Assembly (NCBI GenBank): GCA_029263175.1 | Contig: JAJCXZ010000081.1 | Span: forward strand, 2,851-66,850 | Length of the DNA: 64,000 nt | Reading direction: 5' to 3' | DNA from: Acidimicrobiales bacterium | GTDB taxonomy: Bacteria; Actinomycetota; Acidimicrobiia; Acidimicrobiales; Aldehydirespiratoraceae | In this document: positions 1 to 64,000 of the stretch, piece after piece | Numbering within the stretch: position 1 is the first letter of the stretch | Layout of the letters: the number at the start of each line of letters is the position of its first letter | Program-made: the position numbers and the translations under genes | The notes under the pieces: generated by a model | The model's input: only the letters and a program-made list of their open reading frames with translations | What the model was told of the DNA's origin: nothing | The model's database searches: none

Positions 1-14
1 GAAGCTGGTGAAGC

Positions 15-1004
15 ATGGCTGAGCACGCCGCAATTGTCGGCGCGGGCGTCATCGGCGCGGCGTGGGCCGCCCGTTTCGTCATGCACGGCATCGACGTGAA
101 GATCAGTGATCCGTCGCCGCACGCCGAACGGATCATGGGCGAGGTGCTCGACAACGCGCGAGTCGCATGGGGTGAGCTCGGTCTTCCCGCGCCGGTCGAG
201 GGCTCGATCACTTTCTGCGACTCGATCGAGAACACCGTTGCGGATGCGATACACGTGCAAGAAAGTGCACCTGAAGACCCCGGCATCAAGATTCCCATCC
301 TCGAAGCGATCGCCGCGGCCTGTCCGTCCGACACCGTCATTGCGTCGTCGACATCGGGCATCAAGCCGTCGGTGCTCCAGCCGAGCATCGTCAATCCTGA
401 GCGCCTGTTGGTCGGACACCCGTTCAACCCGGTCTACCTTCTGCCGCTCGTCGAGGTGTGCGGCGGTGCGCTGACCTCCCAGGCCGCGGTCGACATGGCG
501 ATGGCCACCTATGCATCCATCTCGATGAAGCCGCTCCACGTGCGCGTGGAGATCGACGCCTTCATCGCCGATCGCCTCCTCGAGGCGGTGTGGCGTGAAG
601 CGCTGTGGCTGGTGAACGACGGTGTGGCCACCACCGAAGAAATCGACGACTCGATCCGCTACGGCTTCGGCCTGCGGTGGGCTCAGATGGGCCTCTTCGA
701 GACCTACCGGATCGCCGGCGGCGAAGGCGGCATCGGCCACTTCATCGCCCAATTCGGGCCAACGCTCTCGTGGCCGTACTCGAAGCTGATGGACACCCCT
801 GAGCTCACCGACCAGCTCGTCGACGCCATCGCCTCGCAGTCCGACGATCAGTCCGGTGCCCACTCGATCCGCGAACTCGAGCGCATCCGTGACCGCAACC
901 TGGTCGGTTTCCTGCAGGTGCTCGAACGCAACGAGTGGGGGGCCGGCGTCACCCTCGCCGAGCAACGAGGACGACTGGAGGTCAGTTCTCCTCGATGGCC
1001 TTGA
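15..1004 (+). CDS. L-carnitine dehydrogenase-like 3-hydroxyacyl-CoA dehydrogenase family protein
   Basis: 329-aa ORF; N-terminal Rossmann motif IVGAGVIGAAWA; HPFNPVYLLPLVE and FIADRLLEAVWREAL blocks typical of the 3HCDH/carnitine dehydrogenase family. Confidence 0.75.
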   Translation: MAEHAAIVGAGVIGAAWAARFVMHGIDVKISDPSPHAERIMGEVLDNARVAWGELGLPAPVEGSITFCDSIENTVADAIHVQESAPEDPGIKIPILEAIAAACPSDTVIASSTSGIKPSVLQPSIVNPERLLVGHPFNPVYLLPLVEVCGGALTSQAAVDMAMATYASISMKPLHVRVEIDAFIADRLLEAVWREALWLVNDGVATTEEIDDSIRYGFGLRWAQMGLFETYRIAGGEGGIGHFIAQFGPTLSWPYSKLMDTPELTDQLVDAIASQSDDQSGAHSIRELERIRDRNLVGFLQVLERNEWGAGVTLAEQRGRLEVSSPRWP

Positions 1005-1839
1005 CGTTCTTGAGCCAGAGGCCGCCGCCTCGGTGGGGGCGAGGGTCATAGGACCGATGGCCCAGGAGGCGTTGCACTCGAGGTGACTGCTCGGCCAGTT
1101 CCACAGTCGTGTAGTCATTGGCGTTGGCCTCTTCAGGGGTAAGCCAGCCGGCGACAAACGACAGGTGCATGGCGCGACGCCAGCGATCGTCGGTCCGGTT
1201 GGCGCCACCTCCATGAAGCACCTGGCCCGAATACACGAGAGCGTCGCCGGGTCCGAGTTCGGCGGGCACGCTGTCGGCGTCGGCGAACCGGCTCAGCTCT
1301 CCCCATCGGTGGCTACCGGGGACGACGCGGGTGGCACCCAGCTCCTCGGTCACATCCTCCAGCCCGATCATGGCGCTGAGGGTGATCTCGGGGGAATCGG
1401 GCCACGTCCGTGACACGAACTCCCACCAGTTGTTGCCGTCTCGGTGCAAGACCTGCGCCGGCTCACCAGGCCCGATGTACATCACCTGGGCGGTGTTGAC
1501 CCAGTAGGAACCACAGGTCGGCAGCAGAACGGCATCCGCGATCGATTCGTAGAGCTCGTTGTCGAGCATTTGAAAGTACGCGGGCGTCAGCTTGCCGAGC
1601 GAGGAAAAGCGAATCGTGTTCGCGCCGACGAAGGCAGCGCCATCCTCTCCGAGACCCTGCGTCGCGGAGCCGGGCGCGAAGTCTCGGGAGTGTTGGTCAG
1701 CGGCGGTCCGGATCGCTTCGATCTGCGAGCGCGGAAACATGTTCTCGATGATCACGCCGCCGTCGCGCTCAAGGATCGGCAGGATCTGCTCGAGCGACGA
1801 GGAGGCAGGGAGTCGTTCGAGGGGACCGAGAGTCGTCAT
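982..1839 (-). CDS. phytanoyl-CoA dioxygenase (PhyH) family Fe(II)/2OG oxygenase
   Basis: 285-aa ORF; HRDG...VPGSHRW...LHGGGAN layout of the PhyH family; 3' end overlaps the convergent upstream gene by 23 nt. Confidence 0.8.
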   Translation of the reverse strand: MTTLGPLERLPASSSLEQILPILERDGGVIIENMFPRSQIEAIRTAADQHSRDFAPGSATQGLGEDGAAFVGANTIRFSSLGKLTPAYFQMLDNELYESIADAVLLPTCGSYWVNTAQVMYIGPGEPAQVLHRDGNNWWEFVSRTWPDSPEITLSAMIGLEDVTEELGATRVVPGSHRWGELSRFADADSVPAELGPGDALVYSGQVLHGGGANRTDDRWRRAMHLSFVAGWLTPEEANANDYTTVELAEQSPRVQRLLGHRSYDPRPHRGGGLWLKNVKAIEEN

Positions 1840-1957
1840 CGCGGGATTGTAGCGACAACGATCGATCCTGTGACGAGCGCCACACCCGCGGCGAGCGGTA
1901 GTCGATGAAACACGGAGAGTGCGGTAACGAAAGAAACGTTCTAGAGTCTTACCCGTT

Positions 1958-2013
1958 GTCCGAATTGGGGGATTCGGACGACGACGGCGTTGCCTACGGG
2001 TGGCGCCGTCGTC
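1958..2013 (-). terminator. two tandem GC-rich hairpins downstream of the methyltransferase gene
   Basis: GTCCGAAT-tggggg-ATTCGGAC (1958..1979) and GACGACGGCG-14 nt-CGCCGTCGTC (1980..2013); no clear U-tract. Confidence 0.3.
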
Positions 2014-2037
2014 GCGTCGGCCGGTGGAAACTCGTGA

Positions 2038-2652
2038 TCACACCGCGTCGGCCCGGCCGGCCACTCGTACCGAGAGCGCCTGGTACTTGCCGGTTTCGCC
2101 CAGATCCCACTCCTCGGCGTCTTCCACGGATCCGACGCTTTCCAGGATCGAACGATTGAGGTCGAGTGGACGGCTGAAGAATCGACGACGGTGACCGGCG
2201 ATCGATTCGTCGACACGCTCGCTTGTCTCGCCACCCCAGAGTCCCACCTGGAGCGGCGCCCCCGGCGTGAGTGCTGCCGCCATGGCGTGCACCGCGGTCG
2301 CCATGTCGTCAGCGGGGAGATGCATCAGGGTGCTCATCGACCATCCCGCATCGAACGCTGCCGGCCGGAACGGTGGCGCGAGCACCGAGCCGTGGATCAC
2401 CGTCAGGCCGGCTCGTCGAGCGGCCACACCGTTGGCGAGGGCGAGATCCAGCCCGGTGACCTGGAATCCGGCCTCATCGAAACCGGCGCAGTCCCGACCC
2501 GGTCCGGCTCCGAAATCGACGACCCGGCTTCGTCCTTCGTTCTCCAACCGAGCAATGAAGCGGTTGCGGAGATCGAGTCGCGGACCGGTGACGGAAGTGC
2601 TTCGCAAGCCTTGGCGGGCTTCTTCCTCGTAGTAGGCGCGGAGGGAGTTCAC
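2038..2652 (-). CDS. class I SAM-dependent methyltransferase
   Basis: 204-aa ORF; motif I VVDFGAGPGRD followed by an acidic loop (GLDLA); typical small methyltransferase fold layout. Confidence 0.75.
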   Translation of the reverse strand: MNSLRAYYEEEARQGLRSTSVTGPRLDLRNRFIARLENEGRSRVVDFGAGPGRDCAGFDEAGFQVTGLDLALANGVAARRAGLTVIHGSVLAPPFRPAAFDAGWSMSTLMHLPADDMATAVHAMAAALTPGAPLQVGLWGGETSERVDESIAGHRRRFFSRPLDLNRSILESVGSVEDAEEWDLGETGKYQALSVRVAGRADAV

Positions 2653-3047
2653 CTGCCGTACTTCTCGTCGTGATGAGCGTCCGCGTCGATGCCCCGCTCG
2701 CCGGGCGGCAGCGGCGCTTGCAGGCTGACGTTTCGGCCGTCTGGATCAGCGATGATCGCCTCGGTGACAGCCCAGTGCTGCGCGGTGAACGGTCGCACGG
2801 ATTCCGGGACGGGCTCAGGGGCGAACGCGATCGAGTCGGCCACGCCGAGGATCGGGTGGGTCTGGAGTTCACGATCCTCGTTCTGCTGGTTGATGAAGAC
2901 GTAAGGGCCGCCGGCCGAGTGAACCCACTGACCCGAGTGATGATCCGTTTCGAACACGGCGGTGAAACCCATCGATGCCCAGAACTCCGCAGTGGCCGCA
3001 TAGTCGCGGGTTTCGACGTAGAAGCCCTGGAATCCTTCTGTCGCCAT
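2649..3047 (-). CDS. VOC/glyoxalase family protein
   Basis: Start moved to ATG 3047 (MATEGFQGFYVE...), preceded by GGGAGG SD; FYVETRDYAATAEFW and paired beta-alpha-beta-beta-beta style sequence. Confidence 0.65.
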   Translation of the reverse strand: MATEGFQGFYVETRDYAATAEFWASMGFTAVFETDHHSGQWVHSAGGPYVFINQQNEDRELQTHPILGVADSIAFAPEPVPESVRPFTAQHWAVTEAIIADPDGRNVSLQAPLPPGERGIDADAHHDEKYGR

Positions 3048-3118
3048 TGGAGACCTCCCTGTCCGTTCCTGATGATCGCACATTGGATGGCCCACCGGAT
3101 CCTGTGCCAGGCTCGGTC

Positions 3119-4036
3119 ATGACTCACGACGTCCGTTTCCAAGCAATGATCCTGCCGAACCTGGGATGGGACGAGCTTCTGGGCCGATTCCGTGACGTTG
3201 AGGAGCTCGGCTTCGAGTTGGCGTCGACGGGTGATCACTTCTGTGACTGGTCGAACCCACCGAGTCCGTGGCTCGAACTCTGGGGCGTGCTGGCCGGGGT
3301 GGCGCAGGCTACCGAACGCATCCGCATCGCTCCATGTGTCGCGCAGATTCCGCTGCGGAACCCGGCCATGTTCGCTCGCCAGGCGCTCACGGTCGACCAC
3401 ATCTCCGGCGGGCGGCTCGAGATCGGGCTTGGCCTCGGGCTGACGATCGACCCCAGCTACGACATGATCGGTATGGAGAACTGGAGCAACAAGACGCGGG
3501 TGTCTCGGTTCACGGAGTACGTCGAGATCGTCGACCAGATGCTGTCGAACGAAGTCACCACCTATGCAGGTGAGCACTATCAGGTGAATGCGGCGACGAT
3601 GAATCCCCGGTCTCCGCAGAGTCCCCGTCCGCCGATCACGGTTGCGGCGCTCGGTCCGGTGATGGTGAAGAAGGCTGTGGCTCACGCCGACACGTGGAAC
3701 ACCATGAGTTTCGCCGGCACCTTCGAGGAACAGCTCGCCGAAACCAGTGTCCGGATCGATGCGGCGCTCGAGCACTGCGAGAAGATCGGTCGCGACCCCA
3801 CAACGCTGCGGATCTCCTACAACATGTTCGACCCCGGTTCCCGGGCGAGCGGCGGCCAGATCAGCTACTACGAGTCCACCGGGGCGTTTGTCGAACAGGC
3901 TGAGTCGCTTCTGGCATTGGGTGTCACCGAACTGTGTCTCTACTATCCGATGCTCGAGGAACAGCTTCCGGTCTTCGAGGCCATCGCCAACAATGTGTTT
4001 CCTCAGCTTCGAAACCATCGCCGCCCCGCGTTCTGA
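3119..4036 (+). CDS. LLM-class (luciferase-like) flavin/F420-dependent oxidoreductase
   Basis: Start at ATG 3119 (MTHDVRFQAMILPN...); LGFELASTGDHF, GGRLEIGLGLG and TELCLYYP blocks typical of LLM family. Confidence 0.8.
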   Translation: MTHDVRFQAMILPNLGWDELLGRFRDVEELGFELASTGDHFCDWSNPPSPWLELWGVLAGVAQATERIRIAPCVAQIPLRNPAMFARQALTVDHISGGRLEIGLGLGLTIDPSYDMIGMENWSNKTRVSRFTEYVEIVDQMLSNEVTTYAGEHYQVNAATMNPRSPQSPRPPITVAALGPVMVKKAVAHADTWNTMSFAGTFEEQLAETSVRIDAALEHCEKIGRDPTTLRISYNMFDPGSRASGGQISYYESTGAFVEQAESLLALGVTELCLYYPMLEEQLPVFEAIANNVFPQLRNHRRPAF

Positions 4037-4071
4037 TAGTGCCGACCGCCTCGGTCGCGCGAGTATCACCC

Positions 4072-5268
4072 ATGGATCAACCGCAAATCGGAGCCCTCGA
4101 CGGCATCCGGGTCCTCGACATGACCACGGTTGTCATGGGTCCCCTGGCGACTCGGAGCCTCGGTGACCTCGGTGCCGACGTCATCACCATCGAGACCAAA
4201 CACGGTGACCTGAACCGGCGGATGGGGCCCGGCCCGGACCGGGACTTCTCCGGCACGTCACTCAATCTGATGCGCAACAAACGCAGTATCGCGCTCGATC
4301 TGAAGGACGAACGCGGCCGGTCGGCGTGCCTTGCGATAGCGACCACCTGCGATGTGGTCGTGACCAACCTTCGGCCTGGTCCGCTGGGTCGGCTTGGCCT
4401 CGACTATGACGCCATCCGTGAGGTTCGGCCCGACATCGTCTTCTGCGCGGCGCACGGCTATCCATCCGATGGGCCAAAGGCAGACGCTCCGGCGTACGAC
4501 GACATCATTCAATCGGCGAGCGGGGTGAGCGATCTCTATCAGCGGGTCGGCGGTGAACCGAACCTGCTGCCGACGCTGGTGGCAGACAAGGTGTCAGGGA
4601 TGGCGATTGCCAACGCGGTCCTGGCCGCGCTCTACTACCGCTCGAGAACCGGGCACGGGCAGCGCATCGAGGTTCCGATGATCGATGTGATGACATCGTT
4701 CATCCTGACCGAGCATGGAGGTGGTGCCATCCCGGAACCACCGACAGGAGAGCCCGGACACACCCGCATCCTGACTCCAACCCGTCGGCCCCAGCCGACC
4801 GCGGACGGGTGGATCAGTCTCCTGCCGTACAACAAAGACCACTACGACGCCGTCTTCGCGGCGGGAGGTCGGGCGGACCTCGTCGGAGATGCGAGATACC
4901 GCACGACCCGTGAGCGGATGGCCAACAGCGGAGCGCTGTACGGCGACGTCGCCGCGATCCTGCCGCAACGCACGACCGAGGAGTGGCTGGATTTCTGCAC
5001 GGAGCACGGAATCCCGGCCACGCGAGCAACAACTCTCGACGAGCTCATCGAGGGTTTGCCGCTGGAGGAACACCCGACGGCCGGTTCCTATCGACTGATC
5101 CCTCCGGCGGAAAGGTTCTCCGAGACTCCTGCCCGACTCCACCGCCACGCGCCGCGAGTCGGAGAGCACAGTCGCGAGGTGCTCCGCGAGATCGGGTTCG
5201 ATGCCACCGAACTCGATGCTCTCGAAGACGCGGGTGTTCTCGGGAGGCCGACTGCCGACAAGGGCTGA
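4072..5268 (+). CDS. CaiB/BaiF family (type III) CoA-transferase
   Basis: Start at ATG 4072 (MDQPQIGALDGIRVLDMTTVVMGP...); LGADVIxIE and VVTNLRPG motifs of family III CoA-transferases. Confidence 0.85.
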   Translation: MDQPQIGALDGIRVLDMTTVVMGPLATRSLGDLGADVITIETKHGDLNRRMGPGPDRDFSGTSLNLMRNKRSIALDLKDERGRSACLAIATTCDVVVTNLRPGPLGRLGLDYDAIREVRPDIVFCAAHGYPSDGPKADAPAYDDIIQSASGVSDLYQRVGGEPNLLPTLVADKVSGMAIANAVLAALYYRSRTGHGQRIEVPMIDVMTSFILTEHGGGAIPEPPTGEPGHTRILTPTRRPQPTADGWISLLPYNKDHYDAVFAAGGRADLVGDARYRTTRERMANSGALYGDVAAILPQRTTEEWLDFCTEHGIPATRATTLDELIEGLPLEEHPTAGSYRLIPPAERFSETPARLHRHAPRVGEHSREVLREIGFDATELDALEDAGVLGRPTADKG

Positions 5269-5506
5269 TCCACACGCTCGGTCGCACGTCGTCATCCTTG
5301 GTTCGGTTGGCGAAGACGCGGTGAGTACAGTCGCGCTCAATGACCGAGTTCTTCACAACTGTCTCTGCACCGATCCGGCTATGGAAACCAGATACTGACA
5401 GGGCGCCTGTGTTTCGCTTGTACAACTCTGGGCGGATGGTCGGCGACGGCACGTTCGACCGACGCCGGGTCGAACCAGCTCCAAACCCCATCGAACGCGT
5501 GGGCTG

Positions 5507-6889
5507 ATGCCACTCGTAGCGGGCGTTGACTCATCGACGCAATCAACCAAGGTCGAGCTTCGCGACGTCGAGTCGGGATCTGTCATCGCCACGGGAAGAG
5601 CATCACACCCGCCGACGTCACCTCCGCGCAGCGAACAGAATCCCCGGTCGTGGTGGCAGGCTCTTGTCGATTCGTTCGAGCAGACCGGCGATGCCCGACG
5701 CGATGTGGTGGCGGTCTCGGTGGCCGGCCAGCAGCACGGGCTCGTGCTTCTCGATGCGGTGGGCGAACCGCTGCGAGATGCGAAGCTGTGGAACGACACA
5801 GAATCGGCGTCGGTGGCGTCGGGCCTGGTTGATGCCCTCGGTGCCGACGCCTGGGCTGCCGCGTGCGGTTCGGTTCCCGTGGCTTCGTTCACCATCACCA
5901 AGCTGGCCTGGATCGTCGAGATGGAGCCGTCGATTGCGAGACAGATTTCCTGGATCGGGCTTCCCCACGACTACCTCACGTATCGGCTCACCGGCAGTCA
6001 TGTCACCGATCGCGGTGACGCGTCCGGGACGGGCTGGTTCGACCCGGCGACGGCAGAATATCGCGGCGATCTTCTTGCTCTCGTTGGCGGACGTGATGAC
6101 TGGATCGACCTGCTCCCGACAGTGCTCGGGCCGAGCGAACCAGCCGGCACCATCACCGACGCGGCGGCCGCCGCCTTGGGTCTCCGCGCTGACGTCACTG
6201 TCGCCGCCGGGACGGGTGACAACATGGCTGCTGCTCTCGGGCTGGGGCTCGAGCCGGGAGATGTGGTGATGTCGCTCGGCACGTCGGGCACGGTGTACGC
6301 GTCGTCGAGGTCACCAACGGCTGATCCCTCTGGCGCCGTTGCCGGGTTCTGCGATGCCACGGGCCGCTACCTCCCCCTGGTCTGCACTCTCAACGCCACG
6401 AAGGTCACGGACTCGGTCAGTCGATGGACCGGCATGGACCAGGCGAGTTTTGCTTCGGCGGCTCTCGCGGCTCCGCCGGGGGCGAACGGCGTGCGGCTCC
6501 ACCCGTACTTCGACGGAGAGCGGACCCCGAATCTCCCGGACGCCACGGGCACATTCGAGGGCCTGCGCAACAGCACCGCGGTCTCAGATTTGGCCCGAGC
6601 AGCACACGAGGGTGTCGTTGGCGGCTTGCTTCACGGACTGGATGCGCTGCGCTCCGCCGGTGCGTCGGTCGATGGTCGATTGAGTCTCATCGGGGGCGGC
6701 GCAAAGTCACCGGCCTACCGACAAATCGCGGCTGACCTTCACGGCCGGCCGATCAGGGTTCCGCACCTCGATGAAACAGTTGCCACCGGTGCGTGTGTGC
6801 AGGCCGCGATCGTCGATACCGATGACTCGCCGGAATCCGTCGCGTCGGTTTGGGGCCTCGGCGCGGGGGTCGATATCGACCCGACATAG
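5507..6889 (+). CDS. xylB: xylulokinase (FGGY carbohydrate kinase)
   Basis: 460-aa ORF; N-terminus MPLVAGVDSSTQSTKVE, GTGDNMAAALG and GGGAKSPAYRQIAAD motifs. Confidence 0.85.
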   Translation: MPLVAGVDSSTQSTKVELRDVESGSVIATGRASHPPTSPPRSEQNPRSWWQALVDSFEQTGDARRDVVAVSVAGQQHGLVLLDAVGEPLRDAKLWNDTESASVASGLVDALGADAWAAACGSVPVASFTITKLAWIVEMEPSIARQISWIGLPHDYLTYRLTGSHVTDRGDASGTGWFDPATAEYRGDLLALVGGRDDWIDLLPTVLGPSEPAGTITDAAAAALGLRADVTVAAGTGDNMAAALGLGLEPGDVVMSLGTSGTVYASSRSPTADPSGAVAGFCDATGRYLPLVCTLNATKVTDSVSRWTGMDQASFASAALAAPPGANGVRLHPYFDGERTPNLPDATGTFEGLRNSTAVSDLARAAHEGVVGGLLHGLDALRSAGASVDGRLSLIGGGAKSPAYRQIAADLHGRPIRVPHLDETVATGACVQAAIVDTDDSPESVASVWGLGAGVDIDPT

Positions 6890-6928
6890 GTCGGCTCGGC
6901 TCACTCGGCGAACTGAAACGAGTATCCC

Positions 6929-6945
6929 TACGGGTTGTGCCCGTA
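6929..6945 (+). terminator. small hairpin after xylB
   Basis: TACGGG-ttgtg-CCCGTA followed by TT; weak. Confidence 0.25.
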
Positions 6946-6964
6946 TTCACTACTCTGCGTCGCC

Positions 6965-7495
6965 ATGGAAGTTGGGGGACCTCGCTGGGCATCGGTCGGG
7001 GGCGTACATCGTGCGCCTCTGCGAAACGTGGACGGAGCCTTGTACTTGTGCGGGCTGGACGCGGTTGGGCCGAGTCCCGCCGATCTGCTCGAGCACGTCG
7101 ACGCGCACACCGTTGTGTGTTTGCAATCAGATCTTGAGATCGAACGTCGCTACCCGGGTTACCTCCGCTGGCTGGCGGCCCCGGAGCCGCATGAGTCGCT
7201 GCGGCTCCCAACTGGCGATCGGGTGGCCGCCGAGGACGAACCGGTGATCTCTCTGGTCGCCGGAGTCCTCGATCGGGTGAGGGGCGGCGAAGGCGTGGTG
7301 ATCCACTGTGGGGCCGGCTGGGGGCGCACCGGCGTCATCGCGGCTCTGGTCATGGTTGCCGCAGGCGCGTCGATCGACGAGGCCCTTCAGGAGCTCCGAC
7401 TGGCGCGTCCCGGTGCAGGCCCGCAGTCGGTGGAGCAAGAACTCCAGATCTCACGAGTGGCGCCAGCGGTCAGCGACCGTTTCGCCCTCGACTAA
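6965..7495 (+). CDS. dual-specificity/tyrosine protein phosphatase family protein
   Basis: Active-site P-loop HCGAGWGRTG (HCx5R[ST]); start uncertain (TTG 6935 lies in the hairpin, ATG 6965 chosen). Confidence 0.65.
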   Translation: MEVGGPRWASVGGVHRAPLRNVDGALYLCGLDAVGPSPADLLEHVDAHTVVCLQSDLEIERRYPGYLRWLAAPEPHESLRLPTGDRVAAEDEPVISLVAGVLDRVRGGEGVVIHCGAGWGRTGVIAALVMVAAGASIDEALQELRLARPGAGPQSVEQELQISRVAPAVSDRFALD

Positions 7496-7526
7496 GTCAC
7501 ACGGGGGACAGACCCCAGGGTGACTT
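7495..7526. repeat. REP-like palindromic element, GTCAC-arm variant
   Basis: AAGTCACACGGGGG-ACAGA-CCCCAGGGTGACTT between convergent stop codons (TAA 7493..7495 and TAG 7534..7536). Confidence 0.75.
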
Positions 7527-7533
7527 GCTCGGG

Positions 7534-8931
7534 CTAGATCAGGGAGTCGATGAGGTCGCGGAGACCCTCGACGTGGCGAGCCTCGGTCCAGGTTGATCCG
7601 ATGGAGACACGGATGAACTGCTCGTCGTCGATCACCGAGGGTGTGACATACACGGAGCCGGTGGCGTTGATCGCCACAGCAAGGCTCGTGGTGGCGTCGT
7701 TGCCGTCGACATGGGTGAAGCACACCAGACCGAATTCGGTCGGGGCAAAGAGACTGAGTTTCGGATGGGCTTCGACCCACGCCGTGAGCTCGTTGGCCAT
7801 TGCCACATGCGAACGGATCAGCGACTGCAGGCCCTCGACGCCGAATGACCGAAGCACGAACCACAGCTTCAAAGCGCGGAAGCGACGACCGAGTGGCACG
7901 TGCCAGTCGCGATAGTCGATCACCGCGCCTGATTCGCTCGCAGAGTTGCGCAGGTAGGGCGGGAGAATGCTGAGCGTCTCGATCAGTGGTGTGCGATCCG
8001 CAACCCAGAAGATCGAACAGTCGAAATTGGTGGCCAGCCACTTGTGGGCGTTGAACGTGTAGCTGTCGACGAGCTCGAGTCCGTCCTGATGGTGCCGGAA
8101 CTCCTCGCACAACATCGCTGCGCCTGCGTAGGCGGCATCGATGTGGAACCACAGGTCGAACTCGTCGGCGATCTCGCCGAAAGCCCGGACTGGATCGACG
8201 GCGGTCGTGCCGGTGGTGCCGACGGCTGCGCAGACGAAAGCTGGCGTGAGCCCGGCCGCGAGGTCGGCCTCGATACCGGCCCGTAGCGCTTCTGGTCTCG
8301 CCGCGAAGTTTTCGTCGACATCAAGCAGACGGACGTGGCCGTAGCCGGCAACGTTGCCGCCCTTCTCCAACGACGAATGGGTCTGGCTCGACGTGTAGGC
8401 GACCATCTGCTCGGCGGGCGCCCCCGTGCGCTTGCGGCATTCTTCGCGGGCAACCACGAGAGCGGTGTGGGTTGAGTCGGAGGCGCTCATCTGGATGACG
8501 CCCCCGCCGGGGCCGGTCGTCTTCCAGTCCTGCGGTACGCCTGTGAGGTCGACAAGCCAGTCGAGGACGTGTGACTCGATTTCGGTGACGGCCGGCGACG
8601 TGGACCACAGCATTCCTTGGACGCCGATGCCGGCCGCCGCGAGCTCGCCGAGGATGGCGGGCGGCGACGACATGGCGGGGAAGTAGCCGAACCAGCCGGG
8701 GTGCTGCCAATGGGTCAGCCCGGGGACGACGATCTCGTCGAGGTCCCGCATCATGGCGCTGAACGGCTCGGCGGTCTGCGGTGCCGTGTTTGGGAGCTTG
8801 GCCCGCACGTCGCCGGGGGAGACCGGCTCCACAACGGGCCGCGTCTCAAGGCCGCCGAGGTAGTCGGCGATCCAGTCGATCAGTTGGTGCCCGTTCTCGC
8901 GAAAGGCATCAAGGTCAAGCGGGTCTGTCAC
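7534..8931 (-). CDS. pyridoxal-dependent (group II) aromatic-L-amino-acid decarboxylase family
   Basis: 465-aa ORF; HIDAAYAG and FNAHKW (PLP lysine) motifs; GTG start overlaps stop of the upstream SelW-like gene (GTGA). Confidence 0.85.
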   Translation of the reverse strand: MTDPLDLDAFRENGHQLIDWIADYLGGLETRPVVEPVSPGDVRAKLPNTAPQTAEPFSAMMRDLDEIVVPGLTHWQHPGWFGYFPAMSSPPAILGELAAAGIGVQGMLWSTSPAVTEIESHVLDWLVDLTGVPQDWKTTGPGGGVIQMSASDSTHTALVVAREECRKRTGAPAEQMVAYTSSQTHSSLEKGGNVAGYGHVRLLDVDENFAARPEALRAGIEADLAAGLTPAFVCAAVGTTGTTAVDPVRAFGEIADEFDLWFHIDAAYAGAAMLCEEFRHHQDGLELVDSYTFNAHKWLATNFDCSIFWVADRTPLIETLSILPPYLRNSASESGAVIDYRDWHVPLGRRFRALKLWFVLRSFGVEGLQSLIRSHVAMANELTAWVEAHPKLSLFAPTEFGLVCFTHVDGNDATTSLAVAINATGSVYVTPSVIDDEQFIRVSIGSTWTEARHVEGLRDLIDSLI

Positions 8932-9194
8932 TCGTCCCCGTAACGCGCGATCGGGCCGACCATGTCGGTGAACAGGGCGAGCACCTCGCCGTCGTCGGCA
9001 TGGCGCCCTGTCTCTTGTTTCGAGTAGATCAATTGGCCGTCAACCGTCACGTCGAACACGCCCTTGGAACCCATGACGAGCCGAAGCTCCTCGATGACGT
9101 GTTGGTAGTTCGAGAGCAAATCGGAGACCGCGCTCACGGCGCGGGACGAATAGTCTCAAGGAACGCAGTAGGTAATTTCCACGCGGTGAGTCAT
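8928..9194 (-). CDS. SelW-like / Rdx family selenoprotein (CVP-U redox motif, in-frame TGA at 9156..9158)
   Basis: Read-through product MTHRVEITYCVPUDYSSRAVSAVSDLL...GVFDVTVDGQLIYSKQETGRHADDGE; ORF track shows only the part after the TGA; SECIS-like hairpin 11 nt 3' of UGA. Confidence 0.7.
9128..9144 (-). promoter_or_regulatory. putative bacterial SECIS hairpin (SelW-like gene)
   Basis: mRNA CCGCGC-CGUGA-GCGCGG, 17 nt, begins at nt 12 after UGA; possible lower stem GAGA/UCUC. Confidence 0.6.
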
Positions 9195-9204
9195 ATCGGT
9201 GACT

Positions 9205-9681
9205 TTAGTGAGGCCACGCCGCGATCGCCGCAGTGGTGGCATCCAGCGCTCGAATCAGGTCGCCGGGTGCGAGGCCGACCTCGAGCCCGCGGCGCCCTCC
9301 GCTGCAATGGATCTGGTCGTGTGTCATCGCCCACTCGTCGAGAAAGGTCGGCGCTCGTCGCTTCTGGCCGAAGGGACTGATTCCGCCAACCACGTAGCCG
9401 GTGCGCCGCTCCGCCTCGGCCGGATCGGTCATCACCGCCTTCTTGGCCCCCGCTGCCGCTGCGATCGCCTTGAGGTCGAGCTTGCAGATCACGGGCACGA
9501 TCCCGATGGCATATGTGCCATCGTCGAGCGTCACCATGAGTGTCTTGAAGATCGAGTCGGCCTCGACACCGAGTGCCTCCGCCGCTTCCATGCCGAACGA
9601 ACCGTGCGCGGGATCGTGGTGGTACTCGACAACGGCGTGCTCGATGCCGAGAGCTCGAAGAAGGTCAACCGCAGGCGTCAC
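9205..9681 (-). CDS. ybaK: Cys-tRNA(Pro)/Cys-tRNA(Cys) deacylase YbaK
   Basis: 158-aa ORF; FKTLMV, GYVVGGISPFGQKRR and IHCSGGRRGLEV blocks typical of YbaK. Confidence 0.85.
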   Translation of the reverse strand: MTPAVDLLRALGIEHAVVEYHHDPAHGSFGMEAAEALGVEADSIFKTLMVTLDDGTYAIGIVPVICKLDLKAIAAAAGAKKAVMTDPAEAERRTGYVVGGISPFGQKRRAPTFLDEWAMTHDQIHCSGGRRGLEVGLAPGDLIRALDATTAAIAAWPH

Positions 9682-9696
9682 GCTCCTATGTTGCCA

Positions 9697-10758
9697 TCAG
9701 CTGAGCCAGCGCTCGGCCCCCTCCAGGAGCCCATCGACATTGTCACGGGAGAAGTCATCGTCTCGTGTCTCCTGGTCGCCCATGGCGCCGAGGCTGTAGC
9801 GAACGCGGACGCCCTCGCTGATGCAGGCGAGTCGCCAATGCTGGAACGCGACGTACCAGGGGAGTGCCGAGATGTCGCGATCGGAGTCTTCGGCGTAGCG
9901 ACTGATGACGTCGTCGGCCGTGCCGAAGCCGTCAGCCCGGGTGGGCGCGTCGGCGATCCGGCCGCGGGCATCGGGATCGTCGCCCCACCACATCACCATC
10001 CCGGCAAGATCGGCGAGCACATCGCCGAGGGTGCACAGCTCCCAATCGAGCACTGCGGCGACACGGCCGTCGAAGCCCATCATGCAATTGTCGAGCCGGT
10101 AGTCGCCATGCACGATTCCGGCTCCTTGCTGCGGCGGGATCGAGGCTTCGAGCCGAGCGTGTAGGTGGTTGAGTAGTGGAATCTCACGATCAGAACCCTC
10201 GTCGATCTGCCGTTTCCAGCGACGGAGCTGACGAGCGCAGTAGTTCTCCTTGCGACCGAGCTCGCCCAAGCCGACATCGTCGGGGTTCACGGTGTGGAGG
10301 GCCACGAGCGTGTCAACCAGCGAGTCCCTCATCACCGGACGCAACGCCGGCTCGACCGCTTCGCCGTCAGCGAGGTCGAAGACGATCGAACCCTCGACGA
10401 AGCCCATCACGAAGAACGGTGCATCATTCACCGAGACGTCGTCGCAGAGTCCGACCAGGGGTGGGACTGGCACATCGGTGTCCTGGAGCGCCGCCATGAT
10501 CCGGTGTTCACGGGTCATGTCGTGAGCGCTGGCCAACACGTGCCCGGTCGGGGGGCGGCGCAGGACGTACCGAACGCCCGCCGCGTCGGTGACTCGGTAC
10601 GTGAGGTTCGATGCGCCTCCTTCGATCTGGTCGAACTGGAGTGGCGCCGCCAGCCCGTCGACTCGGGCAGCGATCCAATCGGTGACCGGGCCAGGGTTGA
10701 TCCCCGTGGGAGTGTGAGCCATCGGGAGAGGATCGCAGCTGGCGGGAAGCGTCGCCAA
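9697..10758 (-). CDS. phosphotransferase (APH/ChoK-like kinase) family protein
   Basis: Catalytic loop IVHGDYRLDNCMM and DWELCTLGD; start could instead be ATG 10722 (MAHTPTG). Confidence 0.8.
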   Translation of the reverse strand: MATLPASCDPLPMAHTPTGINPGPVTDWIAARVDGLAAPLQFDQIEGGASNLTYRVTDAAGVRYVLRRPPTGHVLASAHDMTREHRIMAALQDTDVPVPPLVGLCDDVSVNDAPFFVMGFVEGSIVFDLADGEAVEPALRPVMRDSLVDTLVALHTVNPDDVGLGELGRKENYCARQLRRWKRQIDEGSDREIPLLNHLHARLEASIPPQQGAGIVHGDYRLDNCMMGFDGRVAAVLDWELCTLGDVLADLAGMVMWWGDDPDARGRIADAPTRADGFGTADDVISRYAEDSDRDISALPWYVAFQHWRLACISEGVRVRYSLGAMGDQETRDDDFSRDNVDGLLEGAERWLS

Positions 10759-10774
10759 CTGCGAGCGTGGGGAT

Positions 10775-12373
10775 ATGAACGCGGAGATCGATACAGATGT
10801 CGTGATCGTCGGGGCCGGTTTCGCCGGCCTCTACATGTTGCATTCGGTGCGAGGGCTCGGCCTGAACGCACGCGTCATCGAGGCGGCCGACGACGTGGGC
10901 GGCACCTGGTATTGGAATCGCTATCCCGGGGCCCGTTGCGACGTGCCGAGTATGGAGTACTCCTACGGCTGGGATGACGATCTGCAACAGGAGTGGGAAT
11001 GGACGGAGCGCTACGCCACCCAACCCGAGATCCTCTCCTATGTCGAGCACGTCGCTGAGCGGTTCGACCTTCGTCGCGACATCACCTTCGAGACGCGGGT
11101 GGTGGCATCGGACTTCGACGAGACCACCGATACGTGGACGGTTTCGACCGACGCCGGCGAAGGGATCCGGTGCCGGTTCGTCGTGCTCGCCACCGGTTGC
11201 CTGTCGTCGGCGAACATGCCCGACTTCGAGGGCCGAGATGACTTCGCCGGTCGCTCGTTCCATACCGGCCAGTGGCCCCACGAGATGGTCGACTTCAGTG
11301 GCCGTCGCGTGGTCGTGATCGGCACCGGCTCATCGGCGATCCAGTCGATCCCTCTGATCGCTGCAGAGGCTGATTCCGTCACGGTCATGCAGCGCACGGC
11401 GAACTATGCGATACCGGCCCACAACAAGCCGCTCGATCCCGAAGAAGTCGCCGAGATCAAGGCTGACTACCGGAATTGGCGAGAGAAGGCCCGAGACTCC
11501 ACCGCGGCATTCGGTGGCCACCGTCCACGAATGGACGTCAGTGCCAAGGCGGTGCCGGCCGATGAACGGCAAGCGACGTTCGAGGAACGGTGGGCCTACG
11601 GCGGCCTCGGGTTCGGCGGCGCCTTCAACGATCTGATGCTCGATCAAGAGTCGAACGTGCTGGCCGCCGACTTCTTCCGGTCGAAGGTCGCTGAGATCGT
11701 CGAAGACTCCGATCTGGCACAGAAGCTGTCACCTCAGACGATTCTCGGCTGCAAGCGCATCTGTGTCGACACCGACTATTTCGCCACATACAACCGGACC
11801 AACGTCTCACTCGTCGATGTCAGCGCTACGCCGATCGAGCGCATCACCGCGACGGGCGTTGTTGTCGCCGGAGCGGAGTACGAGGCCGACGACATCGTCT
11901 ACGCCACCGGCTTCGACGCCATGACCGGCACGATCCAGCGCATCGACATCACTGGTCGCAATGGACTCTCGCTGAAGGACAAGTGGTCGGCCGGGCCGTT
12001 GACATATCTCGGGCTCGGGGTCGAGGGCTTCCCGAACCTGTTCCTCATCACCGGGCCCGGCAGTCCATCGGTGCTCACCAACATGATCGCCTCGATCGAG
12101 CAGCATGTGGAATGGATCCGAGACGTCATCGGCTCGATGACCGAGAAAGGCCAGTCCACCATCGAGGCCGACGGCGACGCCGAAGCCCGGTGGGTTGAAC
12201 ACGTGAATGCCGTCGCCGGCCTGACCCTCTTCAACAACTGCAGCTCCTGGTACCTCGGTGCAAATGTCCCCGGCAAGCCTCGAGTGTTCATGCCGCTCCC
12301 CGGCTTCCCCGACTACAAGGTCAAGTGCGACGAGGTAGCCGCGGCCGGCTATGAAGGATGGGTGCTCGCTTGA
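10775..12373 (+). CDS. Baeyer-Villiger (flavin-containing, NADPH-dependent) monooxygenase
   Basis: GAGFAG and GTGSSA dinucleotide motifs, GGTWYWNRYPGARCD, BVMO fingerprint FAGRSFHTGQWP. Confidence 0.9.
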   Translation: MNAEIDTDVVIVGAGFAGLYMLHSVRGLGLNARVIEAADDVGGTWYWNRYPGARCDVPSMEYSYGWDDDLQQEWEWTERYATQPEILSYVEHVAERFDLRRDITFETRVVASDFDETTDTWTVSTDAGEGIRCRFVVLATGCLSSANMPDFEGRDDFAGRSFHTGQWPHEMVDFSGRRVVVIGTGSSAIQSIPLIAAEADSVTVMQRTANYAIPAHNKPLDPEEVAEIKADYRNWREKARDSTAAFGGHRPRMDVSAKAVPADERQATFEERWAYGGLGFGGAFNDLMLDQESNVLAADFFRSKVAEIVEDSDLAQKLSPQTILGCKRICVDTDYFATYNRTNVSLVDVSATPIERITATGVVVAGAEYEADDIVYATGFDAMTGTIQRIDITGRNGLSLKDKWSAGPLTYLGLGVEGFPNLFLITGPGSPSVLTNMIASIEQHVEWIRDVIGSMTEKGQSTIEADGDAEARWVEHVNAVAGLTLFNNCSSWYLGANVPGKPRVFMPLPGFPDYKVKCDEVAAAGYEGWVLA

Positions 12374-12756
12374 GGCCGTGGCTGGTCGCCGCCAGCTTGG
12401 TGTTGGCGGCATGTTCGTCGACCGACGATGTCGGCGACGGCGACGGTCTGTTCCCCGACGTCGTCAGCGTCGACGCCAGACCGGCCCCCGATGGCACATG
12501 GACCTTCGACGTCACGCTCAGTTCGCCCTACGACGCACCCGATCGCTTCGCGGACGCCTGGCGAGTCCTCGCCCCCGACGGCACCGAGCTCGGGATTCGA
12601 GTGCTACTCCATGATCATGCCAATGAGCAGCCGTTCACCCGAAGTCTGAGCGGCGTGGCGATCCCTGATGGGGTGAATGACGTGACCGTGGAAGGAAAGG
12701 ACCAGCTCAACGGTTGGGGTGGAGAGGTGGTAGAGGTGAAGCTGGTACCGGAGTAG
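12358..12756 (+). CDS. putative lipoprotein, unknown function
   Basis: Signal/lipobox LVLAAC-SS near N-terminus; 132-aa ORF overlapping BVMO stop. Confidence 0.55.
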   Translation: MGARLRPWLVAASLVLAACSSTDDVGDGDGLFPDVVSVDARPAPDGTWTFDVTLSSPYDAPDRFADAWRVLAPDGTELGIRVLLHDHANEQPFTRSLSGVAIPDGVNDVTVEGKDQLNGWGGEVVEVKLVPE

Positions 12757-12781
12757 TCCGGAGGTGTGGAAGGGTGGCGCA

Positions 12782-14164
12782 ATGGAGATCTTTGACTCGG
12801 TGCTCGACATGGTCGGAGAGACGCCGTTGGTGCGCCTTCGACAGATCGGAGCGGACTTGCCGTGCCCCATTGTGGCCAAGGTTGAAGCCACCAATCCCGG
12901 CGGCAGCTCGAAGGATCGCCCCGCCATTTCGATGATCGATGCGGCTGAACGAGACGGCCTGCTGAAGCCCGGCGGCACCATCGTGGAGCCAACATCCGGC
13001 AACACCGGCGTCGGGCTGGCGATCGTCGCGGCCCAGCGGGGCTACAAGTGCGTTTTCGTCATGACCGACAAGGTCGGCGTCGAAAAGGTCGATCTTCTGC
13101 GGGCCTATGGCGCCGAGGTGGTCGTCTGCCCGGTGGCGGTCGCTCCCGAGGACCCATCGTCGTACTACTCAACAGCCGAGCGGCTCGTGAACGAGATCCC
13201 CGGCGCCTTCCGACCGAACCAGTACTACAACCCCTCGAACCGACAGGCCCACTACGAGACCACGGGCCCCGAGATCTGGCGGCAAACCGACGGCAGGGTC
13301 ACCCACTTTGTCGCCGGCGCAGGCACCGGCGGCACGCTTTCAGGCGTCGCCAAATACCTGAAGGAACAGAATCCGGACATCCAGATCATCGCCGCCGACC
13401 CTGAGGGCTCCGTTTACTCGGGAGGCTCCGGTCGGCCGTACCTCGTCGAGGGTGTGGGCGAGGATTTCTGGCCGCCGAACTACAACCCGGACCTGGTGGA
13501 TCGCACCATCGCAGTGAGCGACCAGGACTCTTTTCTCACCGCCCGTGAGGTCACCCGCCGTGAGGGTCTTCTCATCGGAGGCTCCGGCGGCACCGCAGCC
13601 AACGCGGCAATCACAGTGGCCCGCGACGCGTCGCCCGACGATCTTGTGGTCGTGTTGCTGCCGGACAGTGGCCGGCTCTATCTCTCCACGGTTTTCGACG
13701 ACGAATGGATGCACGGCTTCGGCTTTCTGCGCGCCGATGGCCCCGTGGTCGCCGATGTGCTCGAGAGCCGTCGCGACGGGGTCCCCGAGTTGCTCTACGT
13801 CCAACCGCAACAGACCGTTCGTGAGGCTGCTCGGGTCATGAGCGAGCACGGCGTCTCGCAGTTGCCCGTCGCCAAGAACGCGATGCCGCTGGCGGCCGCT
13901 GAGGTCATGGGCTCGGTCAGCGAACTCCGGCTCATGGAGCTTGCGTTCGAGACCGAGGCTGCGCTCGACAAAACAGTCGAGGACATCATGGGCCCGAAAC
14001 TTCGAACCATCGGCTCCGGTCAACCGGTGGCTCTCGCCGTGGAGATGCTCGAGTCGTGTTCCGCGCTGCTGGTGCTCGACGGCGGCCGTCCGAGAGCTGT
14101 CGTGTCATCAACCGACGTACTCACCTTCCTTTCCCGGAACGCCCACATCACCCAGGAGATTTGA
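12782..14164 (+). CDS. cystathionine beta-synthase (PLP fold type II plus tandem CBS domains)
   Basis: Start ATG 12782 (MEIFDSVLDMVGETPLVRL); PLP-lysine motif NPGGSSKDRPA; C-terminal CBS pair. Confidence 0.85.
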   Translation: MEIFDSVLDMVGETPLVRLRQIGADLPCPIVAKVEATNPGGSSKDRPAISMIDAAERDGLLKPGGTIVEPTSGNTGVGLAIVAAQRGYKCVFVMTDKVGVEKVDLLRAYGAEVVVCPVAVAPEDPSSYYSTAERLVNEIPGAFRPNQYYNPSNRQAHYETTGPEIWRQTDGRVTHFVAGAGTGGTLSGVAKYLKEQNPDIQIIAADPEGSVYSGGSGRPYLVEGVGEDFWPPNYNPDLVDRTIAVSDQDSFLTAREVTRREGLLIGGSGGTAANAAITVARDASPDDLVVVLLPDSGRLYLSTVFDDEWMHGFGFLRADGPVVADVLESRRDGVPELLYVQPQQTVREAARVMSEHGVSQLPVAKNAMPLAAAEVMGSVSELRLMELAFETEAALDKTVEDIMGPKLRTIGSGQPVALAVEMLESCSALLVLDGGRPRAVVSSTDVLTFLSRNAHITQEI

Positions 14165-15331
14165 GTGGCTGACGACATTTTCACCGATCCCCAGCAGTGG
14201 GGGTTCGAGACCCGCGCCATCCGTGCTGGTCAACATCACGACGCATCATCGGGCGCGGTGGTCACGCCGATCTCGTTGGCCACCACCTTCGTGCAGGAAG
14301 AGCCGGGAAAGCATCGCGGCTATGAGTACTCACGCACCGGAAACCCAACCCGGTCTGCGCTGCAGGACTGCCTCGCCTCCCTCGAAGGAGCGGGCCATGG
14401 CCTCGCTTTCGGATCGGGAATGGCTGCGGAGGACACACTTCTCCGCACCCTGTCGCCGGGCGATCACATCGTGCTCGGCAACGATGCCTACGGTGGCACC
14501 TACCGCCTCATCTCCGCGGTGCTCGCTCCGAGCGGTGTGGACTGGAGCGCCGCCGACCTCACCGACCCCGATTCGCTGCGCGCTGCCATGCGCCCCGCAA
14601 CCAAAGTCGTCTGGGCCGAGACTCCGACCAACCCCTTGCTGACGGTGATCGACCTGGCCGCCACCGCGGAGATCGCTCACGCGGGTGGTGCGAGGTTCGT
14701 GGTCGACAACACGTTCGCCACGCCCTACCTCCAGCAGCCGCTCTCGCAGGGTGCCGACGTCGTCGTCCACTCGACCACCAAGTACTGCGGCGGCCACTCC
14801 GACGTCGTCGGCGGTTTCATCGCCACGAACGACGATGGGCTGGCCGAACGTCTGGCGTATCTCCAGAACGCCATCGGCGCGATCGGTAGCCCGTTCGACA
14901 ACTACCTGACATTGCGTGGACTCAAGACCCTTGCCGTCCGCATGGACCGCCACTGTGAGAACGCACAGGCAATCGTCGATCTTCTCGTCGACCATCCCGC
15001 CGTCTCGCACGTGCTCTACCCGGGCCTATCCGACCATCCGGGTCATGAGGCTGCGGCTCGTCAGATGAGCGCCTTCGGCGGCATGGTGTCGTTCCGCGTG
15101 GCCGCTGGCCGCGACGCAGCGATGCGGGTCACCACCGCAACCAAAGTCTTCTCGCTGGCCGAGTCGCTCGGCGCCGTGGAATCCTTGATCGAGCACCCGG
15201 GCGTGATGACGCATGCGTCGGCCGCAGGCTCGCCGCTGGAGGTTCCCGACGATCTCGTGCGGCTCAGCGTCGGGATCGAATCAACTCAGGACTTGGTCGA
15301 CGACGTCGCTCAGGCACTCGACGGGCTCTAA
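14165..15331 (+). CDS. cystathionine gamma-lyase/gamma-synthase family (Cys/Met metabolism PLP enzyme)
   Basis: GTG start abutting CBS stop; YSRTGNPT and STTKYCGGHSDVVGG (PLP lysine) motifs. Confidence 0.85.
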   Translation: MADDIFTDPQQWGFETRAIRAGQHHDASSGAVVTPISLATTFVQEEPGKHRGYEYSRTGNPTRSALQDCLASLEGAGHGLAFGSGMAAEDTLLRTLSPGDHIVLGNDAYGGTYRLISAVLAPSGVDWSAADLTDPDSLRAAMRPATKVVWAETPTNPLLTVIDLAATAEIAHAGGARFVVDNTFATPYLQQPLSQGADVVVHSTTKYCGGHSDVVGGFIATNDDGLAERLAYLQNAIGAIGSPFDNYLTLRGLKTLAVRMDRHCENAQAIVDLLVDHPAVSHVLYPGLSDHPGHEAAARQMSAFGGMVSFRVAAGRDAAMRVTTATKVFSLAESLGAVESLIEHPGVMTHASAAGSPLEVPDDLVRLSVGIESTQDLVDDVAQALDGL

Positions 15332-15407
15332 CGGGTGTCGCACGGGTAGGCGTTCGGCGTCAGGAGTGCGGCTGAACTCTTAAGCCGCTCATCACATTCT
15401 CCTCACA

Positions 15408-15426
15408 GGTCATGTCGATCATGACC
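15408..15426. promoter_or_regulatory. perfect 7-5-7 palindrome immediately upstream of the DUF1800 start
   Basis: GGTCATG-TCGAT-CATGACC ends 2 nt before GTG 15429, in a locally AT-richer stretch. Confidence 0.25.
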
Positions 15427-15428
15427 AT

Positions 15429-16694
15429 GTGACAACGAGAGAAGACATCGCATTCCTCGCTCGACGAGCCGCCTGGGGACTCGCCCCCGGCGAGCTCGAC
15501 GCACTCGAGGCCCTCGGAACAACGGCCTACATCGATGCGCTCGTCGACCCCGACGGGGCCGGGATCGAGGCGGAGCCGTCGCCGTGGGTGGATTTCGAGT
15601 ACGTGGACGAGCAGGAGGTTCGCCAGCAGCAAGGCCTTGAGACTCTCGATCGCTGGACGACTCATCTGGTCGAAACGAAGCGTCCGTTCGAGAATGCGAT
15701 GGCGTGGTTCTGGCACGATCACTTCGCGGTCTCATTCCAGGTTGTGCAGTACCTGCCGACCCTGATCGATCACCTTGACCTGATCCGCGATCAGGGTCTT
15801 GGCGACTTCCGTGAACTGATCCGGAGCATCTCGGTCGACGGCGCCATGCTGGTTTTCCTCGACGGCGCCACGTCAACAGGAGATGCGCCGAACGAGAACT
15901 ACGGGCGTGAATTGCTGGAGCTCTACACCCTCGGCATCGGCAACTACACCGAAGACGACGTGCAGGCAGCGGCAGTGGCGCTCACCGGTTGGGTGGTGCG
16001 CCGCCGGCTCGGCTGGGAGGTTCAGTTCGTGCCTCGCCGCCACGACTCGTCCCCGCAGTCGTTCCTCGGCAAGACGGTTAATGACGTCGAGTCCGTCGTC
16101 GACGCCGCATGCTCGCATACGGCGTGCGCAGGCTTCGCCTCCGGGAAAGTCGCTCGCTTCTTCCTTGGAAACCCGAGCGACAGTGTGCTGAACGACATGG
16201 CCGAACGGTTCGCCGCCGCGGAGCTCGATCTGTCGGCGCTGGCCCGCGACGTGCTGGAGGCCGGTGCGGCCGGCGAGTCAACGCCACTGGTCGTTGCCCC
16301 GGTTCCGTGGTTCATCGGCGCGCTCAAGGCCACTGGGGCGCTGATCGAGCCTCGCGCGCAAATAGGCCTCCTCCGTGCCATGGGCCAGGTGCCAGGCTCG
16401 CCGCCGAACGTCGGCGGTTTCCCCGGCGCGTCGACATGGTTGGCGTCCTCGTCCACCGCCGCACGCTTCGGTGCGGCGAACGTGATCGCCCGCTCGACGG
16501 CCGACGATGCGGCAGCGATCACTCTGGCCGCCGACGGCGAGTGGGACGGCCTTGCCGATTTGCTACTGCGCCCTTCCGGATTCAGCGCCGCCACGCTCGC
16601 CGCACTCCGCGATCTTCCCGCCAACGTGTCCACTCGCCGGGGAGAGGGAGCCCTAGCGCTCGCCTTGGCGTCACCCGACCTGCTGATCGTCTAG
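15429..16694 (+). CDS. DUF1800 domain-containing protein
   Basis: 421-aa ORF; WFWHDHFAVS and RELLELYTLGIGNYTEDDV blocks characteristic of DUF1800; followed by its usual DUF1501 partner. Confidence 0.8.
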   Translation: MTTREDIAFLARRAAWGLAPGELDALEALGTTAYIDALVDPDGAGIEAEPSPWVDFEYVDEQEVRQQQGLETLDRWTTHLVETKRPFENAMAWFWHDHFAVSFQVVQYLPTLIDHLDLIRDQGLGDFRELIRSISVDGAMLVFLDGATSTGDAPNENYGRELLELYTLGIGNYTEDDVQAAAVALTGWVVRRRLGWEVQFVPRRHDSSPQSFLGKTVNDVESVVDAACSHTACAGFASGKVARFFLGNPSDSVLNDMAERFAAAELDLSALARDVLEAGAAGESTPLVVAPVPWFIGALKATGALIEPRAQIGLLRAMGQVPGSPPNVGGFPGASTWLASSSTAARFGAANVIARSTADDAAAITLAADGEWDGLADLLLRPSGFSAATLAALRDLPANVSTRRGEGALALALASPDLLIV

Positions 16695-16701
16695 GAGACT
16701 C

Positions 16702-18009
16702 ATGTCGAATCAATCCCTCTCTCGTCGCCGGTTCATCGGAGCCGCCGGCGCCACGGCCGGAGTCGTAGCGGTCGGCGGCGGCATATGGGCGACAACGCTG
16801 CGCGACAGCGTCGAACAGTCGGTGCTCGAAGGCATCGGCTCCACCACATCCACCACGACCACTGCCGCCGGTACTGGCGCAGCGCCATACGGCGATCGGA
16901 TCCTTGTGGTGTTGGAAATGGCCGGCGGCAACGATGCCATCAACACGCTCGTGCCCGCATCGGGGCTCTACAACGATGCCCGACGCGAGCTCGCGCTTCC
17001 GGCGAACGAGTTGGTCACACTGAGCGGGACTGACTACCGGCTGCATCCTGCGCTCACCACGCTGGCGCCGTATTGGGATGATGGTTCGATGGCCGCCGTC
17101 GCCGGTGTCGGCTTGGTCGACCAGAGCCGATCGCACTTCAAGGCGATGGACACCTGGTGGTCGGGCATCCCGGGAGCACCGTCACGGACGGGCTGGCTCG
17201 GCCGGTGGCTCGATGCCACGCTCGAAGGGCCCAACGATCCGCTACGTGCGATCGCGCTCGGGGGTGGGAGCCCGGCCCTGGTGGGGGACAAGACTCTCGC
17301 CACCGTGGTGCGAAACCCGGCCAACTTCTCGCTCAGGACCTTCCCCGACATGGATGCCGACACGTTGATCAACGCCTTCCTCGACACCGCTGAGCCGCTG
17401 GCACAGACGCCTGAGCTCGCGGCTGCACAGGCAGCGATCCCGTCAACGCTCGAGGCGGTTGAGTTGCTCGCCACCGTCTCGGGCGATATCGATGAGACCG
17501 CCGTGTTCGGCTCAGGTCCCCAGCGCGGTGGCGAGTCGGTCACCGATCTGCTGCAGACGGCTGCAGGCATCATCAACCTGGGAGTCGGGACTCGCGTCAT
17601 GACAGTTGGCATCAGCGGATTCGACACGCATGCCGATCAGCTCTCCCGGCATCACGACCTGCTCAACGATGTCGGAGCCGGCCTCGCAGGCTTCTTCGAA
17701 CGTCTCGCCGCCGATGGACATCTCGACAAGGTGATGGTGGTGACCACCAGCGAGTTTGGCCGCCGGATCCAGGAGAACGGCTCGTTCGGAACCGACCACG
17801 GCACCGGCGGTCTTCAGTTCATTTTCGGTCCGGGTGTCGTCGGCGGCCAGGTGGCCGGCGAGCTCGATCTCGCCAACCCGGTCAACGGCGACCTCCCAGT
17901 CGTGCTCGACACGCGGTCGGTCTACTCAATCGCCCTCGACTGGCTCGGTGGGCCCACGGACGAAATCCTCGGCGGACCTCATGACCGCCTCGGGCTCCTC
18001 GCTGCTTGA
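16702..18009 (+). CDS. DUF1501 domain-containing protein (Tat-exported, sulfatase/phosphatase-like fold)
   Basis: Twin-arginine signal SRRRFIGAAG; SEFGRRIQENGSFGTDHGTGG motif. Confidence 0.8.
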   Translation: MSNQSLSRRRFIGAAGATAGVVAVGGGIWATTLRDSVEQSVLEGIGSTTSTTTTAAGTGAAPYGDRILVVLEMAGGNDAINTLVPASGLYNDARRELALPANELVTLSGTDYRLHPALTTLAPYWDDGSMAAVAGVGLVDQSRSHFKAMDTWWSGIPGAPSRTGWLGRWLDATLEGPNDPLRAIALGGGSPALVGDKTLATVVRNPANFSLRTFPDMDADTLINAFLDTAEPLAQTPELAAAQAAIPSTLEAVELLATVSGDIDETAVFGSGPQRGGESVTDLLQTAAGIINLGVGTRVMTVGISGFDTHADQLSRHHDLLNDVGAGLAGFFERLAADGHLDKVMVVTTSEFGRRIQENGSFGTDHGTGGLQFIFGPGVVGGQVAGELDLANPVNGDLPVVLDTRSVYSIALDWLGGPTDEILGGPHDRLGLLAA

Positions 18010-18013
18010 TCGC

Positions 18014-18050
18014 CTAACGCACACTGGGGTCTGTCCCCAGTGTGCGTTAG
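18014..18050. repeat. REP-like palindromic element, perfect copy
   Basis: CTAACGCACACTGGGG-TCTGT-CCCCAGTGTGCGTTAG; right arm contains the TAA stop of the LLM gene (18047..18049). Confidence 0.85.
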
Positions 18051-18955
18051 GTCTGTTTGTGCATGACGGCGTCGGCGATCTCGTCGATCTCGGTGATCCA
18101 ATCATCTGCGGTACCGAGGTCGCCCGAGGGGAAAACCACGAACTTGGAGGCGCCGACCTCCAGATAGTTGTCGATCATCTCCGCGAGGCGCTTGTGCGAA
18201 GTCGCGATGACATCCTCGGGATCGGCGTCGGGACGGCGTTGAGAGATCCGAACCGCGACGGCGTCGGGGATACCGTCGGTGGAGATGGGGATGAGCACGC
18301 CGTAGTGCTCGGGGTCCATCCGGCGACCGGCTTCCTCGGCCGCAGCTTCGATGGCCCTGATCCCCTCAGCGACGTGGTGCGGGGTCGTGAACGAGGCCAG
18401 CCAACCGTCGGCGAGTCGGCCGGTGCGGCGAAGCTCTGATGGCGCCTGACCCCCGAGCCAGACTTCGAAGGGATCCTGCACGGGCTTGGGCAACACGCGT
18501 GCGCCCTTGATCGAGAACCGTTCACCTTCGTGGTCGACGACTTCTTCGCTCCAGAGCCGTCGCATCAACGGCATGGCTTCATTGAGCCACGGAGCCCGTT
18601 CTTTGCGGTCGACGCCGAACGCCTGCTGTTCGGCGGTGTTGGCGATACCCAAGCCGAACGCGGGGAGGCAGCGCCCGCCCGAGACCTGATCGAGACTGGC
18701 CAGCGCCTTCGCCATGACGACCGGGTTGCGCCCAGGGATCACGGAGACGGCCGGGCCGAACTTCAGCCGCTCGCTGCGTCCAGCGACGTACGACATCGCC
18801 ACGATCGGGTCGAGCTGCGGACTGTTGATCCGTTCGGGAAACCACAGGGAGTCGTAGCGGTGTTTGTCGAGCGCCTCCACGACTCGGCCGAGGCCCTGCC
18901 CCTCGGCATAGAGCCTGGGTGCGGCGCCGATTCCGAATCCGATTCGAACCTTCAT
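18047..18955 (-). CDS. LLM-class F420-dependent oxidoreductase
   Basis: Start ATG 18955 (MKVRIGFGIG...); YDSLWFPERI, GGRCLPAFGLG blocks; paralogous in type to 3119..4036. Confidence 0.8.
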   Translation of the reverse strand: MKVRIGFGIGAAPRLYAEGQGLGRVVEALDKHRYDSLWFPERINSPQLDPIVAMSYVAGRSERLKFGPAVSVIPGRNPVVMAKALASLDQVSGGRCLPAFGLGIANTAEQQAFGVDRKERAPWLNEAMPLMRRLWSEEVVDHEGERFSIKGARVLPKPVQDPFEVWLGGQAPSELRRTGRLADGWLASFTTPHHVAEGIRAIEAAAEEAGRRMDPEHYGVLIPISTDGIPDAVAVRISQRRPDADPEDVIATSHKRLAEMIDNYLEVGASKFVVFPSGDLGTADDWITEIDEIADAVMHKQT

Positions 18956-19000
18956 GCCGTGAGGTTTCCACAGAACTGTCGATGAGGCAGAGTTGCACCA

Positions 19001-19663
19001 ATGGCTGACCAGGGGTTCGCGTTGCACGATGTCTCGGTGGGCGCGCCGGGTCACCGCCGACTCCACGACGTCACCCTCGAGATCCCGGCGTCAGGCATCA
19101 CTGTTCTCGCCGGCCCGTCAGGGGCCGGCAAGTCGACCCTGCTGCGTCTCCTGAACCGGCTCGACGTGCCCGACTCGGGTTCGGTCCGCTGGCGGGGCAC
19201 ACCGCTCGACGATCTCGACGTGCTTGTTCATCGGCGCGAGGTCGGGATGGTGTTCCAGCAGCCGACGGCGGTTCCGGGCACCGTGGCCGACAATCTCCGC
19301 CTGGCCGCGCCAAGCATGGGCGACGCGGCGATGGTCGAGCTCCTCGACACCGTCGCACTCGGCGCCGACTTTCTGAATCGCAACGCACTCGAACTCTCCG
19401 GCGGCGAGCGTCAGCGGGTGTGTCTCGCCCGCACGCTGGCCACCGATCCGATCATGGTCCTCGCCGACGAGCCGACGGCTTCGCTCGATCCGGAGGCCAC
19501 GGCGATCATCGAAGCGTCAGTTCGACAACTGGCCGATCCCAGCGGACCGCACCGAGTCGGGTGGGTGTGGGTGTCCCACGATGCGAAGCAGACCGAACGC
19601 CTCGCCGACCGGGTGATCACGCTCGATGCCGGCGCAGTCCTGGGCGGAGGTCTCGATGGCTGA
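19001..19663 (+). CDS. fetA: ABC transporter ATP-binding protein, FetA/YbbL-like
   Basis: Walker [10 protein letters not shown], signature LSGGERQR, Walker B VLADEPT; followed by UPF0014 permease. Confidence 0.7.
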
Positions 19664-20462
19664 CACCGACATCGGCCTCGTCGGCCTCGCCCTCTCAGGA
19701 ATCCTGGTCGGAGTGGCGATCCTGCTGTCGCTGATCCGACAACTCGACATCGCCCGTGAAATGGTCATCGCCGCAACCCGAGCCCTGGTGCAGCTGCTCA
19801 TTGTCGGAGCCGCGCTCGGGCTCGTGGTGAAGGACGACTCGCCGTTGGTCTGGACCTGGCTCTGGCTGGTGGCGATGGTGGTGTTCGCATCATGGACCGT
19901 TGGCCGCCGAGCTCCAGAGGTCCCGCAGGCCCGTCGCCTCGCGCTCGTCTCGTTCACCGCAGCTGCCGTCGTCACGCTTGGTGTCCTCTTCGGCCTCCGG
20001 GTGTTCGAGCCCACGGGCCGAGCCATGGTGCCGCTCGGCGGGATGATGGTCGGCAACGCAATGACCGGCACCGTGGTCGCATCGCGGCGTATCGTCGCCG
20101 AGGCTCGGGACAAGCGGGACCTGATCGAGGCTCGGCTTGCCCTCGGACTGCCATCCAACGAGGCCTTCGCCCCGCATCTCCGCGAGGCCTTGCGGACAGC
20201 ACTCGTGCCTCAGATCGAATCGACGAAGGCGGTGGGGATCGTGTTCCTGCCCGGCGCCATGACCGGGCTGATCCTGGGCGGAGTGGATCCGGTGGAGGCC
20301 GTCCGCATCCAGGTTGCCGTCATGTATCTGGTTCTTGGGTCGGTTGCGACGACCACGTCGGTGATGGCACTGGGGCTGACGAGAGCGATGTTCACCACCG
20401 ATCACCGCCTCCGATGGCTGCGATCACCAGAGAAGTGGGCACGTAGGGACCGAAGCCCCTAA
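19656..20462 (+). CDS. fetB: ABC transporter permease, FetB/YbbM (UPF0014) family
   Basis: Start ATG 19656 overlapping fetA stop; multi-TM; GMMVGNAMT and [15 protein letters not shown] motifs. Confidence 0.7.
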
Positions 20463-20471
20463 TACGCGTCC

Positions 20472-21014
20472 GTGTCTACGGGCGAGAGTGCCACCGTGAC
20501 GCAAACCATGGACCCTCCAGCCGCGGACCCCGCGGTCACCCATATTCCCTACAAGACGCAGAACGCCGCATGGCTCAACCTGTTCGCGCCGTTGGTAGTG
20601 GTGTCTCTCGTGCTGTCGGTGATCGCTCTCGTGGTCGCTGTCAACGTCGATCAGACCACTGTTGTCCAGAGCGGGCCGGTTGCCGCCACTGGGGCGACAT
20701 CCCTCACCGCTGAGCTCGGTGAGTGGGAGTTCGTGTTCGACTCGCCGGCTATCGCTGCCGACACTGATGTGGCGGTGACTTTCTCGAACGTCGGGAACGT
20801 CGAGCACAACTTCGCTGTCCTGCGCAGCGGGGCCGACCCTGCCGACGAGGAGCGGATCGACGACGGCATGATCGTCGCCGATCTCGGCGACGCTCAGCCG
20901 GGTGAGACCCTTTCGGGAACTCTCACTCTCGGCGCCGGCAACTACCTCGTCGTGTGCCTCATCCCGGGACACTTCAACTCCGGGATGAAGGCGGAACTGC
21001 AGGTGGCCGCATGA
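20472..21014 (+). CDS. membrane-anchored type-1 copper (cupredoxin) protein
   Basis: N-terminal TM helix; ligand pattern H (VEHNFAV) ... C-x4-H-x4-M (VVCLIPGHFNSGM). Confidence 0.75.
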   Translation: MSTGESATVTQTMDPPAADPAVTHIPYKTQNAAWLNLFAPLVVVSLVLSVIALVVAVNVDQTTVVQSGPVAATGATSLTAELGEWEFVFDSPAIAADTDVAVTFSNVGNVEHNFAVLRSGADPADEERIDDGMIVADLGDAQPGETLSGTLTLGAGNYLVVCLIPGHFNSGMKAELQVAA

Positions 21015-21154
21015 GCGGAAAGAGCCCAACCGACGCCAGCAGCACCGACCACGAACACAAGCCGAAGGGCACCCTCGTCCTGATGTTCATCTTTCTCGGC
21101 GTGATCGCCACTTTGTGGATCTGGATGTATCTGATCATGCTGAGCCGGAGCTGA
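21011..21154 (+). CDS. ba3-type cytochrome c oxidase subunit IIa-like small membrane protein
   Basis: 47-aa; KPKGTLVLMFIFLGVIATLWIWMYLIMLSRS resembles, from memory, Thermus subunit IIa (EKPKGAL...); ATG overlaps upstream stop. Confidence 0.6.
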   Translation: MSGKSPTDASSTDHEHKPKGTLVLMFIFLGVIATLWIWMYLIMLSRS

Positions 21155-21161
21155 GGGAGCT

Positions 21162-21638
21162 ATGGAAATCGATCGCTACGAACGCTGGTTCATGATCGCC
21201 ACATTCACGTTCATCATCGGGGCGGCACTCGCCCTCATGATCTCCGTGGTGGGCCATCACGCCTCCCTTGCCGAGTCGGCCGGCACCATCAACCCCGAAG
21301 ACGTCCGTACCACGGCGCCCTTCGACGCACCCGGGCTTCACCCCAGCACCGACCCCGATCACGACTACGACCTCGTGATCATCGCCCAGACCTGGTCATG
21401 GACCCCTGAGGAGATGGTGGTGCCTGTTGGTGCCAATGTCCGCATCCTCGCCACGTCCGTTGACGTTGTCCACGGGCTCAAGCTCAAGGACACCAATGCC
21501 AACGTGATGGTGATTCCCGGCCAGATCTCCGAAGTGCGAGATGTGCATTTCGACGAAGCCGGCACCTATTGGCTCTTCTGCCATGAGTACTGCGGAATCC
21601 AACACCACAACATGGCAGCAAGGGTGATCGCCGAATGA
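21162..21638 (+). CDS. cbaB: cytochrome c oxidase subunit II (ba3/B-family, CuA)
   Basis: One TM plus CuA site H...CHEYCGIQHHNM. Confidence 0.85.
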   Translation: MEIDRYERWFMIATFTFIIGAALALMISVVGHHASLAESAGTINPEDVRTTAPFDAPGLHPSTDPDHDYDLVIIAQTWSWTPEEMVVPVGANVRILATSVDVVHGLKLKDTNANVMVIPGQISEVRDVHFDEAGTYWLFCHEYCGIQHHNMAARVIAE

Positions 21639-23344
21639 CCGCCACACTCGACCCCCAATCATCTGACGCGGCCGACGATGTCAGAGTCGGACCAGGCTGG
21701 GAAATCGATATCGATGGAGTGACGCGAGAAGACCTCGCGCCGGTCCGCCGTCAACTATGGCTCGCACTGGTCGGCCTCGCTCTGGGCGCCCTCATGGGCA
21801 TAGCTCAGGCGGCTGATCGAGCCGACATCAACCTCTACGATGCATTCCAGCTCGAGTCGTACTACCAGGGCCTCACGCTGCACGGCGTGGCACTCGCTTT
21901 CATCTTCACGTTCTGCTTCTCGAACGCCTTCCTGTCGATCCTCGGCATGCGGGCCTACGGGCGGCCATTGAACCGGATGCTCGCCAACGCTTCGCTGTAT
22001 GTCGCCTGGCTCGGAGTGTTGCTGGCCGCCTGGGCAATCTTGGCCAACAAGGCCACGGTGATGTTCACGTTCTACGCCCCGCTCGAAGCCACGCCGGCGT
22101 TCTACTTCGGCGCTGTGTTCCTTGTGATCTCGACGTGGATCGTGTTCTTGAACCTGGTGCTGACCCATCGCCAGTGGCGAGCCGAGCACGAACACGAGCG
22201 CATCCCGCTGCTCGGATTCGTGTCGCTCATGACCTCGCTGATGTGGTTCCTTGCCAGCCTCGGGGTCGCCATCCAGGTCCTTGGCTTCATGATCCCGTGG
22301 TCACTCGGATGGGTCGACGAGATCGACCCCCAGTTCACGCGAATCCTGTTCTGGTTCACCGGGCACCCGATCGTCTACTTCTGGCTGCTGCCGGTCTACA
22401 TCTCGTGGTACCTCAGCCTCCCGAAGCTGGTCGGTGGCCGGATCTACAGCGACGGCCTCGTTCGGATGGTGTTCATCGCTTTCGTCGTGCTGATCCCGGT
22501 CGGCATCCACCACCAGTTCACCGATCCCGGCATCCCGTTCACGTCGAAGTCGGTCTCGTTCATCTTGACCTTCTTCATCTTCTTCCCGTCGACGGTGACG
22601 GCGTTCTCGATCTTCGCCTCCTTGGAGGAGGGTGGTCGTGCCAACGGCGGCACAGGTCTGATTGGCTGGATCCGCAAGTTGCCCTGGGGCAATCCAGCGG
22701 TCTCGGGGCAACTCCTCGCCGGCATCGGGTTCATGCTCGGTGGTGCGTCCGGGCTCATCAACGCCAGCTTCACGGTCAACAACCTGGTCCACAACACCGC
22801 CTTCATCCCCGGCCATTTCCACCTCACGGTGGGCACGGGTGTGGCGCTGTCGATCATGGCCATCTGTTACTGGCTGGTTCCCTACCTCACCGGTCGAGAA
22901 CTCTGGGGTCGCCGCATAGCTGTGACCCAGACGTGGCTCTGGCTCGGAGGCGTGTTCATCTTCAGCCGCGGCCAGATGATGGGTGGCATCGACTCGATGC
23001 CTCGCCGCACCCAGGCCAGTGGGTCGAACTACTTCGACGCTCAGGGTTCCACCTGGGAGTGGGCAAACGCGCTGACCGCCGTCGGCGGAACGGTCATGTT
23101 CGTGTCGGCGCTGCTGTTCTTCATGGTCGTCATCGGCACCGTGGCCAACCCGATCGCTGTGACCGGGCGTCAGGAGATTCCGATCGCCGAGGTCGTCCAT
23201 GGTCCTCGCCGCAGTTGGGCGATCCTCGACGACATCAAGATCTGGGCCGCTATCGCCGTGGTCCTGACGGTCGTCGTCTACGGCGAGGTGATCTGGCACT
23301 ACGGCGGCCTGAACAATGTCAGCGGCGGGTTCCGCGTCTGGTAG
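21635..23344 (+). CDS. cbaA: cytochrome c oxidase subunit I (B-family, ba3-type)
   Basis: 569-aa polytopic ORF; WFTGHPIVYFWLLP, HHQF and HFHLTVG histidine motifs. Confidence 0.9.
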   Translation: MTATLDPQSSDAADDVRVGPGWEIDIDGVTREDLAPVRRQLWLALVGLALGALMGIAQAADRADINLYDAFQLESYYQGLTLHGVALAFIFTFCFSNAFLSILGMRAYGRPLNRMLANASLYVAWLGVLLAAWAILANKATVMFTFYAPLEATPAFYFGAVFLVISTWIVFLNLVLTHRQWRAEHEHERIPLLGFVSLMTSLMWFLASLGVAIQVLGFMIPWSLGWVDEIDPQFTRILFWFTGHPIVYFWLLPVYISWYLSLPKLVGGRIYSDGLVRMVFIAFVVLIPVGIHHQFTDPGIPFTSKSVSFILTFFIFFPSTVTAFSIFASLEEGGRANGGTGLIGWIRKLPWGNPAVSGQLLAGIGFMLGGASGLINASFTVNNLVHNTAFIPGHFHLTVGTGVALSIMAICYWLVPYLTGRELWGRRIAVTQTWLWLGGVFIFSRGQMMGGIDSMPRRTQASGSNYFDAQGSTWEWANALTAVGGTVMFVSALLFFMVVIGTVANPIAVTGRQEIPIAEVVHGPRRSWAILDDIKIWAAIAVVLTVVVYGEVIWHYGGLNNVSGGFRVW

Positions 23345-23365
23345 TCGGGATCGATCCGAACGATC

Positions 23366-23390
23366 GGGGGGCGCTCAGAGAGCGTCCCCC
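23366..23390. terminator. bidirectional hairpin between convergent genes
   Basis: GGGGGCGCTC-aga-GAGCG(T)CCCCC followed by GGTGTTCGTT. Confidence 0.5.
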
Positions 23391-23410
23391 GGTGTTCGTT
23401 GTCGGCCAGG

Positions 23411-24043
23411 TCAGTTGACGCGCTGGGCCAAGGTCATGGCGCCCGTGGCGGGAACGAAGAGCTCGCCGGCCTTCGCGGCTCGTTCCAGATACTCGGCGTT
23501 GCCCATGAGCGCGGCCTGAGCATCGTCGACCGCGGCGGCGTCGGCGTATGCCGCCACCCAGCTCATCTCGCCGACGCCGGCGAAGCTGTTGACGCAGAAG
23601 GACACGGCGTTTCCGGTCGTGGCAGCGACGAAGTCGGCCATGTCGGCCCCGAACGCGATCGCCTCTGCAGTATTGCCGGCGTGCGCGGTGGCGGTGAGTG
23701 ACGAGACATAGCCGATCGCACCCGGGGTGCCGGCTTGGTGCACGACATTCAGCAGTCGGTCAGCGAACGACCCGGTGACGAAGAGCCCCTTCTCGCCGGC
23801 TTCGGCGGCCTTCGCCGCGTAGCTCTCACTCTCGGCGAGCTTCTGTCCGACTGCGGCCATGGTGGCGAACGACTCGACCTGAGCCGACCAGCTGACCGTC
23901 CCCATGGGAACGCCGTAGAGGCCCGTCCAGACGCCGATCGCCACGCCGCTCGCGGCCTCGACCTCTGCCGCCATGTCCACGGCGAAGCCGATCGCCCCGG
24001 GCAGATCGTTTGCGGCCTGTGCCGAACGAATGTTGATGTACAT
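23411..24043 (-). CDS. hypothetical protein made of two about 100-aa internal repeats
   Basis: Start ATG 24043 preceded by AAGGAGGG SD; the two halves align (AIGFAVDMAAEVEAASG.. with AIAFGADMADFVAATTG..); no family recognised. Confidence 0.6.
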   Translation of the reverse strand: MYINIRSAQAANDLPGAIGFAVDMAAEVEAASGVAIGVWTGLYGVPMGTVSWSAQVESFATMAAVGQKLAESESYAAKAAEAGEKGLFVTGSFADRLLNVVHQAGTPGAIGYVSSLTATAHAGNTAEAIAFGADMADFVAATTGNAVSFCVNSFAGVGEMSWVAAYADAAAVDDAQAALMGNAEYLERAAKAGELFVPATGAMTLAQRVN

Positions 24044-24149
24044 GATGAACCCTCCTTGGTTGCAGGACGGCCCCATCGGTCGCCCTGGGTTCCACCATGC
24101 GCCTGCCTGCCAGCGGCGTATGTAACCCACGTCACGCGGGCCCGCTGAA

Positions 24150-25787
24150 TCAACCTCGGAGCTTCACCGGGGTGGTTACCTCGGCGTAGAAGTCGTTGCC
24201 TTTGTCGTCGACAACGATGAAGGCGGGGAAGTCTTCGACCTCGATCCTCCAGACCGCTTCCATTCCGAGCTCGGGGAACTCGAGCACCTCGACGCTGCGA
24301 ATCGAATCCTTGGCGAGACGGGCGGCAGGGCCGCCGATCGAGCCGAGGTAGAACCCGCCGTGGGTGGCGCAGGCCTCGGTGACCTGGCGGGAGCGGTTGC
24401 CCTTGGCCAGCATCACCATCGAACCGCCGGCGGCCTGGAACTGCTCGACATAGGAATCCATACGACCGGCGGTCGTGGGACCAAACGAGCCCGATGCGTA
24501 TCCTTCCGGCGTCTTGGCCGGGCCTGCGTAGTAGATGGCGTGGTCTCGCAGATACTGCGGCATCGGCTCGCCGGCGTCGAGGCGTTCCTTGATCTTCGCG
24601 TGGGCGATGTCGCGGCCGACGACCAGAGTGCCGGTGAGGGAGAGCCGAGTCTTGACCGGGTACTGGCTCAGCTGGTTGCGGATGGCGTCCATCGGCTGGT
24701 TGAGGTCGACGGCCACAGTTTCGGTCGACAGGACATCTTCGGTCGCTTCAGGGAGGAACCGGGCGGGATCGGTCTCGAGCTGCTCGAGGAAGACCCCCTC
24801 GGCGGTGATCTTCGCCCGGGCCTGACGGTCAGCAGAACACGAGACCGCCAGTCCGACGGGGTTGGAGGCGCCATGGCGGGGGAGGCGAATCACGCGGATG
24901 TCGTGGCAGAAGTACTTGCCGCCGAACTGGGCCCCGATCCCGAACTCTTGTGTCTGCTCGAGGATCCGCTGCTCCCATTCGAGGTCGCGGTAGCCATGGC
25001 CGGTGGCCTCATCCCCCGATGTCGGCAGGGTGTCGAGATAGTGGGCCGATGCGAGCTTCGCTGTCTTCAAGCAGAACTCGGCCGACGTGCCTCCGACCAC
25101 CAGGGCGAGGTGATAGGGCGGGCACGCAGACGTGCCGATCGCGCGGAGCGACTCGTCGAGGAAGTCGATCATCGACTCTTCGTTCAGCAGCGCCTTCGTC
25201 TTTTGGAACAGGAACGACTTGTTGGCGGAACCGCCACCCTTCGCCATGAACAGGAACTCATAACTCTGACCCGGCTTCGTGTACAGCTCGATCTGGGCGG
25301 GGAGATTGTTGCCGGTGTTCTTCTCTTCGAACATCGACGTCGGCGCCAGCTGCGAGTAGCGCAGGTTCGACTCGGTATAGGTGTCGTAGATGCCGCGGCT
25401 GATCCATTCGGCATCGTCGGCGAAGGTGACGACTTGATCGCCCTTCTTGCCCATGACGATCGCCGTGCCGGTGTCCTGGCACATCGGCAGGACACCGGCT
25501 GCGGCGATGTTCGAGTTGAGAAGGAGTTCAGTCGCGACGAACACGTCGTTGGGCGACGCCTCCGGGTCATCGAGGATCGACGCCAACTGTTCAAGATGCT
25601 CGGTGCGGAGATAGTGCGAGATATCGCGCATCGCTTCGCGGGTCAGCAGCTGTATTGCCTCCGGCTCCACCTTGAGCAGTGTGTGCCCGTCGACGTCGAC
25701 GGTGGACACTCCTTCGGTCGTGAGAAGCCGGTATTCCGTCGTGTCGGGGCCGACGGGGAGAAGATCGGAGTACGCAAACTCGGGCAT
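24150..25787 (-). CDS. fumA: class I (Fe-S) fumarate hydratase
   Basis: Start ATG 25787 ([11 protein letters not shown]...); [10 protein letters not shown], fused alpha+beta tartrate/fumarate hydro-lyase layout, about 545 aa. Confidence 0.9.
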
Positions 25788-26082
25788 GGTGGTAACGCTA
25801 CCCGGCGCTACGCTCGCGGCCGTGAGCGGGGATCCGGACAGAATCATCAACCAGATTGCCCATGCGTTCAACCCTGCCGAGTGGCGTGGCTGGTCGTTGG
25901 CGATCGCGATCGTGGTCTTCGCGGCCGTGCTCAGCGTGACGGTGATTCAGCGGGCGTTGGTGGCCGACACCACGTCGGAGTGGGTGCTCACCGGCATCCA
26001 CGGAGTGATCGTTGCCGCCATCATCCCGCTGCTGGCAATCCGGGCCGTCGGCGATTGGCGAGCCGCCCAGGACCAGAACTAG
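25786..26082 (+). CDS. small membrane protein, hypothetical
   Basis: Two predicted TM helices ([31 protein letters not shown]); start uncertain, shares a CATG with the divergent fumarase start. Confidence 0.35.
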
Positions 26083-26552
26083 AGAGCGGTGCCTGCGAAG
26101 GGTGCCGGGTCGCCGTCGGCGGGAAGCTGCGTGCGGCTCCACTCGGTCTGAGAGTCGATGGCCTCGGCTACTTCACGCCAGCTCTCGGGGTCCCATCCTT
26201 CGGCCTTGGCCACGATGTTGCCGTCTTGGCGAACCAGAGCGAATGCGGGAGCGGCTTCAATGCCCCAACCCTTCAGCGCAGCCCGGTCGGGATCAGCGAA
26301 GGTGAGGAACTCGTCGGCGTAGGGGCCGAGAAACTCCTTGGCGTCATCGGCTGACGCCGCGACGAGCCAGCAGGGACGGCAGTCGGCGTCCTTGTACGCG
26401 GCGAGAACCCGACGAGCGGTGTCGAGGATCCAGGCGCTCTCGTTCGTATACGGGTCGATGACCACCGCTACGAGCGGGAAGGTCGTGAGCCACTCGCTCA
26501 GTGAGCGGGACTCGCCATCGAGGGGCGTGAGTTCGAAATCGAGGGCTACCAC
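26079..26552 (-). CDS. hypothetical protein, thioredoxin-fold-like without CxxC
   Basis: 157-aa ORF with redoxin-like order of elements (LTPLDGESRSL..VAVVIDPYT..PAFALVRQDGNI) but no redox cysteine pair. Confidence 0.45.
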   Translation of the reverse strand: MVALDFELTPLDGESRSLSEWLTTFPLVAVVIDPYTNESAWILDTARRVLAAYKDADCRPCWLVAASADDAKEFLGPYADEFLTFADPDRAALKGWGIEAAPAFALVRQDGNIVAKAEGWDPESWREVAEAIDSQTEWSRTQLPADGDPAPFAGTAL

Positions 26553-26673
26553 GGAGGGTCAAGTTATCGCGGTGGAGGCGGGTCGGGTCGCATCGGGCAC
26601 CCAGCGTTGGTCTTGCGGGCTGTGACCGTGACCGTAGACAGCAATCGACACGACCCCAACTACGATCTGTGTC

Positions 26674-27462
26674 GTGCACCCCATTGAGCGACTTCGCCAT
26701 ATGGCCCGTGCCGGCGACGTCGGCACCGCCTCGCTGGTCCGCGAAGCCGCGGTCGCATTGGGAGCCACTGCCCACGATCCCATGGAACTGGTCATGGCCT
26801 GTCGACAACTGATCGACAGACGACCGTCGTCGGGGCCACTGGTGTGGCTTTCGGCCCGGATGATCACCGGCTCCGGAGCAGGAGCCGAGGCATGGGATGC
26901 GGCCGAAGCAATCGAGCGCGATACGACTGCCCGAGAGCTGGCGCACGTGCTGGATGCCGGCACCACAGTGCTCATCATCGGTTCGCCCGAGATTGCAGGC
27001 GACGCGCTCCTTGCCCGCCGCGACGTGGATGTGCTGGTCGCCGACACGATCGGCGAGGGTTATGGGCTGGTCCATCAGCTCGAAATCAACGACCACGCGG
27101 TGGCGGATGTGCCGGCCGGAGGAGTGGGCTCGGCGGCCGCCGGGGCCGATCTGGTTCTCCTGGAGACCGATGCCCTCAGCGATGGTGGTGCGCTCTGTCG
27201 TACCGGTTCGCTCGCAGCTGCCGCGGTTGCCCACCACGCCGGTGTACCGGTCTGGCTGGTGGCCGGGGTCGGTCGATGCTTGCCGCGACGCATGTGGGAG
27301 CCGATGGCAGACCGCTCGATCAGCGATCAACCGTGGGATGACGAGGTCGAGTTGGTGCCTCTCGAGCTCGTTGCGAAAGTGATCGGGCCGTCTGGCCCGC
27401 AACCGGTCGCCGAGGCTCGACTCCGGGTTGATTGCCCGATTGCACCAGAATTGGTCCGATGA
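26674..27462 (+). CDS. eIF-2B alpha/beta/delta-like family protein
   Basis: GTG start; C-terminal ADLVLLETDALSDGGALCRTGSLAAAAVAHHAGVPVWLVAG resembles the IF-2B family Rossmann part. Confidence 0.5.
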   Translation: MHPIERLRHMARAGDVGTASLVREAAVALGATAHDPMELVMACRQLIDRRPSSGPLVWLSARMITGSGAGAEAWDAAEAIERDTTARELAHVLDAGTTVLIIGSPEIAGDALLARRDVDVLVADTIGEGYGLVHQLEINDHAVADVPAGGVGSAAAGADLVLLETDALSDGGALCRTGSLAAAAVAHHAGVPVWLVAGVGRCLPRRMWEPMADRSISDQPWDDEVELVPLELVAKVIGPSGPQPVAEARLRVDCPIAPELVR

Positions 27463-28721
27463 AACGCGTCGGCCTGGTGTTCTTTGTCGTTGTGATGTTC
27501 GGGCTCGGGATGTATCTCGGCAATCGGACGCCCGATGACCAGTCGGAAGCTGCAGCAGCCGCCACCGACGTGGAGGCCGCGGCGGTCACGTCCACGAGTA
27601 CCACATCGACGACCACCACAACCACCACGACCACAACGACGACGCTTCCTCCTCCCCGAGCCGCCACGATGGCGTTCACGGGGGATCTGCTCCCGCACGG
27701 CGGCGTGCAGAATGCGGCCGCGGCATGGGCCGCTGACGCAGGCGTAGATGGCTGGGATTTCCGACCGATGTTCGATGAGGTCAGACCGATTCTCTCGGCC
27801 GTCGATCTCGCCATCTGTCACCTCGAGACACCGATCTCGTACAACGACACCAACCTCAGTGGCTACCCGATCTTCAACGCTCCCCGGGCGCTCGTCGAAG
27901 GCGCACTGGATGCCGGTTACGACGGCTGCTCCACTGCGTCGAACCACTCGTACGACCGATCCGCCAACGGTGTCGTCGGCACGCTGGATGCCATGGACGA
28001 GATGGGTATGCCGTTCGCGGGGATGGCCCGCAGCGAAGAGGAAGACCTTGCGCCGGTCATCTACGAAGTCAACGGCATCACCATCGCTCACATCTCGGCC
28101 ACATACGGCCTGAATGGCTTCTCGATGCCGGCTGATCGGCAGTATCTCGTCGACGTGATCGACGCCGAGGAGATCATCGCGGAGGCCGGCCTGGCGAAAG
28201 CTGCAGGCGCCGAGTTCGTTGTGGTCAGCCTTCACTGGGGCAACGAATACCGCCACGAGCACACGTCCTGGCAGAACGAACGCCTTGCCGAGATCCTGCC
28301 ATCGGATGAGGTCGACCTGATCATCGGCCATCACGCCCATGTCGTGCAGCCCGTCGACAAGGTCGGTGACGAGTGGGTTGTGTTCGGGCTCGGCAACTTC
28401 GTGTCGAACCAGTCAGCCAATTGCTGCGTGACCGCGTCCCAGGACGGGATGATCGCCACCGTGCAGCTCCTCGAGAACAAGCTCACGGGCAGGATCGAGG
28501 CGGTCGGCGTGCACTACGTCCCGACGTGGGTCGATCGCCACAACGGCTACATCATCCGGGTGGCGGAACCCGGCCGTGACGACGTGCCGGGCGAAACCGC
28601 CCGAATCCTCGAGGCGTCGGAAAGTCGCACCGAGGATGTGGTGAGCTCCCGGCTCGGCCCGATCGACGGGCTCACCGCGGAGAGCGACTTCAGGTCCGAT
28701 CAGCCAACAGACGACGAATGA
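27459..28721 (+). CDS. CapA family (PGA_cap metallophosphatase-like) protein
   Basis: ATG 27459 overlapping upstream stop; TM anchor, poly-Thr linker, then FTGDLLPHGG, NHSYD, SLHWGNEY, IIGHHAHVVQP motifs. Confidence 0.8.
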   Translation: MKRVGLVFFVVVMFGLGMYLGNRTPDDQSEAAAAATDVEAAAVTSTSTTSTTTTTTTTTTTTLPPPRAATMAFTGDLLPHGGVQNAAAAWAADAGVDGWDFRPMFDEVRPILSAVDLAICHLETPISYNDTNLSGYPIFNAPRALVEGALDAGYDGCSTASNHSYDRSANGVVGTLDAMDEMGMPFAGMARSEEEDLAPVIYEVNGITIAHISATYGLNGFSMPADRQYLVDVIDAEEIIAEAGLAKAAGAEFVVVSLHWGNEYRHEHTSWQNERLAEILPSDEVDLIIGHHAHVVQPVDKVGDEWVVFGLGNFVSNQSANCCVTASQDGMIATVQLLENKLTGRIEAVGVHYVPTWVDRHNGYIIRVAEPGRDDVPGETARILEASESRTEDVVSSRLGPIDGLTAESDFRSDQPTDDE

Positions 28722-30264
28722 TCACCTTGAGGCACAGCGTCTCGTCTGCACCCTCGAAGATCGACAGCACCCGAGCGTCGACGAAGTAGCGAGACACAGC
28801 GTACTCCTCGGCGTAGCCCATGCCGCCGTGAATCTGCATCGCTTCGCGGGTGACCCACTCGGCGGCTCGGCACACGTAGGCCTTCACCATCGACGCTTCG
28901 AGCGTGCCCTTGCCGTCGCCCATCAGATGCGCAACGTGGAGGGCGTACTGTCGGGCGGCCTGGATGATGATGGCCATCCGGCCGAGCTTCGCCTGGGTGA
29001 GTTGGTACTGAGCGATGGGCTGGTCGAATACCACCCGCTCGTTGGCGTAGGCCACTGCGGACTCGTAGGCGGCCTGCATGACGCCAACCGCCCGAGCGGC
29101 GGTCTGGAGCCGCCCGTTCTCGAAGCCCTGCATCTGGAAGTAGAAACCTCGGCCCTCACCATCGGCCTCGCCGATCAGAGCGTCGGCGGGGACCCACCAG
29201 TCGTCGAAGCTGACTTCATAGCTGTGCATGCCGCGATAACCGATGGTGTCGATGGCACGACCTTCCATACGGCCGCCATCAGGCTGCTCGTGGGTGAAGC
29301 CGTGTCCGCCGCCCCGGGGCTTTGGCACGATGAACACGCTCAGGCCCCTGTGATCCGTCGAACCAGGCGTCGTTCGGGCGAGCAACATGAGCACGTCGGC
29401 ACGACCGGCGAACGTGCACCAGGTCTTGGTGCCATTTATCACCCAACCGTTCTGATCGTCGCGGGTGGCCGCGACACGAATGCCGGCGACGTCGCTGCCA
29501 TGGTCGGGTTCGGTGACAGCAACGGCAGCCATGATCTCGCCGCGGGCGAGCTTGGGTAGCCACTCGGTCTTCTGGGTTTCGGTTCCGCCGGCGAGCAACG
29601 CGCGGGTGAGGATCTCGGGGCGGGTGATGAGGGATCCGCCGATTCCCAGTGAGCCCCGGGAGAGCTCCTCGGTAGCGACCACCATGCCGAGATAGTCACG
29701 GGCACCGCCTTCGGCGAACCCGCCGTATTCGACAGGAGCAGAAAGACCGAAGACTCCAAGCTCCGCAAGGCCGCCGATGAGATCCTCGGGGATGTCGGTG
29801 TTGGTGCGATGGATGTGCTCGGCGATCGGCGCGATCTGCTCTTCAGCGAAACGACGGAACGTCTCGGCGACCAGTTCGAAGTCTTCGTCGAGGTGATTGG
29901 GTGCGCCGTCGACGAGCGACGCGAGCAGCCCCGGCTCGCGCCCGGCTGACATGAACGCTCGGACGCTGTCGAGGGCCCCGATCTCACATCCCCAGGCTGC
30001 TTCCCTGCCGAGAAGCCGAGCGCCGACGTCGTGCGCCACATCGGCGATGAAGGCCACGGTCAGTTGTGCTTCGGCTTCGCCCCGGTCCCCGTAGGCGAGC
30101 AGGTTGGTGGCCGATGCGACCGCGGCGGCGGCGTGTGCAACGTCGTAGGCGACCACCTGATGGTCGTCGATGTTGACTCCAACCAGGGTGTCGAGCGCAC
30201 GGTCGACAACGCCTTGGAGGGTGGCGGCGACGTCGGCGGCGTCAACAAGAGTGAGGGTTGTCAT
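28690..30264 (-). CDS. acyl-CoA dehydrogenase family protein with N-terminal extension
   Basis: Start ATG 30264 (MTTLTLVDAAD...); EPDHGSDVAG, IHGGMGYAEEY, IFEGADE motifs; 3' end overlaps capA 3' end by 32 nt. Confidence 0.85.
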   Translation of the reverse strand: MTTLTLVDAADVAATLQGVVDRALDTLVGVNIDDHQVVAYDVAHAAAAVASATNLLAYGDRGEAEAQLTVAFIADVAHDVGARLLGREAAWGCEIGALDSVRAFMSAGREPGLLASLVDGAPNHLDEDFELVAETFRRFAEEQIAPIAEHIHRTNTDIPEDLIGGLAELGVFGLSAPVEYGGFAEGGARDYLGMVVATEELSRGSLGIGGSLITRPEILTRALLAGGTETQKTEWLPKLARGEIMAAVAVTEPDHGSDVAGIRVAATRDDQNGWVINGTKTWCTFAGRADVLMLLARTTPGSTDHRGLSVFIVPKPRGGGHGFTHEQPDGGRMEGRAIDTIGYRGMHSYEVSFDDWWVPADALIGEADGEGRGFYFQMQGFENGRLQTAARAVGVMQAAYESAVAYANERVVFDQPIAQYQLTQAKLGRMAIIIQAARQYALHVAHLMGDGKGTLEASMVKAYVCRAAEWVTREAMQIHGGMGYAEEYAVSRYFVDARVLSIFEGADETLCLKVIIRRLLADRT

Positions 30265-30275
30265 GGGCGACCACC

Positions 30276-32891
30276 CTAGGAGGGGCCCGCTGCCGGTGTC
30301 GTTTCGGGCGGGGTCGACACACCGGGGCCGCTGAGGTAGCACCGGAGGTCGGCAAGTGCCATTGGTTTGGCGAAGAAAAAACCCTGCGCACGATCACACC
30401 CGAGCAGGGAGAGCTGGGTGAGAGCCTCGTTGGTTTCGACCCCTTCGGCAACCACTTCGAGACCGAGGTTGTGGGCGAGCGAGATGATCGAGCGGACGAT
30501 GGCGGACGCGGCTTCGTCTCCTGCAGCCATGCCCTGAACAAACGACTTGTCGATCTTCACTTCGCTCACCGGGAGGCTCTGCAGGTTCGACAACGAGGAG
30601 TGGCCGGTGCCGAAGTCATCGACCGCACTTCGGACTCCGAACTCGCCGAGTCGGCCGAGTACGTTGTGGGCGAGCAGCGGGTCGTCCATGACCTGGGTCT
30701 CGGTGAGTTCGATTGTGAGCCGATCTCCGGGAAGGCCGGCGTCTTCCGTCAGCGACCGGACCGCGTCGACCAACACCGGCTCGTAGAGGTTGCGGACCGA
30801 CACGTTGATCGACACGCCCACGAGATACCCCTCGGCGTTCAGCTGCGCAGTGTCGTGGATTGCTCGGTGGAGGACCCATCGTGTCAACGGGCGGATGAGA
30901 CCGGATACCTCGGCCAGGTCGATGAACTCTCCGGGGTTGACGAGACCGCGCTCCGGGTGATTCCAGCGCACGAGCGCTTCAACGCTGTTGACGTGGCCCG
31001 TATCGAGGCTGACTGCCGGCTGATAGTGGATCTCGAGGCGGTCCTGCGTGATCGCCTCGCGCAACTCGGTGACGAGCGTGAGACGCTGAAGGTTGGGCTG
31101 ATCGCGCTCGGGGTCATAGACGGCGATGCCTCCACCCCGTCGCTTGGCCACATACATGGCGATGTCGGCGTGCTTGCGCAACGCATCAGCGGAGTCGCCA
31201 TGGTCGGGATAGAGGGCAACCCCAAGACTGGCGCCGGTTTGAAGGCTCATGCCATCTATCTCCATCGGCTCCTCGAAGCACGCTAGGACTCGCTCGGCGG
31301 CTCGAAGGGTGCGGCGCGGCGACACATCGTCGGTGAGGAGAACCGCGAACTCGTCGCCTCCCAGCCGGGCGACGGTGTCGACGGCGCGCACGACTCCTTG
31401 GATGCGATCGGCGACGGCGCAGAGGAGCCGGTCGCCCTCATCGTGGCCGAGCGTGTCGTTGACCTCTTTGAACTGGTTGAGGTCCAGCATCAACAGGCCC
31501 ACGGAACTGTGGTCTCGCCCGGCGGCGTCGAGGGCATGGCGGAGTCGATCCTCCAACAATGTGCGGTTCGGAAGCCCGGTGAGAGCATCGTGCAGCGCTT
31601 GATGGCGGAGGCGGGCGGCCGTGGTGACTCGCTCGGTGACATCGACCACGTTCATCCCGATCAACACATCGGAGATGGGGAACGCCTCGAGCGAGAGAAT
31701 TCGATCTCCACCGTTGCGGAGATCGCCGGCCTCTTCGACACGACGGGCCTGGCCCGCTTCGGCCACCTGAAGAAGGACTCGACGCACGTCGACCCAGCCG
31801 GGCCCGGTTATGGGACTGGCGACGCTATTGCTGACAAGGGCGGTGGCACTCAGCCCGGTCAGCTTCTCATAGGCGGGGTTGACCGACAGGGTCGTGAAGA
31901 TCGTGTCGCCATTGACGTTCTCGGCCTGAGCAACCACGAGCCCCACGGGCACCCGCTCGACGAGCTCGGCGAGATTGCGGTTTGACTCCCGGACCCGAAC
32001 CTCGTCGGTGATGTCGGTGACGACGCCTCGAGCGGTCGTGGGTTTGCCGTTGGCATCGGTCTCTACGCGAACGCGGTCGCGTACGTGGCGCAAACTGCCG
32101 TCAGCCGCGGTGAGCCGATAGATGAGCTCATGGTCCTCGCCGGCTTCGATGAGGGTCTGGGATCGGTTGACGACCGTCGATCGATCAAACGCGGGAAGCC
32201 GCTGAAGCCAGGCACCAGGCCCGGTGACGTCGGCGACCGGGAGGCCGAGGATGCCCTCGACCCGCCCTGACACCTCCGCATCGACGAACGGGTATGGATG
32301 CGCCTCCCAAACGACAGCGTCGATGCCATCGAGCAGTTCGTCGCGTCGCTGTCGCTCGTGGCGCTCCGATGACGAGATGACGGAGATGAAGTACGCCATG
32401 CCGAGCGCGGTGGACAGGTAGGTGGCCATGATGATGACCGAATCATCGACTGCTCGAACGGCGAGGGCCGCGCCGATGAAGGGTGCGCCACCAACGGTGG
32501 CCGCAACCGTTGGCCGCCATCCGGCAGTCGCTGCGACGCTGGTGGAGGCCATCAGTAGCACAGCTGCTGCCGCTGCTGTGTTGGGATCAATCAACACGCC
32601 GAGACTGAGCAGGACACTGTCGCTCAGCACGATTGCCCAGGGATGGGGGCGGATCAGATCAACTCGTTCACGAACGACCAGGTTGATCGGGAGCCCGACG
32701 AGCAGCAGCACCAGCGTGATGAAGGGTTCGATGTCCACGAACGGTGTGATCGAGACCACGCCCAGGGTGACCAACCCCACGCAGCGCACGGTGAAGAACA
32801 GGCGCCAGAGTTCACGCTCGAACTCGCGATGATTCGTGGAGTCTTCGGTCATCTGATCGCCCCGCCCGGGCGGCCGCCTTTCCTTCGACAT
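30276..32891 (-). CDS. membrane-anchored PAS/GGDEF/EAL signalling protein (c-di-GMP turnover)
   Basis: N-terminal TM block, RLGGDEFAVLL (GGDEF), SVEALVRW (EAL), DDFGTGHSSL; start may be ATG 32852 instead. Confidence 0.85.
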   Translation of the reverse strand: MSKERRPPGRGDQMTEDSTNHREFERELWRLFFTVRCVGLVTLGVVSITPFVDIEPFITLVLLLVGLPINLVVRERVDLIRPHPWAIVLSDSVLLSLGVLIDPNTAAAAAVLLMASTSVAATAGWRPTVAATVGGAPFIGAALAVRAVDDSVIIMATYLSTALGMAYFISVISSSERHERQRRDELLDGIDAVVWEAHPYPFVDAEVSGRVEGILGLPVADVTGPGAWLQRLPAFDRSTVVNRSQTLIEAGEDHELIYRLTAADGSLRHVRDRVRVETDANGKPTTARGVVTDITDEVRVRESNRNLAELVERVPVGLVVAQAENVNGDTIFTTLSVNPAYEKLTGLSATALVSNSVASPITGPGWVDVRRVLLQVAEAGQARRVEEAGDLRNGGDRILSLEAFPISDVLIGMNVVDVTERVTTAARLRHQALHDALTGLPNRTLLEDRLRHALDAAGRDHSSVGLLMLDLNQFKEVNDTLGHDEGDRLLCAVADRIQGVVRAVDTVARLGGDEFAVLLTDDVSPRRTLRAAERVLACFEEPMEIDGMSLQTGASLGVALYPDHGDSADALRKHADIAMYVAKRRGGGIAVYDPERDQPNLQRLTLVTELREAITQDRLEIHYQPAVSLDTGHVNSVEALVRWNHPERGLVNPGEFIDLAEVSGLIRPLTRWVLHRAIHDTAQLNAEGYLVGVSINVSVRNLYEPVLVDAVRSLTEDAGLPGDRLTIELTETQVMDDPLLAHNVLGRLGEFGVRSAVDDFGTGHSSLSNLQSLPVSEVKIDKSFVQGMAAGDEAASAIVRSIISLAHNLGLEVVAEGVETNEALTQLSLLGCDRAQGFFFAKPMALADLRCYLSGPGVSTPPETTPAAGPS

Positions 32892-32931
32892 CCATCGGCT
32901 CTCGAAGGGGGGATCATGAGCGGGAGAGGCG

Positions 32932-33837
32932 GTGGAAAACTTGTGGATTTCTGCAACCTACGATTGGGGTGTGACGGTGCGTGTCGACAAGCCCTCTGAC
33001 CTGCGCGAGCCGGTGCTTGCCTGGGGTGCATCAAACCTTCGCGATCTGCCTTGGCGTCGGACTCGTGACCCGTGGACGATCCTGGTCTCGGAAACGATGC
33101 TTCAGCAGACTCAAGTGGCTCGAGTGGTGGCGCGGCTTGCTGAGTTCCTCGACCAGTTTCCTGACGCCTCAGCCTGCGCCGCAGTCAGCGCCGGCGATGT
33201 TGTGACGGCCTGGGCCGGCCTCGGGTACAACCGGAGACCGCTGATGCTTCACCGTGCGGCCACCCAGATTGTCGCCGTTCACGCTGGTGAGGTCCCGTCC
33301 GACTTCGAGGCGCTGCTCGCACTGCCGGGAGTCGGGCCCTACACGGCGCGAGCCGTGAGGGCGTTTGCGTTCGAGCTCTCCGCGGCAGTCGTGGACACCA
33401 ACATCGGGCGTGTCTACGCCCGCGTCCAGGGAAGCAAGCTCACCGCCCGCGAGGTGCAGGCGTTTGCCGACGAGGCATCGTCAGACGATCAGCCGTGGCT
33501 CTGGAATCAGTCGGTCATGGAACTCGGCGCACTCATCTGTACCAAGCAGGCTCCCTCGTGCGGTGCTTGCCCCATCAGGGAGATCTGCGCGTGGGCAGGG
33601 GAGGGCGATGACCCGGCTCAGGGCTCGGCGGCGGTCTCGGTGTCACAGGCGCGGTTCGAAGGAAGCGACCGTCAGCTGCGTGGGCGACTGGTCGACGTCC
33701 TGCGCTCGGCTCCGGTCCCGTTGAGCAAGCTCGCGGCGACCATGAAGACCGATCCCACCCGCGCCGAGAAGATCCTGGCCGGCCTCCAGCGGGACGGCCT
33801 TGTCGTCACCACCAACGACCACGCGAGGTTGCCCTAA
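32932..33837 (+). CDS. HhH-GPD base-excision glycosylase, MutY-like (4Fe-4S loop)
   Basis: LPGVGPYTARAV helix-hairpin-helix, C-x6-C-x2-C-x5-C (CTKQAPSCGACPIREIC); TAA stop lies inside the REP arm; start uncertain. Confidence 0.75.
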   Translation: MENLWISATYDWGVTVRVDKPSDLREPVLAWGASNLRDLPWRRTRDPWTILVSETMLQQTQVARVVARLAEFLDQFPDASACAAVSAGDVVTAWAGLGYNRRPLMLHRAATQIVAVHAGEVPSDFEALLALPGVGPYTARAVRAFAFELSAAVVDTNIGRVYARVQGSKLTAREVQAFADEASSDDQPWLWNQSVMELGALICTKQAPSCGACPIREICAWAGEGDDPAQGSAAVSVSQARFEGSDRQLRGRLVDVLRSAPVPLSKLAATMKTDPTRAEKILAGLQRDGLVVTTNDHARLP

Positions 33838-33870
33838 CGCACGCTGGGGACAGACCCCAGTGTGCGTTAG
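33834..33870. repeat. REP-like palindromic element
   Basis: CTAACGCACGCTGGGG-ACAGA-CCCCAGTGTGCGTTAG; both arms provide TAA stops (mutY-like on +, RAYT on -). Confidence 0.85.
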
Positions 33871-34694
33871 CGATTGAGAATCGAGCGGAGCCGCTGCCAT
33901 GTCTCGGCAAAAGTTGAATCTGCCTGTCGACAGTCTCGGGCCCGCCGGGCAGCTGAACGGACCGTGGACGCCGTGGTGAATCCGAACGACCCGACGAGGG
34001 AACCCGGCTTCATCCCCGCCAGTTCCACGAGTCCCAGGACGAGTAGCAGGCGGGCGTCGTTGCGATGATGCCGGCGAGTGCTGAACAACTCTGCGTGGGT
34101 CGCGTCGGTCAACTCCATCACGGCGAGAATCACATCCTCTCTCGCGGATGTGGTGTCCTCAGGCCGATCGGCCTCGACGAACGACCGATAGCCGGCGGGC
34201 CCGTTCAGCATCTCGAGGACAGTGTCGGTGTGGAGCCACGATGGTGGCCGTCGGAGACCGAGGTAGCTGCGGTGGCTCGACCAGTGATAGTCGGCGAGTT
34301 GGTCGACCTCTGAGATGTCGAGCGGGTTGCGAGCGACGTAGCGAATGACCGTCAGCAGCTGTCGGTCATCGGTGATTGGCTCTGATCCGAAACGCCCGCG
34401 AAACAGCGGACCGTCGACCTCATGGTGATGGTTGAACTGCTGGGTGTACATCTGGCCGATGTATCCGATGGCTCGAGAGAGGTTGGCTTTCGGGGCACGG
34501 GTCACCAGGTGGTAGTGATTGCCCATCAGACAGAACCCGTGGATCTCGATGCCATAGCTGTCAACCGCGGTTTGCAGCAGCCCAACGAACGCCCGTCGAT
34601 CATCGTCGGTCTGAAAGATCGGCCAACGACGCGCGCCGCGGTTGAAGACGTGGTCCCAGTTTCCCTCTGCTGATGATCGAGCATGACGAGCCAT
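33867..34694 (-). CDS. REP-associated tyrosine transposase-like (IS200/Y1_Tnp family) protein
   Basis: Start ATG 34694 (MARHARSS...); HUH motif GNHYHLV, catalytic-Tyr region IRYVARNP; longer ORF-track version reads through the upstream REP and is rejected. Confidence 0.75.
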   Translation of the reverse strand: MARHARSSAEGNWDHVFNRGARRWPIFQTDDDRRAFVGLLQTAVDSYGIEIHGFCLMGNHYHLVTRAPKANLSRAIGYIGQMYTQQFNHHHEVDGPLFRGRFGSEPITDDRQLLTVIRYVARNPLDISEVDQLADYHWSSHRSYLGLRRPPSWLHTDTVLEMLNGPAGYRSFVEADRPEDTTSAREDVILAVMELTDATHAELFSTRRHHRNDARLLLVLGLVELAGMKPGSLVGSFGFTTASTVRSAARRARDCRQADSTFAETWQRLRSILNR

Positions 34695-34744
34695 GCCCGA
34701 GCAACCTAGGCCGACGGTGTGACAGCGCCCCGTCGAGTGAGTCT

Positions 34745-34781
34745 CTAACGCACGCTGGGGTCTGTCCCCAGTGTGCGTTAG
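34745..34781. repeat. REP-like palindromic element
   Basis: CTAACGCACGCTGGGG-TCTGT-CCCCAGTGTGCGTTAG; right arm holds the TAA stop of the UGSC gene. Confidence 0.85.
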
Positions 34782-35308
34782 AGCCCGGTGAGCGACGCGA
34801 TCAGTTCGTCGACCGCTTTGTCGGCGATCTCCCGCATCTCGTCGTCGGTGCGGTCCTGGATCGGATGCTCGGTGTAGACACGAGCGGGTTCGATCCCGAG
34901 GCTCGCCGCCTGTGCTTCCGCGGCAGAAGTGAATTCGACCGTGGCCACGAACACGCCGGGGATTCCGCGGCGCTCGAGATCGCTGATGTCGTGCACACTG
35001 CACGACGTGCAACTTCCTCAATCGGCCAATGCTTCGATCACCGCATCACATGACGTGGCGATCTCATGGCGCAGGTCGACAGGGGCAGGCTTGGCAAATG
35101 TCGGCTTCGCGAAGCGCTTCACCTCGGCGCCGACAGCAGTCAGCCGCTCTTCGATCTGATCGAGGAAGACGTTGCCGCGTGCCTTGGAGATGTCGAGCAA
35201 ACCAACGGTGAGACCGTTGAGAGACTCCGGTCGAGTGACCAGTTCGCGGTGCTGAGGCTTCAGCTCTCCGGTGGGATCCAGAACGACGGTGTTCGCAGAC
35301 GTGCTCAT
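34778..35308 (-). CDS. UGSC-motif selenoprotein (in-frame TGA at 35018..35020)
   Basis: ORFs 35018..35308 and 34778..34996 are in the same frame, separated only by TGA: ...CDAVIEALAD-U-GSCTSCSVHDISDLERRG...; SECIS-like hairpin 11 nt 3' of UGA; ATG overlaps upstream stop (ATGA). Confidence 0.75.
34988..35006 (-). promoter_or_regulatory. putative bacterial SECIS hairpin (UGSC gene)
   Basis: mRNA GUCGUGCA-GUG-UGCACGAC, 19 nt, begins at nt 12 after UGA. Confidence 0.6.
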
Positions 35309-36759
35309 CGGGTGATCTCCTTCGTGACGGTGACACTACCTGTGCCGCCTGCTACCCATCCACCGAACGTCATGGAGAAAAGGCCGGCATTGCTGCCGGC
35401 GTGAACGACATGAATGCCGCCCGGTGGGAACTTCGGGACCTGGATGCCGGCAAACGCTTCGGGAAGTCCCTCTCCGATGCCATCGGCACCATGGATGATC
35501 TCGTCGGCCTCGATCATGAGATGGCGCTCGAGTTCCTCCAGGAAACGTACGCGGTCCCAACCGGCGTCTTTGAAGCGAGCCATGTGTTCGGGGCCGATCA
35601 CCAGCATCGTTTCGAATCCCATGGCGAGACGGGGGCTGATGTTGGCGCGCAGGGCCAGTGCCATGTGCTTGACCAGTGAGTCAGCCGATCGGGAGATCTG
35701 ATCGAAGATGATGCGAGGGGATTCGCCGGAGAACAGCGTCACGGTCGACTGGTCGACGGAGAACCCTCGACTCTCGGCCAACGAGGTCCACGGCGACCCC
35801 TCCTCGTCCTCGGGAAAGGCCAAGCCGATCTTGTGCGGGCTGCCGTGAGTCGATCGGTCGACGCCACCGGGCTTGCCGCCGCCGACATTGGAGATCACCA
35901 ACTGCAGCGCGCGCCCGATCGTGGAGTTGGCCCGGTTGCCTTGGCCAAGCACGTTCATCCCGCTGTTCATGCCGATCTCACGACGGATCGGTCCGTTGAC
36001 GATGATGACCGGACCCGTCGGCATCGTGGTGGCCAGGAGACCGTGCATGTTGAACTCGTCGGTGCATGCGGCCTCGACCGCGGCGATGACGACAGGTAGG
36101 TACTCAGGCAGACAACCAGCCATCACCGCGTTGACCGCGATCTTCTCGACAGTGCACTCGACGAGGTCGGGGGGCACGATCGCCACGACGTCCTGAGGGT
36201 CCCTACTCGTGCCCTGGAGCATGCGGAGAACGCGCGCCTCGGTCGGAGGGACGACCGGCAGGCCATCGCTCCAGTCCCGGTCGTACATCGCTTCCCACTC
36301 GTCTTCGAGCGCGGCGATCTCCACTCGGCGGCTGTTCATCGTCGACTTCGAGAACCGAACGGCCAGCTCATCAGTGCGAGACGGATCGACGCTCAGCGAA
36401 CCGCAGCCGGGCCGCCATTCGGGAAGGTCGGGGCCGAGACCATCGACCCCGGTGAGCGACTCCCAGTCCTCACGAGACCAGCCTTCGATCTGGGTCGTGG
36501 CTGCCCCGTCTGCGACTCGCAGCAGGGTCGGCACGGTCACGATGTCGTGGTGCCAGGAGAGGGCGAGGTCCTGGTCGAACACGACCCAATCGGCGGCCGC
36601 GGGAAAGTCGGGATTGTCCTGCGTGATCACGGTGATGTCGGCCCGCTCGGCCAGGTCGGCGAGCACCGGAGCGACCAGCACGCACGTCGGGCAATCTTCC
36701 TTGACGATGGCTACCAACCCGTCGGGCAGCGGCGGTCGAGTCGTTGCATCAGCGCTCAT
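35305..36759 (-). CDS. thioredoxin-like (CPTC) domain fused to a large uncharacterised domain
   Basis: Start ATG 36759 (MSADATTRPP...); N-terminal VKEDCPTCVLVAP...VPTLL Trx-like module; about 370-aa C-terminal part not recognised; translationally coupled to the UGSC gene. Confidence 0.6.
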   Translation of the reverse strand: MSADATTRPPLPDGLVAIVKEDCPTCVLVAPVLADLAERADITVITQDNPDFPAAADWVVFDQDLALSWHHDIVTVPTLLRVADGAATTQIEGWSREDWESLTGVDGLGPDLPEWRPGCGSLSVDPSRTDELAVRFSKSTMNSRRVEIAALEDEWEAMYDRDWSDGLPVVPPTEARVLRMLQGTSRDPQDVVAIVPPDLVECTVEKIAVNAVMAGCLPEYLPVVIAAVEAACTDEFNMHGLLATTMPTGPVIIVNGPIRREIGMNSGMNVLGQGNRANSTIGRALQLVISNVGGGKPGGVDRSTHGSPHKIGLAFPEDEEGSPWTSLAESRGFSVDQSTVTLFSGESPRIIFDQISRSADSLVKHMALALRANISPRLAMGFETMLVIGPEHMARFKDAGWDRVRFLEELERHLMIEADEIIHGADGIGEGLPEAFAGIQVPKFPPGGIHVVHAGSNAGLFSMTFGGWVAGGTGSVTVTKEITR

Positions 36760-36849
36760 CGCCCCACTCTGGCACACCGAAAGAATGGTGAGATATTCGT
36801 CACACACATCTCGACGGCTGTGGACAACCTGGCTACCTTGGGCGAGGTA

Positions 36850-37710
36850 ATGGGGGAATTCCGAGAAGCAGTCACGATTGCGTTCCATGGTGTTCGCGGG
36901 TCGACGCCCTGCAGCTGTCCGCAACTGCAGCGCTATGGCGGCAATACGTCGTGCGTCACGATCGAGACCCCAGGGCACGATCCGATCGTTCTCGACCTCG
37001 GCACCGGACTGCGGATGTGGGGAGCTTCGCTCGGCCGCCCCGAGTCGCTCACGGTCCACGCGCTGGTCACCCATCTGCACTGGGACCACGTCCAGGGCCT
37101 GCCGTTCTTCAAGCCCCTGCAGTGCGACTCCACCACCCTCAACGTCTACGGACCGGGCGAGGGCGGCGAGTCGTTGGGGGAGTGCTTCAATCGGTTCATG
37201 ACACCCCCGTTCTTCCCGATTCAACCGAAAGACCTGCCCGCCACCGTCGAGTTCCGCGATGCGCTGTGCAGCGACTTCACCATCGGTGATGCATCGATCA
37301 TGGCGCGACCGGTTCCACACACCGGACCCACCGCCGGTTATCGCGTGACCTACGGCGATCTGGCGGTCGCCTATGTGCCCGACCACCAGCAGCCGGTCGA
37401 CACGTCCGTCGTGGCCGAGTCAGTGCTCGAGCTCTGCGACGGTGTCGACCTGCTCATCCACGATGCGCAGCTTCGTGCCGATGAATTCCCCGACAAGTCC
37501 GACTGGGGTCACTGCACCCCGGCCTACGCCGTCGAGGTTGCTCGGCAAAGCGGCGCGAAGTCGTTGGTGCTCTTCCACCATGACCCTGGCCACGACGATG
37601 CCGAACTCGATCGCATGACCGAGAGAGCTCGAGAGATCGCCGGCGCTGACGGGGTATCGGTCATCGCCGCCACCGAAGGCCTGAAGCTCACCCTCGGCGC
37701 CGGTCTCTGA
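36850..37710 (+). CDS. MBL-fold metallo-hydrolase
   Basis: Start ATG 36850 (MGEFREAVTIAFHGVRGS...); HLHWDH (HxHxDH) and later His/Asp ligands (HDAQ, FHHDP). Confidence 0.8.
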   Translation: MGEFREAVTIAFHGVRGSTPCSCPQLQRYGGNTSCVTIETPGHDPIVLDLGTGLRMWGASLGRPESLTVHALVTHLHWDHVQGLPFFKPLQCDSTTLNVYGPGEGGESLGECFNRFMTPPFFPIQPKDLPATVEFRDALCSDFTIGDASIMARPVPHTGPTAGYRVTYGDLAVAYVPDHQQPVDTSVVAESVLELCDGVDLLIHDAQLRADEFPDKSDWGHCTPAYAVEVARQSGAKSLVLFHHDPGHDDAELDRMTERAREIAGADGVSVIAATEGLKLTLGAGL

Positions 37711-37766
37711 TCCGCTGGGGTGGGGCGCTACTCTCTGCCTCACTCGACCGAGAACTGGAGACCGAT

Positions 37767-38261
37767 ATGTCGTTCGATGGCGCTGACTTCCGGCGCGTGC
37801 TTGGCCACTTTCCCACTGGTGTCACCGTGGTGACCGCGATGGACGACGAGGGCCCCGCAGGCATGGCGATCGGCTCGTTCGCTTCGGTCTCGCTCGACCC
37901 GCCTCTCGTGATGTTCTGCCCCGCCAAGGACTCCGGCAGCTGGCTTCGGATGAAGGACGCCGGCAGCTTCTGTGTGAACGTGCTCGGCGCCGACCAGGCC
38001 GCGACGTGTGGCCTCTTCGCCGGTCGTGCCGAAGACAAGTTCGAGGACATCTCGTGGACGACCGATGCCACGGGAGCTCCGGTCATCCCCGGATCGATAG
38101 CGGTCATGGATTGCGAGCTCCACGCCATACACGATGGCGGTGATCACGACATCGTTGTGGGCCTCGTGAAGTCGCTGTGGACCGACCCGGGCCTCGAAGA
38201 GGATCCTCGTGGTCCGCTCCTGTTCTTTCAGGGCCGCCTCGGACAGTTCCAGGACTTCTAG
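37767..38261 (+). CDS. flavin reductase family (HpaC/NADH:flavin oxidoreductase small component-like)
   Basis: FRRVLGHFPTGVTVVT and SFASVSLDPPLV motifs. Confidence 0.8.
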   Translation: MSFDGADFRRVLGHFPTGVTVVTAMDDEGPAGMAIGSFASVSLDPPLVMFCPAKDSGSWLRMKDAGSFCVNVLGADQAATCGLFAGRAEDKFEDISWTTDATGAPVIPGSIAVMDCELHAIHDGGDHDIVVGLVKSLWTDPGLEEDPRGPLLFFQGRLGQFQDF

Positions 38262-38779
38262 TGCCGATCTACGCCCTCGGCGATCGAGTGCCCGAGATCC
38301 ACGAATCGGCCTACATCTCGCCTGAGGCGACGCTGATCGGAAGTGTGGTCATCGGCGCCGACTCTTCGGTGTGGCCCGGTGCCGTCATCCGTGCCGACGA
38401 CAACTACATCCGCGTGGGAGAAGGCACATCGATTCAGGACGGCGCGGTGTTGCACTGCACCGCATCGCTGGAGACGGTCGTCGGCGACTACTGCACCGTT
38501 GGTCACCTCGCCCATCTCGAAGGCTGCACTGTGCACGATCACTCGTTGATCGGCTCCGGGTCGATTGTGTTGCACGAGGCGATCATCGGCCCGCACGCCC
38601 TCGTCGGCGGTGCGGCGATGGTGCCCGGCGGCGTCGAGGTGCCGCCTCGTGCGATGGCGCTCGGCGTCCCGGCGAAGATCCTTCTTGACAAGCTGCTCGA
38701 GCATCACTCTCGCGAAGGCGCCGACAGCTACATCGAGCGGAGCCGGCGATTCCGCACCGGGCTGCGGCGGGTCGACTGA
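38261..38779 (+). CDS. gamma-class carbonic anhydrase/hexapeptide-repeat family protein
   Basis: GTG 38261 overlapping upstream TAG; left-handed beta-helix repeats, SVWPGAVIRAD and IQDGAVLH motifs. Confidence 0.8.
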   Translation: MPIYALGDRVPEIHESAYISPEATLIGSVVIGADSSVWPGAVIRADDNYIRVGEGTSIQDGAVLHCTASLETVVGDYCTVGHLAHLEGCTVHDHSLIGSGSIVLHEAIIGPHALVGGAAMVPGGVEVPPRAMALGVPAKILLDKLLEHHSREGADSYIERSRRFRTGLRRVD

Positions 38780-38780
38780 C

Positions 38781-39332
38781 ATGAGCCCGGCTCCGTTTCG
38801 GATCCTGGTCATGTGCACGGCCAACGTGTGCCGTTCGCCGATGACTGAAGCATTCGTACGTCGAGCCGCGGACGCGCTCGGGGTCGATGTCGTTGTCGAC
38901 TCGGCCGGGTTTCTCTCCCAGGACGAGGAGGCGACCCCTGTGGTCGTCGAGATCATGGGGGAGCGCGGCATCGACATCTCCGGCCATCGTTCGCGCATCG
39001 TCACGGCGGAGATGGCGCACCAGGCCGACCTTGTCGTGGCCATGGAGCGGCGCCATGTTCGCGACCTCGCTCTCCTTGCCCCTGAAGCAGTTGCGCGAAT
39101 CGACACGCTCGGAGGCCTGGTCGAGCGACTTCAGGGCGTGACGGCCGAGTCGCCGGCCGGAAGAATCGCCGCTGCCACCGCACCGCGACTCGCCGGCGAC
39201 ATGCTCGGTCGAGGCGACGATGAGATCGACGATCCCTACGGCAAGTCGAAGAAGGTGAATCGAGAGACGGCCGGCCGGCTCGCCGAACTGAGCGACGCAC
39301 TCATCGCCGGACTGTTCCAGTCCGGCGTCTGA
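38781..39332 (+). CDS. low-molecular-weight protein-tyrosine/arsenate-type phosphatase
   Basis: Start ATG 38781; P-loop VMCTANVCRSPM (Cx5R[ST]); DDPYG aspartate loop. Confidence 0.8.
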   Translation: MSPAPFRILVMCTANVCRSPMTEAFVRRAADALGVDVVVDSAGFLSQDEEATPVVVEIMGERGIDISGHRSRIVTAEMAHQADLVVAMERRHVRDLALLAPEAVARIDTLGGLVERLQGVTAESPAGRIAAATAPRLAGDMLGRGDDEIDDPYGKSKKVNRETAGRLAELSDALIAGLFQSGV

Positions 39333-39335
39333 GCC

Positions 39336-39839
39336 TCACCCCAAGCGCTCGACGACGCGCCCGGCACCCAACGGGTCAGCCATGAGCGCCCGCAGCGACA
39401 TCCCCAGGCCGTAGGTGACGAACCGCCGCGGGAGAGGGATTCGGAGGAAGCAACCGTCGGCGAGTTCGAGCTCGCCGTGTCCGGTGATCTTCGTGAGTTC
39501 GCCTCGCTCCACCAGCTCAGTCAGGATGGGCGAGTCGGGGCTGAGGATCTCAGCCGTCGACTGAAACTGAATCGTGGACGGCGGGCCGACGGGGATACGG
39601 CGAACCGGAACGGTGATGGCCACCGTCGGGTTCGCGGCGATGTTGCGGGCCTTGCGGCTCGGACGCAAGGTCGAGATGAAGAGCGTATCGTCGGCTAGGG
39701 CGTAAATCACGCCGGCCACGTGCGCCCGCTCCCGCGTGGATGTCGTGGCCAGCGTGGCGAACGAGCGGCGGGCGAGGGCTCGCTCGATCTGTCTGTCGAC
39801 TGGAGATGATTCTGAAGTTGTTGTTGGCATGACGTCCAT
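39336..39839 (-). CDS. pyridoxamine 5'-phosphate oxidase (PPOX/F420-binding split-barrel) family protein
   Basis: FATLATTS..RAHVAGVIY..LFIST..SRKARNIAANP pattern. Confidence 0.7.
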   Translation of the reverse strand: MDVMPTTTSESSPVDRQIERALARRSFATLATTSTRERAHVAGVIYALADDTLFISTLRPSRKARNIAANPTVAITVPVRRIPVGPPSTIQFQSTAEILSPDSPILTELVERGELTKITGHGELELADGCFLRIPLPRRFVTYGLGMSLRALMADPLGAGRVVERLG

Positions 39840-39893
39840 GCTTCCGGTTGTCTGCCGGCGTGTCCATGCTCATATCCCCTTGTTTCATGCTCA
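39835..39893. promoter_or_regulatory. three direct repeats T[CT]CATGCT(CA) in the PPOX/AraC divergent region
   Basis: Copies begin at 39835, 39863 and 39884 (28- and 21-nt spacing); candidate AraC-type operator, unproven. Confidence 0.25.
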
Positions 39894-39914
39894 AACGTCC
39901 ACAGAGCTGGACGA

Positions 39915-40889
39915 ATGGTCTTCATCCGGGCAACCATGGCGCCCATGACCGTGTTCGATCCCCCGATTGCACCTCTCAGCGAGGCGCTGCGTTGCGTGCA
40001 GGTGTCGGGTGTGTTCTATTGCCCGTCAGAGCTCAGCGAGCCGTGGGGCGTGGAACTGCCGCCAATGGACGACTGTGTCTGGTTCCATGCCGTGATCGAA
40101 GGGAGCTGCACGCTCGAGGTCGAGGGGCAGATCCAGGAGATCCGGGCCGGGGATCTGATCGTGATTCCCCACGGCTCCGGTCATCGGGCATGGGGTGCGG
40201 AGCCAGCACCAACTCCATCAGTGTTCGACTTGCCTCACGACCACGTGAACGAGCAGTACGCGGTGCTTCGCCACGGTGGCGGGGGAGAGATGACTCGGCT
40301 TGTCTGCGGCGGCGTCCGCCTGCACCACCCTGCGGCGCGGCCGTTGATCGATGCCTTGCCGGCGGTGATCCACACGGAGCCGGTGGGTTCGGCGCGGTCG
40401 GATTGGATCTGGTCGACGCTTGAACTGATCGCTGAGGAGACTCGAACAGTGCGCCCCGGCGGCGAAGCGGTGGTGAGCCGGCTCTGCGACATCGTCGTCA
40501 TCCAGGCGATCCGATCGTGGATGGATCGAGACCCGGCGGCCCGTGTCGGCTGGCTCGGTGCGCTGCGCGATCCACAGGTCGGCGGAGTCATCGCCGCGAT
40601 CCACGCGGACCCAGCCGCCGATTGGACCGTTGCCGCCCTCGCCGAGGTCGCGGCAATGTCGAGATCGGCCTTCGCGTCTCGTTTCACCGGTCTCGTCGGC
40701 GAATCCGCAATGCGCTACGTCGCCCGTTGGCGCATGGCCGTCGCCGCCGACCTCTTGGCGGAAAGCGGTACCACCGTCGGCGGCGCCGCGGCAGCAGTTG
40801 GGTACGACTCCGAGGCGGCGTTCAGCCGGGCGTTCAAGAGGGTCACGGGCGCGAACCCGCGTGAATCGAAGCGGTCGCTGACCCAGTAG
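39915..40889 (+). CDS. AraC family transcriptional regulator (cupin-like N-domain)
   Basis: C-terminal double HTH (AALAEVAAMSRSAFASRFTGLVGESAMRYV..., GYDSEAAFSRAFKR); start may be ATG 39936. Confidence 0.85.
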   Translation: MVFIRATMAPMTVFDPPIAPLSEALRCVQVSGVFYCPSELSEPWGVELPPMDDCVWFHAVIEGSCTLEVEGQIQEIRAGDLIVIPHGSGHRAWGAEPAPTPSVFDLPHDHVNEQYAVLRHGGGGEMTRLVCGGVRLHHPAARPLIDALPAVIHTEPVGSARSDWIWSTLELIAEETRTVRPGGEAVVSRLCDIVVIQAIRSWMDRDPAARVGWLGALRDPQVGGVIAAIHADPAADWTVAALAEVAAMSRSAFASRFTGLVGESAMRYVARWRMAVAADLLAESGTTVGGAAAAVGYDSEAAFSRAFKRVTGANPRESKRSLTQ

Positions 40890-40969
40890 GCCAAAAGTCT
40901 CAAAGGACCTGGGCCGAAATACCTACAGGTCGCTCCTGCACCGTCCGAAACCTTCCGTGACCTGGGAGG

Positions 40970-42841
40970 GTGGAATTGGCTCCTGTAGCACCGCGGCATC
41001 GTCCGGACGATCATGAGATCCCCGACGGCATGACGCTGCTCTACGCGGATCTACCTGAACGGCCCGAACCACCGGCGGAGCGGAGTCGGGTCGAGCTCAT
41101 GCTCGGCGTCGTCGCCACGGTGGGTGCCGCCACAGTCGGCGCCCGAGTCGTGGGCGACGTGTTCGGGTCCGCCGGCGCTCCCCGCCGGTCGCACCGCGAG
41201 TATGCCGGAGCGGAAACCGTCGCTGGGTTCGTTGGCCTCGAGCGTGTCGTCGGCCCCGACCAGGCAGTGCTTCGGTTGGACGATGTGCCGATCGTCGAAT
41301 ACGCACCGATCAGCGCCGACGACGACGCCCGCTCGGTCGTGGACTCGGCCCCGCTACCGGCGCCTCTGCCCAGCACGGGCACGCCGCCCAAGTCACTACC
41401 GGTCGCTCCGGCGCCCACCGAATCCGCCCCGAAACCACCCGCCCCGACAACGAGTACCACGGTGCCCGCCAGCACAGTTCCGGCCACCACGGTCCCCTCA
41501 ACCAACCCGACGACCAGCGTTCCGCCAACCACCGCCCCGACAACTACGACGTCACCGACAACGACAGCCCCGCCCGCTGACGTTGAGCCGCCGGATGAGA
41601 TTCGCAGTCTCGCCCTGGTGGCCGGGTTCAACTTGACGTCGCAGATGGCGGGGACGATTGACGCCGTCGGCTTTGAGGGGTGGGTCGACATGCAGCTCGA
41701 CCCCTCGACGACTCCTGACCCTGTCGTCGACGCCGTGGTGGCCGATTTCGACCTGCTTGACGCCGACCCGGAACACCTTCGGGCCAACGGGCTCGGCCCC
41801 GCTGCGCTCTCGCAGACACGATGGGCCGGATTTGCCCGAACGCTGGTCGGGGAACGCCAGGTTGTGGAGACAGTGGTGTCGTTGTGGCGGGAGTTCTTCG
41901 CCGTTCGTGCACCGGAGGCCGATCTCGTCGAACTCGAGCAGGTCATCCGAAAACACGCCCTCGGCGGCTATGCCGTCCTGCTCGACGCTGTCGTCGGTTC
42001 GGCGGCCACTCGCTCTGCGTTCGCGCTCCCGGCGGAGCCGTCGGTCGAGCAGATCGTCGACAGCAACCTGGCCCGCACCGTCCTCGAACGGTTCGCCTAT
42101 GGCGATCCGGAGAGATTCGACGAAGTGGCGATTGATCGTGCAGCCGCGGCGCTCGCCGACGACCCGCTCGGGTTCGTCACCGTACTGGTGGCCGAGCCGG
42201 CGGTCGTTTCCAACATCAGTGGGCTCCTGGCCCGCCGGCTTCTCGGCGATGGGGTCGGCGCCGACGCGCTTACTGCCGCGGAGGCCGCGTTCGCGTCTTC
42301 GGGCGGTTCGGTCCGTGCGGTCGTGCGTCGGCTCCTGCTCGATGGCGTCGGGCTCGCTGACCCCAGCCGGATTCGCAGCGGCACGGGGTGGCTCACGGCA
42401 GGTCTCAGGTCGCTTGGGGCTGATGTCATGATCGGCGGCCCGTGGGACCCGGCCGATCCTGGTTCGCTGCCAGGGCTTCTCCGTCTTCTCGATGCCGAGC
42501 CTGGCACCGGCGTGATTCGTTCCGACGAGGACTGGCTCGCGCCCACGGTGGTCACCGGGCGTTGGCAGATCGCCCGCTCATTGACGGGCGAAGAGCTGAG
42601 CGACGTGTCTCTCCCGGCCGTCGATCTGCCGGCGGTGGCATCGGCGCGAGAACTCGTCGACGTGATCGCGGAATCGTGTGACGCGGTGCTCTCCGAGGCG
42701 GAGCGTGCTGCCGTCCTGCACTACCTGTCCCTGGATCCGACGCAGCCCGCTCCCGTTTTGGTCGGATCCGAGATCGCGGACGTCAGAGGCCTGATTCTCA
42801 GCTTCCCTTCATTCCAGCGTCGAGACGGAGGCGGGCAGTGA
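40970..42841 (+). CDS. DUF1800-like protein with long Pro/Thr-rich N-terminal region
   Basis: TM segment, about 60-aa P/T/S-rich tract, then DUF1800-type C-terminal domain; paired with DUF1501; start codon uncertain. Confidence 0.6.
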   Translation: MELAPVAPRHRPDDHEIPDGMTLLYADLPERPEPPAERSRVELMLGVVATVGAATVGARVVGDVFGSAGAPRRSHREYAGAETVAGFVGLERVVGPDQAVLRLDDVPIVEYAPISADDDARSVVDSAPLPAPLPSTGTPPKSLPVAPAPTESAPKPPAPTTSTTVPASTVPATTVPSTNPTTSVPPTTAPTTTTSPTTTAPPADVEPPDEIRSLALVAGFNLTSQMAGTIDAVGFEGWVDMQLDPSTTPDPVVDAVVADFDLLDADPEHLRANGLGPAALSQTRWAGFARTLVGERQVVETVVSLWREFFAVRAPEADLVELEQVIRKHALGGYAVLLDAVVGSAATRSAFALPAEPSVEQIVDSNLARTVLERFAYGDPERFDEVAIDRAAAALADDPLGFVTVLVAEPAVVSNISGLLARRLLGDGVGADALTAAEAAFASSGGSVRAVVRRLLLDGVGLADPSRIRSGTGWLTAGLRSLGADVMIGGPWDPADPGSLPGLLRLLDAEPGTGVIRSDEDWLAPTVVTGRWQIARSLTGEELSDVSLPAVDLPAVASARELVDVIAESCDAVLSEAERAAVLHYLSLDPTQPAPVLVGSEIADVRGLILSFPSFQRRDGGGQ

Positions 42842-44124
42842 GTCTCCGCTCACCACAGGCTCTCCGACCCGCTCAAAGGCTGAGTCGCCGTTCGCTGCTC
42901 GGGGGGATGGTCGGCGTCGGTGCCGGCACGATCGCACTACGCCCGACAGCCGCCGGGGCTCAAGGTGACGATGCGGAAGAAGGAGATGACGGCGGCGGAA
43001 CACTCGCTCGAACGGGTGCCGTCGTCGTCGTCCACCTCATCGGCGGGCTCGACGGTCTGTCGCTGGTTGTTCCGCATACAAGCGACGACTACTACCGACT
43101 CCGGCCATCGACTGCGATCGCACGGCCCGGTGAACCTGGTGGTGCGGTTCCCTTTGTCGCGGACTGGGGGCTTCATCCCGCTCTTGCCCCTCTCGTGAAC
43201 GAGGTCGGCACAGACACCTTCGCGGTGGTCGCTGGAGTCGGCCACCCCGACACGCTTCGTAATCGCAGCCATCGCCTCGCGCTGAGGCGCCTCCACCGCG
43301 GCGGTCATCAACGCGGACGCAATGGCTGGGGGACGCGACTCCTCGAGGGTGGTGGTCAGAGCGGCGAACTCGCGTGGACTGCCGACGACGACGGCCACCC
43401 CGTGTTTCGAGGGCTCCGTGGCCTCAACGCGGGACAGGGCTTCGCCTCCCCGACTGCTCAGTTCAATGATCCTGGTCGCGCCGTCGAGGCGCTTGCCGCG
43501 GCCTATGCCGGCACGACTGCGATCGACGCGGCAGGGCGGGAAGCGATCGGCCGGGCCGGGCGGGCGGCGCAGTTTTCGTGGTCGGCGCCTACCGATCGGG
43601 GCTACCCGACCGGGTCGCTCGGGTCGCAGCTTGCCGGAGCGGCCGATGTGTTGCGGTCATCGATCGGTGTTCGGCTCGTTGCTGTCGATCACGAGGGATA
43701 CGACACGCACGCCGATCAGGGCGACGGGATCGGCGGCGTTCTCGCCGTGCGACTCGACGAGTTGGCGACCGCGCTCGCCGCGTTCTGGTCCGACCTGGGT
43801 CCGCTGTCGACTGGTGTGACCGTCGTTGCGGTCAGCGAATTCGGTCGCCGTGTCCAGGAGAACCGCCGCGGCGGCACGAATCACGGTCGTGGTGGCGCCG
43901 CTCTAGTACTCGATCGGTCCGTTGTCAGCGGAATTCATGCGACTCCTGACACGCTTGACCCCGAGCTCGACCGCGGTGCCTGGCCGGTCACGGTCGGGGT
44001 TCACCAGCTGCTCGCCGACGTCATGGCCAGCCGAGGTTTGAACCCCTGGATCGGCGATGATGACGACGCGCCGTTCAGCGACGTGGCTCTCGACGATTCG
44101 GTAGGCGTCATTCGGGCCGGTTGA
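42838..44124 (+). CDS. DUF1501 domain-containing protein (Tat signal)
   Basis: SRRSLLGGMVG twin-arginine signal; SEFGRRVQENRRGGTNHGRGG motif; paralogue of 16702..18009. Confidence 0.8.
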   Translation: MSLRSPQALRPAQRLSRRSLLGGMVGVGAGTIALRPTAAGAQGDDAEEGDDGGGTLARTGAVVVVHLIGGLDGLSLVVPHTSDDYYRLRPSTAIARPGEPGGAVPFVADWGLHPALAPLVNEVGTDTFAVVAGVGHPDTLRNRSHRLALRRLHRGGHQRGRNGWGTRLLEGGGQSGELAWTADDDGHPVFRGLRGLNAGQGFASPTAQFNDPGRAVEALAAAYAGTTAIDAAGREAIGRAGRAAQFSWSAPTDRGYPTGSLGSQLAGAADVLRSSIGVRLVAVDHEGYDTHADQGDGIGGVLAVRLDELATALAAFWSDLGPLSTGVTVVAVSEFGRRVQENRRGGTNHGRGGAALVLDRSVVSGIHATPDTLDPELDRGAWPVTVGVHQLLADVMASRGLNPWIGDDDDAPFSDVALDDSVGVIRAG

Positions 44125-44165
44125 GTTGTTACTATCTGCGTAGGAGAAATTAGTTCGGAGAACTC

Positions 44166-45566
44166 ATGACTACTGCAGAGAACCTCGACCTCGGTAAGTA
44201 CCAGCTTGGCTGGTCTGATGAAGAGGACTACGTCTTCAAGCCCAAGAAGGGCATAAACGAAGGCATCCTGCGCGAAATGTCGTGGCTCAAGGGCGAACCT
44301 CAGTGGATGCTCGACTTCCGTCTGAAGTCCTACAAGCGTTTCGGAAATCGCCCGATGCCCAGCTGGGGCGGCGACATGTCCGGCATCGATTTCAACGATA
44401 TCTACTACTACATCAAGCCCAAGGGCGGCCTGAACGACGATTGGGACGAGGTCCCGGAGTCGATCAAGAACACCTACGAGAAGCTTGGTATCCCCGAGGC
44501 CGAGCGCAAGTATCTCGCCGGTGTCACCGCTCAGTACGAGTCCGAGGTGGTGTACCACCGCAACCGCGAGGACCTCGAGCAGCAGGGTGTCCTCTTCTGC
44601 GACATGGACACGGCACTCAAGGAATACCCGCAGCTCGTCAAGCAGTACTTCGGCAAGATCATTCCGCCGAACGACAACAAGTTCTCCTCGCTCAACAGCT
44701 CCGCCTGGTCGGGCGGCTCGTTCATCTACGTGCCCCCGGGTGTGCAGGTCGAGATGCCGCTGCAGGCCTACTTCCGCATCAACGCGGAGAACATGGGCCA
44801 GTTCGAGCGCACCCTGATCATTGCCGATGAGGGTTCCCAGGTTCACTACATCGAAGGTTGCTCGGCGCCGACCTACACCTCCGACTCGCTGCATTCCGCG
44901 GTGGTCGAAATCGTGGTCAAGCCGTCCGCCCGAGTCACCTACACGACCATCCAGAACTGGTCCGACAACGTCTACAACCTGGTCACCAAGCGGGCCTGGG
45001 TCGAGGCCGAGGGTCACATGGAGTGGATCGACGGCAACATCGGCTCGAAGCTCACGATGAAGTACCCGGCCATTGTGCTCGCCGGTCCGAAGGCTTCGGG
45101 CGAGGTTCTCTCGGTCGCCTACGCCGGCGCCGGTCAGCACCAGGACACCGGTGCCAAGATGACTCACGCCGCGCCGGAGACCACGTCGAAGATCGTGTCG
45201 AAGTCGATCTCCAAGGATGGCGGCCGCACGTCATACCGCGGCCTCGTGCGAGTCGAAGACAACGCCTATGGCTGCAAGAGCCACGTTCAGTGCGATGCGC
45301 TCATCCTCGACGAGGATTCCATCTCCGACACCTATCCGTACATGGAGGTCGGTTCCGGCGACGCAATCATCGGTCACGAGGCCACCGTGTCTCGCGTGGC
45401 CGACGAGCAGCTCTTCTATCTCCAGAGCCGCGGTCTCACCGAGGAGCAGGCGATGAGCATGGTCGTCAACGGCTTCATCGAGCCCATCACGAAGACACTG
45501 CCGATGGAATACGCCGTCGAATGGTCCCGCCTGATCGAACTCCAAATGGAGGGTTCGGTCGGGTAA
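44166..45566 (+). CDS. sufB: Fe-S cluster assembly protein SufB
   Basis: 466-aa ORF with highly conserved SufB blocks ([38 protein letters not shown]). Confidence 0.95.
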
Positions 45567-45597
45567 ATCACACTGGGGACAGACCCCAGCGTGACTT
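45565..45597. repeat. REP-like palindromic element, TCAC-arm variant
   Basis: AAATCACACTGGGG-ACAGA-CCCCAGCGTGACTT immediately after the sufB TAA. Confidence 0.75.
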
Positions 45598-45624
45598 GGT
45601 CCGCAACGCGCGTGGTTCCATGGG

Positions 45625-47205
45625 CTAGCTCCAGGCCTTGGCCGGGTCGTCGATTTCGATGACGTCGTTGTCTTCGCTGAAGGCGACGAATCGGTCGAAG
45701 CCGCGCAGAAACCAGCGATCGTGGGTGACACAGACGACGGTGCCTTCGAAGATGTCGAGGCCGGTTTCGAGTGCCTCGGCGGAGGCGACGTCGAGATTGT
45801 CGGTGGGTTCGTCGAGCAGCAGCAGGTTTGCGCCGTCGATCTCGAGTAACAGGATCTGGAAGCGAGCCTGCTGGCCGCCAGAGAGCGTCTCGAAGGTCTG
45901 CTCGGCGGCGAAGTTGAGCTCGTACCGGCGCAGACGGGCCATCGCGGGACCCCGGGCGATCTCGCGTTTGGCCAACACGTCGAGCAGCGTCATTCCCACC
46001 AACTCGGGGTGATCATGCGTCTGATTGAACAGGCCCGGCACCACGCGGGCGCCGAGGCGCCAGTCGCCGGAGTGCCGTACGTCGCTACCGCCCAAAAGTC
46101 GCAGGAAGTGGGACTTGCCGGTGCCGTTGCGGCCGACGACGGCCACCCGTTCGCCGAACCAGATCTCCAGATCGAATGGATAGGTCAGGTCGGTGAGCTC
46201 GAGTTGCTCGACGATCACGACCCGCTTACCGGTGCGTCCACCTTCGAGCCGCATGTCGATCTTCTGCTCGCGGGCGGCTTCGGGCGGCGGCCCGTCCTCG
46301 TCGAAGTGACGGAGGCGCGTCTCCGCGGCCCGGGCGCGGCTTGCGTTGGCGTCGCTCATCGCGGCGCGGCGCTTCTGCTCGCGCATGTGGTTGACGAGCC
46401 GCTTTCGCTCCATGCCCCAGCGGCGCTGCTCTTCGCTGATGAGCTCGATCCGGTGCTCACGCGCCTCACGCCACGTCTTGAACGATTCGCCGTGCGTCCA
46501 TGCGCCCTTCGCCTCGATGGTCACGACCTTGTGTGATGTCTCGGCAAGGAGTTCGCGATCGTGGCTGACATAGAGGATCGTCTTCGGTGAGGCGTTGAGC
46601 CGGTCGCTCAACCATTCCTTGCCGGGGACGTCCAGGAAGTTGTCAGGTTCGTCGAGAAGGAGGACATCGTGCTCGCTGCGGAGGAGCATCTCCAAAGCCA
46701 GGCGCTTCTGCTCACCGCCGGAGAACGTGGCCATCGAACGGTTCTCGACCTCCCGCCAGGACAGGTCCACCACTCGGTGGGCGCATTCCTGCCAGAGGAT
46801 CTCGATGTCGTAGCCGCCGGCGCTCTCCCAGTGCTCCAACGCGGCGGCGTACTTCATGCCGTCGTCGTCACCTGCGGCCATGCGGGCCTCAGCGCGGACG
46901 AGCCGCTCGGCCGCGGTGTTGATCGCGGGGCTGGCCAAGGAGAGGTAGAGGTCACGAACCGTTGATGACTTGTCCAGCGAGCCCACCAGCTGGGTCATCA
47001 CGCCGAGTGAACCATCAATGGAGATCGTGCCCTCTCGAGCCGGAATCGTGCCTGCGATCAAACGCATCACGGTGCTCTTGCCCGCCCCATTGGCACCGAC
47101 GAGCGCGACGTGTTCCCCGTTGCCGACGCGGAACGACACATCGTCGAGCAGTGACTGTCCGCCAGGAATCGACCATCCAAGATGGCTCACTTGGATGGAA
47201 CCCAT
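45625..47205 (-). CDS. ABC-F family ATPase (two ABC cassettes, no TM domain)
   Basis: Start ATG 47205 (MGSIQVSHLG...); GANGAGKST / GRNGTGKSH Walker A, two LSGG(E/Q)Q signatures, Arg/Lys-rich linker. Confidence 0.85.
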   Translation of the reverse strand: MGSIQVSHLGWSIPGGQSLLDDVSFRVGNGEHVALVGANGAGKSTVMRLIAGTIPAREGTISIDGSLGVMTQLVGSLDKSSTVRDLYLSLASPAINTAAERLVRAEARMAAGDDDGMKYAAALEHWESAGGYDIEILWQECAHRVVDLSWREVENRSMATFSGGEQKRLALEMLLRSEHDVLLLDEPDNFLDVPGKEWLSDRLNASPKTILYVSHDRELLAETSHKVVTIEAKGAWTHGESFKTWREAREHRIELISEEQRRWGMERKRLVNHMREQKRRAAMSDANASRARAAETRLRHFDEDGPPPEAAREQKIDMRLEGGRTGKRVVIVEQLELTDLTYPFDLEIWFGERVAVVGRNGTGKSHFLRLLGGSDVRHSGDWRLGARVVPGLFNQTHDHPELVGMTLLDVLAKREIARGPAMARLRRYELNFAAEQTFETLSGGQQARFQILLLEIDGANLLLLDEPTDNLDVASAEALETGLDIFEGTVVCVTHDRWFLRGFDRFVAFSEDNDVIEIDDPAKAWS

Positions 47206-47265
47206 CTGGCCACGGTAGCGGTAGGCCGCCCGAGTAGCAGGGGCATTTCGGGCCACACTGTCGGC

Positions 47266-47545
47266 ATGGATGGTGAGTGGACAGCACACGGCGAGCGGCC
47301 GATCTACGAATCGGAGTGGATGTCGCTTCGAATGGTCGACGTCGAGACGCCTGCGGGCAAGCGGTCCGATCACCACGTTCTGCGGATGCCCAATGATGCT
47401 GCGGCCCGAGAATGCCTCGAAGAGACCGGCTGGGATCCTGGCCCCACCGAGCCCTTCACGCGACATCCCCGCCCTCGTGAGGACCGGCGAAATCGGCGAC
47501 GGTCTGTCGGTTGTGGCCCTTCTTGGCGAGCTGGCAGGGATCTGA
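47266..47545 (+). pseudogene. decayed Nudix hydrolase remnant (internal deletions plus frameshift)
   Basis: Frame 1: GERPIYESEWMSLRMVDVETPAGKRSDHHVLRMP then directly ARECLEETGW (partial Nudix box). Frame 2: DIPALVRTGEIGDGLSVVALL (typical C-terminus). About 280 bp instead of roughly 550 bp. Confidence 0.5.
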
Positions 47546-47605
47546 CCAACGCACGCTGGGGTCTGCGTTGTCGCAGCGAGGACGCTGTCCCCAGTGTGCG
47601 TTCGG
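47546..47605. repeat. REP-like element with about 20 nt inserted in the loop
   Basis: CCAACGCACGCTGGGGTCTG-[CGTTGTCGCAGCGAGGACGC]-TGTCCCCAGTGTGCGTTCGG; the insert is itself an imperfect hairpin. Confidence 0.7.
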
Positions 47606-47640
47606 GGACCGGCGCCGGAAGGGCTGCGTCATGCGCCACA

Positions 47641-48129
47641 ATGGACGCCATGCCAATGCGCCAGGACTGCAAGTTCTTCGAGTCCCGCACCTACGCCAAC
47701 GGCGACACGGTGCGGAAATGCGATCTCGATCTCGCTCCCGAAGCGCCGTGGCGTTGTCCCGCCGACTGCCCGGCGTATACCCGCCGCATGGCTGATGTGA
47801 ACTGGGCTCATGGTTCGCTCGTCACACCGGAAACACCGCCCGAACCGAAGAGCCTCGGCGAGGACGACTCGATCGCCGCTCTGCTCGACGCGGCCGAAGA
47901 CATCATCAACGATGCCGTCCCGAGCACAATCGCGGACCTCGAAGAGGAGCGCCGCAAACGGGACAAGAAGGGCATCCGACTCCCCGGCAGAGGCAAGAAG
48001 GCGAAGGCTGGAAAGCAGGAATCGGCCAAGCAGAAGCCCACGAAGAAGCCGGCCAAGAAGAAGTCGCCGAAGAACAACGGTGAGAGTCTCGGCGAACGTA
48101 TGCGCCGCCGATATCGCGAGGGTCGGTAG
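47641..48129 (+). CDS. hypothetical protein: Cys-rich N-domain plus Lys-rich basic tail
   Basis: MDAMPMRQDCKFF...RKCDL...WRCPADCPAY then KKGIRLPGRGKKAKAGKQESAKQKPTKKPAKKKSPK; start uncertain (47641 or 47650). Confidence 0.5.
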   Translation: MDAMPMRQDCKFFESRTYANGDTVRKCDLDLAPEAPWRCPADCPAYTRRMADVNWAHGSLVTPETPPEPKSLGEDDSIAALLDAAEDIINDAVPSTIADLEEERRKRDKKGIRLPGRGKKAKAGKQESAKQKPTKKPAKKKSPKNNGESLGERMRRRYREGR

Positions 48130-48179
48130 CCCCGAATCCGTCGTTGGGAATTAGCACTGTCCAGATAGGATAAATCCCC

Positions 48180-49463
48180 GTGTCATCGACGTTTTCCCCC
48201 GATGCCGCACGAGCGATCGATGGGCCGTCGTGGCTGGTCGATCGACGTGTTGCGGCTGCAGAAGCGCTGAGCGAACGCGCTGTTCCCACGGTTGCCGACG
48301 AAGAGTGGCGGTACAGCCCGATCGCGGAGCTCGACCTCGACACCTTCGCGCCGTCAACCACGTTCGGCGATGCGCCCATGGCGCGCCTCGATGTGGAACC
48401 GGCTGCCACCGTCCGCTGTGTCAATGGCAAGGTCGTGTCAATCGAAGTCGACGCCCTGCTCGTCGAGCAGGGCGTGTTCGTCGGCCTGCTGGTCGATCAT
48501 GCCGACGGCGAAGCAGTGCTCGGTTCCGTCTCCGCCGACGCCGGCGACTACTTCACCGAGCTCAACGACGCGTTCACGCCCCACCCGGTTTTCATCAACG
48601 TTCCGAACGGTGTCACCGTCGATCGTCCGATCGTCATCACCCATCATGCCGCCGGCGACCACGGCGCCACGTTTTCCCGCCTCGTCGTCCGGGTCGGCAA
48701 GAACGCCCAGGCGACTGTCCTCGACCAGTACAGCAGTGACGACGGTGATGTCGTTCTGGCCTGCCCAGTAGTCGAACTCGACGTTGCACAAGCGGGCCGC
48801 CTCGGCTATCTCAACATCCAGGAGCTCGGCGACAGCACATGGCAGATCGCATCGCAGGTCGCTCGCGTCGAGCGCGACGCCACCATCTCCGCCGGAACCG
48901 CCGCCTTCGGTGGCGCCTATGCCCGCAGCCGTGCCGACACCCGCCTTGTCGGGCGCGGTGCCCACGGTGACCTTCAGGCCCTGTACTTCGGTGACGAGGG
49001 CCAGACGCTCGACTTCCGCACCTATCAGGACCATGTCGCTCCCGACACCACGTCCAACCTGCTCTACAAGGGTGTCGTGGCCGGCAAGTCTCGCAGTATC
49101 TACACCGGTCTCATCCGCGTCCGTCCCGACGCACGCGGCACCAACGCCTATCAGACGAACCGCAATCTCAAGTTGGGCGATGATGCCTGGGCCGAGTCCG
49201 TGCCGAACCTGGAGATCGAGAACAACGACGTCAAGTGCAGCCATGCCTCCACGGTGAGTCCGGTCGACGACGACCAGAGGTTCTACCTGGAGAGCCGTGG
49301 CGTGCCCACTGGCGAAGCAGAGCGTCTCATCGTGGCCGGCTTCCTCGACGAGGTCGTGACTGAACTTGCTGTCCCTTCGGCGGCTCAGGGCCTGCGCCGC
49401 TCGGTTGCCGTCAAGCTGGCCGCTCAGCGCTTCGCTGAATACGGAGTGGAGGACAGCGCATGA
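48180..49463 (+). CDS. sufD: Fe-S cluster assembly protein SufD
   Basis: GTG start; SufB/SufD beta-helix family with NRNLKLGDDAWAESVPNLEIENNDVKCSHAST block. Confidence 0.9.
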   Translation: MSSTFSPDAARAIDGPSWLVDRRVAAAEALSERAVPTVADEEWRYSPIAELDLDTFAPSTTFGDAPMARLDVEPAATVRCVNGKVVSIEVDALLVEQGVFVGLLVDHADGEAVLGSVSADAGDYFTELNDAFTPHPVFINVPNGVTVDRPIVITHHAAGDHGATFSRLVVRVGKNAQATVLDQYSSDDGDVVLACPVVELDVAQAGRLGYLNIQELGDSTWQIASQVARVERDATISAGTAAFGGAYARSRADTRLVGRGAHGDLQALYFGDEGQTLDFRTYQDHVAPDTTSNLLYKGVVAGKSRSIYTGLIRVRPDARGTNAYQTNRNLKLGDDAWAESVPNLEIENNDVKCSHASTVSPVDDDQRFYLESRGVPTGEAERLIVAGFLDEVVTELAVPSAAQGLRRSVAVKLAAQRFAEYGVEDSA

Positions 49464-49795
49464 GCGTTCATGACCTGTTCGCCATCGACGAGATCGATCC
49501 CGGGACCGCCCGCAAGGTGGTGCTCGAGGGTCGCGAAATCGCCCTGATCCGGCTCGGCGACGATGTCTACGCCCTCGGCGACACCTGCAGCCACGACGAT
49601 GTCTCGCTCTCCGAAGGCTTCGTCGAAGAGGATGAATGCGCCATCGAGTGCTCAAAGCACGGCGCCCTGTTCGACCTGAAGACCGGTGAACCGTTGAGCC
49701 TTCCCGCTGTTCGCGCAGTACCGGTGTACGCCGTCGCTGTCGTCGACGGCCGGGTAGAGCTCACCATCGAACAAGCGGCGAAGGAGTCACAATGA
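49460..49795 (+). CDS. Rieske (2Fe-2S) ferredoxin-like protein embedded in the suf operon
   Basis: CSHDDVSL...CSKHGALF (CxH...CxxH) Rieske ligands; position between sufD and sufC as in many actinobacteria. Confidence 0.85.
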   Translation: MSVHDLFAIDEIDPGTARKVVLEGREIALIRLGDDVYALGDTCSHDDVSLSEGFVEEDECAIECSKHGALFDLKTGEPLSLPAVRAVPVYAVAVVDGRVELTIEQAAKESQ

Positions 49796-50580
49796 GCGAG
49801 CTCATCATCGAAGGCCTGTGCGCTTCTGTCGAAGGCAAGGAAATCCTCAAGGGCGTCGACCTCGTCGTGAAGTCCGGTGAGGTCGCCGCGGTCATGGGCC
49901 CCAACGGCTCGGGCAAGTCCACGCTTTCTCACGTGATTGCCGGTCGACCCGGCTATGAGGTCACCGGTGGGTCAGTCCGTATCGACGACCTCGAGCTGCT
50001 CGATTTGCCGACGTGGAAACGCGCCGAAGCCGGCCTCTTCCTCGCCATGCAGTACCCGACCGAGGTTCCCGGTGTCGCGCTGAGAGACCTGTTGCGTGCC
50101 TCCGCCCGCACCTCCGACGACCCCGAGGAGATCGAGAGTCGGATGCAGGCCGAGGCCGAGCGCATCGGATTCGGTGCCCAGTTCCTCGAGCGCCCACTCA
50201 ACGTCGACCTTTCCGGCGGCGAGAAGAAGCGCAACGAGACGCTTCAGCTCGGGGTGTTGCGACCCGCCTTTGCGATCCTCGATGAGCTCGACTCCGGTCT
50301 CGACGTCGATGCATTGCGCATCGTGAGCGCTCGAATCGAGCAGGCGACCGAGGAAGACGGACTCGGCGTTCTGGCCATCACCCACTACTCGCGCCTCTTC
50401 GATGAGCTCCGCCCTGACACAGTCCACGTGTTCGCCGACGGTCGTATTCGGGAATCCGGTGGACCCAGGCTCGCCACGGAGCTCGAAGAGACCGGTTACG
50501 AACGATGGGTTCAGCCTGCCGCAGCCACCAAGCCCTCCCCGGCATTGTCCGACGACCCGTTCGCCGATCCCCTCGGTTGA
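49792..50580 (+). CDS. sufC: Fe-S cluster assembly ATPase SufC (copy 1)
   Basis: GPNGSGKST, LSGGEKKRNE, AILDELDSGLD, ITHY; has an about 20-aa Pro/Ala-rich C-terminal tail. Confidence 0.9.
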   Translation: MSELIIEGLCASVEGKEILKGVDLVVKSGEVAAVMGPNGSGKSTLSHVIAGRPGYEVTGGSVRIDDLELLDLPTWKRAEAGLFLAMQYPTEVPGVALRDLLRASARTSDDPEEIESRMQAEAERIGFGAQFLERPLNVDLSGGEKKRNETLQLGVLRPAFAILDELDSGLDVDALRIVSARIEQATEEDGLGVLAITHYSRLFDELRPDTVHVFADGRIRESGGPRLATELEETGYERWVQPAAATKPSPALSDDPFADPLG

Positions 50581-50598
50581 TCTGACACAATCGCAGTC

Positions 50599-50883
50599 AT
50601 GCCCGGGACACTGTTGACCGAAGACGAGATCGACGAGATGCTGCGGTCCCATCCGGAGTGGGCCCAGGTCGGCGAAGGCCTCGAGCGAACCATCGACTTT
50701 GGTTCATTCGTGGCGGCGTTCGCGTTCATGACCGACGTTGCCCTGGTCAGCGAGGAACTCTTCCACCACCCTGAGTGGAGCAACGTCTACGGCACGGTCC
50801 ACATGCGCATCACTGATCACGACGCCGGCGGAATCTCGACCAACGACCGGGCGTGGATCGAGCGAGTCGACGCGGTTGGCTAG
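50599..50883 (+). CDS. phhB: 4a-hydroxytetrahydrobiopterin (pterin-4-alpha-carbinolamine) dehydratase
   Basis: 94-aa; F..AFAFM..VA..SEELFHHPEWSNVY..V...TDHDAGGIS pattern of the PCD/DCoH family. Confidence 0.85.
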   Translation: MPGTLLTEDEIDEMLRSHPEWAQVGEGLERTIDFGSFVAAFAFMTDVALVSEELFHHPEWSNVYGTVHMRITDHDAGGISTNDRAWIERVDAVG

Positions 50884-51857
50884 AGATCTCCGGCGGGTGA
50901 GATTTCTGTGCTGAATGGTCCCTCCACCGAGGCGTAGAGCTTCACCGAGGTCGCCGTTTGCAATCCGTAGTACACGAATTGCCCGACGATGTTGATCAGG
51001 ATGCCGATCAGCGGGATCAGATTGACCACGCCGAGCACGACGTTGATGGCGAACAAGATGAGGTTCACGACGAGCACGCGTAGTGCCACGGTGCCCCATT
51101 GATTTCTTACGAGCGCCCGCGCGGTTCGAAAGGGAGGCCGGTCAACGGGGCCGAGAAAGAGGCCGGCGCCGGCAATAGTCATGATGGGAAAGAGGTAGAT
51201 GACAGCAGCGATCGTCAGTGGGATCACGGCGACAAGTGAGATTGGTGTCAGTGCGAACGCCAATGCAACCAGCAGGACAAGAGGGAGGAATCCGACCAAG
51301 CCCCACAGGATGGTGATTCCGACCCAGCGCAGGAGCCGCTTCATCGCAAACCGGAAACAGTCCCCTACACCAACCTGTTGTCCTTGATGCGCAGCGCCGA
51401 GCAAGAGTGTGCTTGTACCGGTGCCGACAAATATTGCAAGTGTCACGATCAATGAACCGGCGAGCGCCAGCGCTACGAACGATGCGCTGAAGCTGAACTC
51501 GATGCTGTCGAGAAAGGCTTGGTCGGCGGGATTGGCATCGGCGTCGAAACCTGAGCTGAGAACTCGATCGGCGATGTCGAAGACATCCGGGTCAAGCGCC
51601 GAGATCATGGCGTAGATGAGAAGAGCTGCACCGACCAGTGCGATCAGAAAAGTGACCGCCCCGATTCCGAGGAGCGACGTCCAATTGTTCTTGAAGAGCT
51701 CCCAGCCGGAGGCGATGATTCCGGTGCCGCTGTTGTCTTCGTACTGTGGCGGCCCCGCCTTGGGTGAACGATGCTCGGTCCACTCAGCGCCGTCCCAGTA
51801 CCGAAACATGTCCCGGCGCTCGGGATCATCGAACCAGCCGGCTGGAGGAAGACTCAT
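50880..51857 (-). CDS. DUF2510-type N-terminal motif fused to a polytopic membrane domain
   Basis: Start ATG 51857 (MSLPPAGWFDDPERRDMFRYWDGAEWTEH), followed by about 6 TM helices. Confidence 0.65.
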   Translation of the reverse strand: MSLPPAGWFDDPERRDMFRYWDGAEWTEHRSPKAGPPQYEDNSGTGIIASGWELFKNNWTSLLGIGAVTFLIALVGAALLIYAMISALDPDVFDIADRVLSSGFDADANPADQAFLDSIEFSFSASFVALALAGSLIVTLAIFVGTGTSTLLLGAAHQGQQVGVGDCFRFAMKRLLRWVGITILWGLVGFLPLVLLVALAFALTPISLVAVIPLTIAAVIYLFPIMTIAGAGLFLGPVDRPPFRTARALVRNQWGTVALRVLVVNLILFAINVVLGVVNLIPLIGILINIVGQFVYYGLQTATSVKLYASVEGPFSTEISPAGDL

Positions 51858-51897
51858 AGCGGGGGAGGGTAGTGGGCACGACCCGTAGGATCGGTTC

Positions 51898-52569
51898 ATG
51901 ATCCCCGAGAAGTTCGAGCAATTCGTCGATCCGGTCGACGGCACGAAGTGGAATGTCGACATGGGGTTCCTCTCGTCGTCATGGCGCTGCGTCTGGGGTG
52001 AGGGGTGCCAAGGCATTCTCGACGAGCCTGCCGAGGCGCTTCAGCAGGGTTGTTGCTCCGTCGGAGTCGAGTTGTTCGACGAGGACGAAGCAATGCTGAT
52101 CTCCGCGCTCGCCCCCACCATCGACCCTGGGCGGTGGCAGTTCGCGGCGACTGCGGCCGAGTCAGGCATCTTCCGAGATGACAAGCGCGACCACACGGCG
52201 TTGGTCGACGGCGCGTGCATCTTTCTCAATCGGGTCGACTTCGCCGGCGGTGCCGGTTGCGCCCTTCATCTGCAGGCGGAGGCAGATGGCGAGCGGCCGA
52301 TGGACTGGAAGCCTGCCGTGTGTTGGCAGCTTCCGCTTCGGGCCGAGGGTGCCGATGGCGACGTCGCCACACTGCGGCGGTGGACGCGAGCGGACTGGGG
52401 CACCGACGCCACGATGGCGTGGTGTTGTACCGAGGAGGCCGCCGCGTTCGTCGGTGACAAGCCGGTTGCCGAATCATTGGCGGGCGAGCTCGAAGCCCTG
52501 GTCGGGCCTGACGTGGCCGTGATGATCACAAGGCGGGCGATGCTGCAGTCTCCGGCGGATTCGGAATAG
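51898..52569 (+). CDS. conserved-looking Cys-rich hypothetical protein
   Basis: 223-aa ORF; WRCVWGEGCQGI, QGCCSVG, GACIFLN, GGAGCALH, AVCWQLP cysteine clusters suggest metal/Fe-S binding; family not recognised. Confidence 0.55.
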   Translation: MIPEKFEQFVDPVDGTKWNVDMGFLSSSWRCVWGEGCQGILDEPAEALQQGCCSVGVELFDEDEAMLISALAPTIDPGRWQFAATAAESGIFRDDKRDHTALVDGACIFLNRVDFAGGAGCALHLQAEADGERPMDWKPAVCWQLPLRAEGADGDVATLRRWTRADWGTDATMAWCCTEEAAAFVGDKPVAESLAGELEALVGPDVAVMITRRAMLQSPADSE

Positions 52570-53290
52570 CGAGGTAGTCCTCGGCGGGAATTCGCACGAG
52601 TCCCACCAGGCCGAGGAGATCGCGATCCTCGTCCGTGAGGTCTTCTATGGACCGTTCGACCGCGTCGAAGATTGTCTCGGCGTCGTTGCCGTTGGCAGTG
52701 ATCAGAGGAAGCCCGGGGGTGGGGTCGGTCCACTCCAGCACGCGGAGTCGGGTGGCGAACGGCTCGTACCGAGCGATCAGCCGCCACGACACGGCATCCA
52801 GCGAGGCAATATCGGCGGCTCCTTCTGCGACCGAACGCGCCGATCGGACATGTTGTTCGGTGTGGACGAGGTCGTCGAACCACCAGCCGTGGTCGGCAAG
52901 GTGGTTGTAGACCGCGGCGAAGCCGGACTGCGAGAACGTCTGGTTGTAGGCCAGGCGGGCATCGCGAAACTCATCGATCCTCAAGCGGGTGTCGTCGGCG
53001 CGAACGACGAGTGGACTTCGGTAGTAGCCGGGTGGGCAACCATCGATCCCGAAGTCGGGAGTGCCGACCAGCGTCACTTCGCCGTGGAGCCAAAGTCGAT
53101 ACGGCATGCCGCAGGTCTGGCTCACGAGCAGCTCGGGGTGCTGCCACACGACGAACTCGTCTTCGTCTTGCGACAGCGCCGGGGGACTGTCGATTCCGTG
53201 GGTGGCGAGGTTCGACCGGATGAGTGTCCAGTATCGATCGTGGGCGGCCTCGAGCTCCGGCCGGCGGTACATCATCAAGCTGGCGATCAT
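52526..53290 (-). CDS. PhnD/SsuA-like (periplasmic-binding-protein fold) protein without signal peptide
   Basis: MIASLMMYRRPELEAAHDRYW...SQTCGMPY pattern seen in phosphonate-binding-like proteins; call tentative. Confidence 0.5.
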   Translation of the reverse strand: MIASLMMYRRPELEAAHDRYWTLIRSNLATHGIDSPPALSQDEDEFVVWQHPELLVSQTCGMPYRLWLHGEVTLVGTPDFGIDGCPPGYYRSPLVVRADDTRLRIDEFRDARLAYNQTFSQSGFAAVYNHLADHGWWFDDLVHTEQHVRSARSVAEGAADIASLDAVSWRLIARYEPFATRLRVLEWTDPTPGLPLITANGNDAETIFDAVERSIEDLTDEDRDLLGLVGLVRIPAEDYLAIPNPPETAASPAL

Positions 53291-54957
53291 TCAGTGGCTC
53301 CCATGCCTCGGCACATGCACGACGATGTGATCGCCGTGTCGGTTCTGGCCAGGGCCTCGTCGAGCTTTGCCTGGAGCACAGCGAGTTCGGGCGACTCGCC
53401 CCGGCGGCGGACACACTCGACGAGTCCGTGGAGGGCCCATACATTGTCTGGGTGCTGGGCGCACCGTTGCACGTCGTCGGTGAGTCCGAGATCGGCTCGG
53501 CAGACAGCTTCGGCCTCGTCGTAGTGCCCTTGTTCGGTCAACAGAGCCGCCAATGCGTGTCGCGGTGGATGCATCCACGCCCACGGCTCGGTATAGCCCA
53601 GGTCATCGTCTCGGCGGACGGCTTCGCGCAAGCTGACGAAGGCGGCGTCGTGGTTGCCCTTGTGGTACTCGACCTCCCCGTCCAGCATCATTTCGCCGAC
53701 CCCGAGAATGGTGTGGGCGGCATTGTTGAAGAACCGCCGCTCGGCGGGAATCCGGCTGAGCGCGCGGGCGAACGCTCTGCGTTCCGTGTCCGCCGCAACG
53801 AACTGCTTCAGCGTGGCGCGGGCGATTCCCTTGGCGTAGTGGTGCATGGCGGTCGACACGCAGTAGAGGTCCGCGTCGGCGGGCATCGGTTCGTCGATGA
53901 TCTCTTGCCATCGGCCGAACCGCACCAGCACGTGCATCTTCATGGAGTAGTAGCCCTCCATCGTGATGGCCAACTGCGGTTTGTCCTCCACGCCGAGCAC
54001 CTCGCGGGTGAGCGTGGCGCACATCTTCTCGGCCGCTGCCATCGCCGGTTCGAACTGGCCGAGCAACATGCACGTGTACATCATGAGATGGAGGTCGTGG
54101 CAACGGGCCGCGGTGTAGAAGTTGAACGGGCCGGCGTAGTCGACGTACATGTCGTCGGCCTGAATCGCTTTCTCGCTGGCCGCCTTCGCCTTCGCGTACT
54201 CGCCGCAGAGGACGTAGGTGTGGCCGGGCATGTGATTCAGGTGCCCGGCGTCGGGACACATCGTGAAGAGAAGGCCGGCGGCTCGCATCGATCGCTCCGG
54301 TTCGGTCGACATCTCCGTCGTGTGGATGTGGAGATGCAGGATGGCGGGATGCTGTGGATCGCCGACCTCGTCCTTCAGCCTGATCGATCGGTCGAGCACC
54401 GTCAGGGCTTCCATGGTGTCGGCGCCGGTCATTGGCGCGCCCGACTTCACGTCCCAGAGCTTCCACGGCGTTCGGGTGATCATCGCCTCGACGAAGACGG
54501 CCATGACGTCGTGGTCATCGGGGAACCGCTCGTAGACCTCACGCATGGCGGCGGCATAGTCATCGTCCCATCGATCGAACTCGTCGCCGGTCACGCCGTG
54601 CGGCTTCTGGAATCGCCGTGCCATCGCCTCGACGAGTGCGTTCTCGACATCGGTTGCGGTGGGCGCGAGCCTACGGGCGGCGTGGATGTGGCCATGACCG
54701 AACGCAGTGGCTTCGTCGGCCTCAACCCGACTGAACTGTCGCCAGACATAGTTGAGGAACGGACCGGCCCCCAGGGCCGCACCCCAGTGCGCCATCACAC
54801 ATTCGGGGTCGTGTTGGAGAGCTCGCTCGAAGCACTTCACGCCTTCTTCGTGATTGAACCCGTAGACCCAGTTGAGGCCGAGGTCGAACCACCGCTGCGC
54901 TGCGGGCGAAGTCGTTGAGATCGTTCGAGTGTGTGCGCCGAGATCGAAGCGGTCCAT
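53287..54957 (-). CDS. TPR repeat-containing protein
   Basis: 556-aa ORF; N-terminal AQRWFDLGLNWVYGFNHEEGVKCFERALQHDPECVMAHWG and further TPR-like helices. Confidence 0.7.
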   Translation of the reverse strand: MDRFDLGAHTRTISTTSPAAQRWFDLGLNWVYGFNHEEGVKCFERALQHDPECVMAHWGAALGAGPFLNYVWRQFSRVEADEATAFGHGHIHAARRLAPTATDVENALVEAMARRFQKPHGVTGDEFDRWDDDYAAAMREVYERFPDDHDVMAVFVEAMITRTPWKLWDVKSGAPMTGADTMEALTVLDRSIRLKDEVGDPQHPAILHLHIHTTEMSTEPERSMRAAGLLFTMCPDAGHLNHMPGHTYVLCGEYAKAKAASEKAIQADDMYVDYAGPFNFYTAARCHDLHLMMYTCMLLGQFEPAMAAAEKMCATLTREVLGVEDKPQLAITMEGYYSMKMHVLVRFGRWQEIIDEPMPADADLYCVSTAMHHYAKGIARATLKQFVAADTERRAFARALSRIPAERRFFNNAAHTILGVGEMMLDGEVEYHKGNHDAAFVSLREAVRRDDDLGYTEPWAWMHPPRHALAALLTEQGHYDEAEAVCRADLGLTDDVQRCAQHPDNVWALHGLVECVRRRGESPELAVLQAKLDEALARTDTAITSSCMCRGMGATE

Positions 54958-54981
54958 CGCCCGCTGACGCTACAGCTCGAC
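54951..54981. repeat. direct repeat copy A (covers the TPR gene start)
   Basis: GGTCCATCGCCCGCTGACGCTACAGCTCGAC; 29/31 identical to 59798..59828, similarity extends about 16 nt further into coding sequence. Confidence 0.8.
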
Positions 54982-55070
54982 ACCGCAGTGATGCGTCTGA
55001 CAGTGAGCTGACAGCGATCTGAGGAGGTGGTGGATCAGTGTTCGCTTCACACCCATCAGAGGAGAAACTA

Positions 55071-56027
55071 ATGACCAACGCAAGCCCCACCAGACTTCCC
55101 CAGTTCTCGGGGAAGACGATGCTGACTGATGGCGGCCTCGAGACAGTCCTCATCTTCGACATGGGTTTCGACCTGCCTGAATTCGCGGCCTTTCCCCTGC
55201 TCGATTCTGCGCGCGGACGCAGCGGTCTCGACTCCTACTACGCAGACTTCATCGACGTTGCCATCGCCCATCGGGTTGGCATCGTTCTCGAGACACCCAC
55301 CTGGCGAGCGTCTGCGGACTGGGGCAGGAAGCTCGGCTACGACGCCGATGACCTCAACCGTGTCAACCGTGATGCAGTGACGTTCATCCGCGGGATCGCC
55401 GATCGCCGGACCACCGACACAACCCCGATCGTGGTGAGCGGATCCGTCGGGCCACGCGGCGATGGGTACGTGCCTGGTGAGCAGATGACAATTGCCGAGG
55501 CCGCGGCCTTTCATGCTCCGCAGATGGCCAGCCTCGCAGATGCGGGTGCCGACATGGTGTCGATCATCACGGTGCCGTACATGGAGGAGGGCATCGGGGC
55601 TGCGAAGGCGGCCGCTTCGATCGGTATCCCGATCGTCGTCGCCTTCACGGTCGAGACGGACGGCCGCCTCCCGACCGGACAGGCACTCGGCGCAGCCATC
55701 GAGGAAGCGGACCAGGCGACCGCCGGCTATCCGGCGGCGTATGGCATCAACTGCGCCCATCCGGACCACTTCGCCGAAACGATTGCCGCGGGGGGAGCTT
55801 GGCGTGATCGCATCGGGTTGATACGCGCGAACGCTTCGCGAATGAGTCACGAGGAGCTGGACAACGCAGAGGAGCTCGATGCAGGCGATCCCGACGAACT
55901 CGGATCGCAGTACCGCGAGCTTCGTGAGGTCCTTCCGTCATTGACGGTCATGGGAGGTTGCTGCGGGACCGACGCCCGTCACGTTGCCGCAATCGGAGCT
56001 GCATGCCTCGACCCGGTTGTCAGGTGA
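55071..56027 (+). CDS. homocysteine S-methyltransferase family protein
   Basis: Start ATG 55071 with AGAGGAG SD; TDGGLET, INCAHP and MGGCCGT zinc-ligand motifs. Confidence 0.85.
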   Translation: MTNASPTRLPQFSGKTMLTDGGLETVLIFDMGFDLPEFAAFPLLDSARGRSGLDSYYADFIDVAIAHRVGIVLETPTWRASADWGRKLGYDADDLNRVNRDAVTFIRGIADRRTTDTTPIVVSGSVGPRGDGYVPGEQMTIAEAAAFHAPQMASLADAGADMVSIITVPYMEEGIGAAKAAASIGIPIVVAFTVETDGRLPTGQALGAAIEEADQATAGYPAAYGINCAHPDHFAETIAAGGAWRDRIGLIRANASRMSHEELDNAEELDAGDPDELGSQYRELREVLPSLTVMGGCCGTDARHVAAIGAACLDPVVR

Positions 56028-56875
56028 TGGCCGCTGTCACAAGGCTTGAAGGCGACGCGCCAACGAGCCGGATGCTCTCCGCACTCAAGGACAACGGGGC
56101 CGTCGTTCTTCACAACCTCATCGATACGGCGACCATCCACCGGATCGCCAACGAAGTCGACCCCTACCTCCACGCGGCCGACCCGGCCATGACACACGTG
56201 AACGGTGTCCTCCAGGAGTTCTTCGCCGGCGTCCGCAATGTCACCGGGTTGGCCGGGAAGTCACCGACCTTCGTCGATGAGGTGCTGCTCCATCCTTCGC
56301 TGCTTGGCGTGGCCGATGGGCTGCTGGGGGAGAACTCTGCAAGCGTTGCGCTGAATGTGGCCCACCTCATGGCCCGAGAACCAGGCGCCGAACGTCAGTG
56401 GGTCCACCGGGATCAGGAGGTGTGGTCGTACCTTCCCGAATCGTTTCCCGATGTGGAGGTTTCGATCGTGCTCGCACTCGGAGACTTCAGCAAGGAGAAC
56501 GGCGCCACCGCAGTCGTCCCCGGCAGCCACCGTTGGGACCTTGGCCGTCGCCCCGAGGAAGACGAGATCGCGTATGCCGAAATGCCGGCTGGAAGCGCGG
56601 TTCTCTATCTCGGGTCGACGCTTCATGCGGGCGGAGCGAACACCACCTCCTCACGCCGCGTCGGCGTTCACATGAGCTATGTCGCGGGGTGGCTCCGAAC
56701 CGAGGAGAACAACTGTCTGGCCACACCACCATCGGTGGCGTGCCGGCTCCCCAGGAGAGCGCAGGAGCTTCTCGGGTACGGCATGCATGACGCCACGAGT
56801 GTCGGCGGGGGCTTCCTCGGTTGTGTGGATCTTCAGGACCCTGTCGACCTGTTGGCCGTGGGGAAACTCGGCTAG
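56027..56875 (+). CDS. phytanoyl-CoA dioxygenase (PhyH) family oxygenase (second copy)
   Basis: ATG overlaps upstream TGA; HRDQ..., VVPGSHRW, LHAGGAN motifs; same family as 982..1839. Confidence 0.8.
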   Translation: MAAVTRLEGDAPTSRMLSALKDNGAVVLHNLIDTATIHRIANEVDPYLHAADPAMTHVNGVLQEFFAGVRNVTGLAGKSPTFVDEVLLHPSLLGVADGLLGENSASVALNVAHLMAREPGAERQWVHRDQEVWSYLPESFPDVEVSIVLALGDFSKENGATAVVPGSHRWDLGRRPEEDEIAYAEMPAGSAVLYLGSTLHAGGANTTSSRRVGVHMSYVAGWLRTEENNCLATPPSVACRLPRRAQELLGYGMHDATSVGGGFLGCVDLQDPVDLLAVGKLG

Positions 56876-59757
56876 CGGGGCAGCGACGCGAGAATGCGGA
56901 GGCGTTCCAGCGACCCGAAGACGGCGTCACCGGGGGTGCCCTCGCCCGTCCCCGGGTTGTCGAGCGCATCCGCGCCGAGCTCGTGACGAATCGCACTGGC
57001 GGCGGCAGTGAGTCGGCCGACGTCGGCCGACCCTTCTGCAGGGTCGTAGGTTCCGCTCGCGTACACGGCTGTCAGGAGCCGAGCAGCCTCGTCGAACTCA
57101 CCGAGCCGGACAAACAGATCCACGACCGTGCGGGCGGCGATCCAGATCTGTACCCATGCCCCGGACTCACGCCAGAAGTCGAGTCGGGACAGCAATGTCG
57201 GGATGGCGCTGTGCGGGTCGCCGTGGCGGATCTCGAGGCCGCAAAATGTCAAGTCGCTCACGCCGGCGATGAAGTGGGCACCTTGTTGGTTGGCGACCCG
57301 CGTCGCCCGCCTCAGCGAGCGGAGTGCCCGGTCCGGGTCCGACTCGCTGAAGGCTTCGCCTTCCGCATAGTCGATCCACGCGAGAAACAGTGAGTCTGGA
57401 TCGGCCAGCGTCCGGGCTTCGCTCAGTGCGGCATCAGCTTCATCGAGGTCGCCGTTGTAGCCGGCAATCATTGCGTAGTCGGCCAGGTCGGTGACCAGAC
57501 GCGCCGGGTCGTTCATCCGGCGAGCGATGTTTGTCGCCTCAAGGAAGAGATCCGTTGCGAGTTGGCGATTGCCCGCAAAATTTTCGATATCTGCCATCGA
57601 GGTCATCGCGCCATGACCGGCATCGATGGTCAGCGAGGTGGCGCCGACATGTTCCGCTTGCATGGCGAATCTCGTTGCTCGGTCGAGGTCGCCCGCCTGC
57701 CATGAGCCGATCGAGGCGGATGCGAGCACGGACTCGGCGTGCTCGGCGCCGACATCGCCGAATCGCTCAGCGGTCTCCATGATCCACCCGAACATCTCGC
57801 CTTGGGCGTGGAAGAGGGCGGGATAGTGAAGACAGTGCGCGAGGAGAAGCGCGGCTCCCGCATCGCTGTTTCGAAGAAGTCGTTGGTGAGCGAGTCGAAT
57901 CTCATCATGGATCTCCATGACGGTGCGAACCATCTCGCCCTCGGCGGCGGTGGTGAAGGCCGCATACGCAGCCTCGACCTGGTGAAGCACCCAGCGGCTA
58001 TGGCGATCACGCGCTTCGTCCTCCGCATCCTGGTTGGAGAGCGCCTCTCGGGCGACCAGCCTGATCGTCTCCAGGAATGAATACCTCTGGCCCCGGCCGG
58101 GCTCAGCGGTTGTGGTGAGCAGCGAACGGTCAGCGAGGTCCATCAGTGCGTTGGCGATGTTGGTGGTGGTCGGTGCTGCGACAGCAGCGGCGTCCGCAGC
58201 CGTGAACGAACCGGCGAAGACCGACGTTTGCAGCAAGATGGCGAGGAGATCAGGTTCGAGGTCTCGTAACGACCAGTCCACAAGCGCCGCCAACGATCGA
58301 TGTCGCTCGTCAGCGGTTCGTCGGCCCCGAGACAACAAGCCCAGCGTCTCGTCGAGGCCGGCAGAGATCTGGTCGATCGTCATCGTCGAGGCGCGAGCAG
58401 CGGCCAGTTCGATCGCGAGCGGTAGCCCGTCGAGTTCCCGGCAGATCTGCGCTGCTGTCTCCTTCGTGTCCACGTCGAAGCTCAGTCCAATCGCTGACAT
58501 CGTCGCGCGTTCCATGAACAACTCGACTGCTTCGTGGTCGGTCGAGAGCGGGTCAAGCCGGAGGAGTCGCTCCGCGTCGATGTTCAACGGTTCCCTCGAT
58601 GTGGCCAGGATTCGAAGACGCGGCGCACTCCTGATCACGGCATCCGCGAACCGCGCGACTGCGTCGATCAGGTGCTCACAGTTGTCGAGAACCAGGAGGA
58701 GCGGCCGGCTGGCCGCGGTCTCGATCACCCGGTCGGTCCACGACACGTCTACTTGTGGTGACAGCTTGAGAGCGTTGGCGACGAACTCCGCCACCTGCGT
58801 CGGATCACGTAGAGGGGCCAGCTCGATGAATACGGCACCTTGCGCGGCATCGATCAGCCTGAGGGCTTCGAGGGCCAGTCGAGTCTTCCCCACACCGCCA
58901 GGGCCAACGACCGTGAGGATGCGGCTCGACTCCAGCGCCGCCCCGACCTCGCCGACCTCCTTGGCGCGGCCGAGAAACGATGAAGCCGGCAGCGGGAGCG
59001 GAGTGGGGGTGCTCACAGGGTCTCCCGCTTCCCGCGGTCGGGCGGGGGCAGCATGCTCGCCCAAGATGATGGCTGTCTCGAGCTCGCGGAGTCGGTCGCT
59101 CGGCTCGAGGCCGAACTCCTCGATCAGTGACTGGCGATACTCCGAATAGACCGCGAGCGCCCGGGTCTGGTCTCCAGCGATGGAACGGGCGATCATCAGC
59201 ATGTGAATGGTTGTCTCGCGGAAGGGGTCGATTGCGCGAGTGCCTTCGAGTTCGGCGAGCGCCTCAGGGATTCGATCGAGCGTCACGAGTTCCTCGGCAC
59301 GCAGGTCCTGCAAGGCGATGAGCGTTTCGCCCAGGCGGAGCTCAGCGGCAGTGGCATGCGGGTCATCGAGCTCGCGGAAAGGGGCACCGCGCCAAAGGGC
59401 GATGGCGTCGTCGATGGTGCGGAGTCGCTCGCCCACCGGGGTCGCCGGGATGGCCGAATACAGCGCTTCGAAGAGAGCGATGTCCAGTGCGCCGACGGGA
59501 GTGGCGAGGCGGTAGCCGGCGCCGACCGGGACGACACTCGCCTCGGCAGGGAGAATCTTGCGAAGACGAGAGACATGGTTCTGCAGCGACGCTGTGGGAT
59601 TCTCGGGCTGATCGGTGCCCCAGATGAGGTCGACAAGTCGTTCGGTGGAGACGACACGGCCTCGGTCCAAAGCGAGTGCCGTGATCAGAACGCGCTGCGC
59701 TTTGCTGCGGAGCGGGCCACGTCCGTCGATCGCCGGCTCACCGAGCACTCGGATCAT
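56872..59757 (-). CDS. AfsR/SARP-type regulator (winged-helix + BTAD + NB-ARC ATPase + TPR)
   Basis: Start ATG 59757 (MIRVLGEPAIDG...); LWRGAPF, P-loop GPGGVGKTRLA, C-terminal TPR-like repeats. Confidence 0.85.
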   Translation of the reverse strand: MIRVLGEPAIDGRGPLRSKAQRVLITALALDRGRVVSTERLVDLIWGTDQPENPTASLQNHVSRLRKILPAEASVVPVGAGYRLATPVGALDIALFEALYSAIPATPVGERLRTIDDAIALWRGAPFRELDDPHATAAELRLGETLIALQDLRAEELVTLDRIPEALAELEGTRAIDPFRETTIHMLMIARSIAGDQTRALAVYSEYRQSLIEEFGLEPSDRLRELETAIILGEHAAPARPREAGDPVSTPTPLPLPASSFLGRAKEVGEVGAALESSRILTVVGPGGVGKTRLALEALRLIDAAQGAVFIELAPLRDPTQVAEFVANALKLSPQVDVSWTDRVIETAASRPLLLVLDNCEHLIDAVARFADAVIRSAPRLRILATSREPLNIDAERLLRLDPLSTDHEAVELFMERATMSAIGLSFDVDTKETAAQICRELDGLPLAIELAAARASTMTIDQISAGLDETLGLLSRGRRTADERHRSLAALVDWSLRDLEPDLLAILLQTSVFAGSFTAADAAAVAAPTTTNIANALMDLADRSLLTTTAEPGRGQRYSFLETIRLVAREALSNQDAEDEARDRHSRWVLHQVEAAYAAFTTAAEGEMVRTVMEIHDEIRLAHQRLLRNSDAGAALLLAHCLHYPALFHAQGEMFGWIMETAERFGDVGAEHAESVLASASIGSWQAGDLDRATRFAMQAEHVGATSLTIDAGHGAMTSMADIENFAGNRQLATDLFLEATNIARRMNDPARLVTDLADYAMIAGYNGDLDEADAALSEARTLADPDSLFLAWIDYAEGEAFSESDPDRALRSLRRATRVANQQGAHFIAGVSDLTFCGLEIRHGDPHSAIPTLLSRLDFWRESGAWVQIWIAARTVVDLFVRLGEFDEAARLLTAVYASGTYDPAEGSADVGRLTAAASAIRHELGADALDNPGTGEGTPGDAVFGSLERLRILASLPR

Positions 59758-59804
59758 GCCGGGAGTCTTCCAGGCGGGTCGACCTCGAGCCAGAACTGGT
59801 TCAT
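59754..59804 (-). other. 16-codon upstream ORF overlapping the SARP start (relic of the TPR gene 5' end)
   Basis: ATGAACCAGTTCTGGCTCGAG... = MNQFWLEVDPPGRLPA*, stop overlaps regulator ATG (ATGA); first codons parallel MDRFDL of the TPR gene. Confidence 0.3.
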
Positions 59805-59828
59805 CGCCCGCTGACCCTACAGCTCGAC
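59798..59828. repeat. direct repeat copy B (covers the MOSC gene stop)
   Basis: GGTTCATCGCCCGCTGACCCTACAGCTCGAC; contains the TAG stop of the MOSC gene (59817..59819). Confidence 0.8.
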
Positions 59829-60245
59829 GGGATCGCCGATCTTGACCGAACCACCGCGGAGCACGCGGCAGATGACACCGGCTCGCCGGCGAAGCGCGTC
59901 TTTGGCTCCCCGTCCGAGTCCGTCTTCGAGAAGCTTGCACGGCGCCGCGATACGCACCACTTCGAGTTCGACCCCCGCGATCGACCAGCGATGACCGGGT
60001 GTGGTGGGGACCGGGCCGACATCGATGGTGATGTTTCGTCGCGTTCGCAGCGGATCGATCGTCGAGCCGAACATCTCGGTTGCCTCAGCCAACTCTGATG
60101 CGCTCTGCACGCTCACCTGGCGGTGGCGCGTCCCGTGATAGCGGTCACCGATGATTCCGGCCGCCATCTCGATCTCGATTCGGTCGACGGCGACCATGCC
60201 GAGCTTCGCCGCCTTCGCGATCTGAAGGCCCGAGACGCGAGGCAT
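59817..60245 (-). CDS. MOSC domain-containing protein
   Basis: Start ATG 60245 overlapping sufU stop; GDRYHG, RRNITI and conserved Cys (AAPCKLL) of MOSC domains. Confidence 0.75.
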   Translation of the reverse strand: MPRVSGLQIAKAAKLGMVAVDRIEIEMAAGIIGDRYHGTRHRQVSVQSASELAEATEMFGSTIDPLRTRRNITIDVGPVPTTPGHRWSIAGVELEVVRIAAPCKLLEDGLGRGAKDALRRRAGVICRVLRGGSVKIGDPVEL

Positions 60246-60742
60246 CAGGTGATCGGGGAGGCCTCGTCGAGGGCCTGGGCCAGGGTGTTCCAGCCGAGCG
60301 TGGCGCACTTGATGCGCACTGGGAACTTCACAACACCCTTGAGCGCTTCGAGGTCGCCGAGCTTCGTGTCGCCGGAGTCGATGCTGAGTTCGATGCCCAT
60401 GTCGGCTTCGCTGCCGTCGCCACCGATCTCACCCTCGTGGATCGACATCAGGCCCTTGAACGCGCCGATCAGGCGACGGGCGTAGGGGACGGTCTGACCC
60501 TTGACCGCAGCTGACATCATCGATGCCGAGGACTGACTGATCGAGCAACCCTGACCGCCGATGGCGATGTCGGTGATGAGGCCGTCGTCATCGACATCGA
60601 TGTAGACGATGATCTCGTCACCACAGAGCGGGTTGAAGCCCTCGGTCTTCACCGCGGGCGGCGACTCCAGCTCGCCGCGGTTTCGTGGCGAGCGGTAGTG
60701 ATCGAGAATGATCTCGCGGTAGAGGTCTTCGAGGCCGGGCAT
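60245..60742 (-). CDS. sufU: SUF-system Fe-S scaffold/sulfur acceptor SufU (NifU/IscU-like)
   Basis: NPLCGDE, GQGCSISQSSASMM, IKCATLGW cysteine motifs. Confidence 0.9.
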   Translation of the reverse strand: MPGLEDLYREIILDHYRSPRNRGELESPPAVKTEGFNPLCGDEIIVYIDVDDDGLITDIAIGGQGCSISQSSASMMSAAVKGQTVPYARRLIGAFKGLMSIHEGEIGGDGSEADMGIELSIDSGDTKLGDLEALKGVVKFPVRIKCATLGWNTLAQALDEASPIT

Positions 60743-60757
60743 AAGGGTTGCTGGTCC

Positions 60758-61987
60758 TTAGAACGAGAAGATGTCGGACGCCTCGGTGAGCGTCTCAGCG
60801 AGCAGATCGATGTCGGATTCGTCGTTGTAGATGTAGAGCGACACGCGGCTGGTGGCGGGCACTCCGAGAGTCCGCAGCAACGGCTTGGCACAGTGGTGGC
60901 CGGCCCGCACACAGATGCCCTTCTGGTCGAGGACCTGGGCGACATCGTGGGGATGGACCTGGTCGTAGACGAACGACAACACGCCGCCGCGCTCGGCCGG
61001 CTCGGACGGGCCATGAATGGTGATCTTGTCGCCGTGACGCTCTTTGAGAGTGCGCAGGGCGTAGGCGGTCAGTTCGACTTCGTGCTTGCGCACTTCGTCC
61101 ATGCCGATCTCGTTGAGGTAGTCGATCGCGGCGGCAAGACCGACAGCTTCAGCGACCATTGGAGTGCCGGCTTCGAACTTCCACGGGACTTCGTTGGTGG
61201 TGAAGCCTTCCTTGGTGACGTTGAGGATCATCTCGCCGCCGCCGAGGAATGGAGGCATGGCCTCGAGGATCTCCTCACGAGCCCACAACACACCGATACC
61301 CATCGGGCCGAGCATCTTGTGGCCGGTGAAGATGAGGAAGTCGGCGCCCATCGCTTGCACGTCGGTTGCCAGGTGGGGCACGTATTGGCTGCCGTCCACC
61401 GCGATCAATGCCCCGTGGGCGTGCGCGGCTTCGGCGAGGCGATGGATCGGGTTGAGCGTGCCGAGCACATTGCTCATGGCAGTGATCGACAGGAGCTTGG
61501 CGCCGTCGAGCAATTCGTCGAGATTGCTGAGATCGAGGTGGCCATCGTCCTTGACGGAGATCCAGCGGAGCTCGAAACCCTTCTCGGAAGCAAGCATGTG
61601 CCAGGGGACGATGTTGGCGTGATGTTCCATCTCGGAGATGACGACCGCATCGCCTTCGCCGAGGTTCGCTCCACCCCATGAGCGAGCCACCAGGTTCAGG
61701 GCCTCGGTGGCGTTCTTGGTGAAGACGACTTCTATTGAAGACGGAGCGTTGATGAAAGCGGCGACCTTCTGGCGGGCGCCTTCGATTGCGTCGGTTGCCT
61801 TGACCGCGATGTCGTACGAACCACGGTGCACATTGGCGTTGATGGTCTCGTAGTAGTTCGACATGGCGTCGATTACCCGCTGCGGTTTTTGTGACGTGTT
61901 GCCCGAGTCGAGATAGACCAGGGGTGCGCCGTTCGCGGTCTGCTTGAGCACGGGGAAATCGGCCTTGATCGCCGCCCAGTCGGTCAT
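60758..61987 (-). CDS. sufS: cysteine desulfurase SufS (group II)
   Basis: HHANIVPW, FTGHKMLGPMG (PLP lysine), RAGHHCA active-site loop. Confidence 0.95.
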   Translation of the reverse strand: MTDWAAIKADFPVLKQTANGAPLVYLDSGNTSQKPQRVIDAMSNYYETINANVHRGSYDIAVKATDAIEGARQKVAAFINAPSSIEVVFTKNATEALNLVARSWGGANLGEGDAVVISEMEHHANIVPWHMLASEKGFELRWISVKDDGHLDLSNLDELLDGAKLLSITAMSNVLGTLNPIHRLAEAAHAHGALIAVDGSQYVPHLATDVQAMGADFLIFTGHKMLGPMGIGVLWAREEILEAMPPFLGGGEMILNVTKEGFTTNEVPWKFEAGTPMVAEAVGLAAAIDYLNEIGMDEVRKHEVELTAYALRTLKERHGDKITIHGPSEPAERGGVLSFVYDQVHPHDVAQVLDQKGICVRAGHHCAKPLLRTLGVPATSRVSLYIYNDESDIDLLAETLTEASDIFSF

Positions 61988-62745
61988 GCCGTGACTCCGA
62001 AGCGTTCGTAGCCCTCCCGCTCCAGCTGCTTCGCGAGTTCGGCGTCGCCGGATTCGACGATTCGACCGTCGATGATCACGTGAACCTGGTCGGGCTGCAG
62101 CTCATCGAGGAGGCGCTGGTAGTGGGTGATGGCGAGGACGCCCAGTTCAGGACGATCGCGGCGGACTTCCTGCACACCGCGGCTGACAACCCGAAGGGCA
62201 TCGATGTCGAGGCCGGAGTCGGTCTCGTCGAGGATGGCCATCTCGGGTTCGAGGATTGCCATCTGGAGGATTTCGTTGCGCTTCTTCTCGCCGCCGGAGA
62301 AGCCCTCGTTGAGGTAGCGATCGGCGAAGGATGCGTCCATCTCCAAACGTTCCATCCACTCCATGATGGCGAGACGCAGCTCGAGCACCGACAGGTCGAT
62401 GCCCTTGCGGGCCGACAGTGATTGGCGCAGGAAGTTGAGAACAGAGACGCCGGGGATCTCCTGGGGGTACTGGAAGGCCAGGAAGATGCCGGCTTTGCCG
62501 CGCACATCGGCGGGCCAGTCGGTGACGTCCTCACCACGGAAGTGGATCGAGCCCGCGGTGACCTCGTACTCGGGGCTGCCGAGGAGGACGCTGGCAAGCG
62601 TGGACTTCCCGCTGCCGTTGGGGCCCATAAGGGCGTGGACTTCACCGATGCCGACCGTGAGATCGACACCTTTCAGGATCTCGTCGCCGCCTTCGACAGT
62701 GCTGGCGTGCAGACCCTTGATTTCGAACAGGGGAGCCTCGGACAT
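61984..62745 (-). CDS. sufC: Fe-S cluster assembly ATPase SufC (copy 2)
   Basis: GPNGSGKST, FSGGEKKRNE, AILDETDSGLD, ITHY; by eye roughly half the residues match copy 1. Confidence 0.9.
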   Translation of the reverse strand: MSEAPLFEIKGLHASTVEGGDEILKGVDLTVGIGEVHALMGPNGSGKSTLASVLLGSPEYEVTAGSIHFRGEDVTDWPADVRGKAGIFLAFQYPQEIPGVSVLNFLRQSLSARKGIDLSVLELRLAIMEWMERLEMDASFADRYLNEGFSGGEKKRNEILQMAILEPEMAILDETDSGLDIDALRVVSRGVQEVRRDRPELGVLAITHYQRLLDELQPDQVHVIIDGRIVESGDAELAKQLEREGYERFGVTA

Positions 62746-62791
62746 ACGGAAAGTCTATGCACCCTCCCGGGTTTGTCCTACCGGCGTAGTG

Positions 62792-63679
62792 CTAATTCAT
62801 CGAGGTCGGCGTGGCGTACCGTGCGGGTCGACGAGCCGTGTAGAGAAATCGGGCCAGGAGTCCGTCGTCGAGGCCGGCGAGAGTGCGTCGTCGGCTGTCG
62901 AGTCGATCGTCGTACATCTCGTCGCCCATGGACGTCCGTAGCGACCCTTCGTGCCGTGCGCCGGCGTCGATCCAACGCTGTTGCGTTGCCCGATACTCGG
63001 CAGTCACGTCGGTGGCGCTGACGCTCTCAAGCCCCGCGGATCGCATCATGCTCTGGTAGCTGGTTCGCACCGCACCGCTGCCGGGCCCTGCCGCGTTGGC
63101 GCGCCGACGATCGTTTCCGGAGAGGCCAGGTGTGGGCTGGATGGTGAAGAACGCCACGCGTCCGCCCGGCTTGAGAATCCCTCTGCATGCACTCAACACG
63201 GAGTGCTTGCGGCGAATTCAACACAAGAGGTCGCCGTGAGTAACCGCATCAACCGACCCACGACGAATCGGAATCAACTCGGCATCGCCCCGTATCGCAG
63301 CCGATGGGGTCGCGAGCCTGTCCTCTCTCAACCGGGCGCTTGTAGTGGCGCAGCCTTCTGAGACCGGATCGATGCTGATCACTGCACAGCCTGTGGTCTT
63401 CGCGAGATGCAGGCCGGGCCAGCCGCAGCCCGAGCCCAGGTCGACGAGCACCTTGCCCGGTCCGAGCTGAAGCAGATCGCTCAGCAGGTCGGCCTGCGCC
63501 ATCGTGGTGTAGCCGTTGGCCCGATAGTCGCTGCCGAGTGTTTCGAACTCGGTCGCCATCTCCGCCGCCGTCCCGATGAGGCTGTATCGCTCGGCGAAAC
63601 GCTCGGGATCATCCGCGGCGAACGTTCGCACTACGCCGCCGGGTTTGCGAGCAACGGCCAAGGGCGATGCCGTTCCCAT
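62792..63679 (-). CDS. class I SAM-dependent methyltransferase, candidate selenoprotein (C-U dipeptide, in-frame TGA at 63218..63220)
   Basis: ORFs 63218..63679 and 62792..63199 share a frame. Joined product reads VLVDLGSGCGWPG...SVDAVTHGDLLC-U-IRRKHSVLSACRGILKPGGRVAFFTI, restoring motif I through post-II of one methyltransferase. SECIS-like hairpin at 11 nt. Start uncertain. Confidence 0.55.
63185..63210 (-). promoter_or_regulatory. putative bacterial SECIS hairpin (methyltransferase gene)
   Basis: mRNA GCA-A-GCACUC-CGUGUU-GAGUGC-A-UGC; upper stem begins at nt 12 after UGA. Confidence 0.5.
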
Positions 63680-64000
63680 GCCAAGCCGAGATCCAGGAGC
63701 AGATCCTCTCGATGGTGGGGGGCGAGCACTTGGAGGCTCACGGGCAGCCCGTCACTGGCCAGACCGGCCGGTAGCGCCGCAGCGGGGTTGCCGAAGATGT
63801 TGGATGGCGCGGTCAGGGCGCCGTTGTTGCTCGAGTGGGCCTCGACCCCCTCGAACACGCTGGGAAGATGGCCTTCGGCATTGAAGGCAGTGGCAGGGTT
63901 CGTGGCGGCGAGGATGATGTCGGCATCAGCGAACATGGCGGCCATCGCCTTGTTGAGTTCGACCCGCCGGGTCTCGGCCTTCACCATGGCATCGAGGTCG
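63631..64000 (-). CDS. amidase family protein, C-terminal part (gene continues beyond the window)
   Basis: Frame stays open to position 64000; ...ILAATNPATAFNAEG...GNPAAALPAG...LPVSLQVLAPHHRED typical amidase-signature-family C-terminus. Confidence 0.65.
   Translation of the reverse strand, partial: DLDAMVKAETRRVELNKAMAAMFADADIILAATNPATAFNAEGHLPSVFEGVEAHSSNNGALTAPSNIFGNPAAALPAGLASDGLPVSLQVLAPHHREDLLLDLGLAWERHRPWPLLANPAA

What the first reader, a model, noticed from the sequence alone, without database searches (positions are those of the whole stretch)
8928..9194. SelW/Rdx-like selenoprotein (CVP-U) translationally coupled to an aromatic amino-acid decarboxylase
The ORF track shows only a 69-aa piece lacking any redox motif. 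Continuing upstream in frame across TGA 9156..9158 reaches ATG 9194 and yields MTHRVEITYCVP-U-DYSSRAVSAVSDLL.... This is the beta-strand + CxxU start that defines Rdx/SelW-like proteins. A 17-nt hairpin CCGCGC-CGUGA-GCGCGG begins 11 nt after the UGA. The gene lies 10 nt after ybaK, and its stop overlaps the GTG start of the PLP decarboxylase (GTGA). I do not recognise this genomic context for a SelW-like protein.
Basis: partly seen in the sequence, partly recalled or inferred. Interest (0 to 1): 0.65.

Follow-up and report, generated by a model that had tools for sequence, protein, structure and literature searches.

The report
SelW-like selenoprotein gene, cut short
This is a real gene for a small selenium-containing redox protein of the long-known bacterial SelW-like (Rdx) family, which gene finders cut short at its selenocysteine codon; its position next to an aromatic amino-acid decarboxylase is inherited gene order within one family of Acidimicrobiales, so the finding is correct but ordinary.

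Summary
The minus-strand frame ATG 9194 to TGA 8928 has one in-frame TGA (9158..9156). It encodes an 88-aa protein that begins MTHRVEITYCVPU. A 17-nt hairpin starts 11 nt after the UGA.

The product is an Rdx/SelW-like protein (Pfam PF10262, E 2e-18; TIGR02174 above its cut-off). Its predicted fold matches solved bacterial SelW-related structures (TM 0.80-0.84). The genome has selA, selB, selD and tRNA-Sec.

In 100 related loci (90 distinct sequences) the codon is TGA in all but one, which has TGT (Cys). The peptide upstream of the UGA is under coding selection. Five of the six hairpin stem pairs show compensatory changes. The loop codons GCC and GTG never vary at silent positions. The hairpin meets the published bacterial SECIS model.

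The decarboxylase follows the gene in only 20 of 80 Acidimicrobiales loci. It persists without the gene in three Sec-competent genera. One or two evolutionary events explain this pattern.

SelW-like proteins are the most abundant marine prokaryotic selenoprotein family and have been described since 2005. Verdict: real, a new member of a known kind, low interest.

The parts
8928..9194 (-). Full SelW-like (Rdx) selenoprotein gene: 88 codons plus the stop, with Sec at codon 13
   Evidence: Searches give the sequence and translation. Pfam PF10262 E 2.2e-18. TIGR02174 scores 52 against a cut-off of 34.2. Fold TM 0.80-0.84 to 2obk, 2fa8, 3dex and 2p0g.
9156..9167 (-). Redox motif Cys10-Val-Pro-Sec13 (TGC GTT CCT TGA). 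The Sec codon UGA is at 9156..9158.
   Evidence: TGC, GTN, CCN and TGA are kept in 89 of 90 distinct sequences; one has TGT. The motif aligns with CTQC of solved Cys homologues.
9145..9155 (-). 11-nt spacer between the UGA and the hairpin (GACUAUUCGUC, codons Asp-Tyr-Ser-Ser)
   Evidence: the spacer length is invariant in all aligned relatives.
9128..9144 (-). Bacterial SECIS hairpin: 6-bp stem (9139..9144 with 9128..9133) and 5-nt loop CGUGA (9134..9138)
   Evidence: MFE -10.2 kcal/mol, 0 of 200 shuffles as stable. 94.3% of cells are paired and 5 of 6 pairs have changes on both sides, against 13-66% paired in the slid controls. The loop codons GCC and GTG are invariant at silent sites in 90 of 90 sequences.
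9135..9137 (-). GTG (Val20), which gene callers take as the start of the truncated 69-aa ORF; it lies inside the SECIS loop
   Evidence: One search lists the 69-aa ORF. Most database homologues are 68-70-aa truncated calls.
9205..9681 (-). Upstream gene ybaK (Cys-tRNA(Pro) deacylase); its stop lies 10 nt before the selW-like ATG
   Evidence: TIGR00011 scores 172.8 against a cut-off of 153.25. Pfam tRNA_edit.
7534..8931 (-). Downstream gene: PLP-dependent aromatic-L-amino-acid decarboxylase (group II). Its GTG start overlaps the selW-like stop (GTGA).
   Evidence: PF00282 E 7e-104. PDB tyrosine/DOPA/aromatic decarboxylases match at E 1e-132 to 1e-103. The PLP-lysine motif NAHKW is visible in the translation.
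9697..10758 (-). APH-family phosphotransferase gene, first of the tightly packed same-strand string APH-ybaK-selW-decarboxylase
   Evidence: PF01636 E 9e-48. It lies 15 nt before the ybaK start.

Best explanation
The region holds one 88-codon gene for a SelW-like (Rdx-family) selenoprotein in an uncultured Acidimicrobiales bacterium. Translation starts at ATG 9194. When the ribosome reaches UGA 9158..9156, the hairpin 11 nt downstream (stem CCGCGC/GCGCGG, loop CGUGA) recruits SelB carrying Sec-tRNA(Sec), and selenocysteine is inserted instead of terminating. The product has a small thioredoxin-like fold. Cys10 and Sec13 sit at the end of strand 1 and the start of helix 1, where they can form a reversible selenenylsulfide. 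The protein therefore most likely acts as a thiol/selenol oxidoreductase; its substrate is unknown. Shown here: family membership, fold, conservation of the UGA, coding selection on both sides of it, RNA-level selection on the hairpin, and the presence of selA, selB, selC and selD. Inferred: actual Sec insertion and the redox activity. The gene sits in a tight same-strand string, APH kinase-ybaK-selW-decarboxylase, that is probably one transcript. This neighbourhood is inherited gene order within one family, not a required partnership.
For: The sequence and motif are. Family membership: PF10262 E 2.2e-18; TIGR02174 above its cut-off; solved Rdx proteins 3dex and 2fa8 align CTQC to CVPU. The AF2 model has pLDDT 85.9 with order beta-alpha-beta-beta-beta-alpha. 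Foldseek gives TM 0.80-0.84 to bacterial SelW-related structures and 0.61 to mouse SelW. Sec machinery in the same genome: selB 278 bits and selA 386 bits, adjacent on contig C75; selD 355 bits, itself with an in-frame TGA; a 96-nt tRNA-Sec(tca). TGA stands at the site in 22 of 22 relatives and 79 of 80 loci, with one TGT. Cys orthologues P0004 and P0005 carry CVPC. Upstream of the UGA, variation is concentrated at third codon positions: 0.82 bits against 0.37-0.38. Stem covariation is shown. The loop codons have zero silent-site variation, while other invariant Val codons vary by 1.0-1.6 bits. The hairpin meets all four constraints of the bacterial SECIS model quoted in PMC13188914. Those are a 5-nt loop with a 6-bp stem, G at loop position 2 followed by U, 17 nt from the UGA to the loop, and an MFE of -10.2 kcal/mol.
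Against: Rfam has no matching family. The single Cys orthologue (L048) still carries the hairpin, so part of the hairpin's conservation could come from the conserved peptide R-A-V-S-A. No clear Shine-Dalgarno sequence precedes ATG 9194. The score against the narrow equivalog NF041051 is below its cut-off, 74.8 against 88.
Confidence: 0.94

Rival explanations
1. The SelW-like selenoprotein is a dedicated partner of the downstream aromatic amino-acid decarboxylase. It could keep a cysteine of the enzyme reduced. Alternatively, through the 4-nt stop/start overlap, translation of the decarboxylase could depend on successful Sec insertion and so on selenium supply.
For: The genes overlap as GTGA. 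Wherever a selW-like gene and a decarboxylase orthologue of at least 66% identity were both found in one genome (14 genomes, 7 genera), they are adjacent on the same strand, from a 4-nt overlap to a gap of about 73 nt. This holds even where the upstream ybaK has been replaced. Cys234 of the decarboxylase is present in 13 of 14 SelW-linked orthologues and in 1 of 7 SelW-less ones. Earlier unchecked AI notes report a SelW-like gene beside a different amino-acid decarboxylase (pdaD) in Binatia.
Against: Only 20 of 80 related SelW loci have the decarboxylase. Six genomes in three genera keep the decarboxylase orthologue (61-70% identity) without any selW-like gene, although they have selA. In G035 both genes exist but lie about 790 kb apart. 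On the decarboxylase tree, 13 of 14 linked copies form one clade and one or two events explain the pattern, so there are few independent observations. The Cys234 difference is confounded with that phylogeny.
Confidence: 0.1
2. The UGA is a true stop. The real gene is the 69-aa ORF from GTG 9137, as most gene callers annotate its homologues, and the upstream 12 codons are an untranslated leader or a separate micro-ORF.
For: Most of the database homologues listed are 68-70-aa calls beginning at this Val. No Shine-Dalgarno sequence is seen before ATG 9194.
Against: The 69-aa piece lacks strand 1 and the redox motif that define the fold. The 12 upstream codons are conserved as protein, with a third-position variation pattern. 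Cys orthologues read straight through (L048). The GTG lies in the SECIS loop and is invariant for that reason.
Confidence: 0.03
3. The gene is a pseudogene: a Cys codon (TGY) mutated to TGA in a decaying gene.
For: A single base separates TGA from TGC or TGT.
Against: TGA is present in 89 of 90 distinct sequences across many genera, with purifying selection on both sides and no other stops or frameshifts.
Confidence: 0.01

Closest known systems
Bacterial SelW-like selenoproteins (CxxU; Pfam Rdx PF10262, NCBIfam TIGR02174), described from the Sargasso Sea and GOS metagenomes (PMC1088965, PMC2398784)
   Same: It has the same family HMMs, the same CxxU motif at the strand 1/helix 1 junction and the same size of about 85-90 aa. 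A coding-region SECIS hairpin with a G in a small apical loop follows the UGA. Cys forms are rare beside the Sec forms. The function is unknown but presumed to be redox.
   Different: Nothing differs in kind. This clade (Acidimicrobiales) has the motif C-V-P-U. In part of one family it sits between ybaK and an aromatic amino-acid decarboxylase.
Solved Cys-containing bacterial Rdx proteins (PDB 2fa8 Atu0228, 2obk, 3dex SAV_2001, 2p0g)
   Same: The fold is the same (TM 0.80-0.84, rmsd 1.4-2.3 A). The CxxC motif aligns with CVPU.
   Different: These proteins have Cys where this one has Sec. Sequence identity is 21-36%. None has an assigned function.
Mammalian selenoprotein W (PDB 2npb) and MIEN1 (2ljk)
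   Same: They share the Rdx fold and the position of the CxxU/CxxC motif (TM 0.61 and 0.65).
   Different: The eukaryotic SECIS lies in the 3' UTR and has a different structure. Similarity is lower. The eukaryotic partners (14-3-3, glutathione) are not known to apply here.
Bacterial SECIS consensus model, as summarised in PMC13188914
   Same: The hairpin has a 6-bp stem and a 5-nt loop with GU at loop positions 2-3. It starts 11 nt after the UGA, so there are 17 nt from the UGA to the loop, within the 16-37 nt range of the model.
   Different: The sequence is unrelated to E. coli fdhF. No bulged U is evident. Binding by the Acidimicrobiales SelB is inferred, not shown.

Membership tests
Rdx / SelW-like family (PF10262, TIGR02174) | Score above the curated HMM cut-offs | tested here: met
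   PF10262 scores 66.7 bits against 22.6. TIGR02174 scores 52 bits against 34.2.
Rdx / SelW-like family (PF10262, TIGR02174) | CxxC/CxxU motif directly after the first beta strand | tested here: met
   C10-V-P-U13 follows strand 3-9 and precedes helix 16-33 in the model. It aligns to CTQC in 3dex and 2fa8.
Rdx / SelW-like family (PF10262, TIGR02174) | Thioredoxin-like beta-alpha-beta-beta-beta-alpha fold | tested here: met
   AF2 pLDDT 85.9. Foldseek TM 0.80-0.84 to solved bacterial SelW-related proteins.
NCBIfam NF041051 SelTWH_Campy (equivalog) | Score above the equivalog cut-off (88 bits) | tested here: not met
   74.8 bits. The gene is not filed under this narrow equivalog, only under the broader subfamily.
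Bacterial selenoprotein gene | In-frame UGA aligned with Cys in homologues, with coding conservation on both sides | tested here: met
   L048 has TGT; P0004 and P0005 have CVPC. Third-position variation pattern upstream of the UGA. Codon table.
Bacterial selenoprotein gene | SECIS hairpin that fits the bacterial model (loop 3-9 nt, stem 4-16 bp, G in the first two loop positions, 16-37 nt from the UGA to the loop, MFE <= -7.5) | tested here: met
   Loop 5 nt (CGUGA), stem 6 bp, 17 nt, -10.2 kcal/mol. Model quoted from PMC13188914. Covariation.
Bacterial selenoprotein gene | selA, selB, selC and selD in the same genome | tested here: met
Bacterial selenoprotein gene | Selenium actually incorporated into the product | not testable with these tools
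   This needs 75Se labelling or mass spectrometry.
Group II PLP aromatic-L-amino-acid decarboxylase (neighbour gene) | PF00282 domain, PLP-lysine motif, close similarity to characterised enzymes | tested here: met
   PF00282 E 7e-104. 6eei, 6eew and 1js3 match at E 1e-132 to 1e-120. NAHKW and the catalytic-loop Tyr (VIDYRDW) are seen in the translation. Reading that Tyr as marking a true decarboxylase rests on my own knowledge of plant enzymes.
selW-decarboxylase operon as a functional unit | Co-transcription, and co-occurrence beyond shared descent | tested here: inconclusive
   The genes are adjacent in all 14 genomes where a selW-like gene and a decarboxylase orthologue of at least 66% identity were both found. 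One or two events explain this, and each gene also occurs without the other. Transcript data were unavailable.

The most novel reading that the evidence does not exclude
In this Acidimicrobiales family the SelW-like selenoprotein and the aromatic amino-acid decarboxylase form a working pair. Either the selenoprotein keeps a lineage-specific cysteine (Cys234) of the enzyme reduced, or the overlapping stop/start makes amine synthesis depend on selenium supply through Sec insertion. This would give a first physiological client for a bacterial SelW-like protein. Unchecked notes of a SelW-like gene beside an unrelated decarboxylase (pdaD) in Binatia would then be a second, independent case.
Probability: 0.08. 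Interest if true: 0.5.

Novelty: new member of a known kind. Interest (0 to 1): 0.15.

Why it matters
The practical value lies in annotation. Standard gene callers report this gene, and nearly all of its Acidimicrobiales homologues in public databases, as a 68-70-aa fragment that starts at a GTG inside the SECIS loop and lacks the active site. These entries should be re-annotated as 86-90-aa selenoproteins.

Biologically, the finding adds one more confirmed selenoprotein to an uncultured marine-type actinobacterial lineage that also encodes a Sec-containing SelD. An earlier, unchecked note of this scan reports a UGSC selenoprotein in the same window as well. The finding does not change what is known about the family, whose function remains unknown. 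The clade-limited link to an aromatic amino-acid decarboxylase is a weak lead for finding a client of bacterial SelW-like proteins.

Tried and rejected
- **Rfam scan of 8700..9400, permissive threshold:** it returned only a chance miRNA hit. No curated bacterial SECIS family matched.
- **Promoter and terminator scan of 7300..11000:** no promoter-like site was found. There was one terminator-like site inside the APH gene, no more than in the shuffles, so operon boundaries could not be set this way.
- **A longer lower stem (GAGA...UCUC), seen in the 39-nt and 76-nt folds of the window's own sequence:** rejected, because columns 35-39 are not conserved in relatives. The 76-nt fold is also not unusual (z -0.9).
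- **Loss of the Sec trait as the reason some relatives lack selW:** rejected, because all six such genomes keep selA.
- **Decarboxylase residues that distinguish SelW-linked from SelW-less orthologues:** only Cys234 and Phe308 stand out, and both are confounded with phylogeny.
- **Literature search for this context:** nothing was found on SelW-like proteins with decarboxylases or in Acidimicrobiia.
- **A wider survey of Rdx neighbours across phyla:** considered but not run.

Full report
**Observation.** The minus strand of 8928..9194 reads ATG (9194) ... TGC GTT CCT TGA (9167..9156) ... TGA (8930..8928). With TGA read as U, the product is MTHRVEITYCVPUDYSSRAVSAVSDLLSNYQHVIEELRLVMGSKGVFDVTVDGQLIYSKQETGRHADDGEVLALFTDMVGPIARYGDE. 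Under table 11 only the 69-aa ORF 8928..9137, starting at a GTG, is listed. The hairpin CCGCGC-CGUGA-GCGCGG occupies 9144..9128, 11 nt after the UGA. The ybaK stop (9207..9205) lies 10 nt before the ATG. The terminal TGA overlaps the GTG start (8931) of a 465-aa ORF.

**What the protein is.** With Cys in place of U, the 88-aa product matches Pfam Rdx PF10262 over residues 4-74 (E 2.2e-18, 66.7 bits against a cut-off of 22.6). It also matches NCBIfam TIGR02174 CXXU_selWTH (52 bits against 34.2). It stays below the narrow equivalog NF041051 (74.8 against 88). By sequence it finds solved bacterial Rdx proteins (3dex E 5.6e-10, 2fa8, 2obk, 2p0g). In those alignments their CTQC lines up with CVPU.

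An AlphaFold2 model built on 33 full-length relatives has mean pLDDT 85.9. Its element order is strand 3-9, helix 16-33, strands 34-41, 47-51 and 54-58, and helix 70-79. This places C10-x-x-U13 between strand 1 and helix 1. Foldseek gives TM 0.80-0.84 to the bacterial SelW-related structures and 0.61 to mouse SelW.

**Can the organism decode Sec?** The window lies in a 4.4-Mb, 64.5% GC assembly. Titles of the related loci place it in Acidimicrobiales. The genome has selA and selB side by side on contig C75 (386 and 278 bits, both above cut-off). It has selD (355 bits), which itself carries one in-frame TGA. It also has a 96-nt tRNA-Sec(tca) with a long variable arm.

**Is the UGA read through?** In 40 related genomes, 21 have the gene. 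All 21, and the window's own copy, carry exactly one TGA inside it. Of the 80 best loci from the genome collection, 79 have TGA at this codon and one (L048) has TGT. Two database orthologues (P0004, P0005) read CVPC.

All relatives have an ATG 8-14 codons before the Cys codon and a conserved peptide M-x-H-x-[IV]-[ED]-I-T-Y-C-V-P. In the nine codons before the UGA, variation is concentrated at third positions: 0.82 bits against 0.37 and 0.38 at positions 1 and 2. This is the signature of a translated frame. The truncated 69-aa version would lack strand 1 and the redox motif.

**The hairpin.**
- Alone it folds at -10.2 kcal/mol, and 0 of 200 shuffles fold as well.
- Across 79 distinct sequences, 94.3% of stem cells pair, against 13-66% when the partner is slid by 1-3 columns. 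Five of six pairs show changes on both sides: C-G to U-A, G-C to A-U and so on, 30 cells in all, against 7.1 expected from shuffles. A first set of 20 sequences gave the same picture.
- Several of these compensations couple a non-synonymous change on one arm (Ala to Thr) with a synonymous change on the other (AGC to AGT). This is hard to explain by protein selection alone.
- The two loop codons are GCC/ACC and GTG in 90 of 90 sequences, with no silent-site variation. Other invariant Val codons in the same gene vary by 1.0-1.6 bits at the third position.
- The element meets all four constraints of the bacterial SECIS model quoted in PMC13188914. Those are a loop of 3-9 nt with a stem of 4-16 bp, G in the first two loop positions followed by G or U, 16-37 nt from the UGA to the loop (here 17), and an MFE of at most -7.5 kcal/mol.
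- The GTG that gene callers use as a start is the GUG of this loop.
- One caveat: the single Cys orthologue still has the hairpin. Either its conversion is recent, or the peptide R-A-V-S-A contributes to the conservation.

**Mechanism (inferred from the established bacterial pathway).** SelD makes selenophosphate. SelA converts Ser-tRNA(Sec) to Sec-tRNA(Sec). SelB binds this tRNA and the hairpin and delivers Sec when the UGA is in the A site. The product is a small thioredoxin-fold protein whose Cys10/Sec13 pair can cycle between selenol/thiol and selenenylsulfide. No substrate is known for any bacterial member.

**Context.** The minus-strand string is:
- APH-family kinase (9697..10758, PF01636);
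- ybaK (TIGR00011 above cut-off), after a 15-nt gap;
- the selW-like gene, after a 10-nt gap;
- the decarboxylase, with a 4-nt overlap.

A convergent phosphatase-like gene follows. The decarboxylase is a group II PLP enzyme (PF00282, E 7e-104). It is very close to characterised tyrosine, DOPA and aromatic amino-acid decarboxylases (E 1e-132 to 1e-103). Its translation shows the PLP-lysine motif NAHKW.

**Is the pairing meaningful?**
- From the SelW side, the decarboxylase follows in 20 of 80 loci and ybaK precedes in about 26 of 80. Other loci have a SpoU methylase, a YegS-like kinase or other genes as neighbours.
- From the decarboxylase side, a selW-like gene and a decarboxylase orthologue of at least 66% identity were found together in 14 genomes of 7 genera, and the two are adjacent in every one. 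This holds even where ybaK is gone.
- Six genomes in three genera of the same family keep the orthologue (61-70% identity) with no selW-like gene at all. They still have selA.
- In a different family (G035), both genes exist far apart.
- On a decarboxylase tree, 13 of the 14 linked copies form one supported clade, and one or two changes explain the whole pattern.

The adjacency is therefore best read as gene order inherited within part of one family, with few independent events behind it. A working partnership is not excluded. It is supported only by the tight spacing and by a lineage-confounded Cys234 difference. Earlier AI notes mention a SelW-like gene next to a pyruvoyl arginine decarboxylase in Binatia. 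I did not test that lead.

[quoted passage not shown] In GOS there were 427 selenoproteins against 56 Cys homologues, and the family was the most abundant in marine samples (PMC2398784). Public sources already name close homologues "selenoprotein W-related protein" or "Rdx family protein", mostly as 68-70-aa fragments. Three earlier follow-ups of this scan on look-alike genes reached the same verdict.

**Verdict.** The context is a clade-limited curiosity. Interest 0.15.

Noticed in passing
L010:1501-2439 (own genome, contig C3:15979-16917, minus strand): The genome's selD (selenophosphate synthetase) match contains one in-frame TGA, so SelD itself is probably a selenoprotein here, as in many marine bacteria.
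   Followed up: no
window 9135-9137: The GTG that gene callers use as the start of the truncated 69-aa ORF is the GUG in the SECIS apical loop. It is invariant in 90 of 90 relatives. This explains why nearly all database homologues are cut at the same residue.
   Followed up: yes
L048:4022-4261: This is the only Cys (TGT) orthologue among the 80 loci. It still has the intact hairpin CCGCGC-CGTGA-GCGCGG, which suggests a recent Sec-to-Cys change or protein-level constraint on the same bases.
   Followed up: partly
P0002 (ENA, 609-nt contig): One full-length database homologue reads CVPL, with Leu at the Sec position. It could be a real TTA/TTG variant or an artefact of how that source translated the codon.
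   Followed up: no
window 8230-8232 (decarboxylase codon 234): Cys234, in the motif FVCAAVGTTG, is present in 13 of 14 decarboxylase orthologues that follow a selW-like gene and in 1 of 7 that do not. Phe308 against Met/Leu separates the two groups completely. Both differences follow the phylogeny.
   Followed up: partly
window 9697-10774: The longest ORF of the APH-family kinase begins at a TTG only 16 nt from the divergent flavin monooxygenase-like gene (start 10775). The Pfam match begins at residue 44, so the true start is probably further downstream.
   Followed up: no
L120-L122, L125, L126 (genera g2 and g8): In these genera the selW-decarboxylase pair is kept but ybaK is not upstream. 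In L020, L022, L023 and L026, ybaK-selW is kept without the decarboxylase. The selW-like gene is the constant element of a changing neighbourhood.
   Followed up: partly

Follow-up and report, generated by a model that had tools for sequence, protein, structure and literature searches.

Three hairpins at a fixed distance from in-frame UGA codons in an Acidimicrobiales genome are probable bacterial SECIS elements of a known kind

Three genes in a 64-kb stretch of Acidimicrobiales DNA (the whole stretch analysed, hereafter the window) carry an in-frame UGA that is followed, 11 nt downstream, by a short hairpin with GUG in its loop. Judged from sequence comparison, these hairpins are very probably functional bacterial SECIS elements within genuine selenoprotein genes. 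They are real and well supported, but they are known biology, their shared geometry being a property conserved family by family inside the known bacterial SECIS envelope rather than a rule peculiar to the lineage. As is generally required of selenoproteins, homology and profile matches span the UGA in each case and a Cys aligns with the U in homologues. With TGA found at the position in 8, 26 and 110 orthologues of the methyltransferase, SelW-like and UGSC-family genes, respectively, the hairpins follow real Sec codons, as a preliminary description of this DNA had proposed.

All three sites lie on the minus strand, every one of the TGAs is in frame inside a read-through open reading frame (ORF), and each spacer string is unique within the window. 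The common geometry given in the preliminary description was reproduced exactly, namely an 11-nt spacer, hairpins of 17, 19 and 18 nt, and loops CGUGA, AGUGU and CGUGUU. Only its end coordinate required correction, since position 63210 sits within the third spacer and the correct span is 9128–63220.

The first site belongs to a SelW-like (Rdx) gene (8928–9194, minus strand, with its ATG at 9194–9192) encoding 88 amino acids with the motif Y-C-V-P-U. Its translation scores 66.7 bits against PF10262 (cut-off 22.6) and 52 bits against TIGR02174 (cut-off 34.2), and the CxxU motif follows an N-terminal beta-strand, reading EITYCVPU, as in the SelT/SelW/SelH proteins. The true stop of the gene, a TGA at 8930–8928, and the GTG with which a Pyridoxal_deC decarboxylase gene begins overlap as GTGA. 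The Sec codon, for U13, occupies 9156–9158 and is TGA in 26 of the 27 orthologues read, the remaining one having TGT. SECIS 1 (9128–9155, minus strand) is composed of the spacer GACUAUUCGUC (9155–9145) and the 17-nt hairpin CCGCGC-CGUGA-GCGCGG (9144–9128). Across the 27 orthologues 86% of the cells of the stem are paired in the 11-nt register, against only 19–60% in registers slid by 1–3 nt, with compensatory changes in four of the six pairs and an invariant C-G-U in the loop.

The second site is found in a UGSC-family selenoprotein gene (34778–35308, minus strand; 176 amino acids), whose translation contains the motif D-U-G-S-C and scores 156.9 bits with NF041046, above the curated cut-off of 125, and 152.4 bits with PF24696. 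Its start codon, an ATG, shares letters with the stop of the preceding ORF (ATGA). The Sec codon for U97 (35018–35020) is kept as TGA in every orthologue read, 30/30 from the order and 80/80 species representatives (110/110). SECIS 2 (34988–35017, minus strand) comprises the 11-nt spacer GGAAGUUGCAC (35017–35007) and the 19-nt hairpin GUCGUGC-AGUGU-GCACGAC (35006–34988), for which RNAfold also pairs the A and the U at the two ends of the loop, extending the stem to 8 bp and leaving a GUG triloop. The AGUGU loop is invariant in 80/80 genes. The 19-nt hairpin is the only part with frozen synonymous sites: third-codon-position entropy there is 0–0.47 bits, compared with 0.7–1.8 in the spacer and 0.9–1.9 downstream. 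In 7/80 genes a pair has changed in a synonymous and compensatory way (UCA with CAU).

The third gene (62792–63679, minus strand) encodes a class I SAM-dependent methyltransferase of 295 amino acids, whose translation matches PF08241 (Methyltransf_11) with 48.2 bits (cut-off 21.2). Behind beta-strand 4 it carries the dyad C153-U154 (DAVTHGDLLC-U-IRRK). In 15/15 full-length homologues the dyad columns read C-C, U154 aligning with an invariant Cys, while the 8 orthologues that the order yielded (151 genomes sampled) all keep C-U with TGA. The Sec codon lies at 63218–63220 and SECIS 3 at 63189–63217 (minus strand), made up of the 11-nt spacer AUUCGCCGCAA (63217–63207) and the 18-nt hairpin GCACUC-CGUGUU-GAGUGC (63206–63189). 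In the 8 orthologues the stem is paired in 100% of cells in the 11-nt register, against 27–69% in slid registers, with two compensatory pairs (A-U/U-A and U-A/G-C) and an invariant C-G-U-G in the loop; three Cys-form genes keep just 4, 2 and 4 of the 6 pairs. An Arg codon in the 3' arm of the hairpin ends in A (AGA or CGA) in 6/8 orthologues, AGA being otherwise the rarest sense codon of this genome. In an NCBIfam profile search no curated selenoprotein methyltransferase family model reached its cut-off with this protein: the scores were 36.6 for NF008823 (cut-off 263), 34.2 for NF041537 (510), 25.9 for NF047649 (460) and 48.2 for NF045667 (155). These values are far below the cut-offs and therefore place the protein outside the catalogued selenoprotein methyltransferase families. 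An identity as arsenite methyltransferase was considered and rejected, given the ArsM score of 36.6 against 263 and the position of Sec in a C-U dyad and not in UxxG (the ArsM Cys224-equivalent). The C-U methyltransferase is probably an uncatalogued selenoprotein. That it founds an uncurated selenoprotein family with its own conserved SECIS (11 nt, CGUG(C/U)U loop), and that Acidimicrobiales is in addition an unrecognised selenoprotein-rich lineage, is proposed tentatively, with slightly less confidence than doubt.

A chance origin of the three sites is excluded. A strict pattern was defined as TGA, 11 nt, a perfect stem of at least 6 bp and a loop of 3–7 nt containing GUG, and it follows 35 of the 123,238 TGAs of the whole genome, with 13–42 matches at each of the other spacings (4–21 nt). 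From the rate after other TGAs, ca. 2.5e-4 (about 0.025%), and the 1,817 TGAs of the window, about 0.45 chance matches are expected there. Three were observed, exactly the three Sec sites, which bears out the earlier view that three such genes in 64 kb are hard to attribute to chance; the pattern occurs 100 to 700 times less often after other TGAs. For a looser "modal" pattern the rate is 0.31% after other TGAs, compared with 8/22 after Sec codons. No credible fourth in-frame Sec codon was found in the window. One candidate, the TGA at 9697–9699 (minus strand), was rejected as a true stop between an APH-family and a YbaK-like gene, which merely share a frame by coincidence.

All genes for the active Sec-decoding system that the hairpins had been taken to imply were located in the genome. 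The genes selA (386 bits) and selB (278 bits) pass their cut-offs and lie next to each other on contig C75, selC, the tRNA-Sec(UCA), is on C30, and selD scores 355 bits and itself contains Sec (GAG-U-GCK). SelB (572 amino acids) carries a SelB-wing_3 domain. The suspicion of a rich selenoproteome also held, with at least 22 selenoprotein genes counted in the 4.4-Mb genome, the others including SelD, PrdB-like, AhpD-like, Trx-like, Prx-like UGC, ArsC, DsbA and GPx proteins. A 2016 survey reportedly named Deltaproteobacteria, Clostridia and Synergistetes as the selenoprotein-rich phyla.

From this machinery and the conserved hairpins we infer SelB binding to the three elements and actual Sec insertion. 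With the ribosome at the UGA, the hairpin would lie just outside the mRNA entry channel, where the winged-helix domain at the C-terminus of SelB could contact its apical G-U. This would tether the ternary complex of SelB with Sec-tRNA(Sec) and GTP, allowing Sec to be inserted without termination. The three elements fall in the commonest SECIS class of the genome, with a spacer of 10–12 nt and the loop G-U at nucleotides 19–21 after the UGA, a geometry that is essentially that of the minimal SECIS of Escherichia coli fdhF.

The preliminary description also suggested 11 nt plus GUG as a pattern for scanning the genome, and the generalisation implied by this, a SECIS rule of the genome, fails. 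A universal, lineage-specific SelB requirement of this kind, defining all selenoprotein genes and usable as a detector, is very improbable and already contradicted. It can point to the exact fit of the three window sites and of the PrdB-like gene on contig C45, and to spacers of 10–12 nt forming the largest single class (9/22) among the 22 homology-supported Sec codons of the genome. Spacers in that set nevertheless run from 10 to 28 nt, 12 of the 22 being of 13–28 nt, and the exact 11-nt spacer is present in only six. GUG is in the loop in seven, loops with GGUC or GUU are as frequent, and only GU is near-universal. The hairpin of selD, placed 26 nt downstream of its UGA, is no less well conserved: it is 99.4% paired with three compensatory pairs in 26 orthologues and is absent from two Cys forms. 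As a detector, the strict pattern has a sensitivity of 4–5/22, and 31 of its 35 matches are not selenoprotein genes, the four true Sec sites being those of the window and the PrdB-like gene. When a covariance model was trained on just the SelW SECIS, it did not recover the other two window sites, indicating that the shared geometry holds little sequence information.

Less credible again is the reading of the hairpins as a by-product of a conserved peptide, or as chance G+C-rich palindromes, without selection on the RNA. The UGSC hairpin does overlap a highly conserved peptide (C-T-S-C-S-V-H-D-I), and a simple form of the SECIS consensus is satisfied by ca. 10% of random TGAs in the genome. RNAfold z-scores of the 59-nt stretches at the three sites are likewise unremarkable (-0.4 to -1.5), and in a genome of 64.5% G+C thermodynamics alone would not pick out the hairpins. 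Conservation of a peptide does not, however, account for third positions frozen inside the UGSC hairpin only, for paired non-synonymous changes that preserve the stem in the methyltransferase and SelW-like genes, or for the loss of pairing in the Cys forms of the methyltransferase and selD genes, whose peptides are similar. It is highly unlikely that the TGAs are genuine terminators, products of a frameshift or sequencing error, or lesions in pseudogenes, leaving the split ORFs as separate or dead genes. The genes are indeed split or truncated by gene callers, with public protein fragments ending at the TGA; such mis-annotation had been predicted for Sec genes, and public calls of the methyltransferase stop exactly there, ending at Cys. 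Yet the same codon is TGA in 8 to 110 independent genomes, the profile matches cross it with U aligned to a catalytic or conserved Cys, and the Sec machinery is complete. Genome-wide reassignment of UGA, for example to Trp or Gly, which would make the hairpins irrelevant, has nothing specific in its favour and is the most remote of these readings. TGA terminates both the SelW-like gene and the ORF that precedes the UGSC gene, Cys and not Trp or Gly stands opposite the in-frame TGAs, and a tRNA-Sec with anticodon UCA is present; nor does TGA occur in the 1,009 long high-GC3 ORFs that trained the codon table, a set that was, admittedly, delimited from stop to stop.

With the hairpins read as SECIS elements, the understanding of Sec decoding is unchanged by these results, and a single SelB system serves hairpins 10 to 28 nt after the UGA. 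The practical consequences concern annotation, in which at least 22 genes, selenophosphate synthetase included, are cut or split at the Sec codon by standard callers, and likewise in much of Acidimicrobiales. A fixed detector of 11 nt plus GUG would recover less than a quarter of true sites, with about nine-tenths of its matches being noise; in selenoprotein finding, homology and Sec/Cys pairing must lead and the hairpin serve as confirmation. As side results, a selenoprotein-rich actinobacterial lineage and the probably uncatalogued C-U methyltransferase selenoprotein emerge, and the "aquatic" selenoproteome of metagenomes is now placed in a concrete actinobacterial lineage.

SelW-like (Rdx, PF10262) and UGSC (NF041046) families are among the most abundant selenoproteins in ocean and freshwater samples (PMC1088965, PMC2398784). 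The motifs CxxU and UGSC are the same here, with family cut-offs passed, and the remaining selenoprotein set of the genome agrees in composition with that described from the GOS dataset (PMC1088965, PMC2398784), whereas the genes described here sit in an assembled Acidimicrobiales genome and not in anonymous reads. Catalogued selenoprotein methyltransferases comprise arsenite methyltransferase (UxxG), MduS (CxxU, with two Sec), methyltransferase/UXPK-star and ArsM fusions (PMC13188914). The window protein shares with them a Sec-bearing class I SAM-methyltransferase fold but has one Sec only, as part of a C-U dyad behind beta-strand 4, and Cys forms with C-C.

The bacterial SECIS consensus allows a loop of 3–9 nt, a stem of 4–16 bp, a G at loop position 1 or 2 with G or U usually next to it on the 3' side, 16–37 nt from UGA to loop and a hairpin energy of at most -7.5 kcal/mol (Zhang and Gladyshev 2005, via PMC13188914). 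All three hairpins satisfy every constraint, inside the ORF and immediately 3' of an in-frame UGA. Their loops are of 5, 5 (or 3) and 6 nt, their stems of 6, 7 (or 8) and 6 bp, their UGA-to-loop distances 17, 18 and 17 nt, and all pass the energy filter. Nothing of substance sets them apart from this model; their spacing is close to the permitted minimum, while other elements of the genome spread over 17–35 nt. The minimal SECIS of E. coli fdhF is said, in 1998 work by Liu et al., to be a 17-nt upper stem-loop 11 nt after the UGA with G23/U24 in the loop. The likeness is close: the spacer is 11 nt at all three sites and in every orthologue read, hairpin length is 17–19 nt, the loop G-U falls at nucleotides 22–24 counted from the U of UGA, and the presumed reader is again the C-terminal winged-helix domain of SelB. 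The fdhF upper stem has a bulged U (U17) that contributes to SelB binding, whereas the three stems here are perfectly Watson-Crick paired, without the bulge, and the loops read (C/A)GUG(A/U)(U) in place of AGGUCU. The host, moreover, is an actinobacterium of an uncultured lineage, with a SelB of 572 amino acids, and spacing, experimentally critical in E. coli, varies here from 10 to 28 nt between genes.

Three genes on the minus strand of the window, encoding a SelW-like protein, a UGSC-family protein and a class I SAM methyltransferase, each carry an in-frame TGA that is followed, after an 11-nt spacer, by a short hairpin. Reading of the sequence places the UGA of the SelW-like gene (site 1) at 9158-9156 and its 17-nt hairpin, CCGCGC-CGUGA-GCGCGG, at 9144-9128, the UGA of the UGSC gene (site 2) at 35020-35018 with a 19-nt hairpin, GUCGUGC-AGUGU-GCACGAC, at 35006-34988, and that of the methyltransferase gene (site 3) at 63220-63218 with an 18-nt hairpin, GCACUC-CGUGUU-GAGUGC, at 63206-63189. 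The geometry reported for these sites in the preliminary description is thus reproduced, and each of the three spacer strings it named occurs once in the window, on the minus strand every time; only its end coordinate, 63210, is misplaced, falling within the third spacer. Minimum-energy folds (RNAfold) contain all three hairpins; at site 2 an additional A-U pair is closed, which reduces the loop to a GUG triloop. With weak z-scores for the folds (-0.4 to -1.5), thermodynamics alone would not flag the hairpins in this genome of 64.5% G+C. Rfam gave zero matches across the whole window at gathering thresholds, and the sole match at site 1 at E <=10, to RAGATH-32, was dismissed as chance; bacterial SECIS elements are poorly covered by Rfam (Actinomarina preprint). 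A fourth in-frame TGA (9697-9699, minus strand, 377 + 163 codons) was rejected, as it separates APH-family and YbaK-like tRNA_edit genes with a GTG start just past the stop, and the TGA at 14162 on the plus strand, with GTG directly after it, likewise appears to terminate the first of two genes that share a frame.

Translated through the TGA, the SelW-like protein has 88 aa (MTHRVEITYCVP-U-DYSS...) and belongs to the Rdx/SelW family (PF10262, 66.7 bits, cut-off 22.6; TIGR02174, 52 bits, cut-off 34.2). Its gene lies in the order APH-family phosphotransferase, YbaK-like tRNA_edit, SelW-like selenoprotein, Pyridoxal_deC decarboxylase (7534-10725, minus strand), and the overlap of its stop with the decarboxylase GTG (GTGA) suggests translational coupling. 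The UGSC-family protein has 176 aa (...EALAD-U-GSCTSC...; NF041046, 156.9 bits, cut-off 125), with an open frame of 430-690 aa in several relatives. Upstream, an ORF at 35305-37386 (minus strand) overlaps the UGSC start by ATGA and carries a thioredoxin-like CPTC motif; it has no Pfam match at E 1e-5 and no NCBIfam match at E 0.01, and may correspond to the "Unknown_1" domain of the UGSC fusions of the GOS study. The methyltransferase, of 295 aa (...DAVTHGDLLC-U-IRRK...), contains a Methyltransf_11 domain and in a profile search fell far short of the threshold for all catalogued selenoprotein methyltransferase families. Among 5.8 billion proteins searched, 15 full-length homologues (29-44% identity) were found, all with C-C at the C-U columns; nearer matches are fragments of 162-194 aa whose ...LC terminus lies exactly at the TGA. 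These public fragments are direct evidence for the truncation by gene callers that had been anticipated. The C-U methyltransferase is probably an uncatalogued selenoprotein, which, with the size of the selenoproteome, forms a side result of this work.

Conservation of the elements was followed by searching 151 genomes of the same order. The methyltransferase is present in 8, all with C-U, TGA and, after the 11-nt spacer, a 6-bp stem closed by a CGUG(C/U)U loop; every cell of the hairpin alignment is paired, with two compensatory pairs (A-U/U-A and U-A/G-C) that arise through paired amino-acid changes, His/Leu with Ser/Arg. The Arg codon of the 3' arm is A-ending in 6 of the 8, AGA being otherwise the rarest sense codon in the genome, and three Cys-form genes retain 4, 2 and 4 of the 6 pairs. 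The SelW-like gene occurs in 39 genomes; the 27 sequences read show pairing in 86% of cells, against 19-60% in slid registers, and compensatory changes at 4 of 6 pairs. One SelW orthologue of 76% identity (L060, G040:C16:3611-3850) has TGT (Cys) for TGA with the CCGCGC-CGUGA-GCGCGG hairpin intact, and looks like a recent Sec-to-Cys conversion with a fossil SECIS. UGSC occurs in 74 genomes; TGA and an invariant AGUGU loop are found in 30 of 30 orthologues and 80 of 80 species representatives, and third-codon-position entropy falls to 0-0.47 bits over exactly the 19-nt hairpin versus 0.7-1.9 in the flanks. A covariance model built from the SelW SECIS alone (R1) failed as a detector, recovering in the window its own site at E = 3.8e-11 with all else at E >=1.4 and none of it at the other two SECIS elements.

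Chance was weighed through background rates. The strict pattern (TGA, 11 nt, a perfect stem of >=6 bp and a 3-7 nt loop with GUG) follows 35 of the genome's 123,238 TGAs, and other spacings (4-21 nt) give 13-42 matches each, so the 11-nt form is not enriched genome-wide; 31 of the 35 are off-frame noise, with translations rich in Arg, Pro and Ser, and the pattern was discarded as a genome detector. At this rate, ca. 2.5e-4 per TGA, some 0.45 matches would be expected among the window's 1,817 TGAs; three occur, all of them the homology-verified Sec codons. A modal pattern (10-12 nt spacer, >=6 bp, G at loop position 1 or 2, then U) marks 8 of the 22 Sec codons of the genome versus 0.31% of other TGAs, and the published consensus, restricted to perfect stems, marks 16 of 22 versus 9.7% of random TGAs. 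The preliminary description had named similar frequencies after out-of-frame TGAs as the finding that would count against it, and these rates differ widely.

The Sec-decoding system it implied is complete in the assembly (4.40 Mb, 111 contigs, the window lying on C81). selA (386 bits) and selB (278 bits) are neighbours on C75, SelB (572 aa) having GTP_EFTU and a C-terminal SelB-wing_3 domain, ARAGORN places tRNA-Sec(UCA) on C30, and selD (355 bits; C3, minus strand, L010/L173) has an in-frame TGA at GAG-U-GCK and is itself a selenoprotein gene. The nearest relatives by the UGSC gene are MAGs of Acidimicrobiales and Acidimicrobiia, in agreement with an "actinobacterial-type" genome.

In the search for further selenoprotein genes, a log-odds codon-usage filter for read-through ORFs was abandoned, yielding 65 candidates, nearly all adjacent same-frame genes, and missing all known sites; the three window genes score -0.15 to 0.36 log-odds per codon (threshold ca. 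0.2-0.25), and were missed because of these weak scores. It was superseded by a 3-periodic 4th-order Markov margin. Combining this coding filter with relaxed hairpin criteria and then scanning with profiles gave at least 19 further genes outside the window whose profile matches span an in-frame TGA, bringing the genome total to at least 22, a lower bound since the search did not target FdhA and other families. They comprise PrdB/GrdB-like (five), AhpD_rel_CFYUT, TlpA-like (WAPxUPTC) and ResA-like (HTYUAAC) proteins (two each), and one each of SelD, a peroxidase-related protein (CHYU), a second UGSC, GPx, ArsC, a DsbA-like protein, a WAxxUGC protein and a MerB-like protein, on contigs C1, C3, C4, C17, C26, C28, C32, C45, C48, C49, C50, C59, C61, C83, C91, C102 and C111. 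Three candidates were rejected: "GSTU" on C14 lacks a family match, and the PPOX domain of "HLYUC" on C77 and the acetyltransferase match of "GLGU" on C49 stop short of the TGA. In a relative's genome (L018, G080:C87, frame +1, ca. 600-1500), an ArsM-like methyltransferase gene adjoins the C-U methyltransferase orthologue and itself contains an in-frame TGA (LWTG-U-IAGG) at the UxxG position known to hold Sec in ArsM. The rich selenoproteome that had been proposed is borne out, and is unusual for an actinobacterium; a count of 22 or more makes the genome "selenoprotein-rich" under the six-gene criterion used in a survey that highlighted other phyla (PMC5029168).

The fixed geometry does not extend to the genome as a rule. 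Across the 22 Sec codons, UGA-to-first-pair spacers are 10, 10, 11 (six times), 12, 13, 13, 14, 14, 16, 16, 17, 18, 18, 19, 26 and 28 nt (no clear value for one further gene), and loops are mixed (GUG 7, GGUC 7, GUU 6), GU alone being near-universal (21 of 22). The second UGSC (C45, minus strand, index 46591; H-U-GSCTTG; NF041046, 96.9 bits, under the cut-off) is the only site of the 22 with no clean hairpin after the TGA in any register. SelD orthologues served as a check on the reality of a long spacer: the 6-bp hairpin 26 nt after the UGA, whose loop is GGUCG in this genome, is kept in 26 Sec-form orthologues, with 99.4% pairing and three compensatory pairs, values reached by 0 of 500 shuffles, and the pairing is absent from two Cys forms. 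A small conserved helix, CGCC-CCN-GGCG, lies between the UGA and this hairpin.

In their spacing, the three window elements match the minimal SECIS of E. coli fdhF, the loop GU falling at nucleotides 22-24 when counted from the U of the UGA; the bulged U of fdhF is missing from all three. We infer that SelB binds and Sec is inserted at these sites. The finding is real and its original interpretation sound, and the biology is known. The bacterial SECIS consensus places the loop 16-37 nt from the UGA with a G in its first two positions (PMC13188914); the three elements satisfy every one of its constraints, and the distances in this genome, 17-35 nt, lie inside its range. The families of two of the three genes have long been recognised in aquatic metagenomes (PMC1088965, PMC2398784); the full selenoprotein set of the genome mirrors the GOS selenoproteome.

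What the first reader, a model, noticed from the sequence alone, without database searches (positions are those of the whole stretch)
34778..35308. UGSC-motif selenoprotein hidden as two ORFs
ORF 35018..35308 ends ...SCDAVIEALAD at TGA 35018..35020. The next ORF (34778..34996) lies in the same frame 21 nt later. Read-through gives ALAD-U-GSC-TSC-SVHDISDLERRGIPGVFV..., i.e. a U-G-S-C motif. As far as I recall, a 'UGSC-containing' selenoprotein family was defined from marine metagenomes and is annotated as 'UGSC family (seleno)protein'. The mRNA forms GUCGUGCA-GUG-UGCACGAC starting 11 nt after the UGA. The function of this family is unknown to me.
Basis: partly seen in the sequence, partly recalled or inferred. 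Interest (0 to 1): 0.7.

Follow-up and report, generated by a model that had tools for sequence, protein, structure and literature searches.

The report
UGSC-family selenoprotein gene with SECIS
The two short ORFs are really one gene for a known but uncharacterised selenocysteine-containing protein (UGSC family) in an Acidimicrobiia-type actinobacterium; it is an ordinary member of its family, and it always sits behind a thioredoxin-domain partner gene.

Summary
ORFs 35308..35018 and 34996..34778 (minus strand) share a frame across TGA 35020..35018. The 176-aa read-through product passes the curated models NF041046 (157 bits, cut-off 125) and PF24696.

The TGA is present in all 80 related genomes fetched. 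More distant homologues carry Cys there.

The hairpin 11 nt downstream is a genuine RNA element:
- Its codons show almost no synonymous variation (0.10 versus 1.22 bits elsewhere).
- One pair covaries (G-C to A-U).
- Two distant Cys-form genes lack the hairpin; a third keeps part and the closest keeps it intact.

In four related genomes selD, selA, selB and tRNA-Sec lie directly next to the operon. None lies in this 64-kb window.

- A 484-aa partner gene (thioredoxin-fold N-terminus with CPTC, then a large domain matching no family) overlaps the UGSC start (ATGA) here. It precedes UGSC in 85 of 85 loci and is fused to it in some organisms.
- The predicted fold is flavodoxin-like, not thioredoxin-like.
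- The Sec region is remotely related to GrdB/PrdB reductase selenoproteins.

The family has been known since about 2007-2008. Its function is still unknown, so interest is modest.

The parts
34778..35308 (-). UGSC-family selenoprotein gene: 176 codons plus TAA, with Sec at codon 97
   Evidence: Translation. NF041046 scores 156.9 bits (cut-off 125) and PF24696 152 bits. About 1,700 homologues were found.
35018..35020 (-). In-frame TGA read as selenocysteine (U of the U-G-S-C motif)
   Evidence: TGA is at the aligned position in 82 of 82 sequences: the window, its duplicate contig L001 and 80 independent genome loci. Distant full-length homologues have Cys there.
34988..35006 (-). SECIS core hairpin: 8-bp stem GUCGUGCA/UGCACGAC with apical loop GUG, starting 11 nt after the UGA
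   Evidence: Sequence and fold. Pairs are kept in 76 distinct orthologous sequences, and pair 24-36 is G-C in 67, A-U in 6, G-U in 3 and never broken. Codons TGC-AGT-GTG-GAC are invariant in 81 genes. The hairpin is absent from distant Cys-form genes L082 and L085.
34974..35021 (-). Extended predicted stem around the core, with a lower helix that includes the UGA itself. It is less conserved than the core.
   Evidence: Minimum-free-energy fold of -20.8 kcal/mol. The lower and middle helices pair in most orthologues but with many mismatches. RNAalifold keeps only the 6-bp core.
35305..36759 (-). Partner gene, 484 aa. Its stop overlaps the UGSC start (ATGA), so the two are one operon and probably translationally coupled.
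   Evidence: Sequences. A homologue lies immediately upstream of UGSC in 85 of 85 loci. It is fused to a UGSC domain in P0352 and P0327. More than 8,000 homologues were found, none with a Pfam domain.
36430..36726 (-). Thioredoxin-fold domain of the partner (residues about 12-110) with the C23-P-T-C26 motif
   Evidence: AlphaFold2 model. Foldseek matches to thioredoxins, ResA and DsbE with probability 1.0 and target TM about 0.5-0.6. Weak thioredoxin HMM hits. C23 and C26 are invariant in 33 homologues.
35308..36297 (-). Large C-terminal domain of the partner (residues about 155-484), which matches no described family
   Evidence: No Pfam or NCBIfam match in the window protein, three Cys-form partners or five fusion proteins. 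No PDB sequence match. Universally conserved motifs include GLPVVPPT, TVEK.A.NA..AGC and G.G.R.N..IGRA.

Best explanation
Window 35308..34778 (minus strand) is a single gene for a UGSC-family selenoprotein of an Acidimicrobiia-type actinobacterium.

How the UGA is read:
- UGA 35020..35018 is decoded as selenocysteine.
- A bacterial-type SECIS hairpin inside the coding sequence directs this. Its 8-bp stem and GUG loop start 11 nt downstream, at 35006..34988.
- By inference, the hairpin recruits SelB carrying Sec-tRNA(Sec).

The operon:
- The gene is the second cistron of a strictly conserved two-gene operon.
- The upstream 484-aa partner has a thioredoxin-fold domain (CPTC) and a large uncharacterised domain.

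The protein:
- UGSC is predicted to adopt a flavodoxin-like (beta-alpha)5 fold.
- The U-G-S-C motif sits at the N-terminus of the helix that follows strand 3.
- The segment around the motif is remotely homologous to the Sec-bearing part of the GrdB/GrdF/GrdH/PrdB 'selenoprotein B' reductase subunits.

Inferred mechanism, not shown:
- The selenolate of U97 attacks a substrate held by the partner's large domain.
- C100 resolves the adduct to a selenenylsulfide.
- The partner's thioredoxin domain re-reduces that bond.
- The pair would therefore act as a self-contained Sec-dependent reductase for an unidentified small molecule.
For: Identity:
- NF041046 scores 156.9 bits (cut-off 125) and PF24696 152 bits.

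Sec decoding:
- TGA is kept in 82 of 82 sequences (window, duplicate contig L001 and 80 loci), with conserved coding sequence on both sides.
- Distant homologues have Cys at the aligned position.
- Codons +4 to +10 after the UGA have a mean synonymous entropy of 0.10 bit. Seventy other conserved codons average 1.22 bits. Ser +7 is AGT in 81 of 81 genes, while Ser +2 uses six codons.
- There is one compensatory G-C to A-U pair with G-U intermediates, and it is never broken.
- Core hairpin energy averages -11.2 kcal/mol in 81 Sec forms, against -1.5 and 0.0 in two distant Cys forms.
- selD, selA, selB and tRNA-Sec(tca) lie directly upstream of partner-UGSC in L018, L068, L074 and L080.

Partner link:
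- The genes overlap in ATGA.
- The partner is upstream in 85 of 85 loci, including Cys forms from unrelated contexts.
- Fusion proteins P0352 and P0327 match the partner at 36-41% identity, E = 6e-64 and 7e-59.

Fold and the GrdB link:
- The AlphaFold2 model has pLDDT 89.5 and pTM 0.84, with (beta-alpha)5 order.
- Foldseek matches are to flavodoxin-like folds.
- Ten of 27 diverse family members hit the GrdB model TIGR01917 (best E = 2.9e-10). Others hit TIGR01918, GrdF, GrdH and PrdB. The window protein hits TIGR01917 at residues 82-129.

Thioredoxin domain of the partner.
Against: - No Sec machinery or tRNA lies in the 64-kb window, so its presence in this genome is inferred from relatives.
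- No protein-level evidence of Sec insertion exists here.
- The single-sequence fold is not better than shuffles (z = -0.76).
- Most stem pairs never vary, so covariation rests on one pair. The shuffle control is only marginal (4 of 500).
- One Cys-form gene (L083) keeps the hairpin intact and another (L084) keeps part of it. The Cys-form control therefore rests on two clean cases.
- The GrdB/PrdB similarity is local, about 50-70 residues, and far below the family cut-offs. hhalign against single PrdB-like reads is weak (E = 0.003-0.009, probability 4-11%).
- No GrdA, GrdE, PrdA or GrdC/D genes lie nearby.
- The substrate and the role of the partner's large domain are unknown.
- The structural model is of the 64%-identical Cys form P0003, not the window protein.
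Confidence: 0.88

Rival explanations
1. The TGA is a real stop. Either the locus encodes two separate small proteins (96 aa and 72 aa from GTG 34996), or it is a gene broken by a nonsense mutation.
For: Gene callers report it this way: the 96-aa product is the database entry, and most homologues are listed as 96-101-aa proteins. No Sec machinery lies in the window.
Against: - The same TGA, the same frame and the strongly conserved 21-nt 'gap' encoding GSCTSCS are kept in 80 other species-level genomes.
- Cys-containing homologues are continuous across the site.
- The most conserved motif of the family, D-[C/U]-G-S-C, would be split.
- sel genes are adjacent in four relatives.
Confidence: 0.03
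2. The UGA is read through by something other than Sec, either a reassigned genetic code (UGA = Trp or Gly) or near-cognate suppression. On this reading the hairpin only slows the ribosome.
For: Two database homologues show W or R at the position (P0002, P0001). These might reflect alternative translation tables or point mutations.
Against: - The upstream partner gene itself ends in TGA, so there is no code reassignment.
- The aligned residue in homologues is Cys, the usual counterpart of Sec.
- A complete selD-selA-selB-tRNA-Sec set sits next to the operon in four relatives.
- The curated family model names it a selenoprotein.
Confidence: 0.03
3. The protein is a selenoprotein, but it works as a general thiol-disulfide or antioxidant oxidoreductase, as assumed for 'Trx-like' UxxC selenoproteins. 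It would not be the nucleophilic subunit of a substrate-specific reductase.
For: - It has a UxxC motif, and the partner carries a thioredoxin domain.
- The literature places the family among redox proteins with a presumed thioredoxin-like fold (PMC2398784, PMC13188914).
- In Acidimicrobiia the neighbours include a flavin reductase and other redox-type genes, without an obvious catabolic pathway.
Against: - The predicted fold is flavodoxin-like, not thioredoxin-like.
- There is homology to GrdB/PrdB-type catalytic selenoproteins.
- It is obligately coupled, and sometimes fused, to a large 330-aa domain that has no role in a simple disulfide relay.
- Cys-form operons sit behind GntR or TetR regulators and TRAP, ABC or TonB uptake genes, or next to GST and amidohydrolase genes. 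That is typical of small-molecule catabolism.
Confidence: 0.3

Closest known systems
UGSC-containing selenoprotein family (NCBIfam NF041046, Pfam PF24696; Zhang & Gladyshev 2008, PMC2398784)
   Same: - It passes both curated models.
- The U-G-S-C (UxxC) motif is present and Sec forms far outnumber Cys forms.
- It comes from aquatic bacteria.
- Fusion to an unnamed domain was already noted in 2008 ('Unknown_1').
   Different: Nothing at the level of the gene. This analysis adds four points:
- a universal partner gene;
- a flavodoxin-like predicted fold, where the paper suggested a thioredoxin-like one;
- the link to GrdB/PrdB;
- adjacency of the sel gene cluster in some Acidimicrobiia.

Whether 'Unknown_1' is the partner's large domain could not be verified, because the supplementary figure is held only as an image.
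Selenoprotein B subunits of glycine, sarcosine, betaine and D-proline reductases (GrdB, GrdF, GrdH, PrdB; TIGR01917, TIGR01918, PF07355)
   Same: - The UxxC motif follows a beta-strand and is followed by a helix and a '[LI]E..G[IV]P.V' strand.
- There are significant local HMM matches for the window protein (E = 1.4e-5) and for 10 of 27 family members (best 2.9e-10).
- U aligns with U in hhalign against PrdB-like reads.
- Both work with a second, larger protein.
   Different: - UGSC has 176 aa against about 430 (GrdB) or about 240 (PrdB).
- Scores are far below the family cut-offs.
- No pyruvoyl subunit (GrdE or PrdA), GrdA or GrdC/D lies nearby.
- The partner is unrelated to those proteins by HMM.
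- The host lineage appears to be aquatic Acidimicrobiia rather than Stickland-fermenting anaerobes.
Bacterial SECIS elements (E. coli fdhF type; bSECIS consensus, from general knowledge)
   Same: - The hairpin lies within the coding sequence immediately downstream of the UGA, starting 11 nt after it.
- 19 nt separate the UGA from the apical loop, and the loop contains G.
- The UGA lies in the lower part of the extended stem.
   Different: - The loop has only three bases (GUG), or five if the closing A-U pair opens, and there is no obvious bulged U.
- No Rfam family matches.
- SelB binding has not been tested.
Thioredoxin-fold UxxC/CxxU selenoproteins (Trx-like, Prx-like, DsbA-like, SelW-like)
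   Same: A redox-type UxxC motif at the N-terminus of a helix. The thioredoxin domain is present in the same operon, on the partner.
   Different: UGSC itself is predicted as (beta-alpha)5, flavodoxin-like. Its best PDB matches are flavodoxin-like folds at TM about 0.5, and no thioredoxins appear.

Membership tests
UGSC family (seleno)protein (NF041046 / PF24696) | Whole-protein score above the curated cut-offs | tested here: met
   NF041046 scores 156.9 bits against 125. PF24696 scores 152.4 bits against 25.
UGSC family (seleno)protein (NF041046 / PF24696) | [U/C]-G-S-C motif at the conserved position, with Sec aligned to Cys in homologues | tested here: met
   ALAD-U-GSCTSC in the window. 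ADCGSCTSC in P0003, P0004, P0007, P0010 and others. D-C-G-x-C is at least 90% conserved in 27 diverse members.
UGSC family (seleno)protein (NF041046 / PF24696) | In-frame TGA conserved among orthologues | tested here: met
   82 of 82 sequences (window, duplicate contig L001 and 80 loci) have TGA.
Selenoprotein (bacterial Sec decoding) | SECIS hairpin shortly downstream of the UGA, under selection as RNA | tested here: met
   The hairpin occupies 35006..34988. Synonymous entropy is 0.10 against 1.22 bits. There is one compensatory pair and no broken cells. The hairpin is lost in distant Cys forms L082 and L085.
Selenoprotein (bacterial Sec decoding) | selA, selB, selC (tRNA-Sec) and selD present in the same genome | tested here: inconclusive
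   None lies in the 64-kb window, and the rest of the genome is not available. In four related genomes all four lie next to the orthologous operon.
Selenoprotein (bacterial Sec decoding) | Selenium actually incorporated at the UGA | not testable with these tools
   This needs 75Se labelling or mass spectrometry.
GrdB/PrdB selenoprotein B family (TIGR01917, TIGR01918, TIGR04483, PF07355) | Whole-protein score above the family cut-off | tested here: not met
   TIGR01917 scores 24.2 bits against 602. TIGR01918 scores 18.5 against 65.45. PF07355 was not reported at E <= 0.01.
GrdB/PrdB selenoprotein B family (TIGR01917, TIGR01918, TIGR04483, PF07355) | Homologous Sec-bearing segment with UxxC | tested here: met
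   There is a local match of residues 82-129 to model positions 332-378. Ten of 27 family members hit TIGR01917, best E = 2.9e-10. U and C align with U and C of PrdB-like reads, but weakly.
GrdB/PrdB selenoprotein B family (TIGR01917, TIGR01918, TIGR04483, PF07355) | Genomic association with a pyruvoyl subunit (GrdE or PrdA) and GrdA or GrdC/D | tested here: not met
   The neighbours are the Trx-domain partner, Lactamase_B_2, Flavin_Reduct, hexapeptide, LMWPc, PNPOx and AraC genes. There are no Grd or Prd genes, and the partner has no Grd or Prd HMM hit.
Thioredoxin-fold oxidoreductases | Thioredoxin fold in the Sec protein itself | tested here: not met
   The AlphaFold2 model (pLDDT 89.5) has five beta-alpha units in order. 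Foldseek hits are flavodoxin-like folds. The thioredoxin fold is in the partner instead.

The most novel reading that the evidence does not exclude
UGSC and its obligate partner form a previously unrecognised, self-contained Sec-dependent reductase of aquatic Acidimicrobiia and other bacteria.

- It would be mechanistically akin to the GrdB/PrdB 'protein B' enzymes: Sec attacks a bound small molecule, Cys resolves the adduct, and a built-in thioredoxin domain recycles the pair.
- It would use a new substrate-binding domain and operate outside Stickland-fermenting anaerobes.
- In some lineages the whole Sec machinery may be kept mainly for this one enzyme, since the sel cluster is adjacent to the operon there.
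Probability: 0.3. Interest if true: 0.65.

Novelty: new member of a known kind. Interest (0 to 1): 0.3.

Why it matters
As an annotation matter, the locus is a textbook selenoprotein that gene callers split. The public copy of this contig lists only the 96-aa N-terminal fragment.

[quoted passage not shown] A 2026 review (PMC13188914) says the functions of nearly all such predicted selenoproteins, UGSC among them, remain largely uncharacterised.

Several results here turn 'unknown redox protein' into a testable two-protein enzyme hypothesis:
- a universal, sometimes fused partner with its own thioredoxin domain;
- a flavodoxin-like fold with a GrdB/PrdB-like Sec segment;
- catabolic-operon contexts for the Cys forms;
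- sel genes adjacent to the operon in some Acidimicrobiia.

These results also point to where the hypothesis could be tested, for example in cultured Ilumatobacter.

None of this makes the window's gene unusual within its family.

Tried and rejected
- **Rfam:** no family at gathering thresholds in the whole window. At E <= 10 around the gene only chance hits appeared, including a 14.9-bit 'tRNA-Sec' hit against a gathering score of 47.
- **Single-sequence folding:** as a significance test it was uninformative in this G+C-rich DNA (z = -0.76).
- **PDB sequence searches:** UGSC gave nothing credible. The partner gave only a weak thioredoxin hit.
- **Foldseek on the full partner model:** it returned only thioredoxin-domain matches. 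The large domain could not be searched separately.
- **Pfam and NCBIfam on the partner's large domain:** nothing was found in the window protein, three Cys-form partners or five fusion proteins.
- **Structure prediction of the window protein with U replaced by C:** The 64%-identical Cys form P0003 was modelled instead.
- **A G+C-at-third-position scan for other read-through TGAs:** it listed only antisense-frame artefacts and did not recover the UGSC site itself. It says nothing either way.
- **tblastn with E. coli SelA, SelB and SelD against the window:** no hits.
- **Checking whether the 2008 'Unknown_1' fusion domain equals the partner:** the supplementary figure is held only as an image.
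- **hhalign of the family profile against single GOS PrdB-like reads:** U aligns with U, but the statistics are weak.
- **Pyruvoyl-type self-cleavage at the conserved PGCGS linker (C119):** considered and set aside. The motif is absent from the UGSC-fusion proteins and nothing else supports it.

Full report
**Observation.** On the minus strand an ORF opens at ATG 35308 and runs 96 codons to TGA 35020..35018, ending ...SCDAVIEALAD. The same frame continues without a stop to TAA 34780..34778, reading GSCTSCSVHDISDLERRGIPGVFV.... The ORF listed from GTG 34996 is simply the downstream part of that frame. Read through, the product has 176 residues with the TGA at codon 97, which gives U-G-S-C. The stem-loop GUCGUGCA-GUG-UGCACGAC lies at 35006..34988 and begins 11 nt after the UGA.

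**Family.** With U written as C, the product scores 156.9 bits against NCBIfam NF041046 'UGSC family (seleno)protein' (an equivalog model, cut-off 125). It scores 152.4 bits against Pfam PF24696 'UGSC'. The literature describes a 'UGSC-containing protein' with a UxxC motif. [quoted passage not shown] A 2026 review still lists it among selenoproteins whose functions remain largely uncharacterised (PMC13188914).

**Is the TGA really decoded?**
- A protein search returned about 1,700 homologues. Most are 96-101-aa entries ending ...ALAD, which are Sec forms cut off by gene callers. A minority are full-length proteins of 171-187 aa with Cys at the aligned position (ADCGSCTSC).
- A scan of one genome per species gave at least 594 relatives. 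The best 80 are almost all Acidimicrobiia or Acidimicrobiales MAGs, and the closest is 91% identical.
- All 80, plus the window and its duplicate contig L001, carry TGA at the site, with conserved coding sequence on both sides.
- The partner gene immediately upstream ends in TGA, so the genetic code is standard.

**The hairpin as a SECIS element.**
- Folding the window sequence alone is not impressive (-20.8 kcal/mol, z = -0.76). Still, perfect 8-bp hairpins are rare in this window, and the chance of one starting 5-25 nt after a given site is about 0.0075.
- The comparative data are much stronger. In 81 distinct orthologous genes the codons forming the stem-loop (+4 to +10 after the UGA) have a mean synonymous-codon entropy of 0.10 bit. 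Seventy other equally conserved codons of the same gene average 1.22 bits, with a minimum of 0.23.
- Cys +6 is always TGC, Ser +7 always AGT, Val +8 always GTG and Asp +10 always GAC. Ser +2, outside the hairpin, uses six codons.
- The one stem pair that varies does so in a compensatory way: G-C in 67, A-U in 6, G-U in 3 and never unpaired.
- Because the other pairs never vary, the formal covariation statistics are only marginal (4 of 500 shuffles). RNAalifold retains just the 6-bp core. The lower helices, which include the UGA, are less well kept.
- As a control I fetched four Cys-form genes that encode nearly the same peptide. Two distant ones have no hairpin (-1.5 and 0.0 kcal/mol, against a mean of -11.2 in 81 Sec forms). 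One keeps a partial hairpin (-7.1). The closest (L083, TGT) keeps it intact, which suggests a recent Sec-to-Cys change.
- No Rfam family matches the region.

**Sec machinery.** The window has no tRNA gene and no tblastn match to E. coli SelA, SelB or SelD. In four of the 80 related loci (L018, L068, L074, L080) the full set lies directly upstream of the orthologous operon. The order is selD on the opposite strand, then selA, selB and a tRNA-Sec (anticodon tca), then partner and UGSC. This shows that the lineage decodes Sec and ties the machinery to this gene. For the window's own genome, its presence remains an inference.

**The partner gene.**
- The UGSC start overlaps the stop of a 484-aa ORF (36759..35305) in the sequence ATGA.
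- A homologue of that protein lies immediately upstream of UGSC in 85 of 85 loci examined. These include Cys-form loci from quite different genomic settings.
- It has more than 8,000 database relatives, none with a Pfam domain. Where named, they are called 'thioredoxin family protein'.
- An AlphaFold2 model (pLDDT 76.7) shows a thioredoxin fold at residues about 12-110 carrying an invariant C23-P-T-C26. Foldseek matches to thioredoxins, ResA and DsbE have probability 1.0.
- Next comes a low-confidence linker with a conserved P-G-C-G-S motif, and then a domain of about 330 aa that matches nothing in Pfam, NCBIfam or PDB sequences.
- A profile search of 1.84 billion representatives found 2,497 family members. 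Among them are proteins of 350-550 aa in which a UGSC domain is fused to this same large domain, without the thioredoxin part. P0352 is 41% identical over 252 aa (E = 6e-64) and P0327 is 36% identical (E = 7e-59).
- Universal adjacency plus fusion is strong evidence that the two proteins act together. The 2008 paper mentions a 'UGSC/Unknown_1' fusion, which is probably the same domain. I could not confirm this because the figure is held as an image.

**Fold and distant relatives.**
The model has pLDDT 89.5 and pTM 0.84.
- It has five beta-alpha units in order. The Sec/Cys residue lies just after strand 3, at the N-terminus of a helix.
- The best PDB matches are flavodoxin-like folds at TM about 0.5, and no thioredoxins appear. 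The thioredoxin-like fold suggested in the 2008 paper is therefore not supported.
- The window protein also matches the glycine reductase selenoprotein B model locally: TIGR01917, E = 1.4e-5, residues 82-129 against model positions 332-378.
- Among 27 diverse family members, 10 hit TIGR01917 (best E = 2.9e-10). Others hit TIGR01918, GrdF, GrdH and PrdB models.
- hhalign against PrdB-like reads from the GOS supplement aligns U with U and the following '[LI]E..G[IV]P.V' strand, though weakly.
- I read this as remote homology of the UGSC domain to the Sec-bearing part of the GrdB/PrdB subunits. It is not membership: the scores are far below the cut-offs, the long N-terminal part of GrdB is missing, and no Grd or Prd partner genes are nearby.

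**Genomic context.**
- In Acidimicrobiia the operon lies in a syntenic block. A Lactamase_B_2 gene, a flavin reductase (in at least 44 loci) and a hexapeptide-repeat gene lie upstream. A MutY-like glycosylase lies convergently downstream. This may reflect only shared ancestry.
- The Cys-form operons are more telling. One context has GntR, a TonB-dependent receptor, TRAP transporter DctPQM, then partner and UGSC (L084, L090). Another has an ABC transporter upstream (L082). A third has TetR, GST, partner, UGSC and amidohydrolase_2 (L088, L089).
- These contexts look like small-molecule uptake and catabolism, not general stress defence.

**Most likely mechanism.**
- Shown: a single gene, a conserved Sec-UGA, an RNA hairpin under selection, Sec machinery in the lineage, and an obligate partner with a thioredoxin domain.
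- Inferred: SelB with Sec-tRNA binds the hairpin and inserts Sec at codon 97. The selenolate of U97 acts as the nucleophile on a substrate held by the partner's large domain. C100 resolves the adduct into a selenenylsulfide. The partner's CPTC thioredoxin domain reduces that bond; in the fusions that lack this domain, free thioredoxin would do so. This mirrors the chemistry established for GrdB/PrdB-type enzymes (general knowledge).
- I put about 0.9 on the gene-level explanation and about 0.3-0.4 on the substrate-specific reductase reading. The main rival is a generic thiol-disulfide role (about 0.3).

**Novelty and score.** The family, its motif, its abundance in aquatic metagenomes and its fusion to an unnamed domain are all published, and curated HMMs exist. 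The window's gene is an ordinary member, 92% identical in its N-terminal ORF to database entries. The additions made here are the universal partner, the fold, the GrdB/PrdB link, the sel-cluster adjacency and the quantified SECIS constraint. They are useful leads on an open functional question, but they do not make this locus surprising. Interest is 0.3, and the novelty class is 'new member of a known kind'.

Noticed in passing
window 33831-33873 and 34742-34784, with 33867-34694 (-) between them; further copies at 18014-18050 and 47546-47604: A palindromic element of 37-43 nt (CTAACGCACRCTGGGG-N5-CCCCAGYGTGCGTTAG) occurs four times in the window, where 0.07 is expected by chance. Two copies flank a 275-aa IS200-like Y1 transposase gene (PF01797), which resembles a REP/RayT 'REPtron'. 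The copy at 34742-34784 supplies the last codon and the TAA stop of the UGSC gene. The copy at 33831-33873 supplies the stop of the convergent MutY-like gene. The 80 related genome loci and the Cys-form loci hold no exact copy of the element. The closest relative, L002, has no transposase between UGSC and the downstream gene.
   Followed up: partly
L018 446-4483; L068 34-3758; L074 446-4501; L080 456-4511: In four Acidimicrobiia or Ilumatobacteraceae MAGs the complete Sec toolkit lies immediately upstream of the partner-UGSC operon: selD, selA, selB and tRNA-Sec with anticodon tca. This suggests UGSC is a principal client of the machinery in these lineages.
   Followed up: partly
L083 947-1486 (protein P0003): A close Cys-form homologue (TGT in place of TGA, 64% identical) still carries the exact SECIS core ACGTCGTGCAGTGTGCACGAC. 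This looks like a recent Sec-to-Cys conversion with a relic hairpin, or possibly a sequencing error in a 2.3-kb metagenome contig.
   Followed up: no
proteins P0001 and P0002: Two full-length database homologues show Arg (ALADRGSC) and Trp (ALADWGSC) at the Sec position. They may be point mutations of TGA (CGA, TGG), sequencing errors, or gene calls made with another translation table. Their DNA was not examined.
   Followed up: no
window 36403-36417 (-), partner residues 115-119 (W-R-P-G-C); alignment A8: A P-G-C-G-S motif lies in the low-confidence linker between the partner's thioredoxin domain and its large domain. It is conserved in all thioredoxin-bearing partners, whether linked to Sec or Cys forms, but is absent from the UGSC-fusion proteins. 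Its role is unknown. It echoes the [U/C]-G-S-C motif of UGSC itself.
   Followed up: partly
window 36820-39839 and L001; loci L002-L081: A syntenic block lies upstream of the operon in many Acidimicrobiia: Lactamase_B_2, a flavin reductase (at least 44 of 80 loci) and a hexapeptide-repeat protein. The window also has LMWPc and PNPOx-like genes there. Whether the flavin reductase feeds electrons to the system was not tested.
   Followed up: no
window 30276-32891 (-) and 40970-44124 (+): Ordinary neighbours: an 871-aa PAS-GGDEF-EAL signalling protein and a DUF1800/DUF1501 gene pair.
   Followed up: no
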